A stretch of 64,000 nucleotides of DNA, from positions 1,248,001 through 1,312,000 of the forward strand of contig OY968764.1 in NCBI GenBank assembly GCA_963695335.1, written 5' to 3'. Positions 1 through 64,000 of this stretch are shown piece after piece. Numbering within the stretch: position 1 is the stretch's first letter; the number at the start of each line of letters is the position of its first letter. The notes beneath the pieces are model-generated. The model had not been told where the DNA came from and did not search any database. It saw only the letters and a list, made by a program, of their open reading frames with translations. The DNA is from an uncultured bacterium. Lineage in GTDB: Bacteria; Babelota; Babeliae; Babelales; Vermiphilaceae. The position numbers and the translations under genes are program-made.

Positions 1-921
1 CTCTATTAATGTACGGATATCGCCCATACCAAGCATGCGTTGCGCAGCACGATCGGGGTAAAAAACATCCAAATCAGTAACTTTTTCGCCTTCACCCACA
101 AAAATAATCGGTTTTTTTAATACAAAACGGAACGCAAATGCCGCTCCACCGCGCGTATCACTATCCATCTTGGTCAATACTGCTCCCTGAAAACCAATAG
201 TATCATCAAAAGCCTTAGCCACCGCCAATGATTCTTGCCCTGTCATTGCATCAAGAACAAGCACTTTATATGAAGGTCGCAGCAATGCATCAATTTCTTG
301 TAACTCCTGCAACATCGTATTATCAATATGCAAACGCCCCGCAGTATCAAGCAGAATAACATCAAAGCCATTACTTTTACCAAAAGTCATGATCTCTTTT
401 GCTGCCATCACTGGATCACTGCTTTGGGCACGATAAAAAGAAATATCAACCTGACGTGCAAGCACTTCAAGCTGATCTATTGCCGCTGGACGATAAAAAT
501 CGACTGAACCAACTAAAATTTTTCTAACTACTTTATTTTTTTCGGCATCTTTTTTTATTTTATAAGCCAGCTTACCAATAGTTGTTGTTTTACCTGAGCC
601 TTGCAATCCCATTACCATCATAGTTAATGGAAAAGAAAATGAAAAATCCGCATCTTCGCCGCCAAGAAATTCAACAATTTTTTGCTGAACAACTATCATG
701 AGCTGTTCTGCCGGCTTGAGCGCATTAACTATCTTTTGTCCAACAACATCTATTTTTACCGCTGCTATAAACGTTTGCACAACACCATATGGAACATCCG
801 CTTCTAATAACGCTTGTTCCACGCTATTCAATGTTTCTTGAATATTTTGTTCTGTAAGTTTTTTGGAATTTTCAAGACCTGAAAATAGTGATGAAAATTT
901 TTGTGAAAGGAAATCAAACAT
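1..921 (-). CDS. ffh: Signal recognition particle protein Ffh, 5' part (runs off the window start)
   Basis: Manual minus-strand translation from ATG at 921: MFDFLSQKFSSLFSG...ALLEADV...MVMGLQGSGKTTT...DTAGR, the SRP GTPase motifs. Absent from the ORF track because the stop lies outside the window. Confidence 0.95.
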   Translation of the reverse strand, partial: MFDFLSQKFSSLFSGLENSKKLTEQNIQETLNSVEQALLEADVPYGVVQTFIAAVKIDVVGQKIVNALKPAEQLMIVVQQKIVEFLGGEDADFSFSFPLTMMVMGLQGSGKTTTIGKLAYKIKKDAEKNKVVRKILVGSVDFYRPAAIDQLEVLARQVDISFYRAQSSDPVMAAKEIMTFGKSNGFDVILLDTAGRLHIDNTMLQELQEIDALLRPSYKVLVLDAMTGQESLAVAKAFDDTIGFQGAVLTKMDSDTRGGAAFAFRFVLKKPIIFVGEGEKVTDLDVFYPDRAAQRMLGMGDIRTLIE

Positions 922-940
922 GTTACAAAATCCTCTTGTC

Positions 941-981
941 GTGCTCGTCCTGAGCTTGTCGAAGGATATCTTCGAGCGCTC
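941..981 (+). repeat. REP-like palindrome, left arm of an inverted pair (partner 1343-1383)
   Basis: GTGCTCGTCCTGAGCTTGTCGAAGGATATCTTCGAGCGCTC; its reverse complement matches 1343-1383 at 39/41 nt. Confidence 0.9.
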
Positions 982-1050
982 TTAAACTTCTGGGAATTAA
1001 TTAACAATAAATTTTTAACGTCCATCTTATCATAAATAATAAAGCTTGTC

Positions 1051-1251
1051 CTAAATTTCCCATTCTTTAATCGTTTTCAATCTATCAGGATCTTTGTTTG
1101 CCTCCAGATAGGCTTTTTTTAATAGCGCACGCTCAAGGACTTGAGCAACAAAACAACTTAATTTTCTCTCATCAATCATCGAATGAAGCATGTTATTCAG
1201 TTCTACGGAAATAGAAAAAGTAACTTTTATTTTTTTAGCACGTAATTTCAT
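1051..1251 (-). CDS. Small ribbon-helix-helix/MazE-like antitoxin-type protein, orphan, possibly 3'-truncated
   Basis: KVTFSISVELNNML...LSCFVAQVLERAL...AYLEANKDPDR..IKEWEI resembles RHH antitoxins. No toxin ORF follows. Confidence 0.55.
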   Translation of the reverse strand: MKLRAKKIKVTFSISVELNNMLHSMIDERKLSCFVAQVLERALLKKAYLEANKDPDRLKTIKEWEI

Positions 1252-1342
1252 AATTTTTTACTGATATTTCCCCAAGAAAGAACTCCTATACACAACAACA
1301 TTATTCTATGCTACAATTATAAAGAAAATTAGATTTTTCTTC

Positions 1343-1383
1343 GAGCGCTCAAAGATATCCTTCGACAAGCTCAGGACGAGCGC
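1343..1383 (-). repeat. REP-like palindrome, right arm of the inverted pair
   Basis: GAGCGCTCAAAGATATCCTTCGACAAGCTCAGGACGAGCGC. Confidence 0.9.
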
Positions 1384-1407
1384 AGCGAGGATGAGGAAAA
1401 AAATCCC

Positions 1408-2511
1408 ATGAAAAAACAAGCTACTGCTACCGCAATATACCCAAAGACTCTCCTTCTGGGCGTACAAACCCCTGAAAATTACATGGTTAATACCGATTCT
1501 TATTTTGAAGAATTTCGCAATTTAGCACGCACAAATGGCGTGCAAGATGCTGAAGAACTTATTATTAAAATTCGTACCATTGAACCTGGCTATTTTCTCA
1601 CTAAAGGAAAACAAGAAGAAGTCAAAGCTTTTTGTGACGAGCATGAAATTGAACAAGTTATCATCTCAGAACCGCTCTCTTCGCGTCAAGCAGGTAACTT
1701 GGGTGAACTGCTCCATTGTGATATTTTTGACAGAACAGAGCTTATTTTAGAAATTTTTGAAAAAGCAGCTCATACCGCTGAAGGTAAGATGCAGGTTGAA
1801 ATTGCACGTCTGCAGCACAAAAAATCACGTCTTGCTGGTCGCGGCGTTCACTTTGCACAACAGAGTGGTGCCATTGGTGTTCGCGGTGGTTTTGGTGAAA
1901 CTGCAAAAGAAAAAGAAACGCGTCACATTGAAAATAGCATCTTGCAAATCAAAAGACATCTTGCAGTCATGCACAAAGCACGTGAAACACAACGCAAACA
2001 ACGGTTGAGCAACAAAGAACCTAATATTTGTCTTATTGGATACACCAACGCTGGAAAATCAACAATCCTAAACACACTCACCAACAGCAATGTACTTGCT
2101 GAAGACAAACTGTTTGCAACCCTTGACACAACAACACGTTCACTTTTTATTAACGGCAAGAAAAAAGGTACGTTATCAGATACTGTTGGATTTATCCAAA
2201 ACCTCCCAACACGACTCATTGATGCATTCAAATCAACACTTTCAGAGCTGCATCATGCTGATCTTTTATTACATGTTGTTGATATCTCCGATCCAGGTTG
2301 GCAAAATCACATCCGCGTTGTTAATGAAATCTTACAGGATCTCGAAGTTGAAACGCCAACACTGTATGTGTTTAATAAAGCCGATAAAACTGACACTTTA
2401 TTGCTCGCTGGCGCTCTTGAAAAATATGAGCCTCATGTAATTGTTTCATCTCTTTCAAAAAAAGGCATTAACCCTTTAATTGAATACATCAGCAGCTGGA
2501 TGCCAGAATAA
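1408..2511 (+). CDS. hflX: Ribosome-splitting GTPase HflX
   Basis: GYTNAGKST, DKLFATLD, DTVGF and NKAD motifs, plus N-terminal DRTELILEIF. Confidence 0.97.
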   Translation: MKKQATATAIYPKTLLLGVQTPENYMVNTDSYFEEFRNLARTNGVQDAEELIIKIRTIEPGYFLTKGKQEEVKAFCDEHEIEQVIISEPLSSRQAGNLGELLHCDIFDRTELILEIFEKAAHTAEGKMQVEIARLQHKKSRLAGRGVHFAQQSGAIGVRGGFGETAKEKETRHIENSILQIKRHLAVMHKARETQRKQRLSNKEPNICLIGYTNAGKSTILNTLTNSNVLAEDKLFATLDTTTRSLFINGKKKGTLSDTVGFIQNLPTRLIDAFKSTLSELHHADLLLHVVDISDPGWQNHIRVVNEILQDLEVETPTLYVFNKADKTDTLLLAGALEKYEPHVIVSSLSKKGINPLIEYISSWMPE

Positions 2512-2603
2512 CGATCTGTCATAAATAATTGAGCTAAAAAAAAATGTGTTGTATGTTACTACGCAAGTAATGTACAGCATATTTTTTTTGAAGGAGATAC
2601 GTA

Positions 2604-4049
2604 ATGAAGACCCATCTCATTTTTCAATTTGATCAATTATCTTTCCCCGCTCGCCCTGAGTGTTTTACGGAGTGTAACGTAGTAAAATGTATCGAAGGGT
2701 TAATCGAGCGAAAATTAGTAAAATATAGTTTTTTATGTTACATATTTCTAATATTTTTCGCACCTCTACATGGCATGGAACAAGAACAACAAAAAGGACC
2801 CATGGATTCCATCTGGTTTTATGACAAAAGCCATGTATTCGCGCAAGCAAATCAATATCACCAAGAACAACAATGGAAAAAAGCTACTGAAGAATACACT
2901 CGATATCTTACTGGAATAGAATTCGGGAATATGATGGCTAACATCTGCGGATTACATTATCAAATATATGGCCCCTCAGAATATGATAGAAATAAAGCGT
3001 ATTTAAATTTAGCTGCATGCCTCATGGCGCAACGCAAAGCTTCAAATTACTGGAAAAGCTTTGACGTATTATTAAACATTCCACTATCACAACGTATTTC
3101 ATCATCACTCATCAACGATCATCAAAAACCTCTCAAAGATCAAGTGGTTCTTGTGCGCACTGATCAAATTGGCCTTGGTGATGTTTTTTGTTTTTTATCA
3201 GCCGCTCATGAATTAAAAAAACGTACCGAATGCCATATTATATTATCCGTACCATATATTCTCAAGGGAGCATCAATAAGCGCTGCACAAAAATACGGAT
3301 TCAAATTAATTACCGCAATAGATAAACCTACAATCACCATTCCGTATGAAACACACTTAATCGCCCTTCTTGGCCATTTACATCTCACCCCTTCCCAAAT
3401 GAATCCTAAAAAAGTTGTCTTCACTGCTCCAGAACGTGCAATAAATGCAATACTCGAACAGATCGAGCCTGTATTAGAACAAGGTAACATTCTTGTTGTT
3501 GCCGATAGAGGAGAAGTTGGCCGCCAAACAAATCCTGCTCTTATTGGAGGTAAACAATTACCTCACAACAGTGATGATCACGGCAGACATCTTGATTCAG
3601 AACCATTCAATGCATTGCTCAAAAATAGTTCGACAATTACACTGCTTGACTGCAGTAACAAAAACAATCGCATTACTATTGATGAAAAACACAAAAATCG
3701 TTATCTCATTGTCGCTCCTGAGGAACAACCATTTGATACGATCATTGCTCTTGGACGTATTATGAGCACTAAAAAAAATATTATCGCATTTGGACCTGAC
3801 ATGGGACAAACAAATGTATTTATGCGTTCACTTGATCATGATGCGCAAGACCGTATGGCATTTATTATTCCTAATGCACAAGAACATGATATGCGTATGG
3901 AAGGAGAAGGTTCAAAATACAAACACATGATATCTAACTGTTGGGTATATAAATGCGCAACACCACAAAATCAAACACAAGTAATAGAACAAGCTTACAA
4001 TGATATGTTGCGATACACACTCAAAAATACCAATAACGAAAAAAAATAA
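2604..4049 (+). CDS. Secreted TPR plus degenerate glycosyltransferase (GT9-like) protein; REP inserted in the N-terminus
   Basis: RBS AAGGAG at 2591; hydrophobic segment ending LHG|MEQ; TPR-like helices; QIGLGDVFCF corresponds to EQGLGDTFQF of the neighbouring gene. Confidence 0.65.
   Translation: MKTHLIFQFDQLSFPARPECFTECNVVKCIEGLIERKLVKYSFLCYIFLIFFAPLHGMEQEQQKGPMDSIWFYDKSHVFAQANQYHQEQQWKKATEEYTRYLTGIEFGNMMANICGLHYQIYGPSEYDRNKAYLNLAACLMAQRKASNYWKSFDVLLNIPLSQRISSSLINDHQKPLKDQVVLVRTDQIGLGDVFCFLSAAHELKKRTECHIILSVPYILKGASISAAQKYGFKLITAIDKPTITIPYETHLIALLGHLHLTPSQMNPKKVVFTAPERAINAILEQIEPVLEQGNILVVADRGEVGRQTNPALIGGKQLPHNSDDHGRHLDSEPFNALLKNSSTITLLDCSNKNNRITIDEKHKNRYLIVAPEEQPFDTIIALGRIMSTKKNIIAFGPDMGQTNVFMRSLDHDAQDRMAFIIPNAQEHDMRMEGEGSKYKHMISNCWVYKCATPQNQTQVIEQAYNDMLRYTLKNTNNEKK
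2648..2710 (+). repeat. REP-like palindrome (long variant with internal hairpin) inside a coding sequence
   Basis: CGCTCGCCCTGAGTGTTTTACGG...GTAAAATGTATCGAAGGGTTAATCGAGCG, 63 nt; near-identical to intergenic copies at 7347 and 9296. Confidence 0.85.
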
Positions 4050-4082
4050 TTAAGAAATTACTGTATAAAAAAAGGAAAATTT

Positions 4083-5924
4083 ATGGAACAAACCAGAAGC
4101 AAAATTAATACCGCCATCCTTCGATACATTTTTGAAGACAAAAACACTCAGGACGAGCGGAAAGAAAAAACACACAACCGCACGCTCCTGCAAAGGAAAA
4201 TGTATCGAAGGGTTGCGGCTCTCTTATTTACCGCAACACTGTGCCATGCCACTGATCAACTGACGTTCCAAGCAATTGAAAGTTATCTCAAAAAACCGCA
4301 ACCTCACTCATATGTTGATTACCAATCATTTGAAGCGCTGTGCAAACATGCAAACGGTCTTTTTACCGCAGAACAGTATGAAGAAGCGATCGCATTTTAC
4401 AAACAAGCACTTGCACTCAACCCAACATGCGCGCAGATCTTTTTTAATCTTGGACAAGCACTGTATCACGCAAAAAAATATTCTGAAGCATTATATGCAT
4501 ACAAAAAAACTGTTCAACACAAAAAAGATCATTACCGTGCATATGTTCAGATTGGCAAAGTAATGATGGATGTAAAACAGACAAAAGATGCCATTGAACC
4601 ACTTAAACAATCTCTTATTCTTGAACCAAATAATCCTGATGCACGATTATTACTTTCAAAAGCATATAGCGAAAATAACCGCTTTGATGATTCAATCAAA
4701 ACTATCGTAGAAGGACTTAGGCTTGAACCTGGTCACATTAATATGACATTTGAACTTGGCAATATTTATAACACTGTCAACCGTCTTGATGAATCGCTTG
4801 AAATATATAAAGCTCTTGATCGCTTATTACCAAATAACCCATCAATTTTATACAACATTGCATTTACATATAAAAAACTGGGAGATTTACCAACATCTCT
4901 TCCCTATTACAATCAAGTGCTTGAACTTGAGCCTAATCATTCAGAAGCACTCTTCAGCCGTGGTCTTGCATATCTTGTAATTGGTGATTTTGAACGCGGA
5001 TGGCATGGATATGAATGGCGCTATAGTCGTCCTTCTCAAGGCTCGTTACGCAGTTATAATGAACCGCGTTGGGATGGCTCTGATTTAAATGGAAAAACAA
5101 TTCTCATTCATGCAGAACAAGGACTTGGCGATACATTCCAATTTATTCGTTACGCAAAACTGATTAAAGAAAAAAATGGCACAGTAATTGTTGCAGTACA
5201 AAAACCACTCGTCACACTCATGAAACGTTGCAAAGGAGTTGATCAGGTTATTTCACTTGATGATACTCCTCCACATTTTGATGTCCATTCTCCAATGTTA
5301 TCCTTACCATATGTTATGAAAACTCGTATTGACACTGTCCCAAATGAAATTCCATACATTCATACTGATGAAAAACTTGTTGCAGAATGGAAAGAAAAAT
5401 TAGCAGCAGATAAAAACTTTAAAATTGGTATCTGTTGGCAAGGAAATGATAATTATGCAACACCACTACTCCGAACAACCGTTGCACAAAAATCAGTGCA
5501 TCCAAAAGAATTTGAACCGATTTGCTCTGTACCTGGAGTCAGTATCTACAGCTTGCAAAAAATGACTGGGACTGATCAGCTCAAAGAAATTCCAAGTAGT
5601 ATGCACATCAAAACATTTGATGGTGATTTTGATCAAAGCCATGGGCGTTTTATGGATACTGCTGCGGTTATTAGAAATCTTGATCTTGTTATCACGGTTG
5701 ATACATCAATCAGCCATCTTGCGAGTGGCCTTGGCACACCAACATGGATTTTATTACCAAACCCTGCTGATTGGCGCTGGATGATTGACCGCAACGATTC
5801 TCCTTGGTATCCACAGGTTACTCGTTTATTTAAACAACCAACACCTGGTGATTGGAAATCTATGATTTGCGAAGTTGCGGATGAACTTAAAAAACATATA
5901 GGGAAAAATAATGAAAAAAAATAA
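4083..5924 (+). CDS. TPR repeat protein with C-terminal GT9-like glycosyltransferase domain; signal peptide-like N-terminus
   Basis: Multiple TPRs; EQGLGDTFQF, KIGICWQG, DLVITVDTSISHLA and DWRW...SPWYP motifs. Confidence 0.9.
   Translation: MEQTRSKINTAILRYIFEDKNTQDERKEKTHNRTLLQRKMYRRVAALLFTATLCHATDQLTFQAIESYLKKPQPHSYVDYQSFEALCKHANGLFTAEQYEEAIAFYKQALALNPTCAQIFFNLGQALYHAKKYSEALYAYKKTVQHKKDHYRAYVQIGKVMMDVKQTKDAIEPLKQSLILEPNNPDARLLLSKAYSENNRFDDSIKTIVEGLRLEPGHINMTFELGNIYNTVNRLDESLEIYKALDRLLPNNPSILYNIAFTYKKLGDLPTSLPYYNQVLELEPNHSEALFSRGLAYLVIGDFERGWHGYEWRYSRPSQGSLRSYNEPRWDGSDLNGKTILIHAEQGLGDTFQFIRYAKLIKEKNGTVIVAVQKPLVTLMKRCKGVDQVISLDDTPPHFDVHSPMLSLPYVMKTRIDTVPNEIPYIHTDEKLVAEWKEKLAADKNFKIGICWQGNDNYATPLLRTTVAQKSVHPKEFEPICSVPGVSIYSLQKMTGTDQLKEIPSSMHIKTFDGDFDQSHGRFMDTAAVIRNLDLVITVDTSISHLASGLGTPTWILLPNPADWRWMIDRNDSPWYPQVTRLFKQPTPGDWKSMICEVADELKKHIGKNNEKK
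4111..4218. repeat. REP doublet inside a coding sequence (108 nt)
   Basis: CCGCCATCCTTCGATACATTTTT...CACTCAGGACGAGCGG spacer CCGCACG...AAAATGTATCGAAGGGTTGCGG. Confidence 0.8.
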
Positions 5925-7317
5925 CTCATTAATTTCGTTCGTATGGTTCGACAGGCTCACCACGAACGGAGGAAACAAATCTTTATTCCCGTTCGTACTG
6001 AGCTTGTCGAAGTATACGAACACATTATTATTAATCTTGTCCATCTCCACCGCAACATACTCAACCCCTTCCATTGAAACCGCAATAGAATACCAACAAA
6101 ACGAAGATTTCCCACAAGCCATTTCTGCATTTGAAGAAATAGTATGTAACGAGCCGTATAATCTATCCGCATTCTTTAGTCTTGGTTGTTGCTATCTTGC
6201 TCTTGGACAATACAACAAAGCTCTCACCGCTTTTGATACTATTCTTGCATATAGCCCGCACACATTACCTGCACTGTATAACAAAGCATTTACCTATAAA
6301 ACAATGGGTGATCTTGATACAGCAATCGCATTATATAAACAGGTTATTGCAATTGATCCAGATTATGAACCAGCACACTTGGGTCTTGGATTTGCATACA
6401 TAACCAATGGTGATTTTGAAAATGGTTGGAAACAGCACGAACGTTATTTAAAACAGAGTGGAAAAAATGGTGATGCATTACGCAAACTATTACAAGACAA
6501 TACAATTGCACACAAAACCATTGTTCTTCGCCCAGAAGGTGGCCTTGGTGATACACTCAATTTTATTCGTTATGCAGAAATCCTCAAAGATATGCAAACG
6601 AATGTGATTGTTGCATGCCAAAAACCATTGATCCCATTACTTTCTCGTTGCCCATTTATTGATCAACTCATACCATGTGGGGCACAAACACCAGAATATA
6701 ATGCTGACGCAACACTCATGAGTTTACCTGCAATTTTTAATGATAGTGATCAAACTGCACCACAAAACATTCCATATCTTTTTGCAGATCCAGCACTTGT
6801 TACATACTGGCAAGAACGCCTTGCACATGACACCAACTTTAAAATTGGTATCTGTTGGCAAGCTGATTTTAATAATGATAAACCATCAAAATTGCCAATT
6901 GCTCGCCGTGGAGTTCCTCTCCAAAACTTTGCATCATTAGCAGCAATTGATGGTGTTAGTTTGTATAGTTTACAAAAATATGATGGTACTGAACAACTTG
7001 CTACATCCAATTTTGCAATTATCACATTTAATAATCTTGATGAATATACCGGACCATTTATGGATACCGCTGCAATCATCAAGAATCTCGATTTAATTAT
7101 TACTGTTGACACTGCAATGGTACATCTTGCTGGTGGACTTGGTGCAAATGTTTGGTTATTGCATCCTTATGCAACTGCTGACTGGCGCTGGATTTGCCAC
7201 CGTGATGATTCTTACTGGTATCCAAATCTACGTATTTTTAAACAACAAAAACCGTTTGATTATGATGGGGTTATTGAACAAGTGCATCTTGCATTGCAAC
7301 AATTAATATTGAGTTAA
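5911..7317 (+). CDS. TPR repeat protein with GT9-like glycosyltransferase domain; signal peptide-like N-terminus
   Basis: TPRs; EGGLGDTLNF, KIGICWQA, DLIITVDTAMVHLAG and DWRW motifs; paralog of 4083..5924. Confidence 0.9.
   Translation: MKKNNSLISFVWFDRLTTNGGNKSLFPFVLSLSKYTNTLLLILSISTATYSTPSIETAIEYQQNEDFPQAISAFEEIVCNEPYNLSAFFSLGCCYLALGQYNKALTAFDTILAYSPHTLPALYNKAFTYKTMGDLDTAIALYKQVIAIDPDYEPAHLGLGFAYITNGDFENGWKQHERYLKQSGKNGDALRKLLQDNTIAHKTIVLRPEGGLGDTLNFIRYAEILKDMQTNVIVACQKPLIPLLSRCPFIDQLIPCGAQTPEYNADATLMSLPAIFNDSDQTAPQNIPYLFADPALVTYWQERLAHDTNFKIGICWQADFNNDKPSKLPIARRGVPLQNFASLAAIDGVSLYSLQKYDGTEQLATSNFAIITFNNLDEYTGPFMDTAAIIKNLDLIITVDTAMVHLAGGLGANVWLLHPYATADWRWICHRDDSYWYPNLRIFKQQKPFDYDGVIEQVHLALQQLILS
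5937..6021. repeat. REP doublet inside a coding sequence
   Basis: GTTCGTATGGTTCGACAGGCTCACCACGAACGG...CCGTTCGTACTGAGCTTGTCGAAGTATACGAAC; same layout as the intergenic copy 52859-52944. Confidence 0.85.
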
Positions 7318-7346
7318 ATACAGAGATTAAACATTTAACTATTCAC

Positions 7347-7487
7347 TCCGCTCGCCCTGAGTGTTCTACAAAGTGAAACGTAGTAGAATGTATCGAAGGG
7401 TGCAATATAAAATAGACTTAATACTATTAATTTTCCGCATACCCTTCGATACATTTTTGCTTCGCAAAAACACTCAGGGCGAGCGGA
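7347..7487. repeat. Intergenic REP doublet (long variant, inverted arms)
   Basis: TCCGCTCGCCCTGAGTG...TGTATCGAAGGGT and ACCCTTCGATACA...CACTCAGGGCGAGCGGA. Confidence 0.9.
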
Positions 7488-7505
7488 ATAAAGCGATTAA
7501 GCGTA

Positions 7506-7541
7506 AAAGAAGGGGCTTTCGCAAACCCCTTCTCTATTCTT
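7506..7541. terminator. Probable bidirectional intrinsic terminator
   Basis: AAAAGAAGGGG-CTTTCGCAAA-CCCCTTCT hairpin between convergent genes. Confidence 0.6.
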
Positions 7542-7553
7542 CTTCAAAAACTT

Positions 7554-8078
7554 CTACTTCTTACTCTCCAAATATGGAATCACAACATTATTCATCAGAT
7601 ACAGAGTAGCAATCGTCAGCATCTCTGGATGCGTAGCAATGTCCACACTTTTTGTCACAACCGGAGCAACCACAACCTTAACCGCGTCTGGCAATTGATC
7701 ACATGCAGTAACCAAAGGATTCAGTGAATAACCATTTGCATTTAATACACTCCCAGCTTCACGAATAAGACAATTCACCACAAAATGTTCGCCCGCTTCT
7801 TTGTAATCCAACTTAGATAAATCTGCCTGACATGAACCAATTGCATATCCTGCTGTTTCTAAAGCTGATTTAAGTGCAATGTTATCCGCAGCACACAGCG
7901 ATGTATTATTTGCAAGAAGTGTTCCTCCAATAACATAAACTCCATGCGTTTTGGTATCAGCGACACTCAAAGCTTTTTTCAATTGTTGACTTACAGCACT
8001 TTCACTCGCTTGTGCATGATAAGTAAACACAAACAGTGATAGCACTACAACATGAACTGTAGTACAAAATTTATTCAT
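7554..8078 (-). CDS. Secreted hypothetical protein, paralog of 8162..8656
   Basis: Signal peptide ending HAQA; shares C-terminal A-x-THPE followed by a hydrophobic tail. Confidence 0.75.
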   Translation of the reverse strand: MNKFCTTVHVVVLSLFVFTYHAQASESAVSQQLKKALSVADTKTHGVYVIGGTLLANNTSLCAADNIALKSALETAGYAIGSCQADLSKLDYKEAGEHFVVNCLIREAGSVLNANGYSLNPLVTACDQLPDAVKVVVAPVVTKSVDIATHPEMLTIATLYLMNNVVIPYLESKK

Positions 8079-8161
8079 AATAAAAATCCTTTTTTTTAAA
8101 AACAGATCAAAAAAAAGAGAGGTTTTTTTACAACCCCTCTTATATAAAATCAGTAATAAAA

Positions 8162-8656
8162 TTAGTTAGTTTTATTAGTAGATTGACCCAAAGCCATAGG
8201 TACCACTACATTCAATACTACATAAGTTAATACTTCAGGATGAGTAACTGCTTCTGCTACGCCTTCTACAACTGGTTGCACAAAATCATGCGCCATGCCT
8301 GCAGGCAATACATCTAATTTTTTAACTAACGCATCACGATATCCATTCAAACCAATTGCATCACTACCTTTGCGGATTGCATAATCAACAACAAGGCGTT
8401 CTGCAAATTGAGCAGAATCAAGCTTTTTCTTATCATGATCCCATGCATGTGATGCTGAACAAACCGTTGCTTTGATAAAATGATCATTTTTACCATATAT
8501 TTTATCTGCAAACATAGCTGATCCAATAGCTTGTTGATTTTTGCCAACTAAATCAACTAATTTATTGGTAAAAAGAGGACATACTGCTGATGCATTTACT
8601 GCTAATAAAGCAGCAGGAAGAACGAGAACACGAGAGAGCTTTTTCATAAGAGACAC
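8162..8656 (-). CDS. Secreted hypothetical protein, paralog of 7554..8078
   Basis: Signal peptide ending NASA; VTHPEVLTYVVLNVVVP tail; hairpin at about 8110-8142 downstream. Confidence 0.75.
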   Translation of the reverse strand: MSLMKKLSRVLVLPAALLAVNASAVCPLFTNKLVDLVGKNQQAIGSAMFADKIYGKNDHFIKATVCSASHAWDHDKKKLDSAQFAERLVVDYAIRKGSDAIGLNGYRDALVKKLDVLPAGMAHDFVQPVVEGVAEAVTHPEVLTYVVLNVVVPMALGQSTNKTN

Positions 8657-8817
8657 CTTTTTTTTTTGAGAAATTATAATTCACCGCCATAATCTATATC
8701 GAGATGGCAGAAAGATCAACATAAAGTTTTCAGAACTCGTCTACTCCTTTACTTTATTTTTATTTTTTTGTACGACTAACTCTAAAAAAAGAGTTACATG
8801 ATTAATTAAGGAGAGTC

Positions 8818-9291
8818 ATGAAGCGTACACGTATATATTACCCATATATTGCATTACTTATTACCATACTATTATCCACCTGCCAAGCATATTGCAACAA
8901 AATTTGTGCAGAAATTTCTTGCGGCGAACTTATCGATAAAATTACCATTCTTAAAATCAAATCAGAACAGATCACTGACCCAGAAAAATTAAAAAACGTA
9001 CACACTGAACTTGCAGCATTACAACAAACATGTGATGAATATATTGGTGAGCATGAACAAGTTGAGCGGCTACAAAAACTTTTACAAGAAATAAATCAAG
9101 CGTTGTGGGATATTGAAGATGCTATTCGTGTTAAAGAACGCAAAAAAGAGTTCGATGCTGAATTTATTGAAATTGCACGCAATGTTTATGTGACTAATGA
9201 TAAACGTTGTATGATTAAAAAAGAGATTGATAAAGTGCTTGGGTCGAGGATTACTGAAGAAAAGTCGTATGAGGAATTTGCGACAAAATAA
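8818..9291 (+). CDS. DUF6165-like protein with N-terminal signal peptide
   Basis: EISCGELIDKITILKIK...LWDIEDAIR...ARNVYVTNDKR...ITEEKSY; this family usually accompanies TPR-GT9 genes. RBS AAGGAG. Confidence 0.8.
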   Translation: MKRTRIYYPYIALLITILLSTCQAYCNKICAEISCGELIDKITILKIKSEQITDPEKLKNVHTELAALQQTCDEYIGEHEQVERLQKLLQEINQALWDIEDAIRVKERKKEFDAEFIEIARNVYVTNDKRCMIKKEIDKVLGSRITEEKSYEEFATK

Positions 9292-9295
9292 ACCC

Positions 9296-9415
9296 GCACC
9301 TTTCGATACATTCTACTACGTTACACTTCGTAGAACACTCAAGGCGAGCGGGTTAAATTCTTTCTTCCGTTCGCCCTGAGTGTTTTTTGTCTTCAAAAAA
9401 TGTATCGAAGGGTGT
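9296..9415. repeat. Intergenic REP doublet (long variant)
   Basis: CACCTTTCGATACATTCTAC...GTAGAACACTCAAGGCGAGCGG / CCGTTCGCCCTGAGTG...TGTATCGAAGGGTG. Confidence 0.9.
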
Positions 9416-9458
9416 AAACTTATTAATTATCTTTAATACAACAACAAGGCGAAATATA

Positions 9459-11723
9459 ATGCGTGACACTTTTAATACCTTCCTCCAAAACAACCTCAAC
9501 CCATCACAACAAAAAGCAGTACTCCATGAAGCAGGACCAGTTTTGGTTATTGCAGGCGCAGGTTCAGGTAAAACACGCGTTATTACCGCACGCATCACTC
9601 ATTTGATTGTAAATAAAAACATCAATCCATCATCAATCATAGCACTCACATTCACCAATAAAGCTGCACATGAAATGCGTGAACGTATTGCATCATTTTT
9701 GGGCAATCAAAGCAATCTCCCTTTTATTGGTACCTTTCACTCGTATTGTGTACAGTTGTTAAAAAGATACCAGGAACATTTACCCAATGAGTTCTTTTCT
9801 ATTTTAGATAGTGATGATCAGCAAAAAATGATTCAAGCTATTTTACAACGTAATGGATTGCAAAAACAGTTCACCGCAAAAAATGTTGCATACCAAATAT
9901 CGCAAATGAAAAATCATACAGCTGATCCAGCACATCCAGCAACGGAACAGCTAACACATCCCATGCTCACTGAAATTTACAACGCGTATGAAACGGAAAA
10001 AAGAGCTTCTAAAGCTCTTGATTTTGATGATTTATTACTCGAAACATTACGCCTATTTAAAAAAAATAACATAGTAAAAAACAGATTTCAGGAAAAAATT
10101 CGTCACATTTTGGTTGATGAGTATCAAGACACCAACATTGTCCAACATGAACTGCTCAAAGCAATGGCAATGACTGATAATGTGCTCGCGGTAGATTCAG
10201 TATGCGCGGTTGGCGATGAAGACCAATCTATCTATTCATGGCGTGGTGCTAATGCAAGTAACATGGCACACTTTAAAAAAGTTTTTCACGATACTACCAC
10301 AATCACCATTGAGCAAAATTATCGCTCCGTACAACAGATATTAACGATTGCAAACCACACCATACAAAACAATAGTGAACGAACTCCAAAAAAGTTGTGG
10401 TCAGAAAAAAAAGGTAACAACCGCGTTTACAAAATGCTCTGCTTATCCGAGTATCAAGAAGCACGTTCTATTGCACAACTATTGCTTGTTGCAAAATCAA
10501 AGTATGGCCTTAACAACATTGGCATATTGTATCGCACACACACACAATCACGGGCGATTGAAGAAGCATTACTTAAAGATTCAATTCCGTACCGCATTAT
10601 CGGCGGTATTCAATTTTATGAACGCAAAGAAATTAAAGATTTACTCGCGTATCTCAAAATTATTGCAAATCCCTTTGATCGCACCTCTTTTTTCCGCATT
10701 ATCAATATTCCCGCACGTGGATTAGGTGATAAATTTGAAGCACTTTTTTATGCACAGTGGGCACAGCAACCATTTGCAACATGGCGTGACATTATCCAAC
10801 AACTGACAGAAAACAACAGCTTAGGAACAACCAAAGCAGCAATCTTACATGTTTTTGCTGAAATGTTTGATGGTATTGAACCAACAACAGCACCAAGCAA
10901 AGCAGTTGAACAGATTATTTTTCATACAAAATATTTAACATATATCAAAAACAACGAAGAACCAGCTGAAGCCCAGATACGTCTTGATAACATTAAAGAG
11001 CTTTTAGATGCGCTTGATCATTTTGAAAAAAATGGCACAAAAACAATCACTGCCTTTCTTGATGAAGTTGCACTCATGCAAGATCAAATGAATAAACAAA
11101 ATAGAGACAAACATGCAGTTTCTTTAATGACACTCCATGCTGCAAAAGGTTTAGAATTTGATTTGGTTATTTTACCAGGAATAGAAGAAAGCATTATTCC
11201 CACAACACGCTCACTCATGTCCAACAATGCGCTTGAAGAAGAACGACGTCTTTTTTACGTTGGCATCACTCGCGCACGTGAACACTTAATGATCTCTTAC
11301 GTAAAACACCGCTATTCATATGGCCAAATGGTTGACCAATTCCCTTCACGTTTTTTACGTGAAATACCTAACAATTTATTACCACTCGAAGATTGTTCAT
11401 ACTGGAATGCAACACAATCACATCAATTCTTTTCTGATTGGCTAGGGGTGCAAGGTAAAATTTCTGATGTTTATATCCCTCACACGTATACTGCAGCTAC
11501 GCAAAAACCAACTCCAGTCAAAAAACAACAATCGACTGAAAACCATAAAACTTCAGCTGTTTCTAACTCAACCTGGAAAAAAAACCAACCCGTCAAACAT
11601 GCAAAATATGGAATTGGTACCATTCAAGATGTTGAAGAAAAAACAAATGGCGACATACATTTATCAATTCAATTTAAGATTGGTTTAAAGAAAATTGTTG
11701 CGCAATTTGTGCAAAAAATATAA
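9459..11723 (+). CDS. pcrA: ATP-dependent DNA helicase UvrD/PcrA
   Basis: AGAGSGKT, TFTNKAA, VDEYQD, GDEDQSIY, MTLHAAKGLEF and EEERRLFYV motifs. Start moved to ATG 9459 because the upstream extension lies in the REP. Confidence 0.95.
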   Translation: MRDTFNTFLQNNLNPSQQKAVLHEAGPVLVIAGAGSGKTRVITARITHLIVNKNINPSSIIALTFTNKAAHEMRERIASFLGNQSNLPFIGTFHSYCVQLLKRYQEHLPNEFFSILDSDDQQKMIQAILQRNGLQKQFTAKNVAYQISQMKNHTADPAHPATEQLTHPMLTEIYNAYETEKRASKALDFDDLLLETLRLFKKNNIVKNRFQEKIRHILVDEYQDTNIVQHELLKAMAMTDNVLAVDSVCAVGDEDQSIYSWRGANASNMAHFKKVFHDTTTITIEQNYRSVQQILTIANHTIQNNSERTPKKLWSEKKGNNRVYKMLCLSEYQEARSIAQLLLVAKSKYGLNNIGILYRTHTQSRAIEEALLKDSIPYRIIGGIQFYERKEIKDLLAYLKIIANPFDRTSFFRIINIPARGLGDKFEALFYAQWAQQPFATWRDIIQQLTENNSLGTTKAAILHVFAEMFDGIEPTTAPSKAVEQIIFHTKYLTYIKNNEEPAEAQIRLDNIKELLDALDHFEKNGTKTITAFLDEVALMQDQMNKQNRDKHAVSLMTLHAAKGLEFDLVILPGIEESIIPTTRSLMSNNALEEERRLFYVGITRAREHLMISYVKHRYSYGQMVDQFPSRFLREIPNNLLPLEDCSYWNATQSHQFFSDWLGVQGKISDVYIPHTYTAATQKPTPVKKQQSTENHKTSAVSNSTWKKNQPVKHAKYGIGTIQDVEEKTNGDIHLSIQFKIGLKKIVAQFVQKI

Positions 11724-11733
11724 CACTTACAAC

Positions 11734-12489
11734 ATGAATAAACCAACATTATACCTTGATGTTTGTACCGAATTTTTTGATTTGGATAAGCCAGTAGCGT
11801 CACTGGAAGAATATGCTTTTTTTTATGATTATCTTTCACAAGCACAAGGCCCCATTTTAGAGCCAATGTGCGGCACGGGAAGATATCTCATTCCATACCT
11901 AGAAGAAGGTTTTAATATAGAAGGTTTTGATGCTTCGCCATTTATGCTCAAAGCATTGCACGATAAATGCGCACAAAAAAGTTTAAATCCACACGTATGG
12001 GAACAGTTCTTAGAAGATGTACCGACTACCAAACAATACAATCTTATTTTTATTCCTGACAGCTCTTTTTCTTTGTTTGTAGATTACAAACAAATTAAAA
12101 TGTGCTTACAAAAAATATATGAACTTCTGGAAAATGGCGGCACATTTGTTTTTGATGTTGAAACAGTATACGCAATACCCAATAAAGTTGGTGTATGGCA
12201 AGGAAAAGCGTACAAAAAAACTGACGGCAAAGTTGTTATGTGCAGCACACTGCCACTACCAATAGAAAACAATATTGCAACAGTTATGTGCCGCTACGAA
12301 CTGATTGATAAAACAGAGATCATCAAAACAGAAATGGAATACTTTCAGATTAAACTCTATGATCCACATGAAATGGATGCATTACTCAAAGAAGTTGGGT
12401 TTTCTCACATAAAAAAAGTTGCTGCGTATGATCACACAGCAACCCCATCAACATACGACTACACAATTGTATATGAATGCATAAAATAA
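11734..12489 (+). CDS. Class I SAM-dependent methyltransferase
   Basis: ILEPMCGTGR, GFDAS and LENGGTFVFD motifs. Confidence 0.9.
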   Translation: MNKPTLYLDVCTEFFDLDKPVASLEEYAFFYDYLSQAQGPILEPMCGTGRYLIPYLEEGFNIEGFDASPFMLKALHDKCAQKSLNPHVWEQFLEDVPTTKQYNLIFIPDSSFSLFVDYKQIKMCLQKIYELLENGGTFVFDVETVYAIPNKVGVWQGKAYKKTDGKVVMCSTLPLPIENNIATVMCRYELIDKTEIIKTEMEYFQIKLYDPHEMDALLKEVGFSHIKKVAAYDHTATPSTYDYTIVYECIK

Positions 12490-12504
12490 AGTATATAACT
12501 TATT

Positions 12505-13479
12505 TTATTTCTCTTCATACTTCTTTTTTATTGCTTGCTCAAGAAGATTAATAATCGCATCTTTATCCTCAAATATATTCCAACTTGTTTTTTTGATATA
12601 TGCAAGAGGTGTAACCCCATTAAAATTAGTAAGTTCAGGGTCTGCCCCTGCATCAAGAAGAGAATTTATAACATCTGTATCATCACCGACTACTACAAGA
12701 GCATGCATTAAAGCAGTATTGCCATTAAAATCTTGCTGATTTATATTAAACTTTTTATGAGCAGTAATTAATTTTTGAAAGTCTGAATGTAAATCATACG
12801 AACATCCCGATTCTGCCGCTACCATAAGTGGTGTTATACCTTCATTATTTGCAAAATTTATATCTGCACCCAAACTAACAAGAAAATCAAAAAGAGGTAT
12901 ATCAAACCCCTTTGCAGCATACATTAAAACAGTTTTACCAGACTTATAAATAAAATTTATATCCGCTCCCTCTTTGCATAACTGTTGTATTTTGTCCTTA
13001 TATTTATTCCACTTATCATCACAAACATATGAATACAATTTTTTTTGCAAACCAAATTGTCGCTGCACTTCTTTTGTTGCTACTGCCTTTGCTGCTTCTT
13101 CATCAGACGTTTTAAATTTCTTGGCGAGAAATCTTACAAGATCAAAACAAAACTGTGATTGATTCATTAAACCATTCAAATCTTTATTTGTTCTTGCAAG
13201 AGCATTAATTGCTTTTCCTGCTTCTTTTAAAGATTCAGCATTACTATACTGACTTAATAAACTAATAATGTGGTGTTGAATTTCTAAAGGTAATTCAACA
13301 AAATTAAAAGAAGTAGAAGATTCTGATTTAATATATAAAAAAAATTGATCAACAGAACCAAGGATAGAATTTTTTAATACATTCATCCAATCGGATGATT
13401 CAGGTTCCATACCATGGATAGTAAACAGACTTGTCATCAACATAACTACACTTAATAATGTCCTTTTCACCATCTTCAT
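12505..13479 (-). CDS. Secreted F-box-like/ankyrin repeat protein
   Basis: Signal peptide IHG|MEP; FVELPLEIQHHIISLL; GKTVLMYAA, GITPLMVAA and GNTALMHAL repeats. Confidence 0.85.
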   Translation of the reverse strand: MKMVKRTLLSVVMLMTSLFTIHGMEPESSDWMNVLKNSILGSVDQFFLYIKSESSTSFNFVELPLEIQHHIISLLSQYSNAESLKEAGKAINALARTNKDLNGLMNQSQFCFDLVRFLAKKFKTSDEEAAKAVATKEVQRQFGLQKKLYSYVCDDKWNKYKDKIQQLCKEGADINFIYKSGKTVLMYAAKGFDIPLFDFLVSLGADINFANNEGITPLMVAAESGCSYDLHSDFQKLITAHKKFNINQQDFNGNTALMHALVVVGDDTDVINSLLDAGADPELTNFNGVTPLAYIKKTSWNIFEDKDAIINLLEQAIKKKYEEK

Positions 13480-13564
13480 TTGATATCCTTACTTTATACA
13501 TTTATAGTTAATACTACGATAACAGTAGCAGATCAGATTTCAAATTGTCAATAACTTAAAATAG

Positions 13565-15073
13565 ATGGTGATCATAACAATGTATCGAAACCTAAAATCT
13601 CTCATGTTTTTGTTCCTATTAATTGATCCCATTTTATCTGCATGCGAATATCATCATCTGGAAAATAATATTCCTGAGACAAAAGTTCATTTTACTGAGC
13701 CAAAAACAAAATCATCACAACAACAACTATTTCCATCTACTTCTCGAAATAGACAGTTATGTCACTTAATAAGAAACAACCTCATTCAACACACATCGCC
13801 TACTTATAATCAAAATTTTTCATTTCTTAACAACGGTTCTTCACTATCTTACGTACACAATGGCTTCAAGCATCAACGCCACAATGCAATCGAACAATTC
13901 ACACATAATAACCCAGATATATATACAATTTATTGCCAAAATTACTTTCTTCCAGAACTATCAAAACAATACCTTATCGCTCATAACATAGATATTGAAC
14001 TATTTACATTATGCGAAGGCAATATACTCCAACACATTATTCATCAAGAATTTATTGTATTAACCGATACAACAGCCCATCTCTGGAATGAGAGAAAAAA
14101 TTCAGCCGATATCAAAGAGCTAACTTCTGTAATTGCAGATTTTGCAAGCGCCGGCGTTGCTTTTAATCACATTGGAGAAATACAAAAAGCAATAACCTTA
14201 GCCGATGCCGGATGGACAATCCTTGATTGTATGCAAGCTGCAAGCGAAGGATTTATAGAAGGAATAACATCAGTTACCCATACGGTATTACATCCTATTG
14301 AAGCAGCACAAAATCTTACCCAAACAATAACTACCTGTGGGTATTACTTAAGCATAGCCTTCAATGAAATCAATACTGTTGCAAATGCCCTTGGAGATGG
14401 AAAATTTGATGTAGCTTACAATAGATACAATATATGGAGTGAACACTGTAAAAATATTTCTCAAGCATTAAGTGAACAATGTAAAGATTTAAAATTACGC
14501 GATGTTGTTAAAGCCTTAACCCAAACAGCCGTGGAATGCTACGCAACAACGCGAGCTCTCAACGGTTTTAATACATTTTTTAAGCATGCTCATCATAATG
14601 CTGCACAAATTACTCAAAAAATAAGTAATGGTGCACAAGAAAGCACCTTATTAATGTCTACTGAAGGCATCCCTATACGAGTTGCACAAGAAGTTATCAC
14701 ACAAGCAAAAAAATTACCTCGATCAAATGATAAACTATTGCAACTGCTTTCAAAATTTGAATCTCAAAAAATAAAGGTTGGAAATATCACCTGTGTCCTT
14801 GATAAAAAAGGCTTAAAGCACATTCTTGAAAGACACCACCCATTATATTGGAACGGTACAACAAAAGGTATTCAAACCTTTTTACACGAAAAAACAACAA
14901 TTCAAGATATTGTGCATATTATCAAACAGGTGATAAAACAAAATAGAAAAATAATTGTACAAAATAAAATTATAGATGGGCAAATAGATGGCGTTATTAA
15001 AAATATTGTCTACAGAGTTGGATTTAAACAAGGAAGAGTAGGCCAATTTTATACCCCACTTAATCTATTATAA
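13565..15073 (+). CDS. Putative polymorphic toxin (N-terminal signal, C-terminal HIxxRH RNase-like domain)
   Basis: Hydrophobic N-terminus; basic C-terminal ~100 aa LKHILERHHP...GRVGQFYTP; tightly followed by a small acidic/aromatic ORF. Confidence 0.6.
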   Translation: MVIITMYRNLKSLMFLFLLIDPILSACEYHHLENNIPETKVHFTEPKTKSSQQQLFPSTSRNRQLCHLIRNNLIQHTSPTYNQNFSFLNNGSSLSYVHNGFKHQRHNAIEQFTHNNPDIYTIYCQNYFLPELSKQYLIAHNIDIELFTLCEGNILQHIIHQEFIVLTDTTAHLWNERKNSADIKELTSVIADFASAGVAFNHIGEIQKAITLADAGWTILDCMQAASEGFIEGITSVTHTVLHPIEAAQNLTQTITTCGYYLSIAFNEINTVANALGDGKFDVAYNRYNIWSEHCKNISQALSEQCKDLKLRDVVKALTQTAVECYATTRALNGFNTFFKHAHHNAAQITQKISNGAQESTLLMSTEGIPIRVAQEVITQAKKLPRSNDKLLQLLSKFESQKIKVGNITCVLDKKGLKHILERHHPLYWNGTTKGIQTFLHEKTTIQDIVHIIKQVIKQNRKIIVQNKIIDGQIDGVIKNIVYRVGFKQGRVGQFYTPLNLL

Positions 15074-15089
15074 AGGCGAAAGATTAGAT

Positions 15090-15626
15090 ATGTTCATAAT
15101 CAAATCATACATCCATTACCCAAACAGGCCAATTTACGACTTAAAAAAAGTCGAAGAGAATCCCTTATATTATTTTATCGATATCAATAACGCAAAAGAA
15201 ATTTTACGAATAAAAAATGATTTAGATTTGGATTATATAGAAGGTGTTTTACATTTGTCTTATAACAACAAAACCATTATTCCTTTTACCTACTATGATT
15301 TAATCGATCAATTGTGGGCATATTTTTTAAATATGATAGAGGAATTTTTACAAAAAAATTTTTCAGAAATTTCTTTTCCCGATCAACCACTACCAATGTC
15401 AATGAGTAATATATCTGACGACTACATACTTTTTTCGATTAACTTCGTTCAATGGAAATTACCTAAATATGAATTTTTCAATGCTTTATTAATGGGAGCA
15501 AAGGATTTTTTTGAAAAAATGATCTTATTAATTGAAGAAGAAAAAAAATATTCTATATATCAATTAAATAAAATAAAAAAATTAGAACTCAAAATTACCA
15601 GTTTAAAAAAGCAAACCTATCCCTAA
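15090..15626 (+). CDS. Putative immunity protein
   Basis: 16 nt after the toxin-like ORF; DLIDQLWAY and FPDQP motifs; very AT-rich. Confidence 0.55.
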   Translation: MFIIKSYIHYPNRPIYDLKKVEENPLYYFIDINNAKEILRIKNDLDLDYIEGVLHLSYNNKTIIPFTYYDLIDQLWAYFLNMIEEFLQKNFSEISFPDQPLPMSMSNISDDYILFSINFVQWKLPKYEFFNALLMGAKDFFEKMILLIEEEKKYSIYQLNKIKKLELKITSLKKQTYP

Positions 15627-16549
15627 AATACATGATTTTTTATATACTTCTGCAAAAAATCAACCACATATGTTGTTATCATCTCTTGCGCATGCGCACC
15701 ATCCATAAGCCATGATTGTATTATTGAATCTGGAGTAAATGCGTAATCAGAAAATGTATCGTGCACAATACCGTCAATAATTACTGTTTCCGCTTGAGGT
15801 GATAATACAATAAAAGCATTCAAGGCTGGAAGCCACATCTTATTAAAATACCATCTCCAAAAAAATGAAGAATGATTAGGAACTTTACCCAATGAGGTAA
15901 TCTGTCCTGGTACAACAGATGTACCAATAATACACATCACCGGCTTATTAAAGGGAATATGGCAACCAGTACCACACAATGGGCCATCAAGACTAACGGC
16001 TGCTAAAACACAATTCTCTTTACGACACATTTGTAATGCTGTTGATCCACCTAAAGAATGCCCAACAATACCAACACGTGATACATTAATGCTATTATAT
16101 AATGGATCACCCTCACATGAATTATAACGTACACATTCATTAAGTGCGCATATCATATCTGCAACCCACATGTCAGTTTCAATATCAAACATATGTTTTT
16201 CTTTAAAAAAATGAACATTCCGAGAGGGAAAAAGATATGGTGATTGTGTACCATCAAGAAATTGAACTGGTTTACATCCATACGTATGGGAAACACTTGC
16301 CACAACATAACCATGTGATGCAATATTCTTGCATAATGCTTTGTACGTCATACCATTATATGTTCCACCAAGCCCATGTGAAAAAAGAATTAACGGATAT
16401 TGTTGTTTTTGTTCAGCACGTGGAATCCAAACATGCATCATGCATTGCCGATATGAGAGACTAACAGAATGTGGATACACCTCTTGACGGGATGTATCCA
16501 CAATACAATATTCAACAAAATTAACGGGAATTTTAGTTGCTGAGCGCAA
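15623..16549 (-). CDS. Alpha/beta hydrolase (PAF-acetylhydrolase/chlorophyllase-like); start uncertain
   Basis: LILFSHGLGG, GHSLGG nucleophile elbow, SLDG, HDTFSD. Confidence 0.85.
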   Translation of the reverse strand: MRSATKIPVNFVEYCIVDTSRQEVYPHSVSLSYRQCMMHVWIPRAEQKQQYPLILFSHGLGGTYNGMTYKALCKNIASHGYVVASVSHTYGCKPVQFLDGTQSPYLFPSRNVHFFKEKHMFDIETDMWVADMICALNECVRYNSCEGDPLYNSINVSRVGIVGHSLGGSTALQMCRKENCVLAAVSLDGPLCGTGCHIPFNKPVMCIIGTSVVPGQITSLGKVPNHSSFFWRWYFNKMWLPALNAFIVLSPQAETVIIDGIVHDTFSDYAFTPDSIIQSWLMDGAHAQEMITTYVVDFLQKYIKNHVF

Positions 16550-16573
16550 CTATAAAAACAAAAAAAAAGAATA

Positions 16574-17050
16574 CTAAATTTTACTCTCTTCAATTTCTTT
16601 CCATGCAGCATCTTTACCCACAAAGCCTTTTACCTTGGTCCACTTGCCTGGCTCAGTATCTTTATACTGTTCAAAAAAGTGCTTAATTAACTTCAGTTTT
16701 GCTTCGCTGACATCAGACACATCTTGAACGTTAGAAAAAAAGGGATCAACTTTTACAGAAGGTACCGCAATAATCTTATTATCAATACCTGATTCATCTT
16801 CCATTTCAAGCATACCAATAACACGTGATGGTAATACCGCACCTGCTTGAACGGGATGTGTAGAAATAACCACCACATCAACAGCATCACCATCTTTTGA
16901 TAAGGTGTTAGGCAAATATCCATAATTAAACGGATAACCCATAGCAGTGTGAATAAAACGATCAACAGCTAATATGCCAGTCTCTTTATCCACTTCATAT
17001 TTAACCATTGAACTTTTAGGAATTTCTATCAAAACGTTAATTTCTTGCAT
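16574..17050 (-). CDS. ppa: Inorganic pyrophosphatase (family I)
   Basis: IEIP, KYE, YPFNYGY, DGDAVDV, MEDESGIDNKI, HFFEQYK. Confidence 0.97.
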   Translation of the reverse strand: MQEINVLIEIPKSSMVKYEVDKETGILAVDRFIHTAMGYPFNYGYLPNTLSKDGDAVDVVVISTHPVQAGAVLPSRVIGMLEMEDESGIDNKIIAVPSVKVDPFFSNVQDVSDVSEAKLKLIKHFFEQYKDTEPGKWTKVKGFVGKDAAWKEIEESKI

Positions 17051-17126
17051 GTATGTAACCCCCAATCCCTACTTCGCTTTAAAAAGCTTCGAAGGGTAAA
17101 ATAAAATAATTACTAAAATAATTATA

Positions 17127-18314
17127 TCAAAATTTTAGCAAAAGCACCATAGCTACAAAACTCAATACAGCCGCATACAGCAACCCTGCCCCAGGAGCAA
17201 TAGTAGACCACAAAGCACCCACAATAATGCTGGAAAGCAAATCCCCAATCCCATCAACAGATTGTAATATTCCCATTCCCGTCCCACGCACGGATTCAGG
17301 TAAAATATAAGCTGCATGAGCTTTTTCCAATGCTTTGACTGTTCCTGCACTAAACCCTGCACACCCAAAAAATAATAGCCAAAACCATATTGAAATGGTA
17401 TTGACCATAAATCCAAGCGCTGTAATACCAAAAAACCCAAAGCCAAAAAGTGCTAACAACTTTTTCCGATCAACATAATCACTCAAAGTTCCCATGCCAA
17501 ATTCACCACATGCGCGAATAATATTAAAAAAAGCATACAACAAAACCCCTTGCGCTGTTGCAACCATAAACGAATGCCCCTGTCCAAAGAGATCTTGAAC
17601 ACGATAAATCAATAATACGATATTAAAATTCCCAACGCCAAATAAAAACATTATCCATAAAAAATATATAAATTCTGATGGGAGAGCTTTCATTTGTTCT
17701 TTAAAAGAAACTACAAGCAGAGCACCTGGTTCTGTTTCTGCTTTGTCTTCTTTTGTTAAAATAATAATAGAAAGTGCTGCAAAAATAGCTGGTATACCTG
17801 ACAAGAAAAAAATTGATGAAAGCGTATAATTCCTCTGCAATAATACAAATACGGTTAATGGACCAATCAATGCACCCAATGTATCCCATGCACGCTGCAA
17901 ACCAAAAGCACGTCCATAAAATGCTGGTGGAACAATTTTAGCAATCCATGTATCGCGCATTGGTTCTCTAATGCCCTTTGTAAGCCATGCACCTACTTTA
18001 TATATAAAAACCATTATTACTGAGTGCGTTGTTCCAATTAATGCAAGAAAAATGCCTACAAAAGCATACCCAACAATTAAAAACGGTTTATAATAAGGAA
18101 CTCTATCAGCAAGCCATCCTGATAACAATTTTGTTACCGTTGCAGCTGCATCAGCAACTCCCTGAATTAATCCAAGTGCAATTGGTACATACATTGGACC
18201 AACCAATTGTGCAACAAACATTGGTAAAATTCCTGTTGTCATTTCATGGCACCAGTCACCAAAAAAACTGGCTGAACAAAAACCAATCATATTTCTATTC
18301 AGCCAGCTTTTCAT
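17127..18314 (-). CDS. MFS transporter
   Basis: About 12 hydrophobic segments; GWLADR and GTLSDYVDRK motif A; GRAFGLQRAWDTLGA. Confidence 0.9.
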   Translation of the reverse strand: MKSWLNRNMIGFCSASFFGDWCHEMTTGILPMFVAQLVGPMYVPIALGLIQGVADAAATVTKLLSGWLADRVPYYKPFLIVGYAFVGIFLALIGTTHSVIMVFIYKVGAWLTKGIREPMRDTWIAKIVPPAFYGRAFGLQRAWDTLGALIGPLTVFVLLQRNYTLSSIFFLSGIPAIFAALSIIILTKEDKAETEPGALLVVSFKEQMKALPSEFIYFLWIMFLFGVGNFNIVLLIYRVQDLFGQGHSFMVATAQGVLLYAFFNIIRACGEFGMGTLSDYVDRKKLLALFGFGFFGITALGFMVNTISIWFWLLFFGCAGFSAGTVKALEKAHAAYILPESVRGTGMGILQSVDGIGDLLSSIIVGALWSTIAPGAGLLYAAVLSFVAMVLLLKF

Positions 18315-18339
18315 ATATTTTCCTTAATGTTTATGGTAT

Positions 18340-20031
18340 CTATATCTTTTCAGCTTTTACCAACAGCTTCTTACCAAAAAATGCAATGGAATAAACAATA
18401 ACATTGTTAACTGATTGCGCATGCAACTCTTGTATGTAATTATTGTCTTTAACTTGTTCCAATCCTTGAGATACTGCCTTTTCAAAATCATGCTGACTAT
18501 CAGAATCAGCTTTTTTACATTCAATAATAATACCCATCAATGCCTTATCTTTTGGAATCAACATAAGATCATAACGACCATCGCCGCTCTCACGATTTGA
18601 CCGTACATGATAAGCATCACTTAAAAAAAGTAACATTCCTAAAATAAAAAGATGATAACTTTTTTCAGGTTCATCATAAGAAAAATCATAATAACTCATA
18701 CTATTAGCTACAAACTCTTGTAACGATTTTGAAAAACGTTCAACATCACCATTTTTTAATGCATTGAGCATTGAGGTAATTGATGTAATTTTCAGAGAGT
18801 CGATAAAAATAGCCTTCAAAAGATCATAATATAAGCCTTCTATCTCATTATTTGGTATAACCAATAAGCATAAATATTTTCCTTGCTTGGTTAGTGTGCG
18901 TTCTGCATACGTAATGTAACCAGTAAATAAAAGTAAGTTCCATAAGAAATCAGGATCACGATCAGCATCAGAAAAAGAAAAGGCTTCATTGATCTGTTTA
19001 ATTAAAGGTTTTTTGGTAAGTAATTGCTCAAGCTCTTTTTTAGTATCTTCATGAGATTGGGCGATACATTTTTTGATAAGAAGATTGTCACTTGTATTCA
19101 CCCAATATGCTTGCAACACTCCTTTATTGCGTGCACACTCTAATATTGACCATGGATTATAAAGTAAAACATCTTTGCCTGCATGATAACCATTATACCA
19201 ATCTTTAATGACCTCTGAAGAAACTGCGACATCCTGATTTTTTAATAGATCATCAACTTCACAAGAAACAAAACCAAATTTATCAGCGAATGCATCGTGT
19301 AATAATGTACAAACATTCAAATTATTCAGCCCAGAAAAAATACCTTCTTTGGCGGTACGTAAAATTCCAGTTAACACAGCACGCCAAAGGTGTTTATTAT
19401 CTTTAAACCCCGCAGATAAAAAACCTCTCATAAAATCAATCATTTCATCATAATAGCCATAATTATAAGAAGCATGAATTGGCGTATCATACTCATCAAT
19501 AAGTAAAACAACACGCTTCTTTGTAATAGTTTCTAATAGCATACTGAGAAACAATAAACTTTGATTAAGATCAGTATAAGAACTATTTCCCTCAGCAAGC
19601 GCTTGAAATATGGTAAAATCATCCCGATCAATCACATGAGCATTCGCCTCTATAAAAACGCGGTGCCGTTTATACTCTCTTGCAATCAATGTTACTATTT
19701 TATCATACGCTGCTTGCCACGTTTTTTCTTTGATATCTTTAAATGTCAAAAAAATAACAGGGTATTGTCCTTGCAATGAACGGCATGTTTCATCCTGCCA
19801 AATAGCTTTATCACTGAATAAATGTGCATTACTTTCATCCGTTTTTTCAAAAAAGTAATGCAGCATAGATAAATTAAGTGTTTTTCCAAATCTTCGTGGA
19901 CGACAAATCAATGCAACACCACCACCAACCTGCAACAACTCTTGAATGAAAAGCGTTTTATCAACGTAATAATATCCATCTTCAATAAGAGTCTTATAGT
20001 CACTAATACCGATTGGCAATGGTCTTTTCAT
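18340..20031 (-). CDS. AAA-ATPase-like protein with C-terminal PD-(D/E)XK nuclease
   Basis: LPIGISDY, YYVDKT, RPRRFGKT, LIDEYD, WYNGY, YNPWS, SNRESGDGRYD...IIECK. Confidence 0.92.
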   Translation of the reverse strand: MKRPLPIGISDYKTLIEDGYYYVDKTLFIQELLQVGGGVALICRPRRFGKTLNLSMLHYFFEKTDESNAHLFSDKAIWQDETCRSLQGQYPVIFLTFKDIKEKTWQAAYDKIVTLIAREYKRHRVFIEANAHVIDRDDFTIFQALAEGNSSYTDLNQSLLFLSMLLETITKKRVVLLIDEYDTPIHASYNYGYYDEMIDFMRGFLSAGFKDNKHLWRAVLTGILRTAKEGIFSGLNNLNVCTLLHDAFADKFGFVSCEVDDLLKNQDVAVSSEVIKDWYNGYHAGKDVLLYNPWSILECARNKGVLQAYWVNTSDNLLIKKCIAQSHEDTKKELEQLLTKKPLIKQINEAFSFSDADRDPDFLWNLLLFTGYITYAERTLTKQGKYLCLLVIPNNEIEGLYYDLLKAIFIDSLKITSITSMLNALKNGDVERFSKSLQEFVANSMSYYDFSYDEPEKSYHLFILGMLLFLSDAYHVRSNRESGDGRYDLMLIPKDKALMGIIIECKKADSDSQHDFEKAVSQGLEQVKDNNYIQELHAQSVNNVIVYSIAFFGKKLLVKAEKI

Positions 20032-20135
20032 TATTTTTCCTGCGCTCATTCCTGAGTGCCTGTCAAAGTATAATTTATTATCTTTTTGTACACAATTTTA
20101 TTACACAAAATCAAGCATTCGCTTTATTTTATTAC

Positions 20136-21119
20136 TTATTTTGCAAAACAACTTAACGACCCCTTTTTTTTCTTTTTATTTTGTTCTTTATAAAGTGCAA
20201 CAATTGATTTACGGAAATATTTGGGTAATCTATCAAAAGATTGATATCCATTTACAGGAACATCAAAATTAATCCAATACGGTGCATATTCTCTATAATT
20301 GTCTGGTATTATTGCACCTTCAAAATCAAATTGCTTATATGCACCCAGTTGCAACTTATCTTGATTGTTAATTTTATATATCCAATCTTTTTCAAAGCAT
20401 AGATATGCTGAAGAGTTCAATAAAGCTTTTAACAATACTGGAAATTCTATAAGAGTGCTGACATCAAAAAATTCATATCTATCTTTCCTTCTTATTGTCC
20501 CTAAACATATTCTTTCTTCTTGATTACCATCAGCAGAAAGAGAAAACTCTATAACTTGTATATTGTCATGCGCATGCTTGCCTTTATGTAAAAGATAACA
20601 ACAAAAATCTCCTTTTTCATTAAAAAAAGCTGCTGGCTGATGAGGCAAATAATGAAAAGAGCCAGATGGTCCACCCCATGTTGTATAATCCGGAAGCAAC
20701 GTCACATTTAAACATCGCCGATCCATTATAAGCTCCTCCTGAAAAGGCCTTCCTCCTCGTAATCCAAAAGTTCGTAATGGCCAATTAGGTCGGTTGCCAA
20801 TTGCTATTTTGCCACACACTGCGCCATATTTATGCCATACAACACCTTCAAGGTTATTTTCTTTTTTTACAGCTTCCAGACAATAATCACTTTCGATAAA
20901 ATAGTGCTTTCGCCAATCAGCCGTCTGCAGCAAAATTGAATCATACTCTTTACTAACTTTTGCCAAAGCTTGAATCATTCGCCCATCGAACCATTCAACA
21001 CCATGCGTTAAAACAATATTCCATGCAATATTTTTATTTTCAGGGCTTACTACAAGAAGCTCCATAGCTGACAACAATGATGAATAAAAAACACACAAGA
21101 AAAAGATCAATACTTTCAT
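20136..21119 (-). CDS. Secreted hypothetical protein
   Basis: Signal peptide LLSA|MEL; RBS GGGAG; C-terminal basic patch KKKKKGSLSCFAK. Confidence 0.75.
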   Translation of the reverse strand: MKVLIFFLCVFYSSLLSAMELLVVSPENKNIAWNIVLTHGVEWFDGRMIQALAKVSKEYDSILLQTADWRKHYFIESDYCLEAVKKENNLEGVVWHKYGAVCGKIAIGNRPNWPLRTFGLRGGRPFQEELIMDRRCLNVTLLPDYTTWGGPSGSFHYLPHQPAAFFNEKGDFCCYLLHKGKHAHDNIQVIEFSLSADGNQEERICLGTIRRKDRYEFFDVSTLIEFPVLLKALLNSSAYLCFEKDWIYKINNQDKLQLGAYKQFDFEGAIIPDNYREYAPYWINFDVPVNGYQSFDRLPKYFRKSIVALYKEQNKKKKKGSLSCFAK

Positions 21120-21190
21120 AAAAAAATCTCCCTAAAAAAATACGCCAATCTCACAATACTGTAAGATTAGCATATTATAGGTGCGCGTGT

Positions 21191-21264
21191 ATAATTATAG
21201 GAGACTCGAACTCCTATCTCCGTGATTTAGCTCCCCGGATCCTATCCAATTAGACGAATGACTA
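21191..21264 (-). ncRNA. tRNA-like element or tRNA pseudogene with CUA at the anticodon position
   Basis: Minus strand TAGTCAT TC GTCT AATTGGATA GGAT C CGGGG AGCTAAA TCACG GAGAT AGGAG TTCGAGT CTCCT ATAATTA T: canonical arm lengths and a perfect T-arm, but two stem mismatches, G33 and no CCA. Confidence 0.6.
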
Positions 21265-21301
21265 TACAAACAGAGACATGCACCCAAATTTAGGTTACTA
21301 T

Positions 21302-22093
21302 TTACACAAAATCAAGCAACCGCTTCATTTTATATTTTGCATAAAACCAAAACGCAACCGTGAATAAACTCAACATGATACAACACATACCCCATGGTAA
21401 ACAATCTTGTTGTCCCAATAATGCAGCGCGTGTTCCTTCCATCACATACAAAATAGGATTACCCAAAAGTACATACGCAAGCGGCTGAGAAAGATTATAA
21501 ATTGATTCCCATGAAAACTGAAAACCTCCCATAAACCAGAGAGGAAATATAAAACGGGTCCAGACATTTTCCATCTTAGACATTGCACCAACATGCGCGG
21601 TTACGGCTATGGTGAATACGCCATAAAAAATATTTGCGAGCACGGTGATAATCGCAAATTTTATCCAAGCTACATCTGACAAACTAAAACTATTAAATAG
21701 AATCAATTTACCAAACGGTAACACAAAACAACTGAGTATAATTCCCATGATTACATATGATGTTATCATACTCCACAACACAACTGATGGCCGCGTTGGC
21801 AACGTCAAATAATAACTAATATGGCGATCACCTTCAAAATCAATCATGCATCTGAATGCATTACCATAAATTTCAAAAAGCCCCACGGTTCCCATGATAG
21901 TCGCCAACTGGAAACAGCCATAATTTGCCCCAAGACCAAATGATTGCATCACATATCCCATAATTACTAATGAACAAAGCACCCAAATATAGAGGTTGAT
22001 AACTTTATCAAACAGTTCTTGACGTGCTATATAAAAACGGGTTTTGATTAATTTATAAAAAATATCAAAAAAACGCATACAATGTGTATACAT
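21302..22093 (-). CDS. ABC-2 type exporter permease
   Basis: Six hydrophobic segments; YYLTLP and NPILYVMEGTRAAL. Confidence 0.9.
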   Translation of the reverse strand: MYTHCMRFFDIFYKLIKTRFYIARQELFDKVINLYIWVLCSLVIMGYVMQSFGLGANYGCFQLATIMGTVGLFEIYGNAFRCMIDFEGDRHISYYLTLPTRPSVVLWSMITSYVIMGIILSCFVLPFGKLILFNSFSLSDVAWIKFAIITVLANIFYGVFTIAVTAHVGAMSKMENVWTRFIFPLWFMGGFQFSWESIYNLSQPLAYVLLGNPILYVMEGTRAALLGQQDCLPWGMCCIMLSLFTVAFWFYAKYKMKRLLDFV

Positions 22094-22101
22094 AATTTTC
22101 C

Positions 22102-22845
22102 TTAATTATTTTTATCTGCATTATCCATCAACGCAATAAATACATCTTCCAGATTCTCCATCTTAAAATCAGCCTTTAATTTGTCCGGTGTATCAATCAA
22201 CTTAATTAAACCATTATCAAGCACGCACACGCGGTCAGAAAGTTGCTCCGCTTCATCAAGATAATGTGTTGTTAAAATAACGGTGACACCAAGCTGTTTT
22301 AAATCTCTAATTTGTTGCCACAACTGTCTTCTAATATGCGGATCTAATCCAACAGTCGGCTCATCCAATATTACCAATTGTGGATTATGCATTAATGCAC
22401 GTGCAATCATAAAACGTTGCTTATACCCACCAGATAACACACTCGCTTTTTGATGCAAATATTCGCCCAAACCAAATTGACGAACCAGAAAATCAAGACG
22501 TGTATCAATCTCTTCTTTGGTCATCTGATAATACGTTCCAGACAATCGCAAGTTTTGTTCAAGCGTCAGCGCTGGATCAAGATTGGGGCGCTGTGGGCAA
22601 AATCCAATTTTATAACGGTATGTTGCAATATCATCATAAATTGATACACCTTCACACTCAATATCCCCCTCTGTTGGTGGATGCAATGTTGCAATAATAG
22701 ATGACAGTGTAGTTTTTCCTGCACCATTCACACCTAAAAGCCCTACAATTTCACCTTTATAAATATCAAGAGAAACACCTTTTAATGCTTCTTTTGTTGC
22801 ATATCTTTTTTTTATATTTTTTATTCGTAACAAAATATTACTCAT
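22102..22845 (-). CDS. ABC exporter ATP-binding subunit (DrrA/NodI-like)
   Basis: GVNGAGKTT, LSGGY, LDEPTVGLD, TTHYLDEAE. Confidence 0.95.
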   Translation of the reverse strand: MSNILLRIKNIKKRYATKEALKGVSLDIYKGEIVGLLGVNGAGKTTLSSIIATLHPPTEGDIECEGVSIYDDIATYRYKIGFCPQRPNLDPALTLEQNLRLSGTYYQMTKEEIDTRLDFLVRQFGLGEYLHQKASVLSGGYKQRFMIARALMHNPQLVILDEPTVGLDPHIRRQLWQQIRDLKQLGVTVILTTHYLDEAEQLSDRVCVLDNGLIKLIDTPDKLKADFKMENLEDVFIALMDNADKNN

Positions 22846-22862
22846 ATAATTCCTTTAAACCT

Positions 22863-23654
22863 TTATACAAAATCAAGCAACCGCTTCATTTTTTGATATG
22901 CATAGCGCCACCCAAGCACAATGAAAAAACATAACGCCCCAATACACAATTCCCATGGCAAACAATCTGGATTACCTAACAACGCTCCTCGCATGCCTTC
23001 CATCACATACAGCACAGGATTCCATAAAACAAGATAAGCCAATGTTGGTGATGCTGCATACATAGCAGCCCACGAAAACTGGTAACAACCCAATACCCAT
23101 AACGGCCAAATAAAACGGGACCAAATGTTGCGCATTCTGGAAATAGTTCCAACACGTGCAATCACCACGATCACAAATATTCCAAAAAAAATATTCACGA
23201 GCACTGCAGTGATCGCAAACTTAATCCAAGATATTTGAGAAAAACTAAAACTATTATAAAAAAACAGTTTACCAAGCGGTAAAACAATAATCGTCAAAAA
23301 CAAGCCAACAATTGCATAAGATACAACCATAGCCAACAACACAGTTGCTGGCCGTGCTGGCAACGTCAAATAATATGAAATGGTGCGATCGTTATCAATA
23401 TCCATAATATTTCTTGCTGCCGCGTTATATATTTCAAAAAGTCCTACAACAGCTACAATGGAAGCAAACTGGAAACATCCATAATTAGTTGCAAGACCAA
23501 AGTTTTGCATAATATATCCAAAAATCATCAACGTGCAGCTCGTCCAAATATATAAATTGATAATTTGAGAACCAATATGTTCTCGCGCAATCAATAAGTG
23601 CGTTTTTACTAACGCACAAAAAATGTCCCTAAACCGAACAATTCCCTTATTCAT
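22863..23654 (-). CDS. ABC-2 type exporter permease, paralog of 21302..22093
   Basis: Same length and identical C-terminus KMKRLLDFV; NPVLYVMEGMRGAL. Confidence 0.9.
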   Translation of the reverse strand: MNKGIVRFRDIFCALVKTHLLIAREHIGSQIINLYIWTSCTLMIFGYIMQNFGLATNYGCFQFASIVAVVGLFEIYNAAARNIMDIDNDRTISYYLTLPARPATVLLAMVVSYAIVGLFLTIIVLPLGKLFFYNSFSFSQISWIKFAITAVLVNIFFGIFVIVVIARVGTISRMRNIWSRFIWPLWVLGCYQFSWAAMYAASPTLAYLVLWNPVLYVMEGMRGALLGNPDCLPWELCIGALCFFIVLGWRYAYQKMKRLLDFV

Positions 23655-23761
23655 GTTTTTTCCTCCACCACTAAAAATTACACCATTAATCCGAGTAAAA
23701 ATTACTCCAAGGAGATAGCACTACATCCACAAATATAATTGAAGCAACAAAGATTTAGCAA

Positions 23762-23858
23762 AAGACTAAAAGAAGATGCCCGTTAATAAATAATACAAAA
23801 ACATTATTTAACGGACTAAAAAACAAAGAAAGTAACAATTTTCATAACACGACCTCCT
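23762..23858 (-). promoter_or_regulatory. Putative leader peptide (MKIVTFFVF, 23816..23845) and attenuator hairpin upstream of the ABC exporter operon
   Basis: AGGAGG 7 nt before the ATG; the stop codon overlaps a GTCCGTTAA...TTAACGGGC stem that is followed by a U-rich tract. Confidence 0.55.
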
Positions 23859-23998
23859 GAAAACAGGAATTTTTAATTAAACATTAATTTTAGAATATCA
23901 TAAACAAATACCGGGTCAATTTTTTCTCGTGACAACTATTCAGCTCATCAGATATAATTCCCTTATGATCTCTATGATTCCTAAAAAGAGAAAGTCTC

Positions 23999-24943
23999 AT
24001 GAAAAAACAATTATATATCCTCAGCTTTATATCACTTCACATTCACGCTATGGAAACAATGGCATTGTTTCCTGATGAAATAATGACATCCATAATGCAA
24101 TACTCTTTACCAAAACTTAACTTATATTATAACAATACCCACAAGCCAGGAAGATGGTATCATACAGAAAAAGGAACCTTTCCAGATAATTCAGCTGATA
24201 GAGATAAAAAAGACACGCTCAATGCAGCACAAAACTTACAACAGATTTTTAATTCCATACAAACATCCCTGCTTCTGAGCAAATTTTATAATAATGTGAT
24301 TGTACAAAATATTAGTACATGGTTGGGTATCAATAAAGATAACGTTAATGCACTTCTCATCCGAGCAACGCAAGCAAATATCCCCTACTTTATGAAACTT
24401 GCTGTAGCGCACAAAGCTGATCGCAATTTTGTTCATAAACCTGATGGCTATACTCCTCTCTTATGCGCAACGAAACATAATCAGTATCGTACATGTGCTT
24501 TTCTTCTGAGCAAGGGCGTTTCTGTACACATAAGAAGAGAAAACCCTTACGCAGCTTATGTTTATAATCCTCATGAATGGCCAATACATATCGCTATACA
24601 AAACGGTAATCTTGAATTAGTAAAACTGTTTATACAACATCGCGCCACTCTTGATTTTTCGCACTTTCCTATTACTTCTCTTCTTACTTTTACAGCACAA
24701 CGGAATAATCCTTATATTCTTGCTGTGCTCTTAGAAGCTCGACCATATACGAATTTCAATAATCATTGGGAAGCTGATGAAATTGAACATGCCCTGGAAA
24801 CAGTCAAACGTCTTGAAGTAAAAACTGATAAAGAAAAACTTGAAAATAGAGCTTGTATAAGTATATTACAAGAAGCGCTTAAAGATAGTACAAACTCATT
24901 ATCAGAAATGATGAACATGTTTTTTGGAACAACAAAAACATGA
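23999..24943 (+). CDS. Secreted F-box-like/ankyrin repeat protein
   Basis: IHA|MET; LFPDEIMTSIMQYS; GYTPLLCA; WPIHIAIQNGNLELVKLF. Confidence 0.85.
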   Translation: MKKQLYILSFISLHIHAMETMALFPDEIMTSIMQYSLPKLNLYYNNTHKPGRWYHTEKGTFPDNSADRDKKDTLNAAQNLQQIFNSIQTSLLLSKFYNNVIVQNISTWLGINKDNVNALLIRATQANIPYFMKLAVAHKADRNFVHKPDGYTPLLCATKHNQYRTCAFLLSKGVSVHIRRENPYAAYVYNPHEWPIHIAIQNGNLELVKLFIQHRATLDFSHFPITSLLTFTAQRNNPYILAVLLEARPYTNFNNHWEADEIEHALETVKRLEVKTDKEKLENRACISILQEALKDSTNSLSEMMNMFFGTTKT

Positions 24944-24987
24944 TAAACTTATAAAAAAAATCATTCATCAACATTATAAGGATTACA

Positions 24988-25865
24988 ATGAAAAAACAAT
25001 TTTTTATTACCCTCTGCTTTATCACCATGCATAATTATACTATGAAAATAGAACAATCATTTCCTGATGAAACACTAGCATCTATTATTCAATATTCTTT
25101 GCCAAAGCTCAATTTGTACTATCATCAAAAACCTACAGATATAAATGAAGATAAAGATAACTTAACTCAAGCAAAAAACAATTTAGAGCAATATATCACT
25201 ACAACAATGAAACTACGTTCTATCAGCCAACGCTTTAATACTATTATCACCAAAAATATTGTTACCTGGTTAAACTTCAATCAACATGGTATTAACGCAT
25301 TTCTTCTCAGATCAACACAAGCAAATATTCCATATTTTATGAAAATTGCCATAACACATAATGGCCATCCAAATTGTGTTGATGCACCTAATGGCAATAC
25401 TCCTCTCTTGTATGCAACTGCAAATAATGATTACCTCTCATGCAAATTTCTGCTTGAAAAAGGAGCTTCTATTAATATGAAACTACAACCTCCTCGAGCA
25501 TTTGGTTATGGTTACAATCCTGGCATATGGCCAATACACATAGCTATTGGAAAAGAAAACCTTACATTAGTTACATTATTTATTAAACATGGATCCCAGC
25601 TGGATTTTTCTAACTTTAATGCTGAAAATCTTCTTTCTTGTGCCGCAAAAAAAATAATCACGTTATTCTTTGCACCCTCCTTCAAGCTCGTCCTCATACA
25701 GATCACAACAATCATTGGCCAGAAAATGACATTAAACGCGCTCTTAAAACCGCAAAAGAACTTCAAATAAATACTGAACAGGAAAATCTTAAAAAGAAAG
25801 CTTGCATAGATATTTTAGAACAAGCATTAGAACATACTATTCTTATCAAAAAGGACATAGTATAA
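24988..25865 (+). pseudogene. Ankyrin paralog of 23999..24943 with a frameshift in an A8 run (25647-25654)
   Basis: The true C-terminus (NNHVILCTLLQARP...ACIDILEQAL) matches the paralog but lies in the 25638..25865 frame; adding one A restores it. Confidence 0.8.
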
Positions 25866-25872
25866 AAAATAA

Positions 25873-26487
25873 TTATTCATCAACATTTTTGATCAATAAC
25901 CCTTGTTGCGGGCAAACAAGATCATAATCGTAATAGATCTTTTTCCAGAACAAAGATAAATCTTTATATACCAATACCGATGAAGGCACATTTAAAACAT
26001 AGGGAATATCAAACCATATAGGTAATTCTGCCAACAAATATTGTACAGCTATAGACACAGATGTATCATTAATACTTCCATTTTTATGTTCCAACATCAA
26101 TCGTGTCGCCCCTAAACAATCATTTCTGAATGATACATTCGTTTCAAAAACAGTCTTATAACGGTTATAGGATTCAAGATATCTTTGAGTTTGAGAAAGA
26201 TGATTTAATAATATTATTTTTTCATGCGCATCTTTTTCAGACATCCCTACAGCTATGCAACTTTTTATAACCTTATTAAATAATTTTTTATCCTGCTCTT
26301 TTGTTTTTTTAACAGCTTTTTCCTCATCATACCCCAGTGCCATCAAATTATACTTGGAAGCCCCATCCATGATAAACAGATTAAACTCAGAAAATGTTTC
26401 ACAAGCCCAGCGTAATAAATGAGTAATGTTTGTAACGGAAAAATAACTATTAAAAGGACTAATGGCGATAAGTGCGTGATCAGTCAT
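25873..26487 (-). CDS. tRNA-dependent cyclodipeptide synthase (CDPS)
   Basis: HALIAISPFNSYFS (Hx3[GA]xSxxNxYF), YNLMALGY, YLLAELP (YxxxExP) and SVLVY motifs. Confidence 0.85.
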   Translation of the reverse strand: MTDHALIAISPFNSYFSVTNITHLLRWACETFSEFNLFIMDGASKYNLMALGYDEEKAVKKTKEQDKKLFNKVIKSCIAVGMSEKDAHEKIILLNHLSQTQRYLESYNRYKTVFETNVSFRNDCLGATRLMLEHKNGSINDTSVSIAVQYLLAELPIWFDIPYVLNVPSSVLVYKDLSLFWKKIYYDYDLVCPQQGLLIKNVDE

Positions 26488-26588
26488 TCCTACCTCTTTT
26501 TTTATACATATATTAATTTCACTTTAATATATAAAATTCATATGCTTTTAAAAATACAATTACCACTCTCTTAAAAAAGGATTTATTT

Positions 26589-27260
26589 ATGAAAAGAATA
26601 CCACTTCTTCTTTTATCTCTGCTATTTTTATCACCAATACATGCAATGTTATGTATTAAAAAACCATCGTATAATGCTCTTAAATTATATCAATCTCGCA
26701 GCGCATTTCTTTCATCAAAAATGGATGTAGAGCTTGTCATTAGAAAGATTAAAGAGGTGGATAATCACCAATGCTCCTCTGTATACGAAACTAAAAGACA
26801 ATGCGCCAATGATCTTTGCTGCAGACATGCGTACCTTGATGGCGACGTGAATCAAAACATACAAAAGCACTTCTTTAAAAAAATCAACAACCCAATAGAA
26901 TTTGTAGAAAATCTCAGACAAACTGTATATCAATTACGCTTATTTGACGGCTATCTAAAATGGAGATTATTACATTCTGCAAAAATACCTCATTGGCACA
27001 TATATCAAGAAGCGCTTGGATTAATCGCCCATAAAAGCCAATGTATCCTAAACCAAATGCGCATGATATATCACGATGCTCCAGCAAACTGGGATGAACG
27101 TACATATCATCACATAGGCGGCATGATCATAGCGGAAGAAATATTACCCGACCTGATCAAACTTAATCAACATGCAAAAAAGGTAACACAAGAAGATATG
27201 CAACACCTCATAGTTGCAGAAATACAGACAGACCAATCAAACAAAAATAATATAGAATAA
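26589..27260 (+). CDS. Secreted hypothetical protein with C-x4-CC motif
   Basis: PIHA|MLCIKK; QCANDLCC, a motif shared with the 41734-44226 paralogs. Confidence 0.75.
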   Translation: MKRIPLLLLSLLFLSPIHAMLCIKKPSYNALKLYQSRSAFLSSKMDVELVIRKIKEVDNHQCSSVYETKRQCANDLCCRHAYLDGDVNQNIQKHFFKKINNPIEFVENLRQTVYQLRLFDGYLKWRLLHSAKIPHWHIYQEALGLIAHKSQCILNQMRMIYHDAPANWDERTYHHIGGMIIAEEILPDLIKLNQHAKKVTQEDMQHLIVAEIQTDQSNKNNIE

Positions 27261-27959
27261 TCAGAAAATTTATTACTTACCTTTAATATATTGATTACAC
27301 ACACATTTATTTCTCAAATATTCTTGTAATTTATTTGTTGCTTTCATTTGTGGTGTATTAGGATCAACTATTTTTAATGGAAAAATTGTATGTGTGGCTT
27401 CTTGAGTAACAGAATATGCTTTACCGTGCGCAATAAGATGGGTTCCTTGTTTATTAAAATCTATCGATGTAGGTTTAAGAGATAATGGCAATAACTCTCG
27501 CTTTTTTCCCAAAGAAAAAGCAACTTCACCATCTTCATTTTCTTTTAAATCAATTTTCTGAATCTCTAAAAAAGGTTCTATGCAAACAGTTTCTCCACGA
27601 TGACTATGGACTTTTCTTCTGCAAAACAATGCCAATATACTACCACTTGGTGATAAGGCTATGCATTCTGTATTCATATAAAGATGCACCTCAATATTGG
27701 ATTTTTTATAAACCTTTCCCTCAATATTCAAGGTTATAGTTATATCATCTTCATCTTCTTTAAAAACAATATATTTCGTGTTATCACTGTTATCTGCTCT
27801 CAAACGCAATGGTTCATATATTTCTATATGCTTATCTTTCTTATTTTCATTTTCCTGTTTGTTTTTTAAAGTCCGCTCAATAAATTCTTCTTCTGTTTCT
27901 GTTTCCATCAAAAAACTCGCAATATAATTTAATATATCGCGAGGCATTTTATTTAAGTA

Positions 27960-28937
27960 ACGTGAGTTCGATCTAAGAAAATTTTAAAAAAAAATTCATT
28001 ACGATATCCTTTTAAAAACAATCAAACTTAAAAAAGGGTATTGTAATGAATTTGACTACTATTTTCTACCATTGTGATGAATTTTGCAAATTTTTTGAAA
28101 AAGAGTTTCCAATCCGTGTTCTTTCTGATGGGAAAAATATTAGAAAAAGGAATGGATCTTTAAAGCTTAGTGAAACTATGACGATTGTCATTTATTATCA
28201 GCAATCTGGCTATAAAACATTCAAGGATTATTACACAAAAAGTGATGAATTAAAATCAGCGTTCCCTGGTCTTACAAGCTATAATCGTTTTGTAGAATTA
28301 CAACAAAAAATTACAATGCCTTTAGCTATTTTTACAAAATTATATGCGCTTGGAAAATGTGATGGCAATTCATACATTGACAGTTTTTCACTGTCTGTAA
28401 GTCATCAAAAAAGAATATCTTCTCATAAAACCTTTAAAGGATTAGCCGCTCGAGGAAAAACAAGTGTGGGTTGGTTTTACGGATTCAAAGTTCATGTAAT
28501 TATCAATGGTTGGGGAGAAATTATTGATTTTTGTATCACCTCAGGAAATGTTGTTGATAATAATACAAAAGTTATTGAAAAAATAACTGAAAAAATTCAT
28601 GGAAAAGTTTATGGAGATAAAGGCTATTTGCTTAATTCAGAACTGTTTCAAAAGCTTTACTCTAAAGGCATTCATATTGTTACAAAAATTCGAAATAATA
28701 TGAAAAATAAGCTTATGGATGTTAAAGATAAAATCATGTTAAAAAAACGTGGAATCATTGAGTCTGTTGGAGCAATTCTTAAGGAGGATCTTAATATTGA
28801 ACATTCACGATATCGTAGTCCAAGATCATTGATTATAAATGTATTTGCAGCTTTAGCTTCTTACGGATTTCGAAAAAAAAAGCCATCAATATACAAAAAA
28901 AGCTTTTTTCTATTGACGGCTTAGATCGAACTCACGT
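27960..28937 (+). mobile_element. IS982-family insertion sequence
   Basis: Perfect 18-bp IRs ACGTGAGTTCGATCTAAG / CTTAGATCGAACTCACGT; direct repeat TAAGTA at 27954-27959 and 28938-28943. Confidence 0.95.
28046..28924 (+). CDS. IS982-family DDE transposase
   Basis: SYNRFVE, YIDS, GWFYGFKVH, GDKGY, KRGIIES, IEHSRYRS. Confidence 0.95.
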   Translation: MNLTTIFYHCDEFCKFFEKEFPIRVLSDGKNIRKRNGSLKLSETMTIVIYYQQSGYKTFKDYYTKSDELKSAFPGLTSYNRFVELQQKITMPLAIFTKLYALGKCDGNSYIDSFSLSVSHQKRISSHKTFKGLAARGKTSVGWFYGFKVHVIINGWGEIIDFCITSGNVVDNNTKVIEKITEKIHGKVYGDKGYLLNSELFQKLYSKGIHIVTKIRNNMKNKLMDVKDKIMLKKRGIIESVGAILKEDLNIEHSRYRSPRSLIINVFAALASYGFRKKKPSIYKKSFFLLTA

Positions 28938-29153
28938 TAAGTAACAAGGCTTTACCACAATTTCCATAGCCTGTGAGTGAAAGACGAAAAATGATACAAA
29001 ATTAAGTACAATATATTTTTTCATAAAAATAATCCTTTTACTAAAAGCTTATTAGACGATTACAATATAATCCCATTTCCCCTTAACAACAACTTTTTTT
29101 ACGGTACACTTGTTACCAGATGCTATAATTATAATCCATCATGAGGAATTTTC

Positions 29154-30419
29154 ATGTCTTATAAGCTTTTACTCTGTCTTCCTTTATTATCTATCGCAAC
29201 AACTTTAACAATGGAAACTCCTAAGCAAACCGAACCCAGACATATACCACCACTCTATCAAATATGTATGAACCAAATGAGCGCTGGATTTGGGAATAAT
29301 GCAATTGAAAAACATGCAAATGCCATACAAAATCTTGCCACATTATATACAATTCATAAAGAAGGCAGATATAAACATATACCATATGGTATTGGATATG
29401 ATGAAGTAGAAATAGTGAAAAACAATATCACTCCCAATCATCTCTGCTTCAACTCTGGAAAAAGTAAATTTTATAAAAATATTACCACTCAATTTCTTGT
29501 CAAACAGAGTAATGATACATTTTTTATACAAGACAATATGACAGACATTGCTGCATTCAATATCCAATCAGGCGAGATAAAGAAGATAGGTCAAGAAAAT
29601 AGCTTTATTCGTTCGTGCATTACAACAAAAAAAACTAACATACTCATCAATGGTAACCACGATGGAATTATAACTATCTGGCCAATAGGAAGCAATGATT
29701 GTTTTTGTAGCAACATTCATGGCAACGCTGCAATTATATGCCTTACAGAAGAAGATAATATTTTGTGTTCATCTGACCAAAATAGTTTCATAGCAGTATC
29801 ATCTCTCAATAATGATCGTCTATGTAGACACAAACCGATTACGTTGCCTGACCTTTTTTCTGATATTACATATTCGAGCATTATGCTGCACAACAAATTA
29901 TTATATGCCGGATCATCAAAAGGATGCGTCAATCTTCATGATATTCGTTCTGAAGATGTACATAATTCTTTTCAGGCACACAAACATCGTGTTTCTTGTC
30001 TTATTGCATGTAAACATAATGATCAACATTTTTATTCCGGATCTTTTGATGGCAGCATTAAACAATGGGATCTACGAAATATCACAGAATGCCTCCACAG
30101 TTTTGAACACCAAAAATATGGAATAACATGCATGTATCAAAGTAATGATGGTCAAAAAATATATTCTGGCGGTGCTGATGGAATACGAATTTGGGATATT
30201 TCCGCTGATAAAAATGTTCAACAGCCAAAAGAAATACACGCTGTATATGGTTGTAAAAATAATAAAATAACAATAAAAGCTAATCTTAATTATGTTGATT
30301 GTATTGCTGTAAATGATGATGAATCAGAAATATATATTGCAAACATACCTTCCGGAATCACCGTATTGCATCAATCTGACATATATTCCATTGAGAAATT
30401 AATGGAAAAAATCACATAA
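29154..30419 (+). CDS. Secreted WD40 repeat protein with BC-box-like N-terminus
   Basis: TLT|MET; IPPLYQIC; FYSGSFDGSIKQWDLR; YSGGADGIRIWD. Confidence 0.85.
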   Translation: MSYKLLLCLPLLSIATTLTMETPKQTEPRHIPPLYQICMNQMSAGFGNNAIEKHANAIQNLATLYTIHKEGRYKHIPYGIGYDEVEIVKNNITPNHLCFNSGKSKFYKNITTQFLVKQSNDTFFIQDNMTDIAAFNIQSGEIKKIGQENSFIRSCITTKKTNILINGNHDGIITIWPIGSNDCFCSNIHGNAAIICLTEEDNILCSSDQNSFIAVSSLNNDRLCRHKPITLPDLFSDITYSSIMLHNKLLYAGSSKGCVNLHDIRSEDVHNSFQAHKHRVSCLIACKHNDQHFYSGSFDGSIKQWDLRNITECLHSFEHQKYGITCMYQSNDGQKIYSGGADGIRIWDISADKNVQQPKEIHAVYGCKNNKITIKANLNYVDCIAVNDDESEIYIANIPSGITVLHQSDIYSIEKLMEKIT

Positions 30420-30494
30420 AATTTGATTTTTCTTTCTACAAATGCTATTGTATGCGCGTTATTTACATCATATTCATAAAAAAAGGAGCTCCTG

Positions 30495-31542
30495 ATGAAG
30501 AATGCGCAAATCTTTTCCTGTCTACTGTTTACCGCTGCCGCAACACACTGCATGGAATTTGATAACCACCCTACACCACAAAAACAAGAACCTACTAATC
30601 CTTGGAACGCAATCAATTACCTCGAAATAGAACAATCTTTAAACGCTGATTACCGCAATTATTGTACCAATCGTCTCATAGAATACAAAAAAACCACTTT
30701 TACACCGCAACATATGCAACACATCGAACAAATGGCAATCACATACACAGGCAATAATAATCTAAAGAAAATCCTGTATAACGTACGTGATGAAGAAGAT
30801 AATCATTTCCCACATATTGCTGTTCAAAAATTTGATTTACCAACACTTACATGGCTTGTAACGCAAAAATTAATATATTATCCAAAAAATAAACAAAATA
30901 AAGGATTTATGGAAGCATGCATTGATCACTTATCTCCCCATAACAATATAAATACTGAAAAAAAACAAATTGCATACGATATGCTCAATGTTATCATAAC
31001 AAACTATGGTAATCGCTTGGCGCTTTCCCTCAGAAAACCCATTGTAGAAAAATTGATTACACTCCAAATAGAGCATAAAAAACAACATAATAATGATATC
31101 TTAGCTCACATTGTATTCACACCATTATTAGCTCAAGATGAAAATAATAATGTTGCAATTATTGATTTGCCAACACTGTATCAACAAGTTACCGATGCCG
31201 ATGGAAATACATTTTCTCATATTGTTGTCAATAAAAATGACGTACAAACACTTTATCAACTCATCAAAGATAACCGTGTATCGCCTACCCCTAACAAGGC
31301 TAAAAAAACAGTAGTTGATCTTGCTTTAGCAAACTTCCAATGCTACATCAAAAGTCACTATATGAACGATTCATCTTCACATAAAGAGCAAGAACTTGAC
31401 GAAACATTGGATGCTCTAGCAAACTTTCCGCAAAAAGATAGTCTGCTGCTTGTTTATGCTCCTCAATTATGTTAAAGCGCTGCAGACTAGCAACAAATTA
31501 TCCAGCTTTCCACCATGCTGTAATCAACATCCATTTATCTAG
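30495..31542 (+). pseudogene. Member 1 of a tandem THC|ME secreted family, frameshifted near 31435
   Basis: The family C-terminus VCCLFMLLNYVK...PPCCNQHPFI* is present but out of frame with the 30495..31475 ORF. Confidence 0.75.
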
Positions 31543-31613
31543 AAAAATACGTACACCATAAAAAAACAAAAAAAAATAATATCTTTTCATATTTCCAACA
31601 AAAGGACATTCTC

Positions 31614-32627
31614 ATGAAGCACATACAACTCTTTTCCTGTCTACTTTTTACTGCCATTGCAACCCATTGCATGGAAAACCAGCAAAACAATCAACAAGCA
31701 GCACCAGAAAATCCATGGAAAGCTATTAATTGCCAAGCCATAGAAAAAAACCTTAATGATGACTATGATAGCTATCTTAAACAACGTTTAGAAGACTATA
31801 AAACAAATGATTTCACACAACAAACAATGACCGACTTACAAACAATGGGTAATTTTATAACGGGAAAACAGAATATAGGTTTACCTTATAATCATATTCG
31901 CGATAAGCAAGGCGATAGCTTTATCACCATCGCAGTTAAAAAACGAGACGTGCCAATTGTTAATTGGCACACAACAATCATCAGAAGAAATTATATTTCT
32001 CAAAAAGATTTTAACACATGCATTGCAACATGCATGCAATACCTCTCACCAAAAGAAACAGATAAAACCAAAAGAGATACTACATATACAATACTTAAAA
32101 GGCTTACGCTAAAACACGGGCACTATACTATAGTACCTCTCTTACGTAATAAATCTGATAGAAAAAATCTTATCAAACAACTCATTACTCTACAAATTAA
32201 ACATAAAAGACATAGCAGCAATTTTGTGATTGAAGATGAACTTATCACACAACATCTGACATCGGGAGAAAATGATCAATCACCTATTGCCATTGCCGAT
32301 ATATATCAAATGATTGCCAATAAAAAAGGAAATACATTATCGCATCTCGTTGTAACATCACAAGATCCAGATGAATTATGGAAGCTTATTACCAAAGAAT
32401 ATGTGTCTCCATTCCCAAATAAAGAGGAAAAAACCGTTCTCAATCTTGCACACGCATATTTCCAATCATTCAGCAAAGATGCAGCATCATTTGATATATA
32501 TCGAGAAGAATCTCAGCATGCTCGTTGCTGCTTATTCATGCTTCTCAATTATATCAAGTCAAAGCAAAACAATCAGGAACTTGCAACATTTACACCATGC
32601 TGCGATAAACATACTGTAAAAAAATAA
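31614..32627 (+). CDS. Member 2 of the tandem secreted family (degenerate ankyrin-like, Cys-pair C-terminus)
   Basis: THC|MEN, NPWKAINC, GNTLSHLVV, RCCLFMLLNYIK, CCDKH. Confidence 0.85.
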   Translation: MKHIQLFSCLLFTAIATHCMENQQNNQQAAPENPWKAINCQAIEKNLNDDYDSYLKQRLEDYKTNDFTQQTMTDLQTMGNFITGKQNIGLPYNHIRDKQGDSFITIAVKKRDVPIVNWHTTIIRRNYISQKDFNTCIATCMQYLSPKETDKTKRDTTYTILKRLTLKHGHYTIVPLLRNKSDRKNLIKQLITLQIKHKRHSSNFVIEDELITQHLTSGENDQSPIAIADIYQMIANKKGNTLSHLVVTSQDPDELWKLITKEYVSPFPNKEEKTVLNLAHAYFQSFSKDAASFDIYREESQHARCCLFMLLNYIKSKQNNQELATFTPCCDKHTVKK

Positions 32628-32655
32628 TTTATATCTTCAACAAAAGGACATTCTC

Positions 32656-33660
32656 ATGAAGCGCACACAACTCTTTTCCTGTTTACTTTTCACCGCAATT
32701 ACAACTCACTGCATGGAGGACAAGCCACAAAAACAAGAACTTGCAAATCCTTGGAAAGCAATTGATTGCCAAGTCATTGAAAAAAGCCTCACAGACGACT
32801 ATCATAACTATCTCAAAAACCGTTTGGAAGAATATAAAAAGGTTGATTTTACCCCTGAAAATATGATTCATCTGATATCTACAGGTATTTTTATAACAGG
32901 AGATAAATACATAGGTCTTCCTTATAATGTTATCCGTGATGAAAACAATGATACTTTCCATAATATCGCAGTTAAACAACAAAATTTACCGGTCATTAAT
33001 TACTGTGTAAAAGGACATGGGTTTCATTGCATCACTCGTGATGACTTTGATCTATGTCTTGCAACATGCGTCAAACATCTTCACCCAGAGAAAACTGATG
33101 CAACCGAAAAAACAACAGCCTATGAAATTATTAAAACACTCTGCACAAAACAAGGACCTAATGCGTCTATTTTTACTTTACGCGAAAAATCTTGCAGAGA
33201 AAATCTTATCAAGCAACTCATCTTGCTCCAAATCAAACATAAAAAATATAAGAGTGATTTTGTGATTGAAGATGAACTTATTGCGCAACACCTGACATCA
33301 GGGGAAAATGATCAATCGCCTATTGTGCTAACAGATATGTATCAAACGGTTGCTAATAAAAAAGGAAATACATTATCTCATATAGTTGTAGAGTTACAAA
33401 ACCCAGATGAGCTGCATCAACTTATTACCAAAAACTATATATCACCTGCTATAAATAAAACAAATGATACCGTACTCGATATTGCATTGTGGCACTTCCA
33501 AGACTTTACTCATAACATATCTTCACTTGATGCGCATAAACCGCAAGCAGATCAATCACGATGCTGTTTATTTATGCTACTTAGCTATATTAAGTCAAAA
33601 CAGAACGGCATATTAGACAAAAGTCAGCAATGTTGCGATAAACATCCTATAGCATTATAA
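32656..33660 (+). CDS. Member 3 of the tandem secreted family
   Basis: THC|MED, NPWKAIDC, GNTLSHIVV, RCCLFMLLSYIK, CCDKH. Confidence 0.85.
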   Translation: MKRTQLFSCLLFTAITTHCMEDKPQKQELANPWKAIDCQVIEKSLTDDYHNYLKNRLEEYKKVDFTPENMIHLISTGIFITGDKYIGLPYNVIRDENNDTFHNIAVKQQNLPVINYCVKGHGFHCITRDDFDLCLATCVKHLHPEKTDATEKTTAYEIIKTLCTKQGPNASIFTLREKSCRENLIKQLILLQIKHKKYKSDFVIEDELIAQHLTSGENDQSPIVLTDMYQTVANKKGNTLSHIVVELQNPDELHQLITKNYISPAINKTNDTVLDIALWHFQDFTHNISSLDAHKPQADQSRCCLFMLLSYIKSKQNGILDKSQQCCDKHPIAL

Positions 33661-34303
33661 AACCAACAGCTTCCCATAAAAGAAACACAACAAAAAGGTA
33701 CTTCTGATGAAAAATACACAACTCTTTTTCTATTTACTTTTCATAACAATCACAACTCATTGCATGGAACCCAATCCTTGGGCAGCCATTGATTGCCACA
33801 AAATCGAACAAACCTTATTTACTGATTACCGTAATTATTGCGCTGGACAACTTGAAGAATACAAGCAAACTACTTTTACGCCGCAACATATGAAACATAT
33901 AGAAGATATGGCAATCACGTATACGGGATACAATCATTATAAATCAACTCTCTATGATGTGCGTGATAAAGAAGATAATTGTTTTCCACATATTGCAATT
34001 CAAAAATTTGATTTACCAACACTTACATGGCTTGTAAGACAAAGAATATATTATCCAAAAAACAAACAGGGCAAAGGGTTTATCGAAGTATGCATTGATC
34101 ATTTATCCCCCCACAACAATATTGACGCTGAAAAGAAACAAATCGCATATGCTATGCTCAACACTATTATAACAAATTACGGCAAGAGGTTAGGCATTTC
34201 GCTCAGAAAACCAATTGTAGAAAATCTTATTGCGCTACAAATCGAACACAGAAAACAACACAACAACAATGTTTTAGCTGACATTGTATTGACACCATTA
34301 CTA

Positions 34304-35153
34304 GGTTCTGTTGAGTTTTTGAAAAGATAAGTTTTGAAGTATGATAACACCGAAAAAGCAAAAACCAAATCACTAAAACGGTGCTATCATGAAAAAAGAG
34401 TATATCAGCGAAATGGCCTGGAGCAAAATTTTTAATTTTTTAAAACAGCAAAAAAACATTTATATAAAAGAAGAAAAGGACTGTAAAAAGTTTATAGAAG
34501 GGACATTTTGGATGGCAAGAACAGGAGCACAATGGAGAGAGTTGCCGGAAAAATATGGAAATTGGAATAGTGTGTTCAGCAGATTTAATGCTTGGTCAAA
34601 AAAACATATTTGGGAAAAATTACTCAGTTTTTGTGCAGAGGATCCCGATATGGAATATGTAATGATTGATGCCACGATAGTCCGCGCACATGCCTGTTCT
34701 GCTGGATATGATCAATTTAAAAATGAAGGACTGGGAAGAAGTAAAGGTGGTTTTACAAGTAAGATACATGCAACAGTAGATGCTTTAGGCAATCCTTTAA
34801 GATTTGTTATTACTCCTGGTCAGCGTAATGATATTACTCAGGCTGATATTTTATTAAAAGATATTTCTGAATCATATGTAATAGCGGATAAAGGATATGA
34901 TTCCACTGAATTACGTTCGAAATTAATAGAAAAAAATTGTGTTCCCGTTATTCCTCCAAGATCCAATCGTAAAGAACAATATCAATATGATGAACATCTA
35001 TATAAAGAGAGACATGCGATTGAATGCTTGTTTTCAAAGATAAAACACTTTAGAAGAGTGTTTGCTCGTTTTGATAAATCGGCACGAAATTTTTTATCTT
35101 TTCTTTCTTTTGTGGGAACTTGCATATGGTTACGATGAAAACTCAACAGAACC
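34304..35153 (+). mobile_element. IS5-family insertion sequence in a CTAG target
   Basis: Perfect 16-bp IRs GGTTCTGTTGAGTTTT / AAAACTCAACAGAACC; TA duplicated within CTAG. Confidence 0.95.
34389..35138 (+). CDS. IS5-family transposase
   Basis: RTGAQWRELP, IDATIVRAH, GRSKGG, ADKGYD, YKERHAIECLF. Confidence 0.95.
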   Translation: MKKEYISEMAWSKIFNFLKQQKNIYIKEEKDCKKFIEGTFWMARTGAQWRELPEKYGNWNSVFSRFNAWSKKHIWEKLLSFCAEDPDMEYVMIDATIVRAHACSAGYDQFKNEGLGRSKGGFTSKIHATVDALGNPLRFVITPGQRNDITQADILLKDISESYVIADKGYDSTELRSKLIEKNCVPVIPPRSNRKEQYQYDEHLYKERHAIECLFSKIKHFRRVFARFDKSARNFLSFLSFVGTCIWLR

Positions 35154-35561
35154 TAGCCGAAGGTCCAAACAATGGTCGTGCAACTATTGATTTACCAACA
35201 TTATACCGACAAGTAACTGATAGCAACGGAAACACGCTCTCTCATATCATTGCTGCCTACGCAAATGATGCAGATGAACTGTATCAACTCATAAAAAATA
35301 ACTCTGTATCTCCTGCACCAAATACAGCTGGTAAAACTATTGTTGACCTTGCCTTGGCAAAGTTTCGATCATATACGAATGAGCCATTTGAATACTTGGA
35401 TCTGTTACCAATAGACAAACCATTTAACAGCAGTCGGTGCTGTTTATTTATGTTGCTCAAGTACATTAAATCACAACAAGATGGTAAGTTAACTGATAAT
35501 TACACATGTTGTGATAAACATGTTATAACAATCTAACCGCAAAAACTGTTATGTAACATTA

Positions 35562-35605
35562 TAAAAAAAGAAATTGTGAATAATATATTCGCAATTTCTT
35601 TTTTT
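35562..35605 (+). terminator. Probable intrinsic terminator
   Basis: AAAAAAAGAAATTGTGAATA-AT-ATATTCGCAATTTCTTTTTTT after the tandem family. Confidence 0.6.
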
Positions 35606-35663
35606 ACTTTTTTATCCTCTTTTTTAATAGATCTTCTCAAGTATCATTAAAAAGGGGGCGCCT

Positions 35664-36116
35664 ATGAAATATATCAGAGTATATACATCTTTCATGCTAT
35701 TTTTACTATCGTCATCTACAGGAATGCAAAATATACACTTTAAAGAGCAACTGAGTGAAATAGAAAAATTAATTGTCTTGCATAAAATGAAACATGCTAG
35801 TCATAAAATAGATTTTAATGCTGCACACATCTTTGATGCACCAATAATAACAAAAATTGAAAAAGATCGAACTGATGATTTTGCTACTTTGATTATGGAA
35901 ACTATCAAAGAGCAAGAAAAAGAACTGGGGTACGTACCAGAACAAATATCTGAAAAAATAGATGGGGTATGGCACCTTACCATACCCACCAATTATATCG
36001 GCAAGTACACACGTTATTATCATACAAAAGATTTTGCAGGGGAGTATATTGAACTGCATTCAACGTTTATCTATCAACCAGCCGTACTAGAAGTGCTTAA
36101 CAATTATTCCTCATAA
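35664..36116 (+). CDS. Secreted hypothetical protein
   Basis: RBS AAGGGGG; signal-like N-terminus SSTG|MQN. Confidence 0.65.
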   Translation: MKYIRVYTSFMLFLLSSSTGMQNIHFKEQLSEIEKLIVLHKMKHASHKIDFNAAHIFDAPIITKIEKDRTDDFATLIMETIKEQEKELGYVPEQISEKIDGVWHLTIPTNYIGKYTRYYHTKDFAGEYIELHSTFIYQPAVLEVLNNYSS

Positions 36117-36160
36117 AAAACTCATGTTATCTTTTAAAAGACAATGAAGAATGCTATGAT

Positions 36161-36652
36161 GTGCAGAAAAATTATAAAAAAAGGATCGGTATGTGTAAAA
36201 AGATTATAAATTGGACTATGCACAATTCTCCTACATTGCAACACCTTGGCCTCACCATAATCCGCATCGGGTTTGGTATCACATTAACTATATTTGGTTA
36301 CAACAAACTCTTTTCAGGCAGCGCTAACCTAACACAAATTGGTAGCGCAATGTCATTTTTTGGTATCACCCATGGATATGTAATCTGGGGATATCTTGCA
36401 GCACTCACAGAACTGTGCGGTGGTTTTGCATATGCAATTGGCCTTTGGACACGCATTGCCTCTTTACCTCTTATCTGGCTTTTGATTGTCGCAATCAGAT
36501 TTCATCTGCAAAGAGGTGATGCATTTACTGTATGGGCGTTTCCAGTTACTTGTTTGTGCATTGTTATTGGATTTTTGATTGCAGGAAGTGGTGTTTACTC
36601 TGCTGATTATGTTCTTTACGCGCAAGCGCATAATAAGAATCACGATTTTTAA
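36161..36652 (+). CDS. DoxX family membrane protein (start may be 36191)
   Basis: LTIIRIGFG...FGYNKL, AALTELCGG...GLWTR, GSGVYSAD. Confidence 0.88.
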   Translation: MQKNYKKRIGMCKKIINWTMHNSPTLQHLGLTIIRIGFGITLTIFGYNKLFSGSANLTQIGSAMSFFGITHGYVIWGYLAALTELCGGFAYAIGLWTRIASLPLIWLLIVAIRFHLQRGDAFTVWAFPVTCLCIVIGFLIAGSGVYSADYVLYAQAHNKNHDF

Positions 36653-36736
36653 CTATCGTTTTTTTAATCCTCCAGCATGAACTGTTGAAAAATTAATCAA
36701 AAAAACAGCAAACACATGCAATCAAAAGGTTTATTC

Positions 36737-37690
36737 ATGCATAAATATAATCTTCTCATTACCCTCACATCCCTTGTTACCGCATCCATACTAGCAATGG
36801 AACAAGAACAAAAAAACATACAACTTCAAAAAACAGAAAAATCTCGTTGTAAAATTTCTGAACTTCTAGAAAATCCTCGTACCCCAAAACGCCTTATAAT
36901 GGAAATTAACAATTTACTAGAGAACAAAAACTTTACTCTTGATGCTCATTCTGTTGATTCAAAAACGCATCCATTCGAGATAAAAGTTGCTTTTTATAAT
37001 GATAACATGGAACATGCATTAACGTATAAAATGCCACATGATTATCCATTTTATGCTCCTATTCTTTCATCTCTTGAAACGAGCAATACCATGCTTACAA
37101 CACAAGACTTGATCGCCATTAAAAAAAAATTTAATGATGATCTTAAACAAATCTGGAATCCCGCACGACGAATGACTGAAATAGTTGCGATGACTCATAA
37201 ACACATAAGTTCCTATGAAGATCAAAAAATAGCATCTCAACGAGTTGCTCAAGGTTATGAAAGAACGTTACCTCAGATAAAAGAAAAATATCAAACGACC
37301 AATGTCTATGTAAATAGCCAATATCCAGAATTTCAAGAAAAATTACATGGGCTTTGGATTAAAGAAATGCCAAGCGGATATTTTGTATTTCATGTCGAAT
37401 ATAATTACATAAATATAGCTTTTGAACCTAAGTACATAGGTGCAGAACCTCTATCATACCATGGATACTGTGCTGTGGGGTATCACGAGACACATAATAA
37501 CCAATTTCATATACACATAAGTGATACCAATGATTCAGGAAAAATAAATGCCTTTAAAATCTTTGTATACTCTGATCATATTTCAATCATATTTAACTCT
37601 CTACAACACGATTCAATCTTAAACGCCATCATATCTCAACTCAAAATGGATGATGTTATTGGAGAACGCATGGATTTAATAAAAATATAA
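36737..37690 (+). CDS. Secreted protein with ubiquitin-conjugating (E2/UEV)-like domain
   Basis: ILA|MEQ; PKRLIMEI, MPHDYPFYAP and WNPARRMTEIV resemble UBC motifs; no HPN or catalytic Cys. Confidence 0.6.
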   Translation: MHKYNLLITLTSLVTASILAMEQEQKNIQLQKTEKSRCKISELLENPRTPKRLIMEINNLLENKNFTLDAHSVDSKTHPFEIKVAFYNDNMEHALTYKMPHDYPFYAPILSSLETSNTMLTTQDLIAIKKKFNDDLKQIWNPARRMTEIVAMTHKHISSYEDQKIASQRVAQGYERTLPQIKEKYQTTNVYVNSQYPEFQEKLHGLWIKEMPSGYFVFHVEYNYINIAFEPKYIGAEPLSYHGYCAVGYHETHNNQFHIHISDTNDSGKINAFKIFVYSDHISIIFNSLQHDSILNAIISQLKMDDVIGERMDLIKI

Positions 37691-37773
37691 TAGTTCATCT
37701 TTGTCTCATTGCCTTTTTAGATAAAAAATATAACCTTATACTTAAAAAAATAATCATAATAAAAGGTTTATTC

Positions 37774-38928
37774 ATGCATACATATCATCTTCTCATTATC
37801 CTCACATCAGTTGTTACTACATCTACTATGACAATGGAAGACTACCAACTTGATTTAGCTCATATAAAAAGGCTACAACGCAAATATATTGGAAAACATG
37901 GTTGGACAGTAAAAACAGACAAGAACGGAAAATACTCTGTATGCATAGATTGTAGTGATGGTCAAGGTGAGTTCTATGCAAAAACACAAGTTATTCGCGA
38001 ATTCAAAGAATATCAAAACACTCAATTCTTACTACAATTAGATACTACAAACAAATCCATAATCAGCGATGATAATGATGTGCACATTATTGACATGCAA
38101 ACTGGCGAGGCTCAAGAAACTCTATCTGGTCATACAGATCTTGTCCATTGTTGCGCACATACCGATTACCGCCACATACTCGTTACAGGCTCCAATGATA
38201 CAACAATTAAATTGTGGAATATAAAAAATAATCAATGCATGCGAACATTGCATAGCCATAAACACTATGTAACAAATGTTGCTTCAAAAGGAAATACTAT
38301 CACTTCAACAGACAGAGAGCCTTGCTTAAAATTATGGGATATGTCATCTGCCAAAACATTTCATACAAAACTCTTTATTGATAAAAGTAATGAGCATCAT
38401 ATGCCTACGAGCCTCATGATGCATAACAACCTTATATATGTAGGACTCACAAAGGGGATAATCACAATAATTGATCCACGATCAACAATATCAGTCTATG
38501 AAGGAACTACCCACGCAGGCCCTGTTGAATGCCTTACTCCATGCACAAATAATAATGATGTATTCTATTCTGGATCATCAGATCAAACGGTCAAACAATG
38601 GGATCTTCGTCGTCCTAATGCTCCCACCAAAATATTACATAAAAAAAATAATCCTGATAACCAAAAATATAGTATTCAAAATGTCTATGAAGATCATAAT
38701 GGTAAAAAAATATTTTCATCGGACAAAAATAGAATCTATATATGGGATGTTTCCACAGAAGAACCAAAAATAGTAACCACAAAAAAATTTGATCATGCTA
38801 TTTACCCCAACTGCATGCGCATGAATAATGATGAAACTGAGCTGTATATTGGCACAAAAGAAGGTATAAAAACCCTCACTCCCGCACTCAGCTTTGAACA
38901 ACTTGCTGCATTAGCGGAACAAAAATAA
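37774..38928 (+). CDS. Secreted WD40 repeat protein
   Basis: TMT|MED; LSGHTDLVHC...VTGSNDTTIKLWN; FYSGSSDQTVKQWDLR. Confidence 0.9.
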   Translation: MHTYHLLIILTSVVTTSTMTMEDYQLDLAHIKRLQRKYIGKHGWTVKTDKNGKYSVCIDCSDGQGEFYAKTQVIREFKEYQNTQFLLQLDTTNKSIISDDNDVHIIDMQTGEAQETLSGHTDLVHCCAHTDYRHILVTGSNDTTIKLWNIKNNQCMRTLHSHKHYVTNVASKGNTITSTDREPCLKLWDMSSAKTFHTKLFIDKSNEHHMPTSLMMHNNLIYVGLTKGIITIIDPRSTISVYEGTTHAGPVECLTPCTNNNDVFYSGSSDQTVKQWDLRRPNAPTKILHKKNNPDNQKYSIQNVYEDHNGKKIFSSDKNRIYIWDVSTEEPKIVTTKKFDHAIYPNCMRMNNDETELYIGTKEGIKTLTPALSFEQLAALAEQK

Positions 38929-39010
38929 ACAACCCAAATGATTGCTTTTTAGCGATCTCAACTGGCATACTCTAATTGAAATATAAAATAATCAATAAAG
39001 GATAAATGCC

Positions 39011-39415
39011 ATGAAAAACCATTGTCTTATAATAGCAATCACTCTTTCCATGGGAATATTTTCACACAACTTCGGCTCAGAAACATCAAGCATAACAGGT
39101 TCATCGCTTATCAGCTGGACCCAAACCGGCTTATATAACATCTACCAAGGAATGATCAGCTCTGTTACTGGATTAATCAACATACCATATTCAATCATGA
39201 ATACCGTTTCGGCATGGAGCGAGCAAAAACAAATATTTATTACAACCGCAGCAGTCGCAACACTCTTGGCTGTATACCAAAAAGAAGTTATTAAAAAATG
39301 GCTTAATGACATGGTAGAACGGCTTACTACCCCAAAAGAAACCCGACGACTATTACGAGACGTCAACGTTGAAGAAATTCCTTGGGATGAAAATTACGAG
39401 AAAAGAGTTAAGTGA
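39011..39415 (+). CDS. Hypothetical secreted/membrane protein
   Basis: RBS AAGGA; signal peptide; one further hydrophobic helix. Confidence 0.65.
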   Translation: MKNHCLIIAITLSMGIFSHNFGSETSSITGSSLISWTQTGLYNIYQGMISSVTGLINIPYSIMNTVSAWSEQKQIFITTAAVATLLAVYQKEVIKKWLNDMVERLTTPKETRRLLRDVNVEEIPWDENYEKRVK

Positions 39416-39530
39416 GCATTACAATAACCAGAAGCTAACTTGCTTTACCCTGCTATTTATATACACTAAAGTTATGCACAATAGGGAATATTACTTCACA
39501 CAGATATAACACAACAAAAGGACTTTTTTT

Positions 39531-39920
39531 ATGTTGAAAAAAATAGCATTAAGCATGTTAGTTACTGCATCTACAATAACAACTGCACAAATCAGCCTTG
39601 ATCTTAATCTAACAATAAACAGTCAAGGCATGCAACACAACATACCAGGCTCTATCACTATTGATGAAGGAATGATTGTACCAGTTGAATTCAATGGTGT
39701 TGATGGATTAATCGTTGGTTTACGTGCACAAAAAAATAATGATAATGTTATTATTGATGCACAATTTTTCCAAAAAGTAGAAAATGATGAACTTGCAGCG
39801 GTTAGTGACGTTTTCCATGTAGAAACAACGTTTAATGAAGCTGCTTCTATAACAGTGAGCAACCCTGAAGATGATAGCGCATCTCTTGTTCTTACTATCA
39901 CTCCTACACAATCAGAATAA
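39531..39920 (+). CDS. Secreted hypothetical beta-rich protein
   Basis: MLKKIALSMLVTASTITTA signal; RBS AAGGA; hairpin at 39955-39990 downstream. Confidence 0.75.
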   Translation: MLKKIALSMLVTASTITTAQISLDLNLTINSQGMQHNIPGSITIDEGMIVPVEFNGVDGLIVGLRAQKNNDNVIIDAQFFQKVENDELAAVSDVFHVETTFNEAASITVSNPEDDSASLVLTITPTQSE

Positions 39921-39990
39921 GATTATTTTCCCCTATTTTGCTTTTAAGAAAAAACATAGGTCCTGAGGAATAACTCCCGGACCTTGTTTT

Positions 39991-41445
39991 TTACCAATTT
40001 CTTGGATCTACAATCTGTGTACAGGTAATGATATCATCAAAATATGCTCGCTTAATTAATGCATCGTCAGCGCCCTCATTACAAATAAGTACTTTATGAA
40101 TTGTCTTATTTCCTTTATTAGGAAACAAAGACAATTTTTTTTCAAACTCTGCAATAACACTGGTCCCAACTTTACCCTGCAAATATTTGATCTCACAAAT
40201 GGTGTACACATTGTCAGCTCTATCAAAAATAAGATCAATCTGATATCCCGGATTTTCCTTATCAGTTGCGCGACTAAAAAAAACTCCTGAACGATAATGC
40301 ACACCCGAAAAATACAAAATCTTAGCAAGCACATAATGATATTTACGACAAAAACGCTCAAAAGCAAAACCTAGCCATTTGATATAACTATCCACTTTAA
40401 GTGCTGCTTTTGGATTACGATTATACGCGCCACTCTCTATATTTTGTTGTAACGGCTTGATGAATTTACAATAAAAATGTAGGTAATTATCATCAATTGC
40501 ATATCGGGTCAACAGCGTATTCTCTTCTAGATTAAACGGATAATAATGTGTAATAAAACCAGATTTTTCTAAATCTAATAACACATTAGTTAAACTACCC
40601 CCAGAAGATACATCAAGTAAATCAACTAATTCAGCCCGTGTTGCAAATTTTTTATTACTCAAAATATCAATAATAGCGCGATAATGTTTATTGTTGGACA
40701 TACTACTCGTGAAAATACGCTCATACTCACGCGCAAAAAAACTTCCTGACACAAAAGAATTGATACATAAACTGATAAATACTGATGATTCTTTATTGAT
40801 CCATTTTAGATATTCTGGAACGCCACCAATTGTTAAATACGCATCAAAAACTTCTCGATTACTTCGTTTTTTAAGAAATTCTTTTGCTTCATACACAGTA
40901 AATTCTTTAAGATGAAATTCATACTGCGAGCGATTATATAATGCCTTGGAATGAATTACATGATCGATCATAAATGATGGCGCTGAACCACACAAAATAA
41001 TGATAAGTTTGGGATTATGGCGAAAAAAATTATCCCAGACATATTTAAGTTCAGCAATCAACGCATCATCATAATGCGCTAGCCACTGCAACTCTTCCAA
41101 ATAAATGGTCCACGTGCCTTTACGTGTATATTCATACAAAATCTCAAAAAACTCACGCCAACTTTCTACCACCGTTTTAGCTAATAGTTTGCTCTCTGTA
41201 TATGTGGCCAACTGATTCATCACATGAGCCAACTGTTCTTTCTGAGAGAACCCTTCTATCCCCTCAAATTTAAGTAATTTCCTATTTCTAAACGCCTGCT
41301 CACACAATTCTGTTTTTCCAATTCGCCTGCGGCCATACATAATAATAATTGATGCCTCTCCTGATGCACCAATCTTATGCAAACGCTCCAACTCATCGAC
41401 TCTTCCAACGAAATTTTTTTTTGTTTTTATGCGCAATGGTTTCAT
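39991..41445 (-). CDS. AAA/archaeal-type ATPase with winged-helix and C-terminal PD-(D/E)XK-like domain
   Basis: FVGRVDEL, YGRRRIGKT, LEELQW, LCGS, GGVPEYL, QIDL...ICEIKY. Confidence 0.9.
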   Translation of the reverse strand: MKPLRIKTKKNFVGRVDELERLHKIGASGEASIIIMYGRRRIGKTELCEQAFRNRKLLKFEGIEGFSQKEQLAHVMNQLATYTESKLLAKTVVESWREFFEILYEYTRKGTWTIYLEELQWLAHYDDALIAELKYVWDNFFRHNPKLIIILCGSAPSFMIDHVIHSKALYNRSQYEFHLKEFTVYEAKEFLKKRSNREVFDAYLTIGGVPEYLKWINKESSVFISLCINSFVSGSFFAREYERIFTSSMSNNKHYRAIIDILSNKKFATRAELVDLLDVSSGGSLTNVLLDLEKSGFITHYYPFNLEENTLLTRYAIDDNYLHFYCKFIKPLQQNIESGAYNRNPKAALKVDSYIKWLGFAFERFCRKYHYVLAKILYFSGVHYRSGVFFSRATDKENPGYQIDLIFDRADNVYTICEIKYLQGKVGTSVIAEFEKKLSLFPNKGNKTIHKVLICNEGADDALIKRAYFDDIITCTQIVDPRNW

Positions 41446-41510
41446 AAAAAATACTCCTTATTTTTCCAACTAACTATATTTTATCATCTATTTGGCTAAA
41501 ATTACAATAA

Positions 41511-41748
41511 AAAATTGAGCCAAATAGGCCATATTCATAACCTATTTGGCTCAAAATTAGCGATCCCCCTAAAAACAGATTAGTAAGACTAGACACATCT
41601 TGCATAGATAAAAGCAAATCTTTAAAATTCTTTTGATTAACACGACTCAATCGCTATTAAATAAAAAATTCTGCAATTTGGAAGCAATAATTCCAAATTG
41701 CAGAAAATATAGGTTTGAAGCGATTCAATCACACTATTCTTTGTTCTT
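41511..41748. repeat. Two-hairpin non-coding element, copy 1 (copy 2 at 50982-51173)
   Basis: Hairpins TGAGCCAAATAGG/CCTATTTGGCTCA and TTCTGCAATTTGGAA/TTCCAAATTGCAGAA plus conserved linkers CACGACTCAAT and CGATTCAATC. Confidence 0.8.
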
Positions 41749-42396
41749 ATTGTATTCTTCAAAAAGAGCACGCTGCTTGATATAACAATCTTTTTTATGC
41801 CGCAAAAGCCCCGCTATTTTCTTACATTGCTCAGCGGTGATCTTGTCATGAGCCCACAACAATTTTCCTTCTTCTTCCTTGCTCTGCAATTTTTGTAAAC
41901 CTGCGTTTACAGTCATTACAAAATGATGCTCCTGATTAGCATCAGAGAAAAGTTCAACTCTTTTTTTCTGAGCATCATACAGGTCAAGATACTTACAACA
42001 ACGTGGATTGCTACATGGGATTTTTTTAATATATGCAAAAGAACACTCATCACTACCAATTTCTGCAATATCATAATAAAGTTTTTCAGCCCTAAAAGCT
42101 TTTGGGTCACGTACATACTTATACGTTTTATGCACACCTTTACATGCACCACCAATAATATAACATCCAGCAACAGTTGCAACTTGCCCTAGAGCATAAC
42201 CGAGAGGCAAAATGAACATTGCTGCAGCAACAATTTCACCAGCCTCATCAAAATTTCTTTTTTGTATCATAGGACTTGTTACATTGACCCGATGTACAGA
42301 TTTTGGCATCCGCTTGGTAACCAACTGCATTGCAGATACTTCTGATGCAATGATCATTGATACGCACAATCCAAAAAAAATAGTCTTACCATCCAT
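41734..42396 (-). CDS. Secreted protein, C-x4-CC family, with presequence-like mature N-terminus and a TM helix
   Basis: EVSA|MQLVTKRMPKSVHRVNVTSPMIQKRNF; PCSNPRCC; paralog of 43264..44226. Confidence 0.8.
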   Translation of the reverse strand: MDGKTIFFGLCVSMIIASEVSAMQLVTKRMPKSVHRVNVTSPMIQKRNFDEAGEIVAAAMFILPLGYALGQVATVAGCYIIGGACKGVHKTYKYVRDPKAFRAEKLYYDIAEIGSDECSFAYIKKIPCSNPRCCKYLDLYDAQKKRVELFSDANQEHHFVMTVNAGLQKLQSKEEEGKLLWAHDKITAEQCKKIAGLLRHKKDCYIKQRALFEEYNKNKE

Positions 42397-42401
42397 CTGC
42401 T

Positions 42402-43229
42402 TTACTCTCTTGTTTGATTCTTGCCACAGTGCAATAACTTATACTCTTCATCGATACGGCTTAATTTATATGACACAGTACGATTGCCTACCAGAGCGTT
42501 TCTATAATCTATTTTTGCCTGCTCATCAACTATCGCATCTTTATATTCTTTCTCATTTTCATACCATTCACTAATATCATCTCGGATCTCACGAATTTGT
42601 TTGATTTTAGATGTCATTTTAAAATGATCTTCTTTCCAAGTATCAAAGCTATCTTCTAAAATAACTTGTGCCTGATTAAACAAACATGCATTTATATTAG
42701 AAATCATCGAATATAATACTAAACGCTTTGACCTATCTGCATTACAAAATTCATTCAATATAACTCTATACTGTATTAAATCTATATATAAGTCTTTAAT
42801 ATCTTCCAAATATGCAACTCTACCTTTTTTTTCAACATTCTCCAAAAATCTCTGCCTTATTGCATGTGATCTTCGCGCTGCTTGTATATTTTTTTGCATT
42901 CCTAACAACAATGCTCCACCGCAACATATAGGTGAATTACATGCATCTGCTTTGAGAATTCGCTCAGCAAGAAAATTTTCACATTTCTTTGCACCTAATT
43001 CTTTAATGTCTTCATACATTTCTGCTAAATCTTTTGACGTATATAGTGCATCTGAATAAAAACTAACACTATCTTTACCTACTCGAATATCAAAAGGCCT
43101 ACTATTATTTCTTTGTTGAATTTTACAAAAAACATTCGACATGCGCTTAGTTTTGACTATCATCGCATGTGTCACCGACACAAACATCACTGATGCACTC
43201 AATACAAAAAATATATTCTTACATTTCAT
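42402..43229 (-). CDS. Secreted protein, C-x4-CC family
   Basis: VTHA|MIVKTKRMSNVFCKIQQRNNS; ACNSPICC; RBS AAGGAG. Confidence 0.8.
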   Translation of the reverse strand: MKCKNIFFVLSASVMFVSVTHAMIVKTKRMSNVFCKIQQRNNSRPFDIRVGKDSVSFYSDALYTSKDLAEMYEDIKELGAKKCENFLAERILKADACNSPICCGGALLLGMQKNIQAARRSHAIRQRFLENVEKKGRVAYLEDIKDLYIDLIQYRVILNEFCNADRSKRLVLYSMISNINACLFNQAQVILEDSFDTWKEDHFKMTSKIKQIREIRDDISEWYENEKEYKDAIVDEQAKIDYRNALVGNRTVSYKLSRIDEEYKLLHCGKNQTRE

Positions 43230-43263
43230 CTGCTGCTCCTTAAAAAATTAAAAACTTTTCCAT

Positions 43264-44226
43264 TTATTCAATACTACTATGGCTACTTGAAGAACTATCC
43301 GAAGAAAAACTACTATCCCTATATGATTGCGAAGAATAACTCTCCATATTTGACATATACGATGAACTTGATGAACTATCAGAATGGGCAGTTGCACTAT
43401 CACAAATTTGCTTTGCCACATATGCATGCATCATCAACATATTTAAATCGCGCGCAGGATCGTCATTTCTACGGCCATCGTCAGCTTTATCTTGTTGCCG
43501 TGGTGTATGTTGTTGTAGATTACACTCTTGATTATGTTGCTGCTGATTATCATATCGCTGCGTCTTTGGGACCATCAAAGTAATAGATTTAATCTTCTCA
43601 CAATATTCTTTATCGCTCTGTTTTTTTGCTTCAGCACTATCAAAAAATTCATCAGAAAGAGCTATCTGTTTTATATGACAATCTTTTTTATGCTCAAGAA
43701 GACCCATAATTTTTTGATATCCTTCAATATAAATTTTATCTTGAGCAAGTAATTGCTTTGCTTCTTCTTCTTTATTATGCAATTTTTGTAAACCATCTTT
43801 TACCCGTACTAAAAAATCACGTCCCTGATTAATGTCACAAAAAAGTTCAGGTCTTTTTTCATAAGCAAAGAGTGGGTGAAGATTCTTACAACATTGTGGG
43901 TTTTTACACACCTCTTTTTTGATATAAACATTGGAACATCTCTCGCTACCAATGCCTGCAACTTCATTATGTAACCTGTTAGCTGTAATTATCATCTTAG
44001 TAATTGGGCAAGTATTTAGAGCTTCTTCTATACAACAAATAGCCACAGGAACACCAACAAACCATATTAATGCTCCAAAACTTCCCCTTTTTTGCACCAG
44101 GGGACTCATGCTATTCACCCGATACATAGTTTTTGGTATTCGTCTTCTAACCAATTGCATTGCAGATATTTCTGATGCAATCATCATTGATGCACACAAA
44201 CCAAAAAATATATTCTTACCATTCAT
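43264..44226 (-). CDS. Secreted protein, C-x4-CC family, with TM helix and Ser-rich tail
   Basis: Start ATG 44226 after AAGGAGCAGCAG; EISA|MQLVRRRIPKTMYRVNSMSPLVQKRGSF; VCKNPQCC. Confidence 0.8.
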   Translation of the reverse strand: MNGKNIFFGLCASMMIASEISAMQLVRRRIPKTMYRVNSMSPLVQKRGSFGALIWFVGVPVAICCIEEALNTCPITKMIITANRLHNEVAGIGSERCSNVYIKKEVCKNPQCCKNLHPLFAYEKRPELFCDINQGRDFLVRVKDGLQKLHNKEEEAKQLLAQDKIYIEGYQKIMGLLEHKKDCHIKQIALSDEFFDSAEAKKQSDKEYCEKIKSITLMVPKTQRYDNQQQHNQECNLQQHTPRQQDKADDGRRNDDPARDLNMLMMHAYVAKQICDSATAHSDSSSSSSYMSNMESYSSQSYRDSSFSSDSSSSSHSSIE

Positions 44227-44318
44227 CTGCTGCTCCTTAAAAAAAGTAAAATTTTGCATATCAATATGCTATACTACTAAAAAAATAGAATTTATACATC
44301 ACCTAAAAAGGTATTTTT

Positions 44319-44759
44319 ATGAAACACACAAAACTTATTGCCATATTTTTTGCCACATACCACATTGCATCTTTTTCATCACAACATCAATCAGCTCCTG
44401 CATTACAAACAATAATGAATAAAATAGTTATGATTCAGCGTGAAAACGCTGAAAATAACCATCAAAGAATCGTAGAGTACTACAATCAATTTCCAAAAGT
44501 ATCACAAGAAGAGATTAATAGATGGGTAGCGAAAAAAGAACGTGAGATTAAAGAGAATCAAGCACAATATAAAAAAGAACAAGAACAACAAGAAATCCGA
44601 TGGCTTCTGAAATATAACCGCAAAAATAGGCATCAGCGCAGCCCTTATCACAAAGCAATCAAAAAAGATCTCCAAAACGATCACCGGAATAGATATAACC
44701 CACACATAAAAACAATCGAGTGTTATCCTACTCGATTGTTACTTGAATTAAAAAAATAG
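44319..44759 (+). CDS. Secreted hypothetical basic protein
   Basis: RBS AAGGT; signal-like MKHTKLIAIFFATYHIASFS. Confidence 0.65.
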   Translation: MKHTKLIAIFFATYHIASFSSQHQSAPALQTIMNKIVMIQRENAENNHQRIVEYYNQFPKVSQEEINRWVAKKEREIKENQAQYKKEQEQQEIRWLLKYNRKNRHQRSPYHKAIKKDLQNDHRNRYNPHIKTIECYPTRLLLELKK

Positions 44760-44793
44760 ACTTTTTAAAAAAAATTAAGAGATTATCTAAATC

Positions 44794-45453
44794 TTATACT
44801 TGCCAAAACCATTTCTTCCGAGAAGTTGCTTCAGAAATCATTTGTTTTACTTTTTCAAGTAATTGTTCATCGTGGCATTGTACAGCATCCGCATGATGTT
44901 CTAATGCACATTCATAAGCTTTATGTCCTAATCGATACAACATATAACCTATTGCGCATCTACCCATAAATTGTAGGATCTTCTTTTTATTTAAAAGTTG
45001 ATCTTCTTCTTCTCTCTGGTGATAATCGCGCTGAAATGCTTTAATATATGCTTCTAATGCTGCTTTTTTGTGCTCTACTTTATATTGTAACAATGCAAAG
45101 ATTTTTATTTCCAAAGAAGTGGAATCATCTACAATAATACGAGCAATACGCGGTAACTCATACCAGCAAAAATAATACTTAAATTGTGTAGCATCTGAAA
45201 ATGCACTATAAAACGAATGTGAGTGTGTTACTTTTACGCATTTATCGAGCCATTGTAATAGTTCTTCATGCAATGGCACAACTGATCTTTCTTTTAATTC
45301 CTCTATAAAATCCACTATAACAGTTTTTACATCATAGTTCTGGCCATCAATTTCCCAAAGCCACTTATTATTGATATCAGCGCATACATTAGATGATATG
45401 CCAAGACTTACACTTACTGCCGCAGCAAAAAATAGGTTTTTTAAAACGACCAA
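44794..45453 (-). CDS. Secreted hypothetical protein
   Basis: Signal peptide ending NVCA; RBS AGGGG; tail RKKWFWQV. Confidence 0.7.
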   Translation of the reverse strand: MVVLKNLFFAAAVSVSLGISSNVCADINNKWLWEIDGQNYDVKTVIVDFIEELKERSVVPLHEELLQWLDKCVKVTHSHSFYSAFSDATQFKYYFCWYELPRIARIIVDDSTSLEIKIFALLQYKVEHKKAALEAYIKAFQRDYHQREEEDQLLNKKKILQFMGRCAIGYMLYRLGHKAYECALEHHADAVQCHDEQLLEKVKQMISEATSRKKWFWQV

Positions 45454-45480
45454 TATAATCCCCTAGGTTCTTAAATATGT

Positions 45481-46596
45481 TTATTCACAACGCCCAGCTT
45501 CATGGGCATGATCTCTATCCCACTGGTTAATATACCCTTCCACCATTTGTCGCCGATCAGCAGGAATAGGATGTAGAGGATAAATAATTTCTTTTATTAT
45601 CCTACTATTGAGTACTCTCTCTAGCCTACTATCTGATATTTTATTTTTCTTATAATAGTCTGTTTCATGTTCCTTCCAATATTTTGCAAACTCTTCAAGC
45701 TCTAATCGCGATACAGCATGTTCACACGCAAATGTATCCGCAGGTGCCTCAAACCAATGTTTCGATAAAAATCCACCTAAAACAGCATTGGCCAATGCTT
45801 TTGGTACAATGGCACCAATAGCAGAACCAGATCGCAACATAGTCTTTAAAAATGTTTTTGGTTGCGGTTGAATATTATATAATTTTCTCAATAGTTTAGT
45901 TGCTCCAAAAGATAATGCCTCAACTCCAAGAGGGATTGTTGTGAGAGCATACACATATTTATTACTATCCTCATGAACAATATGACCAAATTCATGATTT
46001 ACAATCATTGATTCTCGAGCGATTTTTGCTTTACATTGAGCAACATTTTGTTTCTCTACATCAATCTGTGATTCTGCAGATTTAATTAATTGGTTATCAG
46101 CACGCGACAAAAGAAAAGATTTAAATATTCCCCTTTTTTCTTTTTGTTGCTTGGCATATTCAAATTCTTTTAAAGCTTGATGAAGTCTTTCTTCTGCTAG
46201 CGGCTGATTGACTAAGGCTTCATGCAATTGATCGCAAACTTCTGAAGAAACTGATACCACACCAATATGTTCATTAGCACGAGCATGAGCATGACGTGAA
46301 TTCTTATGAGTCACTAAGAATATAGGTTTAGAATGAGGCATATTTGCTTGTTTTTTTTGACCTTCAAACCAATCATTAAGAGCTGGTTGCGTGGGCAACT
46401 CTTCATCAAAATCCAATACATTTACTTTTTCTAATGCTTTTTTATAGTTCTTAGAATGATACAATCCAAGAGTTGGCAACGTTGTTACGCCAACAAAACG
46501 AGCTAATTTAAAGACTTTTCCACCCATGGCAAAAGATGGGATCATAAACGTAAAAAGCAGCATTAGAGCTGCATATTGTAAATAACTTTTATTCAT
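45481..46596 (-). CDS. Secreted zinc metalloprotease, M48-like
   Basis: PSFA|MGG; HEFGH, EAPAD and HPIPADR motifs; hydrophobic helices after HExxH. Confidence 0.8.
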   Translation of the reverse strand: MNKSYLQYAALMLLFTFMIPSFAMGGKVFKLARFVGVTTLPTLGLYHSKNYKKALEKVNVLDFDEELPTQPALNDWFEGQKKQANMPHSKPIFLVTHKNSRHAHARANEHIGVVSVSSEVCDQLHEALVNQPLAEERLHQALKEFEYAKQQKEKRGIFKSFLLSRADNQLIKSAESQIDVEKQNVAQCKAKIARESMIVNHEFGHIVHEDSNKYVYALTTIPLGVEALSFGATKLLRKLYNIQPQPKTFLKTMLRSGSAIGAIVPKALANAVLGGFLSKHWFEAPADTFACEHAVSRLELEEFAKYWKEHETDYYKKNKISDSRLERVLNSRIIKEIIYPLHPIPADRRQMVEGYINQWDRDHAHEAGRCE

Positions 46597-46754
46597 AACG
46601 TTCCTGATTGATAATTTTTTAACCTTTGGTTATATACTATACAGCATACATTTTTTACAAAAATTATCAATTTGAAACATCAAAAACTCCTAAAAAAATC
46701 CCTTCTAAAAATTAATCTAGAAGGGCAATAAATGCTGCTCAAGACTTTTATTAT

Positions 46755-48029
46755 TTACTTTTGTGTCTCAATAAAAGGATTTACTCCACCATGCTTCCTT
46801 ATTATTGCCTTATTTATTAAAGACAAAATTTCTGCATCTGATGTAATTGAAGGTTGCGGAAAACGTGTTGCTGCAGATTGTATTGCTGCTGCATACCCCT
46901 CTGGATAAATAATCTTTATAGCATTATTACGTGGCGTTACACCAAATTTATTGACAAACTCTGGGTCTGCTCCTGCATCAAGAAGTTCTTTAATCATTAA
47001 TTTATTTTTTGTATTAATTGCAGCCGAAAGAGCTGTAGTTCCTTTCTTATTCTGTTGATCTATTGCGATATAAGGATTATTTAAAAGACATTTGACTGCT
47101 TCCATGTGGCCCTCATCCACAGCAAATAATAATGCTGTATCTCCATACATAGGAGTATCTTTATTAACATCTGCTCCATACTCAAGAAGTATAGTAATCA
47201 TAGGGCAGTTATTGTCTTGTGCTGCATGCATAAGAGCTGTTAGTCCACCATTGCTTGGCTGATCTATCTTAATTCGAGGGTTACTTAAAAGACATTTAAC
47301 TGCTTCCATATGTCCTTGAGCAACAGCAAGTGCTAATACTGGGATTCCAGACTCTAAAACAATTTTATTAATATCTGCTCCATGCTCAAGAAGTATAGTA
47401 ATCATAGGACAATTGTTGTAAAACACTGCAAGCGAAAGAGCTGTGCCCCCATCAGTACCTACTTGATCTATCTTAATTTGCGGATTACTTAAAAGACATT
47501 TAACCGCTTCCATATGTCCTTCAGCAACAGCAAACCGCAATGCTGTCGTTCCTTTCGTATTACCTTTATTGATATCTGCCCCATGCTCAAGCAATATATT
47601 AATAACAGGACAATGATTTTCTTGTGCCGCAAACATAAGGGCTGTACTCCCAAAACTATCTTGTTGGTCTACCTTAATGTGAGGATTATCTAAAAGACAT
47701 TGAACTGCTTCTATATGCCCCTTTTGAGCAGCAAATATTAATGCTGTCCTCCCATCAGAATCAATTACGTTAACATCAATTCCATCATCAAGAAGTTTTG
47801 TAATTGTAGAGCAATCATTTTCCTTTGCTGCGTTCAAGAAGGCATCACTTTGTCCTCCTTGAATATATTTTTTATATGCTAAATAACCACCCCCAATAGC
47901 CGCTCCGATAAGTGCAATCAATCCTATTTTTTTTGCGGTACTTGATTCTTCTTCCATGCCATAATTATGATATGGTGTAATTATCAGCAAAAATGCAGTG
48001 ATCATGCTCAATTTTTTTGTACAATCCAT
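46755..48029 (-). CDS. Secreted ankyrin repeat protein with N-terminal TM helix
   Basis: NYG|MEE; IGLIALIGAAIGGGYLAY; about 9 ankyrin repeats with a two-repeat (~201-204 nt) period. Confidence 0.92.
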   Translation of the reverse strand: MDCTKKLSMITAFLLIITPYHNYGMEEESSTAKKIGLIALIGAAIGGGYLAYKKYIQGGQSDAFLNAAKENDCSTITKLLDDGIDVNVIDSDGRTALIFAAQKGHIEAVQCLLDNPHIKVDQQDSFGSTALMFAAQENHCPVINILLEHGADINKGNTKGTTALRFAVAEGHMEAVKCLLSNPQIKIDQVGTDGGTALSLAVFYNNCPMITILLEHGADINKIVLESGIPVLALAVAQGHMEAVKCLLSNPRIKIDQPSNGGLTALMHAAQDNNCPMITILLEYGADVNKDTPMYGDTALLFAVDEGHMEAVKCLLNNPYIAIDQQNKKGTTALSAAINTKNKLMIKELLDAGADPEFVNKFGVTPRNNAIKIIYPEGYAAAIQSAATRFPQPSITSDAEILSLINKAIIRKHGGVNPFIETQK

Positions 48030-48146
48030 ATATCCCCCTCCCTCTTTTTTTAATTACAACTTCCCTATAGAAATCTTAAACAATAGCATTTCAATTAGTC
48101 AACACTAAATCATAAAACCTATCAGATAATAGCTTTTTATAATAAT

Positions 48147-48191
48147 AATTCAGCCAAGTAGACCAACTTCTTAGGCTACTTGGCTGAATTA
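48147..48191. repeat. Intergenic hairpin related to hairpin 1 of the 41511/50982 element; possible terminator
   Basis: AATTCAGCCAAGTAG-loop-CTACTTGGCTGAATT. Confidence 0.6.
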
Positions 48192-48226
48192 TCGTTTTTA
48201 TGAATTTTATTTAAAAGGCGTTTTTC

Positions 48227-49408
48227 TTATAATTGGCAGCCATGACTTTTAACTAAATTATACATAATAAAGCGCATAACTCCCGCAGGGATGTTCTGCA
48301 TAGTTCCATAAAAATCAATGGTGTAATTTTTTAAAAACCAATATTTAAAAGCAAACGAGCGTTGCTTATCAATAGTATCAACCATCTCTTTGAGCCAACC
48401 TTTTGGCTCTCCTTGTTCCACATCGAATGCGGTTTTTTCCACACCATCATCTTCATGATACCAAAATGGATATTCCATTCGTTTAATGCTAGCACGTGTA
48501 ACACTATCACTATTTACAAAATACTGTAACAACAACCATGCATATTCTTGATCATTATTGCGTGCTGCAATCATAAGGGGAGAAAACTTTTCAAACGACT
48601 GAGTACAATCTGGATCGGCACCATATGCAAGGAGCGATAGTGCTATAATACAATAATGCACTTTTCTATTTCCATGTTTTCCAAAGCTCCAACAGCGTTT
48701 TTTGGCGATATCCAACAACAAATTATTGTTGATTTTATTTTTGCAATCAGAGCCAACGGCAAGAAGCTGCTCTATTTTTTCAAAATCCATTGTTTTAAAA
48801 GCCAAAGAAAGTAACGTATGTGGACTGTACTTTTCCACCAGTTGTTTAAATTTCATTCCCGTTCTTTTTGGTCTGGTAGTATCTCTGCTTTTATATTTTG
48901 CCATTTTATGACTTAACCAACCATGGCTTACTTGATAGCTCGCATTCAAATACCAAGAATCTTGCAAATCTTCTGGTGTAAACTGCCTATCTGCATCGGT
49001 CACAATATCAAACAACTGATCCATTTTTTGCCGTATAGTAAAAAAAACGCCGCCTTTTGAATTAAGGCAGCGAGCAACTGTTTCATCACACATCCAACGC
49101 TGATGTTGTGCAATACTCTTAATTATTTTTTGGGCACTCTTTTCTTTAGAAAATCTTTCAGAAAAAAACCTATTAACACATGTCACTGTCTGAAGATCTC
49201 TACCAAAGTGGTGTACCACACTATCATTGCAATGATTGTACTTTCTACCACCTGATTGATCTACAATAAAATGATTTTCAGCATACAGCCAGCTCAGAAT
49301 CTTTACCAACACTTGATCTCTAACTTTTTCTTCTTGCTGTATCACCAAATCCATACTATGCAATGCAGTAGTAATAATAAACAATGCAAAAACTATTTTT
49401 TTATGCAT
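48227..49408 (-). CDS. Secreted ankyrin repeat protein
   Basis: LHS|MDL; LLAYGADPD; SPLMIAARNN. Confidence 0.8.
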   Translation of the reverse strand: MHKKIVFALFIITTALHSMDLVIQQEEKVRDQVLVKILSWLYAENHFIVDQSGGRKYNHCNDSVVHHFGRDLQTVTCVNRFFSERFSKEKSAQKIIKSIAQHQRWMCDETVARCLNSKGGVFFTIRQKMDQLFDIVTDADRQFTPEDLQDSWYLNASYQVSHGWLSHKMAKYKSRDTTRPKRTGMKFKQLVEKYSPHTLLSLAFKTMDFEKIEQLLAVGSDCKNKINNNLLLDIAKKRCWSFGKHGNRKVHYCIIALSLLAYGADPDCTQSFEKFSPLMIAARNNDQEYAWLLLQYFVNSDSVTRASIKRMEYPFWYHEDDGVEKTAFDVEQGEPKGWLKEMVDTIDKQRSFAFKYWFLKNYTIDFYGTMQNIPAGVMRFIMYNLVKSHGCQL

Positions 49409-49514
49409 GAAGATGAACTCCTTTTAATTCAACAATATATTGCTCGTATCACCTCATATTATGTAGGATCATCAAAAATAATCAAACATCAATCTTACTA
49501 AAAAAGGAAAAATA

Positions 49515-49835
49515 ATGAACAATTCAATACATCATTGCTGCAATTTTATGCAGCATTTTTTAGATGATACAAGAATGCCTCTCATGTATTCACCTATCTA
49601 TAAAGAATATGGAATCATTCTTTTAGACCAAGGGAAAGACGAAAAAGATCTATTAGAAAGAGAAATAATTTCCTACTGCCCATGGTGTAGTACACATTTA
49701 CAAACTGATCTACGCGATAAATGGTATGAAATTCTTGAAAAAGAATATCAAATCGATCCGGATGACGAAAAACAAAAAAAATCTATTCCTGCTGAGTTTT
49801 ATACTGAAGAATGGTGGAAAAAAAGGGGCTTATAG
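49515..49835 (+). CDS. Small Cys-motif protein (DUF6980-like), possible orphan immunity protein
   Basis: HCC..M, YCPWC, IPAEFYTEEWW; RBS AAGGA. Confidence 0.6.
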   Translation: MNNSIHHCCNFMQHFLDDTRMPLMYSPIYKEYGIILLDQGKDEKDLLEREIISYCPWCSTHLQTDLRDKWYEILEKEYQIDPDDEKQKKSIPAEFYTEEWWKKRGL

Positions 49836-49863
49836 CAAATTCCTAAAAATATATACAGTCTCC

Positions 49864-49975
49864 AGCGCTCGTCCTGATGCTTCGTCAAGCTCAGCAGTAA
49901 ACACCTGCCTTGAGAACTTGCCATGCCTGCCATAGCCTTGGCGACGGCAGGTTGAAGGATATCTTCGAGCGCATT
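49864..49975 (+). repeat. REP left arm containing nested palindromes; inverted partner at 50913-50955
   Basis: AGCGCTCGTCCTGA[insert incl. CCTGCCATAGCCTTGGCGACGGCAGG]TTGAAGGATATCTTCGAGCGCATT. Confidence 0.8.
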
Positions 49976-49985
49976 AAAAAAAAGG

Positions 49986-50885
49986 ATGATTTCCATGTAT
50001 AGAAAACATTCTCCATTCATTTCTATTATTTGCTCACTTTTAATTGTGGGTGCTTTTTTTTTGATGCAACATTTTTGGTATGCACAAAAAAATATTCAAT
50101 ATATTGATTCATATGTTCAAGTAAGCAATATTTTTGCAGAAGCGGATTCAAATACTCTGATTCTTTTCGATGTTGATGAAACACTTATTGAACCTAGGAG
50201 TGTAATATTTAGGCCAAAAACTATTGAAAACAAAGCTAATCTTCCATGGATTATCGATTTAGTATCACGAGTGTATGGCAAAAGTGATAAAACAGAAGAA
50301 TATTATGGAAGTATTTGGAAAGTACAAGAGACGCCATTGCTTATAGAGCCTCATATTGTGTCAGTTATTCAATCATTACAAGATCGTGGTGTAAAGGTTG
50401 TGGCTTTAACAGCTTTAAAAACTGGTTCAAGCTACATTATTTCTTCATTGCCAGAATGGCGATATAACAAATTAAAAGAATTAGGAATTGATTTTGCAAA
50501 AATTGGCTTACCAGATATTATCTTTGATGAATTACCAGAAAAAGATGGTAATTATCCTATGTTATATCGTGGTATATTATGTACCAATGGTGTATCTAAA
50601 GGTGAACTTGCCAGAGCTTTTCTAGATCGAATACAATGGAGACCTGATAAGGTTATTTTTTTTGATGATAATAAAGCTCGGGTTAAAGAAGTTGAAGAAG
50701 CTATGCAAAAACACTCAATTCCTTTCCAAGGGTTTGTGTATCTTGGTGCAGAATATATGCCAGGAGAGCTTAATAAAGAGGTTGCTGAATTTCAATTGAA
50801 TTATCTTGTAGAACATGAAGATTGGATAAGTGATGAGCAAGCTTTATCGCTTCTGAATAATCGTGCGATAGCTTATGAATATTAA
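49986..50885 (+). CDS. DUF2608-like HAD-superfamily protein with N-terminal anchor
   Basis: LILFDVDETLI (DxD), VVALTA, SKG and VIFFDDN motifs. Confidence 0.85.
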   Translation: MISMYRKHSPFISIICSLLIVGAFFLMQHFWYAQKNIQYIDSYVQVSNIFAEADSNTLILFDVDETLIEPRSVIFRPKTIENKANLPWIIDLVSRVYGKSDKTEEYYGSIWKVQETPLLIEPHIVSVIQSLQDRGVKVVALTALKTGSSYIISSLPEWRYNKLKELGIDFAKIGLPDIIFDELPEKDGNYPMLYRGILCTNGVSKGELARAFLDRIQWRPDKVIFFDDNKARVKEVEEAMQKHSIPFQGFVYLGAEYMPGELNKEVAEFQLNYLVEHEDWISDEQALSLLNNRAIAYEY

Positions 50886-50912
50886 AATAGTTTTTGGTTT
50901 GAATGTATATTG

Positions 50913-50955
50913 TAATGCGCTCGAAGATACCCTTCGACAGGCTCAGGGTGAGCGC
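50913..50955 (-). repeat. REP right arm
   Basis: TAATGCGCTCGAAGATACCCTTCGACAGGCTCAGGGTGAGCGC; 22/23 nt inverted match to 49954-49976. Confidence 0.88.
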
Positions 50956-50981
50956 CTGAAATATTGTTGTATAAATTAATA

Positions 50982-51173
50982 AAAACTAAGCCAAGTAGGT
51001 CATATTTACAACCTATTTGGCTTAAAACGAGCGATTCATTCTAAAACAGATTCATACTTCAATGACACGACTCAATTGCTATTACAACAAAAATTCTGCA
51101 ATTTGAAACTATTACTTCCAAATTGCAGAAAATATAAATTTAAGTCGATTCAATCGCACTATTCTCTATTCTT
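50982..51173. repeat. Two-hairpin non-coding element, copy 2
   Basis: TAAGCCAAGTAGG/CCTATTTGGCTTA and TTCTGCAATTTGAAA/TTCCAAATTGCAGAA; colinear with 41511-41748 apart from about 45 nt. Confidence 0.8.
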
Positions 51174-51180
51174 GCCAACC

Positions 51181-51741
51181 TTACACATCAGGACTATCAT
51201 CATTCAAAAAGAACTGAATATTAGATGGTGCGCCAAGCTCCAAAGCTACTGCCAACGGTCTATCTTTATACATCAGCGCATCAGGATTAATCATCATTGC
51301 TTCAATATCAGCTTTTTTGTCTAAAATAATATCTTTACCCACAATTTTATTATTCGGTAATTTTACGCCATCTCCTGGAGTGATAAAGTACCCCTTTTTG
51401 GTTGAAACAACTTGATATGCAATGTGCTGCATAGTTGGATTTTCTTGCACATATGGCCCTTGCCATTTTTCTGGATGTGCTAAATTCATCGGCCCTACTT
51501 CTGATCCGGTGAATTTTTCTACATTCAAAAAATTAATAGAATGTTTCTGATTATCAAAATCAATAATCACACAATTTTTATGAATACGGTGAAATACATC
51601 TCGCAATTCTACTACTGCATCTGCCATCATCATCCCTGAATCATCTTTTGCACGATACACGGTATTTATCAATGTCATGCCAATAAAAAATGCAGTTGCT
51701 ATAACAACTGCTGGTAATAAATACTTTTGAATTTTTTTCAT
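51181..51741 (-). CDS. Membrane-anchored hypothetical protein with a GspG-like WxGPY motif
   Basis: N-terminal TM helix; PEKWQGPYV. Start moved to ATG 51741 (RBS AAGGA). Confidence 0.65.
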   Translation of the reverse strand: MKKIQKYLLPAVVIATAFFIGMTLINTVYRAKDDSGMMMADAVVELRDVFHRIHKNCVIIDFDNQKHSINFLNVEKFTGSEVGPMNLAHPEKWQGPYVQENPTMQHIAYQVVSTKKGYFITPGDGVKLPNNKIVGKDIILDKKADIEAMMINPDALMYKDRPLAVALELGAPSNIQFFLNDDSPDV

Positions 51742-51761
51742 TATATTCCTTTTGTTTTTAT

Positions 51762-51829
51762 AAGCGCTCATCCTGAACTTGTTGAAGGATTAAGCGCTTT
51801 AATTCTTCGACAGGCTCAGAATGAGCGCT
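51762..51829. repeat. Cargo-free REP doublet with central AGCGCT
   Basis: AGCGCTCATCCTGAACTTGTTGAAGGATTA-AGCGCT-TTAATTCTTCGACAGGCTCAGAATGAGCGCT. Confidence 0.88.
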
Positions 51830-51834
51830 AAGAT

Positions 51835-52848
<1,014 letters not shown>

Positions 52849-52858
52849 TTAAAATTGT

Positions 52859-52944
52859 GTTCGTATCCTTCGACAGGCTCAGGACGAACGGAACTTAATA
52901 TCTTTTAAACCCGTTCGCATTGAGCTTGTCGAAATGCGCGAACG
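52859..52944. repeat. Intergenic REP doublet
   Basis: GTTCGTATCCTTCGACAGGCTCAGGACGAACGG...CCGTTCGCATTGAGCTTGTCGAAATGCGCGAAC. Confidence 0.88.
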
Positions 52945-53043
52945 TCTTTTAAGCATACAGATGACACCAAAAAAAGACAAAACCTAAAAACAACTTGCAA
53001 AATATACGTTCACTAAGATACAAACAATAAAAAGGAGTCTATT

Positions 53044-53793
53044 ATGTTTTACCATTTAATAACACGCGATATTATTGAAATAGTTTTTTATTCCTCATGC
53101 ATATTCACCTTCTGCCAATGGCTCAGAATAGACAAAACAAAAAGTATAACCATCTATTTTTTTGCATATTGCGCACTTGCAATCAGTGCATGGGTAGCAC
53201 AATTACCAACACTCTCACCATTCTTATTCACCTATGCTCCTGTTGCGCTTCTTCTTTTTATTGTACTCCATGAAAAAACATTACAGCGTAACTTAGTTGC
53301 ACTATGCTCAATTACCCCAGCACGCATAGAACATGCTGATTGGCTTGATACACTCTTAAGCAGCAGCCTTGCAACGATTAATGCCAACAAAGCTATTACC
53401 GTAATCATAGAACATAAAGCAGCACTTGATCACTTCCTTACCACTCCTTTCAGCATTAATGCTGACCTAACAAGAAATATTTTGGATATTTTTCTCTCTA
53501 GTTCATCCTATGATGAAGATAAAATGGTATGGGTAAGCACAAGTGGTAAAATACGTGGGATTAATGCAACGTGGAATAATATACAAGAGAAATGTGATGA
53601 TCACATTATATTTAGCACTCATCCTACCAGCAGAACATTTTCTGTGATTATCAATGGCAAAGAAACAAAAAATCTTTCCGCGCATCACGTGCATACAATG
53701 ATCAAAAAACAACTTTCTTCTCTTTCATCATCACAATCGCCTAAAGGAGCGTATCGTGAATATACAAAATCTGAAAAAACTCTTTCTCAGTAG
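53044..53793 (+). CDS. Degenerate CdaA/DacA-like membrane protein (DisA_N fold) lacking catalytic motifs
   Basis: Three N-terminal TM helices; AITVIIEH...INADLTRNIL resembles GALIVIER...LDA; no DGA or RHR; overlaps a YbbR-like gene. Confidence 0.6.
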   Translation: MFYHLITRDIIEIVFYSSCIFTFCQWLRIDKTKSITIYFFAYCALAISAWVAQLPTLSPFLFTYAPVALLLFIVLHEKTLQRNLVALCSITPARIEHADWLDTLLSSSLATINANKAITVIIEHKAALDHFLTTPFSINADLTRNILDIFLSSSSYDEDKMVWVSTSGKIRGINATWNNIQEKCDDHIIFSTHPTSRTFSVIINGKETKNLSAHHVHTMIKKQLSSLSSSQSPKGAYREYTKSEKTLSQ

Positions 53794-54148
53794 CGGACCA
53801 CTCTTAATCATCAGCTTGGTTCTTGGATACAGCTTTTGGTACATTGCAAGTTATGATCAAACTATTATGCTCAATTTGAATGTACCACTCTGTTTTGCTG
53901 GAAAAATAAACAGTTATAATCTATATGCTCCTGAAAAAATAGACGTCTGCCTTAAAGGCAAACGCACTGATATCTATGCATTGGATAAAGAAGCTCTTGC
54001 TGCACACGTAAATATCAGTAAACTGTTACCAGGAAAACATGGTATATTATTAACAGAACAACATCTCTTTTTACCCAAAAATATAACTCTGGTGCAGTAT
54101 AAACCTTCCAATCTTACCATAACCATTTCAGACAACAGTAACGCTTAG
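53756..54148 (+). CDS. YbbR/CdaR-like single-domain protein
   Basis: ISLVLGYSFW TM; PEKIDVCLKGKR; AHVNISKLLPGKH; LPKNITLVQYKPSNLTITI. Confidence 0.7.
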   Translation: MNIQNLKKLFLSSGPLLIISLVLGYSFWYIASYDQTIMLNLNVPLCFAGKINSYNLYAPEKIDVCLKGKRTDIYALDKEALAAHVNISKLLPGKHGILLTEQHLFLPKNITLVQYKPSNLTITISDNSNA

Positions 54149-54153
54149 GAAAC

Positions 54154-54792
54154 ATGATGTCTCAAAAACCAAATTTTTTTATTTCTTTTATTGATTCAGT
54201 CAGTTCTCTGTTTTTAACAGGACTTTTTTGTATATTACCCATAACACTCACTATTGCGGTATTTACTATCTCATTCCGTGTAATTGTTAATTGGCTTGAA
54301 CCGTTACGCCGTTTTAACATACCATTTTTAAATGCGATTCCTTATTCAGAAGTTATTTTAGCACTCGCGCTTATTTTTGCTGCAGGAATGCTCTATAACA
54401 TGTTTTTATTGCGCCCTATCATTCATGCAATAGAAAATCTGTTCTCACGCATTCCACTCATTCGTCCAGTCTATTCTGGTATTAAAAAATTGGTCGATGC
54501 TTTCAGTTTTCAAGATAAAGTATCATTCACCAAAGTTGTGCGTGTTGAATTCCCGCGCCCAGGTATTTATAGTATTGGATTTCTTGCCAACCAAGTGGAT
54601 GAAAAAATTGCTCCTGACATGAATGCAAAATATTTTAGCATTTTCATTCCAACAACACCAAACCCAACAAGTGGTTTTTTAATTATTGCACCAGAAGAGC
54701 AAATAGCCATTCTTGAAATTTCTCGCCAAGAAGCTATGGCAATGGTAATATCTGGAGGTATTATTCAACCCGATACTGATAAAATAAAATAA
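54154..54792 (+). CDS. DUF502 family membrane protein
   Basis: FLTGLFCILPITLT, RIPLIRPVYSGIK, VEFPR, FIPTTPNPTSGF, VISGG. Confidence 0.93.
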   Translation: MMSQKPNFFISFIDSVSSLFLTGLFCILPITLTIAVFTISFRVIVNWLEPLRRFNIPFLNAIPYSEVILALALIFAAGMLYNMFLLRPIIHAIENLFSRIPLIRPVYSGIKKLVDAFSFQDKVSFTKVVRVEFPRPGIYSIGFLANQVDEKIAPDMNAKYFSIFIPTTPNPTSGFLIIAPEEQIAILEISRQEAMAMVISGGIIQPDTDKIK

Positions 54793-54831
54793 GATATGAT
54801 AACTATTCATACAGCCTGATCAATATTATCC

Positions 54832-54970
54832 CGCGCTCGCCCTGAACTTGTTGAAGGGTATCTTTCGAGCGCTCGAAGATATCCTTTTTCCCCAGTTTTC
54901 GTTTCACTCCAAACCGGGGTCCCCGTCTGAAGGAACTGAAGATGGGGTTAAACAGGCTCAGGATGAGCGC
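54832..54970. repeat. Cargo-free REP doublet with central TCGAGCGCTCGA and a nested hairpin insert in the right arm
   Basis: GCGCTCGCCCTGAACTTGTTGAAGGGTATCTT-TCGAGCGCTCGA-AGATATCCTT[~60 nt]AACAGGCTCAGGATGAGCGC. Confidence 0.85.
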
Positions 54971-54972
54971 AT

Positions 54973-55803
54973 ATGCGATATATAATTCTTCTCTTAAGTT
55001 TATATACAACACCGTTGTATGGTATGAAATCTTTAATTGAAAAAGAGCCACGCTATTGTTTTAAAAACTTAACGGTCTTCAGCTATGATGGCTGGGAAGG
55101 TAATGCTATTTTCATCGCAAAAAACGCCGCATTAGTTCATTCCAATACACCAATAATAAACAACACAACCAATGACGTTAAAAAACCAGTAAAACATCCT
55201 GAGATAAAAAACCTCTTTTTTAGAGAGCCGCAACAGAATACCTATGATCTTGTTACTGTATATAATCCCTACATGCTCAATAAAAAAAACATACTCATTC
55301 ATCTCAAAGCAATTCATAATTATCTTGCACCATCGGGCAAATTCTGTTTTTTAATAAGAACAAAAGCAAACACTCTCTCTGTTCCTGAACAAGCATTTGC
55401 AACTATCTTCCCCCACGAGTATTTATCTACTCAACGCGCAAAAGAAGAACAAATAAAAGCAAACTATTTTACTGATGATGAACTCAAGGAACTTATCTGG
55501 TCAAATGGATATAATATCAATGTCTACGAAAATAAAACCTATGAAACCATTTTACCCGATATACACGATTATCAAGAAGCACTTGCAGCAACATTTATTC
55601 ACAATATACGCCATACCAATGTATCAAAAACAATAACACAACAGCTCACTGAGCAATTTATACAACTTGTTATGCAACAAAGTAAAAGAAATCGTCGCAA
55701 CCAAATAATAGAATCTTGGAATTTTACAAAAATAATCTTATGCAAAACAGATAAACTCAGGCCTCCTGTATTTTTGAACAATTCACTATTATCAACGCAC
55801 TAA
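54973..55803 (+). CDS. Secreted degenerate SAM-methyltransferase-fold protein
   Basis: LYG|MKS; YDLVTV...AIHNYLAPSGKFCF; motif I not recognisable. Confidence 0.6.
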   Translation: MRYIILLLSLYTTPLYGMKSLIEKEPRYCFKNLTVFSYDGWEGNAIFIAKNAALVHSNTPIINNTTNDVKKPVKHPEIKNLFFREPQQNTYDLVTVYNPYMLNKKNILIHLKAIHNYLAPSGKFCFLIRTKANTLSVPEQAFATIFPHEYLSTQRAKEEQIKANYFTDDELKELIWSNGYNINVYENKTYETILPDIHDYQEALAATFIHNIRHTNVSKTITQQLTEQFIQLVMQQSKRNRRNQIIESWNFTKIILCKTDKLRPPVFLNNSLLSTH

Positions 55804-55888
55804 ACTTAACAAGATTTCTCGACAATACACTGTAGCAATGGTAACATTTGGTGAAATTATTCAATCATATACAAAATAAAGGTTTCCC

Positions 55889-56761
55889 ATGAAAAAATAT
55901 GTTTTACTTGCAGCATTCATAATCAGCGCACTTAATGGAATGGATAATCAACAACCTAAGAACTCATCTATTGTTTCACAACTTTTAGAACATTATAATA
56001 TTCCCATTCAAAATCGTGCCATTTTTCATATTGGATGTACCACAGGAAAAAGATCTGTCGAACTTGCACAAAAAGCATCTCGCGTTCATGTATTCGATCA
56101 AAATAAAAATTTTATTGATACTGCGCAAAACACATACCAAGATATCAAAAACATTACGTTTGAACAATGTAATCCCATGAATTTTAATTTTCCAAGACAA
56201 TGCGATGTGGCAATCATTGATTACACCACAATAAACGATTATGCGGAGATTAATGAACACAAACAAGAACTATTCCAATGTATGCATCAACATTTATTAC
56301 AAAATGGTGAAATATTGCTTTCTATTACAACAACTGAAAACACACCACATCCAAATATTGATGCTGCCAAAGAAATGGCTTCAGTTCTACAAGCATACAT
56401 ACCTGGTACAACAGAAGAAGAAATTATCAATCTTATGACACCATCGTACCCTTCTTTGCAAGACCTACTCACTGCACTCGAAGAAACTGGCTTTGAGATT
56501 ATTACTCATAAAGAACAAATTATTACTAAAGAAATGAACGAAAAAAAATTCTTGAACAGCTGTGAATATATCATTACCCAAAACCCAATATCTGAAAAAA
56601 TACAAGATCCTAATCTTAGAAATGACCTCACTCATCACTTTATACATTCTTATCTAAAACATTTAACCCAGTTTGTACATATACACAATTTGCAAAAAAG
56701 GCATGCAAATACTTACTTAGAACCACTAATTACTACGATCATTCATGCGCGTAAAAAATAA
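55889..56761 (+). CDS. Secreted SAM-methyltransferase-like protein
   Basis: LNG|MDN; IFHIGCTTG, VHVFD, HLLQNGEI, LEETGFEII, IIHARKK. Confidence 0.75.
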   Translation: MKKYVLLAAFIISALNGMDNQQPKNSSIVSQLLEHYNIPIQNRAIFHIGCTTGKRSVELAQKASRVHVFDQNKNFIDTAQNTYQDIKNITFEQCNPMNFNFPRQCDVAIIDYTTINDYAEINEHKQELFQCMHQHLLQNGEILLSITTTENTPHPNIDAAKEMASVLQAYIPGTTEEEIINLMTPSYPSLQDLLTALEETGFEIITHKEQIITKEMNEKKFLNSCEYIITQNPISEKIQDPNLRNDLTHHFIHSYLKHLTQFVHIHNLQKRHANTYLEPLITTIIHARKK

Positions 56762-56773
56762 AAAAGGAATTAC

Positions 56774-57706
56774 GTGAAAAAGTATCTTATTGCTCTGTGC
56801 TTCATCAACAGCCTCAACTGCATGGAAAAGGAATCTTCTCTTAAAAAAACTGAAATATCCAAAAAAATAAGCAAACGTAAAGATTATGATGCGTACGCTT
56901 ATGACAACATCAAAATGAATATTGAAGTAGAAAATACTGTTTTACAATGGTTTCAAGATTGCAACATTGATACCACTGAAAAAACGATTCTGAACATGGA
57001 TTGCAACACAGGTAATATTAATGCAAGACTTGCAGAAACAGCAAAATATGTTCATGGAATTTCCGAAAGTAAAAATTTTATTAATTTTGTACTCAACAAA
57101 CACACAAATGCTATACAGGATGGAAAACTCTCTTTTGAATATGTCAAAACAAAAAATTTTGAATCAAACCCTCAGCAATATGACATAGCAATCACATGTT
57201 CTATGAATAACTGGAAAACTCATAGTGAAAATATCTTACGTAAAGTTAACAAAGGCCTCAAACCAAATGGAGATTTTTTCGCAGTTCTTTTAACAAGTGA
57301 TAATCCTGAAATTTACAGCTATGTTGCTGCTCAAAAATTTATAAAAAAACATATTTCTTCTTATCTTAATTTAGCCAAATTAACAGGCTGGTCGCCTTTA
57401 TCTAAAGAAGCCCTCATAAGTCTCTTTACAACAACAGGCTTTGAAATTATTACCCTCGAAAATCAATCTTGTAAAAGAACAATGACCAAAGATGATATAC
57501 GTGAAAGCGCTAAATATGTGGGTAAAAGCACCCCATTGGCAAAATACATACCAGATAAAAAACTTGAATCAGGCTTAAATAAGTATGCTGATCTGTGTAT
57601 AGAAGAATTACAATGTGTTGATAAAGATAAAGATGAATATACATTTGAGGTATTACTCACTGTTGTTCATGCACGCAAAACTCAAGAAATTGATAATAAA
57701 AAATAA
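56774..57706 (+). CDS. Secreted SAM-methyltransferase-like protein
   Basis: LNC|MEK; ILNMDCNTG, YDIAIT, GLKPNGDF, TTGFEII, VVHARK. Confidence 0.75.
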   Translation: MKKYLIALCFINSLNCMEKESSLKKTEISKKISKRKDYDAYAYDNIKMNIEVENTVLQWFQDCNIDTTEKTILNMDCNTGNINARLAETAKYVHGISESKNFINFVLNKHTNAIQDGKLSFEYVKTKNFESNPQQYDIAITCSMNNWKTHSENILRKVNKGLKPNGDFFAVLLTSDNPEIYSYVAAQKFIKKHISSYLNLAKLTGWSPLSKEALISLFTTTGFEIITLENQSCKRTMTKDDIRESAKYVGKSTPLAKYIPDKKLESGLNKYADLCIEELQCVDKDKDEYTFEVLLTVVHARKTQEIDNKK

Positions 57707-57715
57707 TAAAATCTC

Positions 57716-58147
57716 ATGAAAAACGATTTATTCATTAAAAACGGCATCACCATTCCAGAACATGAATTAGAAATAACCACCAGCAGATCAGGCGGCGCTG
57801 GTGGTCAACATGTCAATAAAACAGAAACACGCATAACTGTGCGGTGGAATATCAAAAACTCAACTACTCTTACTGAAGAACAGAAAAACTATCTTTTAGA
57901 AAAGCTGCATTCACAACTCACCAGCGAAGGCGATATTGTGGTGCACAACAGCGAATCCCGCAGTCAACAACAAAACAAAAAAAATGCTCTTAATAATCTT
58001 GCTGCCATCATACGCAATGCTTTACACAAGCCTAAAAAGCGTATCGCAACAAAAATATCAAAAGCATTAAAAGAAGCACGGTTAAAAACCAAAGCGCATC
58101 GGGGGAAGATTAAAGAGATGCGCAGTAAAAAAATTAGTTTTGATTAA
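57716..58147 (+). CDS. arfB: Alternative ribosome rescue factor B (peptidyl-tRNA hydrolase)
   Basis: SRSGGAGGQHVNKT, RSQQQNK, basic C-terminal tail. Confidence 0.95.
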   Translation: MKNDLFIKNGITIPEHELEITTSRSGGAGGQHVNKTETRITVRWNIKNSTTLTEEQKNYLLEKLHSQLTSEGDIVVHNSESRSQQQNKKNALNNLAAIIRNALHKPKKRIATKISKALKEARLKTKAHRGKIKEMRSKKISFD

Positions 58148-58157
58148 TACATTACTT

Positions 58158-59936
58158 TTATTTATTGCGCTCTGTATTTATAAATGCTTCTACCGCCTCC
58201 ATAAATGTATCAAAAACTGACATTATCTTAGAAGAGGCATGCCTTTTTACAATATCTTCCGCATAGTCTTTATCAAATCCAGCTGTTAAACACACATTAG
58301 TAAACTCATTTTCCTCATGTGATGCATAACGTAATATGTACATTTCTACAGCGATAAATAACCCAACTTTTTTTGCTAAATCAGGGTGTAATCTTTTAAA
58401 TCCTTCATAATCTTTTTTTACACGATCAAATTCATCCATTAATTCCTTAAGGGTATACCTATACATATACTCTCCCTTTCGGATCTTTCCTACTCTTTCA
58501 TTAAGAGCAAACATCATATCAATTACCCTCTTGGCAATCACTTTAATAACAAGTTGTGACGGGATTTTTAAATAATCAAAATAATTTGCTAGGTCAATCA
58601 TTGCATCAAATCCCCAATCCAATGACTTTTGTTTCATACCCCATTCAACATCCCATGTAGATTTTTCTTGAGCGTTCAAATGTTCAATTTTATTAATTTC
58701 AGAGATTACATAATGGATTCTTTCTATGACATGAAAAGGAAATCTCATGGAAATAGCAATCTGTCCATTCTCTTTGCCCAAATCTTCCACAAAGTTTTTA
58801 AGAACTTCACTTTGTTGTAGTATATCCCATGAAAAAACTACTCCATCAGCTATTCCTTCTTGATATATAAAAAACTCACCTGGTTTTAAAGTTTTTTCTA
58901 TCGCAACCACTTTTGCAGCTGCTTCTTCTCTTGTCAGCTTTCTTGCAAAAAATCTCATTTTTCCTTGAGCTACTAGTTCTTGTTCTTGAGCTCGTTGCTT
59001 CTCTATAAAATCTTCCAAGGCGCCTATAAAATACTCTTCAAACCAAGCTGCTAAAGGAGATTTTTTTAATATCTCATCTGCATGTGCTATATACTCATCA
59101 CTTAAATCTATTTCTTTAAATAAATCAGAAGTAGTTTTCAAAAAAACACGATAAGAATATGGTTTTATACATGGAACAAGCTTATAAGCCTTTTTACTAT
59201 ACAGCTCTTTTTTTACCAGCTCAGCCACATCACTATTCAATAATTTTAATTGTGCAAAAAAGTTTTGTACCTCTTTACATACCATCTCTAATTCATTAAA
59301 AGTTATTTTACGGCTAAAATTATCATGTATTACAAGAAAAACGGTATCAACCGTTTTCATTATCCTTGCCGCAATACATACAACAAGCATAGAAATATCA
59401 AGATCTAAAAAGTTATACAAATCAGCAACCCCAACAAGCATTGGAAAGTCTAAAGAAGCAATATCAAATTCTTGTTTTTTACGCCAATCACGTATGTATT
59501 GCTGCTTTGCCTCTTCACTTTCTTTTGTCTTTAAGACATCTAAAAGATCAAATTCGTCTTGTAATATGGAAAAAACTTTTTTGATTACATCATAATGAGC
59601 ATACAAAGGAATAGCACCACTACCCATATCGCCTAAATCCTCAAGCATACTCTTTGTAGAAGGAGCCATTTGCAACAGTTCATGAGGCACAACAATCCCA
59701 TTGTCTGTTCCTGCTTGGTATACAAAAAACTCTCCTGACTTTAAATTTTTTTCTATATCGACAATCTTTTTTGCCGCTTCCATTTCTGCAGTTTTTGCCG
59801 CAGTTGTGGCTCTTTCTCTTTCTATGAGCTTTTTAGTCGATGCTTGGCTCTTTGGCGTCATCTTCATAGAAAAAACATTACCCATAAAAATTATCGTCAA
59901 GAAAGCAATCAATCGAGTTACTCCATTACTCTTCAT
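58158..59936 (-). CDS. Secreted protein with two tandem Skp1/BTB-like domains
   Basis: VFS|MKM; internal duplication; KSMLEDLG..AIPL..VIKKV..W..LVGVADLYNFLDL and LKNFVEDLG..VIERI..W..MIDLANYFDYLKI. Confidence 0.7.
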   Translation of the reverse strand: MKSNGVTRLIAFLTIIFMGNVFSMKMTPKSQASTKKLIERERATTAAKTAEMEAAKKIVDIEKNLKSGEFFVYQAGTDNGIVVPHELLQMAPSTKSMLEDLGDMGSGAIPLYAHYDVIKKVFSILQDEFDLLDVLKTKESEEAKQQYIRDWRKKQEFDIASLDFPMLVGVADLYNFLDLDISMLVVCIAARIMKTVDTVFLVIHDNFSRKITFNELEMVCKEVQNFFAQLKLLNSDVAELVKKELYSKKAYKLVPCIKPYSYRVFLKTTSDLFKEIDLSDEYIAHADEILKKSPLAAWFEEYFIGALEDFIEKQRAQEQELVAQGKMRFFARKLTREEAAAKVVAIEKTLKPGEFFIYQEGIADGVVFSWDILQQSEVLKNFVEDLGKENGQIAISMRFPFHVIERIHYVISEINKIEHLNAQEKSTWDVEWGMKQKSLDWGFDAMIDLANYFDYLKIPSQLVIKVIAKRVIDMMFALNERVGKIRKGEYMYRYTLKELMDEFDRVKKDYEGFKRLHPDLAKKVGLFIAVEMYILRYASHEENEFTNVCLTAGFDKDYAEDIVKRHASSKIMSVFDTFMEAVEAFINTERNK

Positions 59937-59968
59937 TTATGTCCCCATACATTATTAAGTTTTCAAAC

Positions 59969-60916
59969 TTATATAGCACCAGCTGATTCATTCATTTCAG
60001 CTATAGCCTGAGCTATAAACGGATCTTTTTTTAAACCTTCACTCATGTGGATTCCTGCAGCAATAAGCAATTTCATCATATCAATTGCTGTTCTATGTGC
60101 TGCTTGCGCATTAGCACCCTTTATCACAGCCATTTGCTTATAAAAATATGCTGCTGTAAGTACATCCTTGGAAGTAGGGTAGTTTACATCAACGCCGTAT
60201 TGAGTCAAAATTTTAACGGCATCGATATTACCCTCGCTTAAAGCTATCAGTAATGGTGTTTTAAGTGATGCAAGACGTTTCATCTCATAATTTAATTTTG
60301 CTCCATGTTCCAAAAGAGCACTCAGAGCCTGAAGATTATTCATACGTATCGCATCCGCTAATGGCGTAAAACCATAAATACTCGTAAATTCTAAATCAAC
60401 GCCTTTGTTGATAAAATCTTTAAACCTATCAATCGAAAATTGTGCAGGGTTAGAAATAAAGCTTTCAAAAGCAATCTGTAGGTCAAAACGCTTTTCAGCA
60501 CAATTCATTTCATCTATTCTCTGTGCTACCATGGCATCAGACCATATCTCAAACTTTTCTGACAGATGCTTTATGAATTTCAAACAAAAATCAGGATCTT
60601 TAACCAATTCGTTTAATGTTTTATTTATTTGTGAAAGACGACTCACTGTTTGAGCACAAGTTTCAATAGTATCTCCAGTACCATGTAACAACAGTAAGCC
60701 AGCTATCTTATTTTGAACATTTATAGGAAGATAATGGGCTAATAACGAAAATTCATCTGATTCAAACCCAACATTATCAAGTAAAATATTGCCAATATAT
60801 TCAACATAATCTCGGAATTTTGGTTTTTCTAATGATGTTGATTGCTCAGGTTCCATGGTATGAATATTGCGAGCAAAAACAATAACAACAAATAATAGAA
60901 AATATAACCTCTTCAT
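59969..60916 (-). CDS. Secreted F-box-like/ankyrin repeat protein, paralog of 12505..13479
   Basis: IHT|MEP; LPINVQNKIAGLL; FCLKFIKHLSEKF; GFTPLADA; KTPLLIAL. Confidence 0.85.
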   Translation of the reverse strand: MKRLYFLLFVVIVFARNIHTMEPEQSTSLEKPKFRDYVEYIGNILLDNVGFESDEFSLLAHYLPINVQNKIAGLLLLHGTGDTIETCAQTVSRLSQINKTLNELVKDPDFCLKFIKHLSEKFEIWSDAMVAQRIDEMNCAEKRFDLQIAFESFISNPAQFSIDRFKDFINKGVDLEFTSIYGFTPLADAIRMNNLQALSALLEHGAKLNYEMKRLASLKTPLLIALSEGNIDAVKILTQYGVDVNYPTSKDVLTAAYFYKQMAVIKGANAQAAHRTAIDMMKLLIAAGIHMSEGLKKDPFIAQAIAEMNESAGAI

Positions 60917-61183
60917 AAAACTCTCCTAGTTCTATTATACAAAACATATTTATTTTCAATTATAATAATAAAGGATGGGGGGGGTAAAAAACAATAGTTT
61001 TTCGAAAATCTATTGAAATTTATGAAAATGCCCTACTGGCCAATCTATAGAAATCTTCAGTGAGACGGACAAATCAGTAAGATAAGTAACATTATACCAG
61101 ACGAGTTATATTCAATCACATTGTCTTAAAAAAGAAAAAAGGCCAAAACTTATAGTCTTGACCCATCAAAATCGTACCAATAA

Positions 61184-61858
61184 TCAGTAATACTCACTTC
61201 TTGCATGCCAAGAACGTCCACCAAAAGAAAGAATGCGTTCTGCCATTTCAACTTTTTTTCGCTCTTTTTCCTCTTGCTCATACGCCTTAAACAAATCAAT
61301 AAATTTTTGTACCTCAGGATATTGCTCTTTAAGATTATTGGCATAATGATAACCGCTCAGATACTCACCATTGCATGTTACTGGCTTTCTAGTATCCAAA
61401 AGCCATTTGATAACTGGCACCATTTCATCTACCGTGGATGTTTCAACTGCCTCTCTAATATTAAGACAATACGCATTCCAAACAGCCACTGTATTTCTTT
61501 CAAGCAACCATAAAGCAAGCTTATCTTTTTTATTTTTTACTGCATAAGCAAATTCTTGATGCTGTTCGAGCGCACCCATACTTTTCCAATAAAACATTTG
61601 ATGCATATCATTTTTAGCAAAAAAAGCTTCCTTATAATTTTTATTCAATTCATCTTGTGAATGAACAATTTTTAAATATTTTGTACAGGTACATCGTAAA
61701 GTATCCCGTGCTGGCCGATCTAAGCGTGGACAAACAGAAGTAATGAATAAATCATCTGTAATACATATGCCACTGGAATGATTTGTTGTTGTAAGTTCCA
61801 TTGCAGATATTGGAAAAAAAGATAGTAAAAAAATGATAGCAAGCCATTTGTATTGCAT
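61184..61858 (-). CDS. Secreted hypothetical protein, paralog of 63620..>64000
   Basis: ISA|MEL; AVETSTVDEMVPVIKWLLD; tail WHARSEYY. Confidence 0.8.
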   Translation of the reverse strand: MQYKWLAIIFLLSFFPISAMELTTTNHSSGICITDDLFITSVCPRLDRPARDTLRCTCTKYLKIVHSQDELNKNYKEAFFAKNDMHQMFYWKSMGALEQHQEFAYAVKNKKDKLALWLLERNTVAVWNAYCLNIREAVETSTVDEMVPVIKWLLDTRKPVTCNGEYLSGYHYANNLKEQYPEVQKFIDLFKAYEQEEKERKKVEMAERILSFGGRSWHARSEYY

Positions 61859-62032
61859 ATTATGTCCCTAAAAAAATATAATTTCTTAAATATACAGTTT
61901 AAATTACATCATACAAATCAGTTTAACAATGCAAACTATTCATGAATAACCTCATAAACTCACCAATAGTTAAAAAAGCAATGTCTGAATTTCAGCTACA
62001 AAAATTTTGCAAAACCATTATAATAAAAAGAG

Positions 62033-62479
62033 ATGAAATACATAATCACAAATGCAAAAAAACAGGTAACAACAATGCGTACATTTCTGCAAAAAAAATT
62101 ATGGCGTGACAATGCCATTGACATGATGGAAAAAAATCATGGTTCAAAAATACATTGGCGCCAATTAAACGATCAAGAATTTGATCAACAAATTCGTATT
62201 AAATTACTTGAAGAAGCAGAAGAGGTAGCTACAGCGCAATCACGTAATGAATTAATCAATGAACTTGCCGATTTGTATGAAGTAATTGATTCTCTGATGG
62301 CTGCAAATGCTATAACCACAGAAGAAATTATCACTGAACAAATGAAAAAACGCGATGAACGCGGTGGATTTACCAAGCGTAGATTTGTTGAAACAGCTCA
62401 ACACCCTGTAGACAGTTTTGGTGAAAAATATTGCCTTGCTGATCCTGACAAATATCCTGAAATTGTATCATTACCATAA
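62033..62479 (+). CDS. MazG-like nucleotide pyrophosphohydrolase (start may be 62075)
   Basis: KLWRD, KLLEEAEE, ELADLYEVI, KRDERGGF. Confidence 0.88.
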   Translation: MKYIITNAKKQVTTMRTFLQKKLWRDNAIDMMEKNHGSKIHWRQLNDQEFDQQIRIKLLEEAEEVATAQSRNELINELADLYEVIDSLMAANAITTEEIITEQMKKRDERGGFTKRRFVETAQHPVDSFGEKYCLADPDKYPEIVSLP

Positions 62480-62606
62480 ACATTGCTTCGGTAAAAAAAA
62501 TACACTATCCTATTGCAAAAATAATAATTCAAAAGCCTGAACACACACTGATGCATGTTATGTGGCATTTATTGGCAGCATATGCCGCATATGTAGCATT
62601 AACAAT

Positions 62607-63623
62607 TTAATATGTGTTATATGCTCTCAAAGCAATATCCACAACTCCATTTGGTTCAAACATAGCAATAAAATGATTGTATCCAATATGTCTATTTTCA
62701 TAATCTTGGTGCTGATTATGTGGCGCTAATAATAGTTCACTATATTCTGCAATATCTTCTACAATGCGCTCACATCTATAATAAGCAATGATTTCTGCAT
62801 TAACCTCAGTTTTGCCATACCCAACATAAAAAAGCTTTTCTTCATCAGAATTGTTCCACACATTACCCACACCCCCGCCGATAAACATTAAATCTCTTTC
62901 TTTGGGAGCCATAATAGGGTTATCCCAATCTACGATATACATCGCACCTTCTTTTGTGAGTAATACATTACCAGCGTGTATATCAGAATGGCATAGCACA
63001 AATTGTGAAGGTGTATTTTTAAGCTTATCTGCCAACTGCTCGGCACGATCTACTAAATGCTGTATTACAACTTTATGTTTTTTAAGAGAGTCTAAAAACT
63101 TCAAAGCTATTTCATCGTACGCTTGTGTATCTTTTATATAACTATCTAATGACCTAACAAGATTGCGCCATTGTGCAGAATATGTTTCTTGCCGTATCTG
63201 TGCTCTGATTGATACTGGAACTTCAAAACCATGAATTTTTCTTAATGTTTTACCCAACTCAATCCATTGATCTGGCGTTAGATTTTGCGTAAAACCATCA
63301 CACCCTTCTATAAATGGGTACACCATGAGAGAATAATCATCGATATACTGAACAATCTGATTCTGCTTCGTTTTTACAGGAACAATAATTTCTTGTATCC
63401 CTGCATCATGTAACATTTGTTGTAAAACAATTCCAGCACTATGGAAATGCCCATGTTTTATTTTTACAAAGTATACTACATTATCATCTGTTTGAGCTTT
63501 ATAGACTGATGCGTCTATATCTGCACCTAAAGGAAGTAAGATAAGTTTTGTAACGTTAATACCATAGTAGACATTAAGACAATCAATAATATATTGATCT
63601 GAAAAAGATTGTTTTTTGATCAC
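62607..63623 (-). CDS. Aminoglycoside phosphotransferase, APH(9)/spectinomycin kinase-like
   Basis: GADIDASVY, YFVKIKHG, LCHSDIHAGNV, IVDWD, APKERDLMFIGGGVG. Confidence 0.88.
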   Translation of the reverse strand: MIKKQSFSDQYIIDCLNVYYGINVTKLILLPLGADIDASVYKAQTDDNVVYFVKIKHGHFHSAGIVLQQMLHDAGIQEIIVPVKTKQNQIVQYIDDYSLMVYPFIEGCDGFTQNLTPDQWIELGKTLRKIHGFEVPVSIRAQIRQETYSAQWRNLVRSLDSYIKDTQAYDEIALKFLDSLKKHKVVIQHLVDRAEQLADKLKNTPSQFVLCHSDIHAGNVLLTKEGAMYIVDWDNPIMAPKERDLMFIGGGVGNVWNNSDEEKLFYVGYGKTEVNAEIIAYYRCERIVEDIAEYSELLLAPHNQHQDYENRHIGYNHFIAMFEPNGVVDIALRAYNTY

Positions 63624-64000
63624 AAATAATCACCTCTTGCATGCCAAGGGCTGCTAGAATATGCATTATTCCTACGTGATTCCGCAACTATTCTAGCTAT
63701 TTCTCGCTTCTCTTCTTCTTTATATTTATCAAACAAATCAACAAATTTTTGCATATCAGGATATCGCTTTTTACGATCATTAGCATAATTATAAGCACTC
63801 AAGAAGTCCCTGCTATCCGTTAGAGGCTTTGTAGCATCCAAAAGCCATTGTATTACCGGTACTATTTCATCTACTGTTGATGTTTCAACTGCATCTTGCA
63901 TATTCCAATAATAACCATGGAAAATAATATTTACTCTCTTTGTTTCCAATAACCATACAGCAAGTTTCTCTTTTTTATTCTTTACTGCACTAGCTAATTC
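63620..64000 (-). CDS. Paralog of 61184..61858, 3' part (start lies beyond the window end)
   Basis: The frame stays open to 64000: ELASAVKNKKEKLAVWLLET...AVETSTVDEIVPVIQWLLD...WHARGDYL. Confidence 0.85.
   Translation of the reverse strand, partial: ELASAVKNKKEKLAVWLLETKRVNIIFHGYYWNMQDAVETSTVDEIVPVIQWLLDATKPLTDSRDFLSAYNYANDRKKRYPDMQKFVDLFDKYKEEEKREIARIVAESRRNNAYSSSPWHARGDYL

Follow-up and report, generated by a model that had tools for sequence, protein, structure and literature searches.

A methionine-first rule in the signal-bearing proteins of a Babelota (TM6/Dependentiae) genome is real and genome-wide. Babelota are bacteria that inhabit single-celled hosts. Under a cut-site model blind to the +1 residue, 193 of the 494 soluble proteins with a signal have Met at +1, against a background Met frequency of 2.0% (p 3e-189). 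Met appeared in only 17–29 of the 494 in the shuffled control, and in 0/100 signals of outgroup loci under the identical model. The predictor was home-made, and cut sites, delivery, and function are all predictions; as a control of the model, Gln was recovered in 16/39 Bacteroidota signals. Another tally gave Met at +1 in 196/513, where Gln, the residue of the Bacteroidetes Q-rule, was outside the eight commonest +1 residues. The Met proteins fall into ~108 sequence clusters. Signal cleavage is predicted to leave these ~200 exported proteins with an initial Met like that of a host protein, which probably shields them once they are in the host and, for some of them, uncovers a mitochondrial or nuclear address. 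No published report of a +1 Met rule was found in our literature searches.

The Met is conserved. In 129 paralog pairs, identity at +1 was 0.74, compared to 0.12–0.42 at flanking positions other than +2. Among signal-bearing thymidylate kinases (Tmk), arranged on a quick tree, Met was present in 27/34 and in 19/20 of the clade of the studied genome, with 3/34 starting with Arg, Ile, or Gln. The identity in paralog pairs and the conservation in Tmk indicate selection on the Met. Where families have replaced the Met, Ser or Ala mostly stands in its place and the Glu is retained. Of note, the Met call at L008:1128-2147 resembles a pseudopilin false positive.

The 27 genes of the window

The window, a stretch of 64,000 nucleotides, contains 27 genes from which the rule was first suspected. 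In all 27, Met follows a hydrophobic signal and the +2 residues match those of the initial annotation. The features are:

2604..2777 (+): 57-residue leader with inserted repeat, then Met-Glu (Met codon 2775–2777); no Pfam family
13408..13479 (-): ankyrin protein 12505, signal and Met-Glu
21063..21119 (-): 20136, signal and Met-Glu; no family
23999..24052 (+): ankyrin protein 23999, signal and Met-Glu
24988..25044 (+): ankyrin protein 24988, signal and Met-Lys
26589..26726 (+): 26589, signal and Met-Leu, then, by inspection, a presequence-like basic acid-free stretch of 26 residues
28965..29024 (-): 27273/29024, signal and Met-Glu, transposase-split; remainder at 27273–27947
29154..29213 (+): WD40 protein 29154, signal and Met-Glu
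30495..30554 (+): 30495, tandem family paralog 1, signal and Met-Glu
31614..31673 (+): 31614, tandem family paralog 2, signal and Met-Glu
32656..32715 (+): 32656, tandem family paralog 3, signal and Met-Glu
33707..33766 (+): 33707, tandem family paralog 4, signal and Met-Glu
35664..35726 (+): 35664, signal and Met-Gln; no family
36737..36799 (+): 36737, signal and Met-Glu; weak RWD (E2-fold) match; leader DNA common to unrelated 37774
37774..37836 (+): WD40 protein 37774, signal and Met-Glu
42250..42396 (-): 41734, signal and Met-Gln, 27-residue basic acid-free stretch to Arg-x-Phe, then one membrane segment
43092..43229 (-): 42402, signal and Met-Ile, then 24-residue basic acid-free stretch
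44029..44226 (-): 43264, signal and Met-Gln, then basic acid-free stretch and hydrophobic segment, by inspection
46432..46596 (-): 45481, signal and Met-Gly, then 32-residue basic acid-free stretch; M48-like metallopeptidase
47955..48029 (-): ankyrin protein 46755, signal and Met-Glu
49352..49408 (-): 48227, signal and Met-Asp; weak ankyrin match
54973..55026 (+): 54973, signal and Met-Lys; weak methyltransferase match
55889..55942 (+): 55889, signal and Met-Asp; SAM methyltransferase domain
56774..56824 (+): 56774, signal (GTG start) and Met-Glu; methyltransferase domain
59865..59936 (-): 58158, signal and Met-Lys; weak Skp1/POZ-like match
60854..60916 (-): ankyrin protein 59969, signal and Met-Glu; Met is the second-best single cut
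61799..61858 (-): 61184, signal and Met-Glu; no family

Signal scores were 6.2–14.4 across the 27 genes (for 2604 from its core only), with the n-, h-, and c-regions of Sec/SPase I substrates, a small -1, and a neutral -3 residue. Met was the single best cut in 25/27; in 59969 and 45481 it takes 0.56 and 0.52 of the cut posterior. Some details of the initial annotation had to be corrected. In 2604, Met-Glu does follow a hydrophobic signal, but there is no start codon beside the hydrophobic core; the leader comprises 57 residues and bears a dispersed repeat with 55 further genome matches. The Met-Glu signal of 27273/29024 stands, but the gene is broken by a transposase gene at 28046–28924. The signal of 43264 starts at 44226 rather than 44259. 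Instead of the ~10 other signal-bearing proteins said to lack Met, 12 window genes score so, of which 3 are probably membrane anchors. The Skp1-like and E2-like proteins do have the Met, but these labels are weak (Skp1_POZ E 0.0013; RWD E 0.046; Atlas lead <0.9).

Carriers of the methionine and residues around the cut

All 6 ankyrin and 2 WD40 proteins of the window carry Met, as had been claimed of these families, whereas the two TPR proteins there lack it. The claim does not extend to the genome, where Met was found at the model cut in 38/50 ANK/WD40/LRR proteins (43–44/50 when nearby Met sites count). The corresponding value for envelope proteins was 2/36 (p 2e-11); +1 Met is thus not equally common in periplasmic housekeeping proteins, the objection that the initial annotation had raised against itself. 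Residues outside the N-degron type were at +1 in 43/50 ANK/WD40/LRR proteins compared to 5/21 cleavable envelope proteins (p 8e-7), the latter hand-picked from Pfam hits after 15 members of the full set of 36 (lipoproteins, pilins, and anchors) had been set aside. An F-box-like motif was found in 15/193 Met proteins vs 3/301 non-Met proteins. Pfam scans covered up to 430 residues and left out 5/301 non-Met proteins. Signal and Met are also present in several enzymes whose substrates are cytosolic, namely thymidylate kinase, OMP decarboxylase, methyltransferases, and a transferase of the GalU type. CaaX boxes are not a feature of the Met proteins (2/193), and a lipoprotein reading was rejected (0/31 Cys-Met sites fit the lipobox).

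At +2, the 193 Met proteins have Glu in 121 and Asp in 14 cases, and at +4 Glu in 73. Small residues (6/193 vs 37% expected) and bulky hydrophobics (13/193 vs 26% expected) are avoided after Met. This avoidance matches the reported stability of MD and ME starts and the weak capture of ME by UBR4 (PMC10611716). The +2 preference shifts by lineage, with MD in relative G005 and MF in G018. At -3, Met proteins have Leu, Ile, Thr, Ser, or Val, and the -1 residue is small; -1 Ala was found in 71/193 compared to 171/301 in the others, and Cys, Gly, Ser, Thr, and Pro are commoner there in Met proteins. A second class of starts, Lys-Gln/Val-Met/Val, was also found.

Mitochondrial presequences have a basic, acid-free N-terminal stretch with an Arg-2/-3 cut motif. 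Presequence-like starts were observed in 15/65 non-acidic Met starts vs 13/192 others (p 8e-4). Arg-x-Phe/Tyr-Ser-Ser/Thr was found in 4/106 vs 4/889 (p 0.006), whereas a looser form of the motif missed significance (p 0.07). The numbers in all these comparisons are small, and the patterns were picked after examples had been seen. Met-Lys-Arg occurs in 6/17 vs 4% expected; a bipartite NLS pattern fits 1 of these 6 starts. The presequence-like and NLS-like classes, as well as the phytoplasma precedent discussed below, were missing from the initial annotation. Host mitochondria wrap cultured Babelota (PMC6561590, PMC8812299).

The rule is patchy within Babelota. Several families use Ala, Ser, or Thr at +1, and Met is rare in families f4, f5, f6, f7, f10, and f11, whereas f1, f2, and f12 are rich in it. 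Ankyrin proteins of f4, f5, f7, f10, and f11 are mostly without Met, so a sorting tag cannot be phylum-wide. In G040, 9/31 ankyrin proteins have a degron-type residue at the model cut. For G010, G017, G019, G007, and G028, ankyrin loci were covered within the sampled regions only. Among 120 ankyrin homologs, 47 have signals and 12 of these have Met, including 3 distant MD proteins. The comparison leaves out Holosporales, Rickettsiales, Chlamydiae, and Amoebophilus, and no protist endosymbiont was among the best 40 of 365 records in a plasmid record search. The type II machinery is present (two secretins, GspC, G, and H), with the secretin pair in 31/31 genomes and all sampled families, and there are two copies of Omp85. 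A T3SS marker was found in 0/31 genomes. TolC, VirB4, the T6SS sheath, and TatC were not found in G000 (94% complete), where LepB (S26) is also the sole signal peptidase gene found.

Candidate explanations

The Met is explained best, with somewhat better than even confidence, by signal peptidase I cleavage that gives effectors a host-style, degron-free start. Sec would export the effectors, and signal peptidase I would leave an N-terminus as if made by a host ribosome. Envelope proteins would never meet these ligases of the host, and they show no Met rule. The initial annotation had also proposed a eukaryote-like, stable N-terminus, and this part fits best. Its framing in terms of NatB substrates, a class defined by Asp, Glu, Asn, or Gln after the Met (PMC10611716), accommodates most +2 residues (150/193) but is too narrow: 43/193 have none of these residues at +2, Glu is far commoner than Asp, and relatives use MD or MF. 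Presequence-like and NLS-like starts behind Met likewise make NatB alone an insufficient explanation. In addition, NatA–E work co-translationally (PMC10611716), which makes their access to delivered proteins doubtful.

Several observations count against the host-style start. Ser, Ala, and Thr are stable under the yeast N-end rule, so the specificity for Met exceeds what this rule requires. The preference for Glu at +2 and +4 goes beyond the specificity expected from degron avoidance. The degron-type ankyrin starts in G040 and the Arg, Ile, and Gln starts in Tmk also count against it, as do probable host-directed proteins without Met: a kinase-like cluster of 7, two of which have PI3K/HipA-like hits, a PP2C paralog, MIOX, a macrodomain, and a dihydroorotate dehydrogenase fusion adjoining the Met-bearing OMP decarboxylase. 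Moreover, Babela grows inside a vacuole (PMC4378268), so that cytosolic access demands a further step.

A tentative alternative, which we consider possible but clearly short of even odds, is that Met(-Glu-x-Glu) is a linear tag. Once the signal is cut, machinery of the bacterium or the vacuolar membrane would read it and so choose cargo for export past the periplasm; either secretin, the second Omp85, or vesicle loading could play this part. This is consistent with how sharply effectors and envelope proteins differ in Met, the Glu at +2 and +4, and the unrelated clusters that share Met, whose folds are too numerous to be recognised by conformation. The paired secretins and Omp85 copies, with no T3SS, T4SS, T6SS, TolC, or Tat marker found, and the second start class also fit, as do recruited enzymes that acquired a fresh Met-Glu upstream of an apparent old start Met; a +1 residue sorts complex-plastid proteins (PMC6115763). 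On the other hand, the secretin pair is kept even in the families where Met is rare, +2 varies by lineage, phytoplasmas have +1 Met without a second membrane, and no candidate receptor gene was identified. In a wider and similarly speculative form, the first post-signal residues would be a read code. Through an undescribed step, involving a secretin partner, the second Omp85, or vesicle loading, the tag would direct whatever protein carries it to the host; the residues that follow it would give the address (cytosol, nucleus, or mitochondria), making these leaders bacterial Sec-plus-presequence bipartite leaders, with Lys-Gln/Val-Met as a second route.

It is unlikely that P1′ Met merely suits the Babelota signal peptidase and offsets weak -1/-3 sites. 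The rarer Ala and commoner Cys, Gly, Ser, Thr, and Pro at -1 point this way, but this difference may partly be model bias. The lone LepB must also cut BamA, secretins, TolB, and OmpH, all without Met, and the function split and the +2 pattern are left unexplained.

Even less probable is history only, in which leader cassettes with Met-Glu were copied before new genes, or signals were added before original start codons. Some unrelated genes do share leader DNA, e.g., 36737 and 37774. However, this applies to only 40/18,181 unrelated Met pairs (non-Met 53/44,961), which led us to reject a single cassette. Met is kept while the flanks diverge, and in the GalU-type, HIT, and Tmk genes what seems to be the former start Met is found further downstream. 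As the sole cause, history is largely refuted.

Finally, another objection raised initially, that translation really or alternatively starts at the Met and that the "signal" is merely AT-rich DNA upstream that happens to be in frame, is scarcely credible. Public gene calls do often open at the +1 Met (4/24 in the Tmk clade), and the GalU-type enzyme and OMP decarboxylase are each encoded only by a gene with a signal, so that a cytoplasmic form might be required. However, 98/193 first starts have a ribosome-binding motif ahead of them, compared to 1/193 of the +1 ATGs (internal ATGs, 230/6203), 178/193 signals are 17–24 residues long, Met remains at +1 in 90/242 when starts are chosen by this motif alone, and a Kozak reading was rejected (+2 Ala 2, Val 0, Gly 0; +2 codon use as in the genome). 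Gene calls starting at the +1 Met conceal the signal, which is a warning for annotation.

Secreted proteins of obscure function account for much of the gene content of Babelota. The Met rule provides a sequence marker that splits ~200 candidate effectors, most without a Pfam family, from envelope proteins in one genome, and it singles out specific proteins that may underlie the mitochondrial remodelling observed with cultured Babelota. The host-style start would suggest that effectors delivered by Sec are shaped by N-terminal quality control in the host, and phytoplasmas may be an independent case.

Comparison with known systems

Earlier accounts of Babelota describe a large Sec secretome, ankyrin proteins most of which bear signals, and type II as the sole secretion system detected (PMC6561590, PMC4378268). 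The word "methionine" is absent from the main texts of these two papers, where neither the +1 rule nor presequence-like starts are described. The Bacteroidetes Q-rule, a lineage-specific +1 Gln on many SPase I substrates (PMC5837995) with a link to stability (PMC10653852), is similar in that one lineage-specific +1 residue spans many unrelated substrates. In contrast to the Q-rule, the residue here is Met, marks effectors, spares the envelope, is patchy in the phylum, and implies no modifying enzyme.

In phytoplasmas, Met at 33 is the last residue of the SVM signal consensus, and the cut is placed at 32-33 (10.1101/411140). As here, Sec effectors of an intracellular bacterium have Met directly after the predicted cut, on which the relevant passages of 10.1101/411140 and PMC8026896 do not comment. 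Phytoplasmas are without an outer membrane, and their SVM signal is one homologous 32-residue family, Pfam PF12113 (PMC8026896), whereas the Babelota signals have ~20 residues and are mostly unrelated. A PF12113 search gave 0/25 window N-termini at E 10.

PEXEL has Arg at -3, Leu at -1, and a dedicated protease, and its cleavage exposes x-Glu/Gln/Asp on host-bound Plasmodium proteins. The exposed residues are alike, but the -3 and -1 residues described above differ from it: Arg at -3 and Leu at -1 each occur in 0/193 proteins, although the model itself favours small -1 residues. In the bipartite leaders of complex plastids, a signal peptide is followed by a +1 residue, Phe, and a transit peptide, with sorting shown by mutation (PMC6115763). 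By analogy, the Babelota starts may likewise combine a signal peptide with a +1 residue and a transit-type region read after cleavage. Unlike the plastid route, which leads from the eukaryote to its plastid, the route here would lead from the bacterium to its host, with a putative sorting role.

Extent of the +1 methionine

Genes were called with a purpose-written caller, and signals were predicted with an n/h/c model that used generic weights and left +1 (the first residue after the predicted signal-peptidase cut) unscored, save for a penalty for Pro. As a positive control, the same model was run on 39 signals from Bacteroidota and placed Gln at +1 in 16 of them. Because the accessible text of PMC5837995 gives 59–77% Gln for the Q-rule in Porphyromonas, the model probably undercounts. 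In the negative control (outgroup loci), Met occupied +1 in 0 of 100 signals.

Met lay at the predicted cut in all 27 window genes that the initial annotation had listed with Met after the signal. The source genome (G000; 1.37 Mb, single contig, 1194 called genes) carried +1 Met in 193 of 494 soluble proteins with predicted signals; the background was 2.0%, and a shuffled control gave 17–29 of 494. The share was 31–41% across five score cut-offs, and 90/242 when starts were picked by ribosome-binding motif alone. The Met genes were distributed over the entire chromosome. The 193 proteins had Leu/Ile/Thr/Ser/Val at -3 and Ala/Gly/Ser/Cys/Thr at -1; the +2 residue was mostly Glu (121), followed by Lys (17), Asp (14) and Gln (11), and Glu stood at +4 in 73. 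The +1 Met is a real feature, the function of which we infer.

The commonest non-Met start in G000 was Ser-Glu (21/301), and Thr, Cys and Pro were frequent at -1 genome-wide; together these suggest a relaxed signal peptidase. A second start class was seen among the 30 Lys-first proteins (Lys at +1), 10 of which had Met at +3 (5/313 among the others). Further Lys-first starts read Lys-Gln/Val-Val/Ile/Leu, often with Pro/Thr/Gln-rich stretches, and one family includes both a Lys-first start and plain Met.

Proteins with and without the methionine

Pfam scans covered 489 of the 494 signal-bearing proteins and assigned no family to the majority of Met proteins. The claim that all ankyrin and WD40 proteins have +1 Met held only in part genome-wide: 38 of 50 ankyrin/WD40/LRR proteins had it at the model cut and 5 or 6 more had Met a few residues off, while the rest began SE, SE, SP, AQ, TE and HN. 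Equal frequency in periplasmic housekeeping proteins, which would have spoken against the initial annotation, was not seen. The 36 envelope-type proteins comprised BamA, a second POTRA protein, two secretins, OmpH, BamD, TolB, rotamases, binding proteins, PBPs and others; only 2 carried Met, a GH3 hydrolase and one member of a tandem pair of DegP-like genes. In the opposite direction, the exceptions without Met were TPR and collagen-like proteins, C11 proteases, a cluster of kinase-like proteins, MIOX and a paralog of PP2C.

Cytosolic-type enzymes with a predicted signal and Met included a second thymidylate kinase (Tmk) and the sole copies of OMP decarboxylase and of a GalU-type transferase; orthologs of this transferase in three other genomes (G010, G018, G019) lacked a signal. 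A cytoplasmic GalU-type form from a second Met is possible, and the OMP decarboxylase with its neighbor seemingly forms an exported pyrimidine pathway.

Features in the window and at loci with their own coordinates
L057:10894-11778, only GalU-type gene, signal and second Met at +5
L012:17891-18754 and L013:9-1631, OMP decarboxylase adjoining a dihydroorotate dehydrogenase-phosphoribosyltransferase fusion, both signal-bearing
L007:6573-10702, L057:15282-16055 and L054:9932-10495, group coordinates of PI3/PI4-kinase-like proteins, myo-inositol oxygenase and macrodomain, signal-bearing without Met
L013:17302-19574, L025:17996-19228 and L045:13014-14303, examples of the Lys-first start class
Window 2604-9291, three signal-bearing glycosyltransferase-like genes (two with TPRs) and a signal-bearing DUF6165 gene; Met in 2604 only
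Window 2631-2700, dispersed repeat of ~60 bases, matched 55 more times elsewhere in the genome, in frame within the gene 2604 leader
Window 28046-28924 and 34389-35138, transposase-like genes splitting Met-class genes 27273/29024 and 33707
Window 35120-35536, likely tail of gene 33707
Window 63620-63949, partial copy of the gene 61184 3' half, without signal

Selection and lineage range

The signal-bearing proteins formed 335 BLAST clusters, ~108 of which had a representative with Met. Paralog pairs in which one or both proteins carried Met (129 pairs) showed an identity of 0.74 at +1, 0.60 at +2 and 0.12–0.42 at the other positions; for the 97 pairs in which neither carried it, +1 identity was 0.09. 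The +1 Met is very probably kept by selection and not inherited. Among 120 Tmk homologs, 34 had predicted signals, 27 of these with Met; in the query clade, Met was found in 19/20, and 4 more were annotated from the Met itself. On the tree, signal-bearing Tmk (L029:3974-4834; protein rows P0121-P0240) formed at least two groups beside ordinary copies.

In a range survey of 20–140 kb per genome, with small samples and non-independent kin, +1 Met occurred in Babelota families f1 (G005 11/45, G018 8/27), f2 (12/43), f12 (5/17), f8 (4/29), f10 (4/65), f4 (2/27), f3 (1/7) and f5 (G040 1/61, with Ser in 15), and in none of the signals in the sampled regions of f6 (0/9), f7 (0/14) and f11 (0/8). Ten Babelota-like TrpRS loci gave 30/73. 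Among ankyrin proteins, Met was found in 1/31 in G040 (Ala 9, Ser 5, Thr 5), 3/20 in G041, 3/7 in G039, 0/6 in G043 and 1/6 in G047. The rule is clearly family-level, and the +2 residue differs by lineage (MD in G005, MF in G018).

Readings of the methionine and known systems

The named records nearest to the TrpRS of G000 belong to Babeliales, Dependentiae and TM6, which places G000 in the Babelota. Babelota are obligate intracellular bacteria of protists. According to the sources cited here, signals occur in 44% of the genes of one member and in 78% of its ankyrin proteins (PMC6561590), and in 79 of 126 ankyrin proteins of another (PMC4378268), with type II the sole secretion system detected (PMC4378268; PMC4776705). 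These sources place Babelota within protist cytoplasm (PMC12172432) and Babela in a vacuole (PMC4378268), and report altered mitochondria around cultured Babelota (PMC6561590; PMC8812299) and vesicle release from bacteria in the food vacuole (PMC6561590).

Two secretins were present in 31/31 genomes. G000 had two Omp85 genes and one LepB, and no marker of T3SS, T4SS, T6SS, TolC or Tat was found in it. The second Omp85 (L035:6-2891; 962 residues, POTRA domains, present in G040 too) is a candidate for an export step.

Among non-acidic Met starts, 15/65 were basic and acid-free for at least 15 residues, compared to 13/192 of the others and 6% internally; such starts presumably resemble mitochondrial presequences. 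A cluster of them lies at window 41734-46596, where one is an M48-like peptidase whose Atlas neighbors include eukaryotic clusters. A strict Arg-x-Phe/Tyr-Ser-Ser/Thr motif occurred in 4/106 versus 4/889 in G000 and relatives, where its looser form was not significant. Arg came next in 6/17 Met-Lys starts (expected 4%), and the Met-Lys-Arg start is NLS-like. Small and bulky hydrophobic residues were avoided at +2. According to PMC10611716, UBR4 and UBR2 in human cells capture Met-hydrophobic starts that lack acetylation and capture ME starts far less, and ligases of the IAP and ZER1/ZYG11B types can read NatA-type starts left unacetylated.

We lean towards a host-side reading, in which signal cleavage would expose a Met-first, eukaryote-style N-terminus that would evade the N-degron ligases of the host, and the Met could cap an address carried by the following residues. 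This would account for the split by function, the avoidance at +2, the replacement of Met by Ser or Ala, the families that use Ala/Ser/Thr and the phytoplasma case, in which Met follows the SVM signal (10.1101/411140, accessible text; the accessible part of PMC8026896 on SVM does not mention methionine). It leaves Glu at +4 and the exclusivity of Met here unaccounted for. A bacterial export tag read at +1 Met would explain both, but it would not explain why the range is patchy when the secretin pair is conserved, and we consider it doubtful; the two are not mutually exclusive. Behind these comes a preference of the signal peptidase, which is improbable. Cassette history is still less probable; leader shuffling between genes does occur, rarely. 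An alternative start at the Met, an objection foreseen in the initial annotation, is the least credible: a Shine-Dalgarno-type motif preceded the first start in 98/193 genes and the +1 ATG in 1/193, below the rate at internal ATGs (230/6203), and the Met was rejected as start codon. The constraint acts on amino acids, since Ala, Val and Gly, which also have G-initial codons, occurred 2, 0 and 0 times at +2, and the GAG share there (22/121) equaled the genome-wide 0.18.

In the literature searched, mainly the main texts of openly accessible papers, we found no Met rule that spans ~100 unrelated effector families but leaves out envelope proteins, and in which a Sec signal is followed by presequence-like starts. 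A conserved residue at +1 of the cleaved protein is of a known kind. For the SVM signal, Met after the signal is already in the Pfam consensus; plastids have +1 Phe (PMC6115763, accessible text), and under the Bacteroidetes Q-rule the conserved residue is Gln, whereas here it is Met.

Follow-up and report, generated by a model that had tools for sequence, protein, structure and literature searches.

A candidate mitochondrial address exposed behind Sec signal peptides in three tandem paralogs of a Babelota bacterium

In complex plastids, such as the apicoplast and those of diatoms, removal of a signal peptide unmasks a transit peptide, a second, basic peptide for organelle import. A bacterial N-terminal signal for host mitochondria is described for Anaplasma Ats-1, whose import depends on receptors and which is cleaved there (PMC2824752), and mature forms of the Sec-dependent effectors of Ca. 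Liberibacter reach the host ER, peroxisome, chloroplast, and nucleus (PMC9844206). Presequences cleaved by the mitochondrial processing peptidase (MPP) are 20-45 residues long, Arg-rich and acid-free, with a hydrophobic residue 2 and an Arg near the end (PMC7723863, PMC10482271, PMC4986872). Chromulinavorax destructans and Babela massiliensis have a large Sec secretome with ankyrin/WD40 cargo, type II being the sole secretion system found (PMC6561590, PMC4378268); C. destructans associates with mitochondria, and the host mitochondrion wraps around a relative (PMC6561590).

Each of these systems has a likeness to three tandem genes in the window (the whole 64,000-nucleotide stretch analysed), which comes from the genome of a Ca. 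Babeliales relative (completeness 94%). To our knowledge, the phylum Babelota is parasitic, has orphan secreted proteins by the hundred and lacks type III and IV systems; in one Babelota case the host mitochondrion is strikingly remodelled, and we know of no effector for this. The bacterium is probably a parasite of protists, living inside single-celled eukaryotes; the known hosts are heterotrophic protists (PMC12172432). The features of the locus are as follows.

41734..42396, minus strand: paralog A, 220 aa; signal peptide, Met23, presequence-like segment, long hydrophobic stretch, Cys-rich three-helix bundle, Lys-Glu end
42331..42396, minus strand: paralog A signal peptide, residues 1-22 (score 3.3, weak; Met23 invariant in 10/10)
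42250..42330, minus strand: paralog A presequence-like segment, residues 23-49, acid-free; Q-K-R at 42256-42264
42139..42234, minus strand: paralog A hydrophobic stretch, residues 55-86, modelled as two low-confidence helices
41995..42015, minus strand: paralog A C-x4-CC, part of C118-x9-C128-x4-C133-C134; further conserved C204
42402..43229, minus strand: paralog B, 275 aa; signal peptide, Met23, presequence-like segment, beta-hairpin, helical bundle, Arg-Glu end, without hydrophobic anchor
43164..43229, minus strand: paralog B signal peptide, residues 1-22 (score 18.8, strong; AAGGAG upstream)
43092..43163, minus strand: paralog B presequence-like segment, residues 23-46, acid-free; Q-Q-R at 43110-43118
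43264..44226, minus strand: paralog C, 320 aa, counted from the ATG preceded by AAGGAG; signal peptide, Met23, acid-free segment, short hydrophobic stretch, Cys-rich helical domain
44161..44226, minus strand: paralog C signal peptide, residues 1-22 (score 6.1, weak; AAGGAG upstream)
44029..44160, minus strand: paralog C acid-free mature N-terminus, residues 23-66; basic presequence-like part, then hydrophobic stretch
44086-44094, minus strand: paralog C Q-K-R, within the basic presequence-like part
44029-44079, minus strand: paralog C hydrophobic stretch, after the basic part
43888..43908, minus strand: paralog C C-x4-CC, with another Cys ten residues upstream
41737..41739 (A), 42405-42407 (B), 43267-43269 (C), minus strand: C-terminal Glu codons, a class-linked second mark
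41669..41705, minus strand: terminator-like hairpin, 15 pairs plus T tail, downstream of the three-gene unit
41515-41554: second terminator-like hairpin
26589..27260, plus strand: fourth, distant paralog; signal peptide, Met, 26 acid-free residues, same Cys core, Glu end
45481..46596, minus strand: unrelated nearby class member; signal peptide, Met, 32 acid-free residues, Glu end

The first-pass annotation had described three tandem paralogs in which a post-signal Met opens an acid-free basic stretch, and this is what the genes contain: a signal-peptide-like stretch of 22 residues is followed by Met23 in each, and the stretch runs for 27 (A), 24 (B) and 44 (C) residues, within the 15-60 N-terminal residues over which presequences are poor in Asp/Glu, with 6, 7 and 7 Arg plus Lys, respectively, in the first 27 residues. 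The C-x4-CC motif that it had assigned to all paralogs is likewise present in 3/3, as is QKR/QQR. The tail of paralog C is of low complexity and ends in Glu. The neighbouring product of 45481..46596 has a weak Pfam match to M48 peptidases (E 0.01, below cut-off).

Three genes alone are weak evidence, because an acid-free 24-mer has a chance of about 0.05 and the paralogs are not independent. Two wider sets were used. A contig scan with a single protein as query gave one locus; a family defined by homology only comprised 56 representatives, in 39 of which a signal peptide was called, and these 39 form the family set. Signal peptides were scored with a matrix built in this analysis from 133 M-E proteins. 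Across the genome, cleavage of the signal peptide would expose Met in 247 secreted proteins (158 M[ED], 89 non-M[ED]). Presequence tests were compared with shuffles, M[ED] secreted N-termini and 425 non-secreted N-termini; the pooled motif test set 75 N-termini against 583 controls (158 M[ED] and 425 non-secreted). The p-values for the family are too strong, since its members are related.

The residue before the presumed cut in the family is A (14), S (14), P (9) or T (2), with an aliphatic or small residue at -3. Signal peptidase I tolerates Pro at -1, though it is unusual there; a literature search for this tolerance found nothing. A Shine-Dalgarno-like site precedes the signal ATG in 123/247 genes and the internal ATG in 1/247 (0/21 in the presequence-like class), and Met23 as a second start codon was rejected on this ground.

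From the family and genome tests the pattern is clearly more than chance. In the family the first Asp/Glu lies at index 14-44 (median 26), and Asp plus Glu make up 0.5% of residues 2-21 against 13.6% of the body; Arg accounts for 10.9% of the N-terminal segment against 4.7%, with R/(R+K) of 0.52 against 0.32. All 15 members of a low-identity subset are acid-free for 20-44 residues. The family N-termini begin Met-Leu or Met-Gln and carry Lys/Arg at 6-7. Among the 89 non-M[ED] proteins of the genome, 21 are presequence-like against 4.3 expected (p 1.5e-9), the charge filter being passed also by 54/425 non-secreted N-termini; homologs of the unrelated class families in other genomes retain the acid-free basic N-terminus. 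R/(R+K) is not raised in this 21-member class (0.33 vs 0.31). Residue 2 is L/I/F/W/M in 11/21 of the class against 11/68 of the remainder (p 0.003), and a hydrophobic bias at this residue is reported for yeast presequences (PMC10482271). In the family, residue 2 is L in 17 members, F in 3, M and I in one each and Gln in 9; it is Gln in A and C, and Ile in B. In three other genera, 400 kb of each, or about 25-38% of the contig, showed no enrichment of the class (1/20, 1/28 and 0/15), and a phylum-wide class was not found in these partial samples.

For the end of the segment, the R-2/R-3 cleavage pattern read from QKRNF, QQRNNS and QKRGSF goes no further than the loose R-2 rule, which a conserved Q-x-R allows; full R-x-[FYL]-[SA] occurs in 0/3. 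Several variants of the R-based motifs were tried. In the family, R-x-x-[ST] is found in 16/39 members against 7.2, and R-x-[FYLI]-[ST] is not enriched (2/39 vs 1.7). R-S-[FY] occurs in 4/12 homologs of unrelated class families from other genomes, against 0.21. The cleavage motif of Acanthamoeba, R-x-[YLF]-[AST]-[TS] (PMC4986872), turns up in 5 of the pooled 75 N-termini where shuffles give 0.75, and in 0/158 M[ED] and 0/425 non-secreted N-termini; it is absent from A, B and C, and the plain R-3 form R-x-[YLF]-[AS] shows no enrichment in the pooled set (5/75 vs 3.1). As to an amphipathic helix, the hydrophobic moment exceeds that of shuffles in 77% of family members (mean z 0.7-0.9, n=39), and its z is 2.2 for the first 15 residues of the paralog A segment. 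Neither the genome class of 21 (z 0.3, p 0.07-0.24), nor the 12 homologs from other families (z 0.13), nor the low-identity subset of 15 (z 0.44, p 0.17) lies above shuffles; amphipathy is not significant after removing redundancy.

The single hydrophobic helix proposed for two paralogs corresponds to real stretches in A and C, not B, with 19-residue mean hydropathy of up to 1.9-2.1, although the AlphaFold model of A renders its stretch as two helices (pLDDT 55-68). In the model of B, the first 20 residues of the presequence-like segment are of low confidence. Pro disfavours stop-transfer arrest, and the inner-membrane stop-transfer route suggested earlier is doubtful, given Pro in both stretches and a stretch in only 12/39 family members.

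The cargo is a Cys-stabilised helical bundle, most likely a binding module, and shows neither a catalytic motif nor a fold match. Pfam gave no family for A and B and one match below cut-off for C; ESM Atlas gave no usable match for A, and for another class member its leads were solely of DnaJ type, all below 0.8. The two models were compared with known folds using Foldseek, which returned no match for either at E 0.001, and VIA-align, the best structural matches being generic bundles (Z 9.1, rmsd 3.3, 99 aligned; Z 8.8, rmsd 4.8, 159 aligned). A MIC60 bundle match (Z 7.0, rank 31) falls within this background. A twin CX9C (Mia40) substrate was rejected, as there is one C-x9-C (C118, C128), then x4-CC and a distant C204; Cys spacing varies from 8 to 16. 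No cargo in the class has a recognisable mitochondrial function, and one has a J domain. Ankyrin/WD40 cargo is found in 0/21 of the presequence-like class against 35/158 of the M[ED] class (p 0.016). One ORF, for an enoyl-CoA hydratase, has a signal peptide followed by Met but was rejected as a presequence case, because its domain begins at residue 16.

A C-terminal Glu accompanies the presequence-like segment and appears to be a second mark, new and unexpected to a specialist: Glu is the last residue in 14/21 of the class against 10/226 other Met-exposing proteins, and in other genomes in 13/19 against 0/13. We know of no counterpart in mitochondrial import. That the Glu codon serves as an overlapping ribosome-binding site is unlikely, with 9/14 codons being GAA and an adjoining downstream start mostly absent; it may contribute to one at the B/A junction only. 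A gene for an S41 tail-specific protease adjoins one cluster of class genes.

Other host-type signals occur among the 247 proteins, with PTS1 [SA]KL ends in 6 (vs 0.2) and CaaX ends in 2 (vs 0.2), while an NLS-like N-terminal KR is seen in 6/89 (vs 0.3). This Met-Lys-Arg class is separate, with acids soon after and no Glu end. The genome encodes signal peptidase I, two secretins, two secretion ATPases, two ATP/ADP translocases and a VKOR-like oxidase; neither the VirB4 nor the FlhA/SctV family turned up in the 94% complete genome. A type IV mitochondrial effector of the Ats-1 type was rejected, VirB4 not having been found at this completeness and a signal peptide preceding the segment. Type II secretion exports folded proteins; together with the VKOR-like oxidase, this means that disulfides could hinder import.

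We consider it probable that these proteins are exported effectors with a nested address, read by Sec, then by type II secretion, and finally by host TOM/TIM23 import. The idea that signal cleavage unmasks a mitochondrial presequence is supported by several independent lines (the family composition, the genome excess, residue 2, the Acanthamoeba motif, the internal ATG and the host-type signals); the 'two-step' delivery proposed with it keeps this core and lacks the crossing of the outer membrane and vacuole. Sec would export the precursor, and signal peptidase I would cut before Met23, as the sequence pattern suggests. For crossing the outer membrane the likeliest means would be the type II secretion system, whose machinery is present, or vesicles, and the mature protein would reach the host cytosol, to which the cytosol-read signals of the secretome point. 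There, the Met-initiated, acid-free, Arg-rich segment would be read as a presequence by TOM/TIM23, and MPP would probably cut after the Q-x-R-x site. Paralog B would then be soluble in the matrix, whilst A and C may sit in the inner membrane. More broadly, and with the odds about even, signal-peptide cleavage in Babeliales may create a host-like Met start on hundreds of secreted proteins, which the host's code would then sort (Met-Glu to the cytosol, Met-Lys-Arg to the nucleus, SKL to the peroxisome, CaaX to membranes). In one genus a mitochondrial class would have joined these, with about 20 proteins in each genome that bear the presequence at one end and, at the other, C-terminal [KR]-Glu as a second, undescribed sorting or docking signal.

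The tight co-occurrence of marks at opposite ends of the protein, which a presequence alone does not predict, speaks for an own-machinery reading: the basic N-terminus and C-terminal Glu would be read by the bacterium's export or quality control, through a secretin dedicated to them, packaging into vesicles or shielding against a tail-specific protease, without mitochondria. The two secretins and the S41 gene beside class genes would suit it. We regard it as unlikely, since it leaves unexplained R-S-[FY] and R-x-[YLF]-[AST]-[TS] in unrelated families, the hydrophobic residue 2 and the depletion of cytosolic repeat cargo, and both marks could also hold alongside host import. The segment might instead remain uncleaved, as a basic amphipathic anchor on anionic membranes (the mitochondrial surface or vacuole) with no import. 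Its composition suits membrane binding, a hydrophobic stretch adjoins it in A and C, the canonical R-3 motif is missing from all three paralogs, and a relative remodels the mitochondrion from outside with membranes intact (PMC6561590). Such an anchor is quite unlikely in view of the near absence of acids over 20-44 residues despite variable sequence, the MPP-like ends in other families, and the 27/39 family members without a hydrophobic anchor.

Basic runs are able to act as nuclear signals, and the segment could address a nuclear or nucleolar compartment or a plastid, acid-free, Ser/Thr-rich, basic N-termini being common to plastid transit peptides (PMC7723863). We judge this very unlikely: transit peptides tend to begin with Met-Ala and to be poor in N-terminal Arg (PMC7723863), unlike the starts seen here, the genome already has its separate Met-Lys-Arg class without Glu end, and the hosts known are heterotrophic (PMC12172432). 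Scarcely credible is an artefact of chance or annotation, in which an AT-rich genome makes basic N-termini and Met23 is a second start or gene-fusion scar. The non-secreted N-termini that pass the charge filter, the weakness of two of the three signal peptides, and Pro at -1 in 9/39 speak for it; it is largely refuted by the lack of ribosome-binding sites at the internal ATG, by conservation of the feature in 39/39 family members and by the recurrence of the unselected second mark in other genomes.

If host mitochondrial import is the correct reading, the genome holds some 20 candidate mitochondrial effectors together with a rule for finding others, and type II secretion, together with Sec, is able to bring proteins into the host cytosol and organelles. 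It would also give a reason for the Met exposure of the secretome and make mitochondrial manipulation testable.

A literature search, largely without subscription papers, found no description of a signal peptide, Met and presequence-like segment in this arrangement. The complex-plastid system is eukaryotic, runs via the ER and serves the cell's own plastid, whereas here a bacterial Sec signal would precede an address for another organism's mitochondrion. For C. destructans and B. massiliensis, Met at +1 and organelle signals in mature proteins are not described in the available parts of the sources (PMC6561590, PMC4378268). The Ca. Liberibacter effectors were studied with N-terminal GFP fusions in a paper that does not mention mitochondria, and the sections available describe no Met-exposed presequence class (PMC9844206). 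Ats-1 has its targeting signal as the primary N-terminus and leaves the bacterium through type IV secretion (PMC2824752), in contrast to a segment that lies behind a Sec signal peptide and begins at a second Met. Compared with MPP-cleaved presequences, the segments here have more Lys and weaker amphipathy, with a full R-3 in a minority only; their N-terminus would be made by cleavage instead of translation start, and it is paired with a C-terminal Glu.

All three tandem open reading frames bear the architecture ascribed to them in the first-pass annotation, with signal-like residues 1–22, Met23 as the predicted first mature residue, an acid-free basic segment (27 residues in A, 24 in B and 44 in C), Q-x-R and C-x4-CC. 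Because B and C have an identical upstream AAGGAG leader, and A is followed by a hairpin with a T tail, the three genes form one unit. Pfam gave no family name for any of them or for the fourth paralog. The features are (window coordinates):

26589–27260, fourth paralog
39991–41445, ATPase of archaeal type (PF01637), lying downstream and separated from the unit by two terminator-like hairpins
downstream of A, hairpin of 15 pairs with T tail
41734–42396, minus strand, paralog A; terminal Glu codon 41737–41739
42402–43229, minus strand, paralog B; terminal Glu codon 42405–42407
43264–44226, minus strand, paralog C; terminal Glu codon 43267–43269
44319–44759, opposite strand to the unit, small secreted gene; it also adjoins a family gene in genomes G008 and G001

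In another genome (G010; loci L007/L012) a transposase-like ORF splits the homolog of B, the downstream piece retaining its Arg-Glu end.

Cleavage sites were scored with a signal-peptide matrix trained on 133 Met-Glu proteins only. Among 358 held-out ORFs, the top-scoring cleavage site had Met at +1 in 84, compared with 2.4% Met proteome-wide, and Met at −3 in 34. At a fixed matrix threshold, Met is exposed in 247 proteins of the source genome: 144 begin Met-Glu, 14 Met-Asp and 89 with another second residue, and about 20 of the 247 ORFs fall within the window; paralog A, scoring 3.3, is just below threshold and outside this set. A Shine-Dalgarno-like word occurs at the signal ATG in 123/247 but at the internal ATG in just 1/247, which rules out the exposed Met as a second start. 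Small second residues are few (16/247, against 111/425 non-secreted proteins), and the exposed Met therefore appears to be arranged for retention. The Met-Glu/Met-Asp pattern recurs in three other genera (42, 64 and 37 proteins in G053, G026 and G046; a 400 kb sample of each). The signal peptide–Met arrangement, mostly Met-Glu, may imitate N-termini made by the host, with respect to NatB-type acetylation or N-end stability.

Genome-wide, the position of the first acidic residue has a bimodal distribution. A filter of at least 18 acid-free residues and net charge of at least +3, applied to the 89 non-Met-Glu/Asp proteins, gave a presequence-like class of 21, where 4.3 were expected from internal windows (p = 1.5e-9); the excess is smaller against non-secreted N-termini, of which 54/425 pass. 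Residue 2, R-S-[FL] and cargo domains took no part in the selection. L/I/F/W/M occupies residue 2 in 11/21 class members versus 11/68 others (p = 0.003), a bias shared by yeast presequences (PMC10482271); R-S-[FL] occurs in 4/21 versus 0.35 in shuffles; and ankyrin or WD40 domains occur in 0/21 versus at least 35/158 Met-Glu/Asp proteins for the families listed (p = 0.016). Neither hydrophobic moment nor R/(R+K) was raised in the 21. Partial (400 kb) samples of three other genera were without enrichment (1/20, 1/28 and 0/15), so the class looks lineage-restricted. One class member (source genome 688129–689466) has a C-terminal J domain and is a candidate partner of mitochondrial Hsp70; tandem small coiled-coil-like genes (737341–740556, 743449–745482) begin in one of two ways, presequence-like or acidic.

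When 1.84 billion representatives were searched with a profile of the family, 56 relatives were obtained. The statistics are for the 39 that have both Met and a called signal peptide; the other 17, fragments or later-start calls, were excluded. The first acid falls at index 14–44 (median 26), and residues 2–21 contain 0.5% Asp plus Glu versus 13.6%, and 10.9% Arg versus 4.7%. Basic residues peak at positions 6–7, 10 and 14, hydrophobic ones at 2–4, 8 and 15, and 77% of members have a hydrophobic moment above that of shuffles. R-x-x-[ST] (16/39, 7.2 expected) and Q-x-R (17/39, 3.4 expected) are frequent; R-x-[FYLI]-[ST] is not enriched (2/39, 1.7 expected). Fifteen of the 32 members that have the Cys core form a subset with segments <30% identical; all 15 are acid-free over 20–44 residues, and neither the moment (z 0.44, p = 0.17) nor R-x-x-[ST] enrichment is significant. 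The family turned up in 4/10 same-genus genomes and in G033, with no hit in the other genera among the 150 order-level genomes sampled. Pro at −1, unusual for signal peptidase I, occurs in 9/39 family members and seven source-genome proteins.

Homologs were also sought for seven unrelated class members; most retain the basic, acid-free N-terminus, one distant hit (L153) lacking it, and several end it in R-S-F or R-S-Y. R-S-[FY] occurs in 4/12 other-family N-termini versus 0.21; the moment is not raised in these 12. R-x-[YLF]-[AST]-[TS], a processing motif from Acanthamoeba (PMC4986872), occurs in 5/75 pooled N-termini versus 0.75, and in 0/158 Met-Glu/Asp and 0/425 non-secreted controls; its shorter forms are not enriched among the 75.

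The class is also marked at its other end. C-terminal Glu occurs in 14/21 class members versus 10/226 other Met-exposing proteins (p = 7e-12) and in 42/425 non-secreted proteins; in a relaxed class set the figures are 16/24 versus 12/251, and at loci of other genomes 13/19 versus 0/13. In the family, Glu is the last residue of 40 of the 56 representatives, and 26 of the 40 have Lys-Glu or Arg-Glu there; in the tandem cluster at 737–740 kb, Glu ends 3/4 basic-start and 0/3 acidic-start genes. Since Glu ends are commoner across all Met-exposing proteins of G053 (9/41) and G046 (6/36), the link with the class may hold in this lineage only. Under the acid-end rule for tail-specific proteases, terminal Glu is a candidate shield; an S41 protease gene is present in the source genome, and such a gene adjoins a class gene in the 737341–740556/743449–745482 region and the cluster in locus L164. 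Alternatively, it is a candidate dock for TPR receptors of the clamp type, for example Tom70; these receptors bind the acidic tails of chaperones and are present in amoebae (PMC7583919).

In the AlphaFold model of A (pLDDT 80.5), residues 1–29 are unstructured and 30–62 form two low-confidence helices before a confident helical bundle; in B (pLDDT 86.5, pTM 0.84), 20 low-confidence residues precede a beta-hairpin and larger bundle. The presequence-like segment is thus predicted to be separable from the folded domain. Four Cys are nearly invariant in the family; structure searches with the models found no specific fold match, and binding or scaffolding is our best guess at the cargo's role. Since the hydrophobic stretch is optional (12/39 family members), the proposed inner-membrane stop-transfer route is doubtful, although A and C might use it.

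Arrival in the host cytosol, a step omitted from the first-pass annotation, is supported by other sequence signals in the secretome, because PTS1 ([SA]KL), CaaX and Met-Lys-Arg motifs are all read in the eukaryotic cytosol. [SA]KL ends occur in 6/247 Met-exposing proteins (0.2 expected, p = 7e-8), CaaX ends in 2/247 (0.2 expected, p = 0.02) and Met-Lys-Arg starts in 6/89 (0.3 expected). Source-genome coordinates are:

175446–176066, 229487–230353, 486253–486528, 1051423–1052418, 1146832–1147920, PTS1-like [SA]KL ends
1084919–1085644, 1185172–1186155, 363594–363842, and locus L124, CaaX-like ends of secreted proteins
73961–75802, 106319–107296, 334593–335441, 635217–636182, 820859–822202, 1022022–1023485, NLS-like Met-Lys-Arg mature starts

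One [SA]KL-ended protein matches an OMP decarboxylase domain (assigned by row order), one CaaX-like-ended protein has ankyrin and F-box-like domains, and WD40, ankyrin and LRR are among the Met-Lys-Arg cargoes. A G026 protein (L119:12140–12697) has a signal peptide, Met and then R-A-x5-H-L, resembling a PTS2 motif. One secreted protein that exposes Met (1032711–1033406) carries several C2H2 zinc fingers and is likely a nuclear effector; an enoyl-CoA hydratase ORF whose N-terminus looks like a signal (521479–522132) covers only model positions 4–178 of 251 and is possibly truncated.

The single contig carrying the window is 1.37 Mb (GC 35.7%). The genome encodes two ATP/ADP translocases and a single signal peptidase I, which shares 80–83% identity with proteins whose names give Candidatus Babeliales as their source. 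Its type II secretion genes form a cluster that includes two secretins and two secretion ATPases; searches of this 94% complete genome found neither FlhA/SctV nor VirB4 families. In Babela, type II secretion is reported as the sole system found (PMC4378268). The phylum's known hosts are protists (PMC12172432). Chromulinavorax multiplies in the cytoplasm, where the mitochondrion wraps it, and sheds vesicles (PMC6561590).

Import of the presequence-like proteins into host mitochondria is probable. Eukaryotes share conserved presequence properties (PMC5455965), so yeast or amoeba are fair test systems. The literature searched (main texts, with few subscription papers) contained no description of a signal peptide–Met–presequence architecture. 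The three paralogs resemble Ats-1 in their probable use of a host presequence (PMC2824752), Liberibacter Sec effectors in export (PMC9844206) and the bipartite signals of complex plastids in nesting one signal behind another, and belong to none of these.
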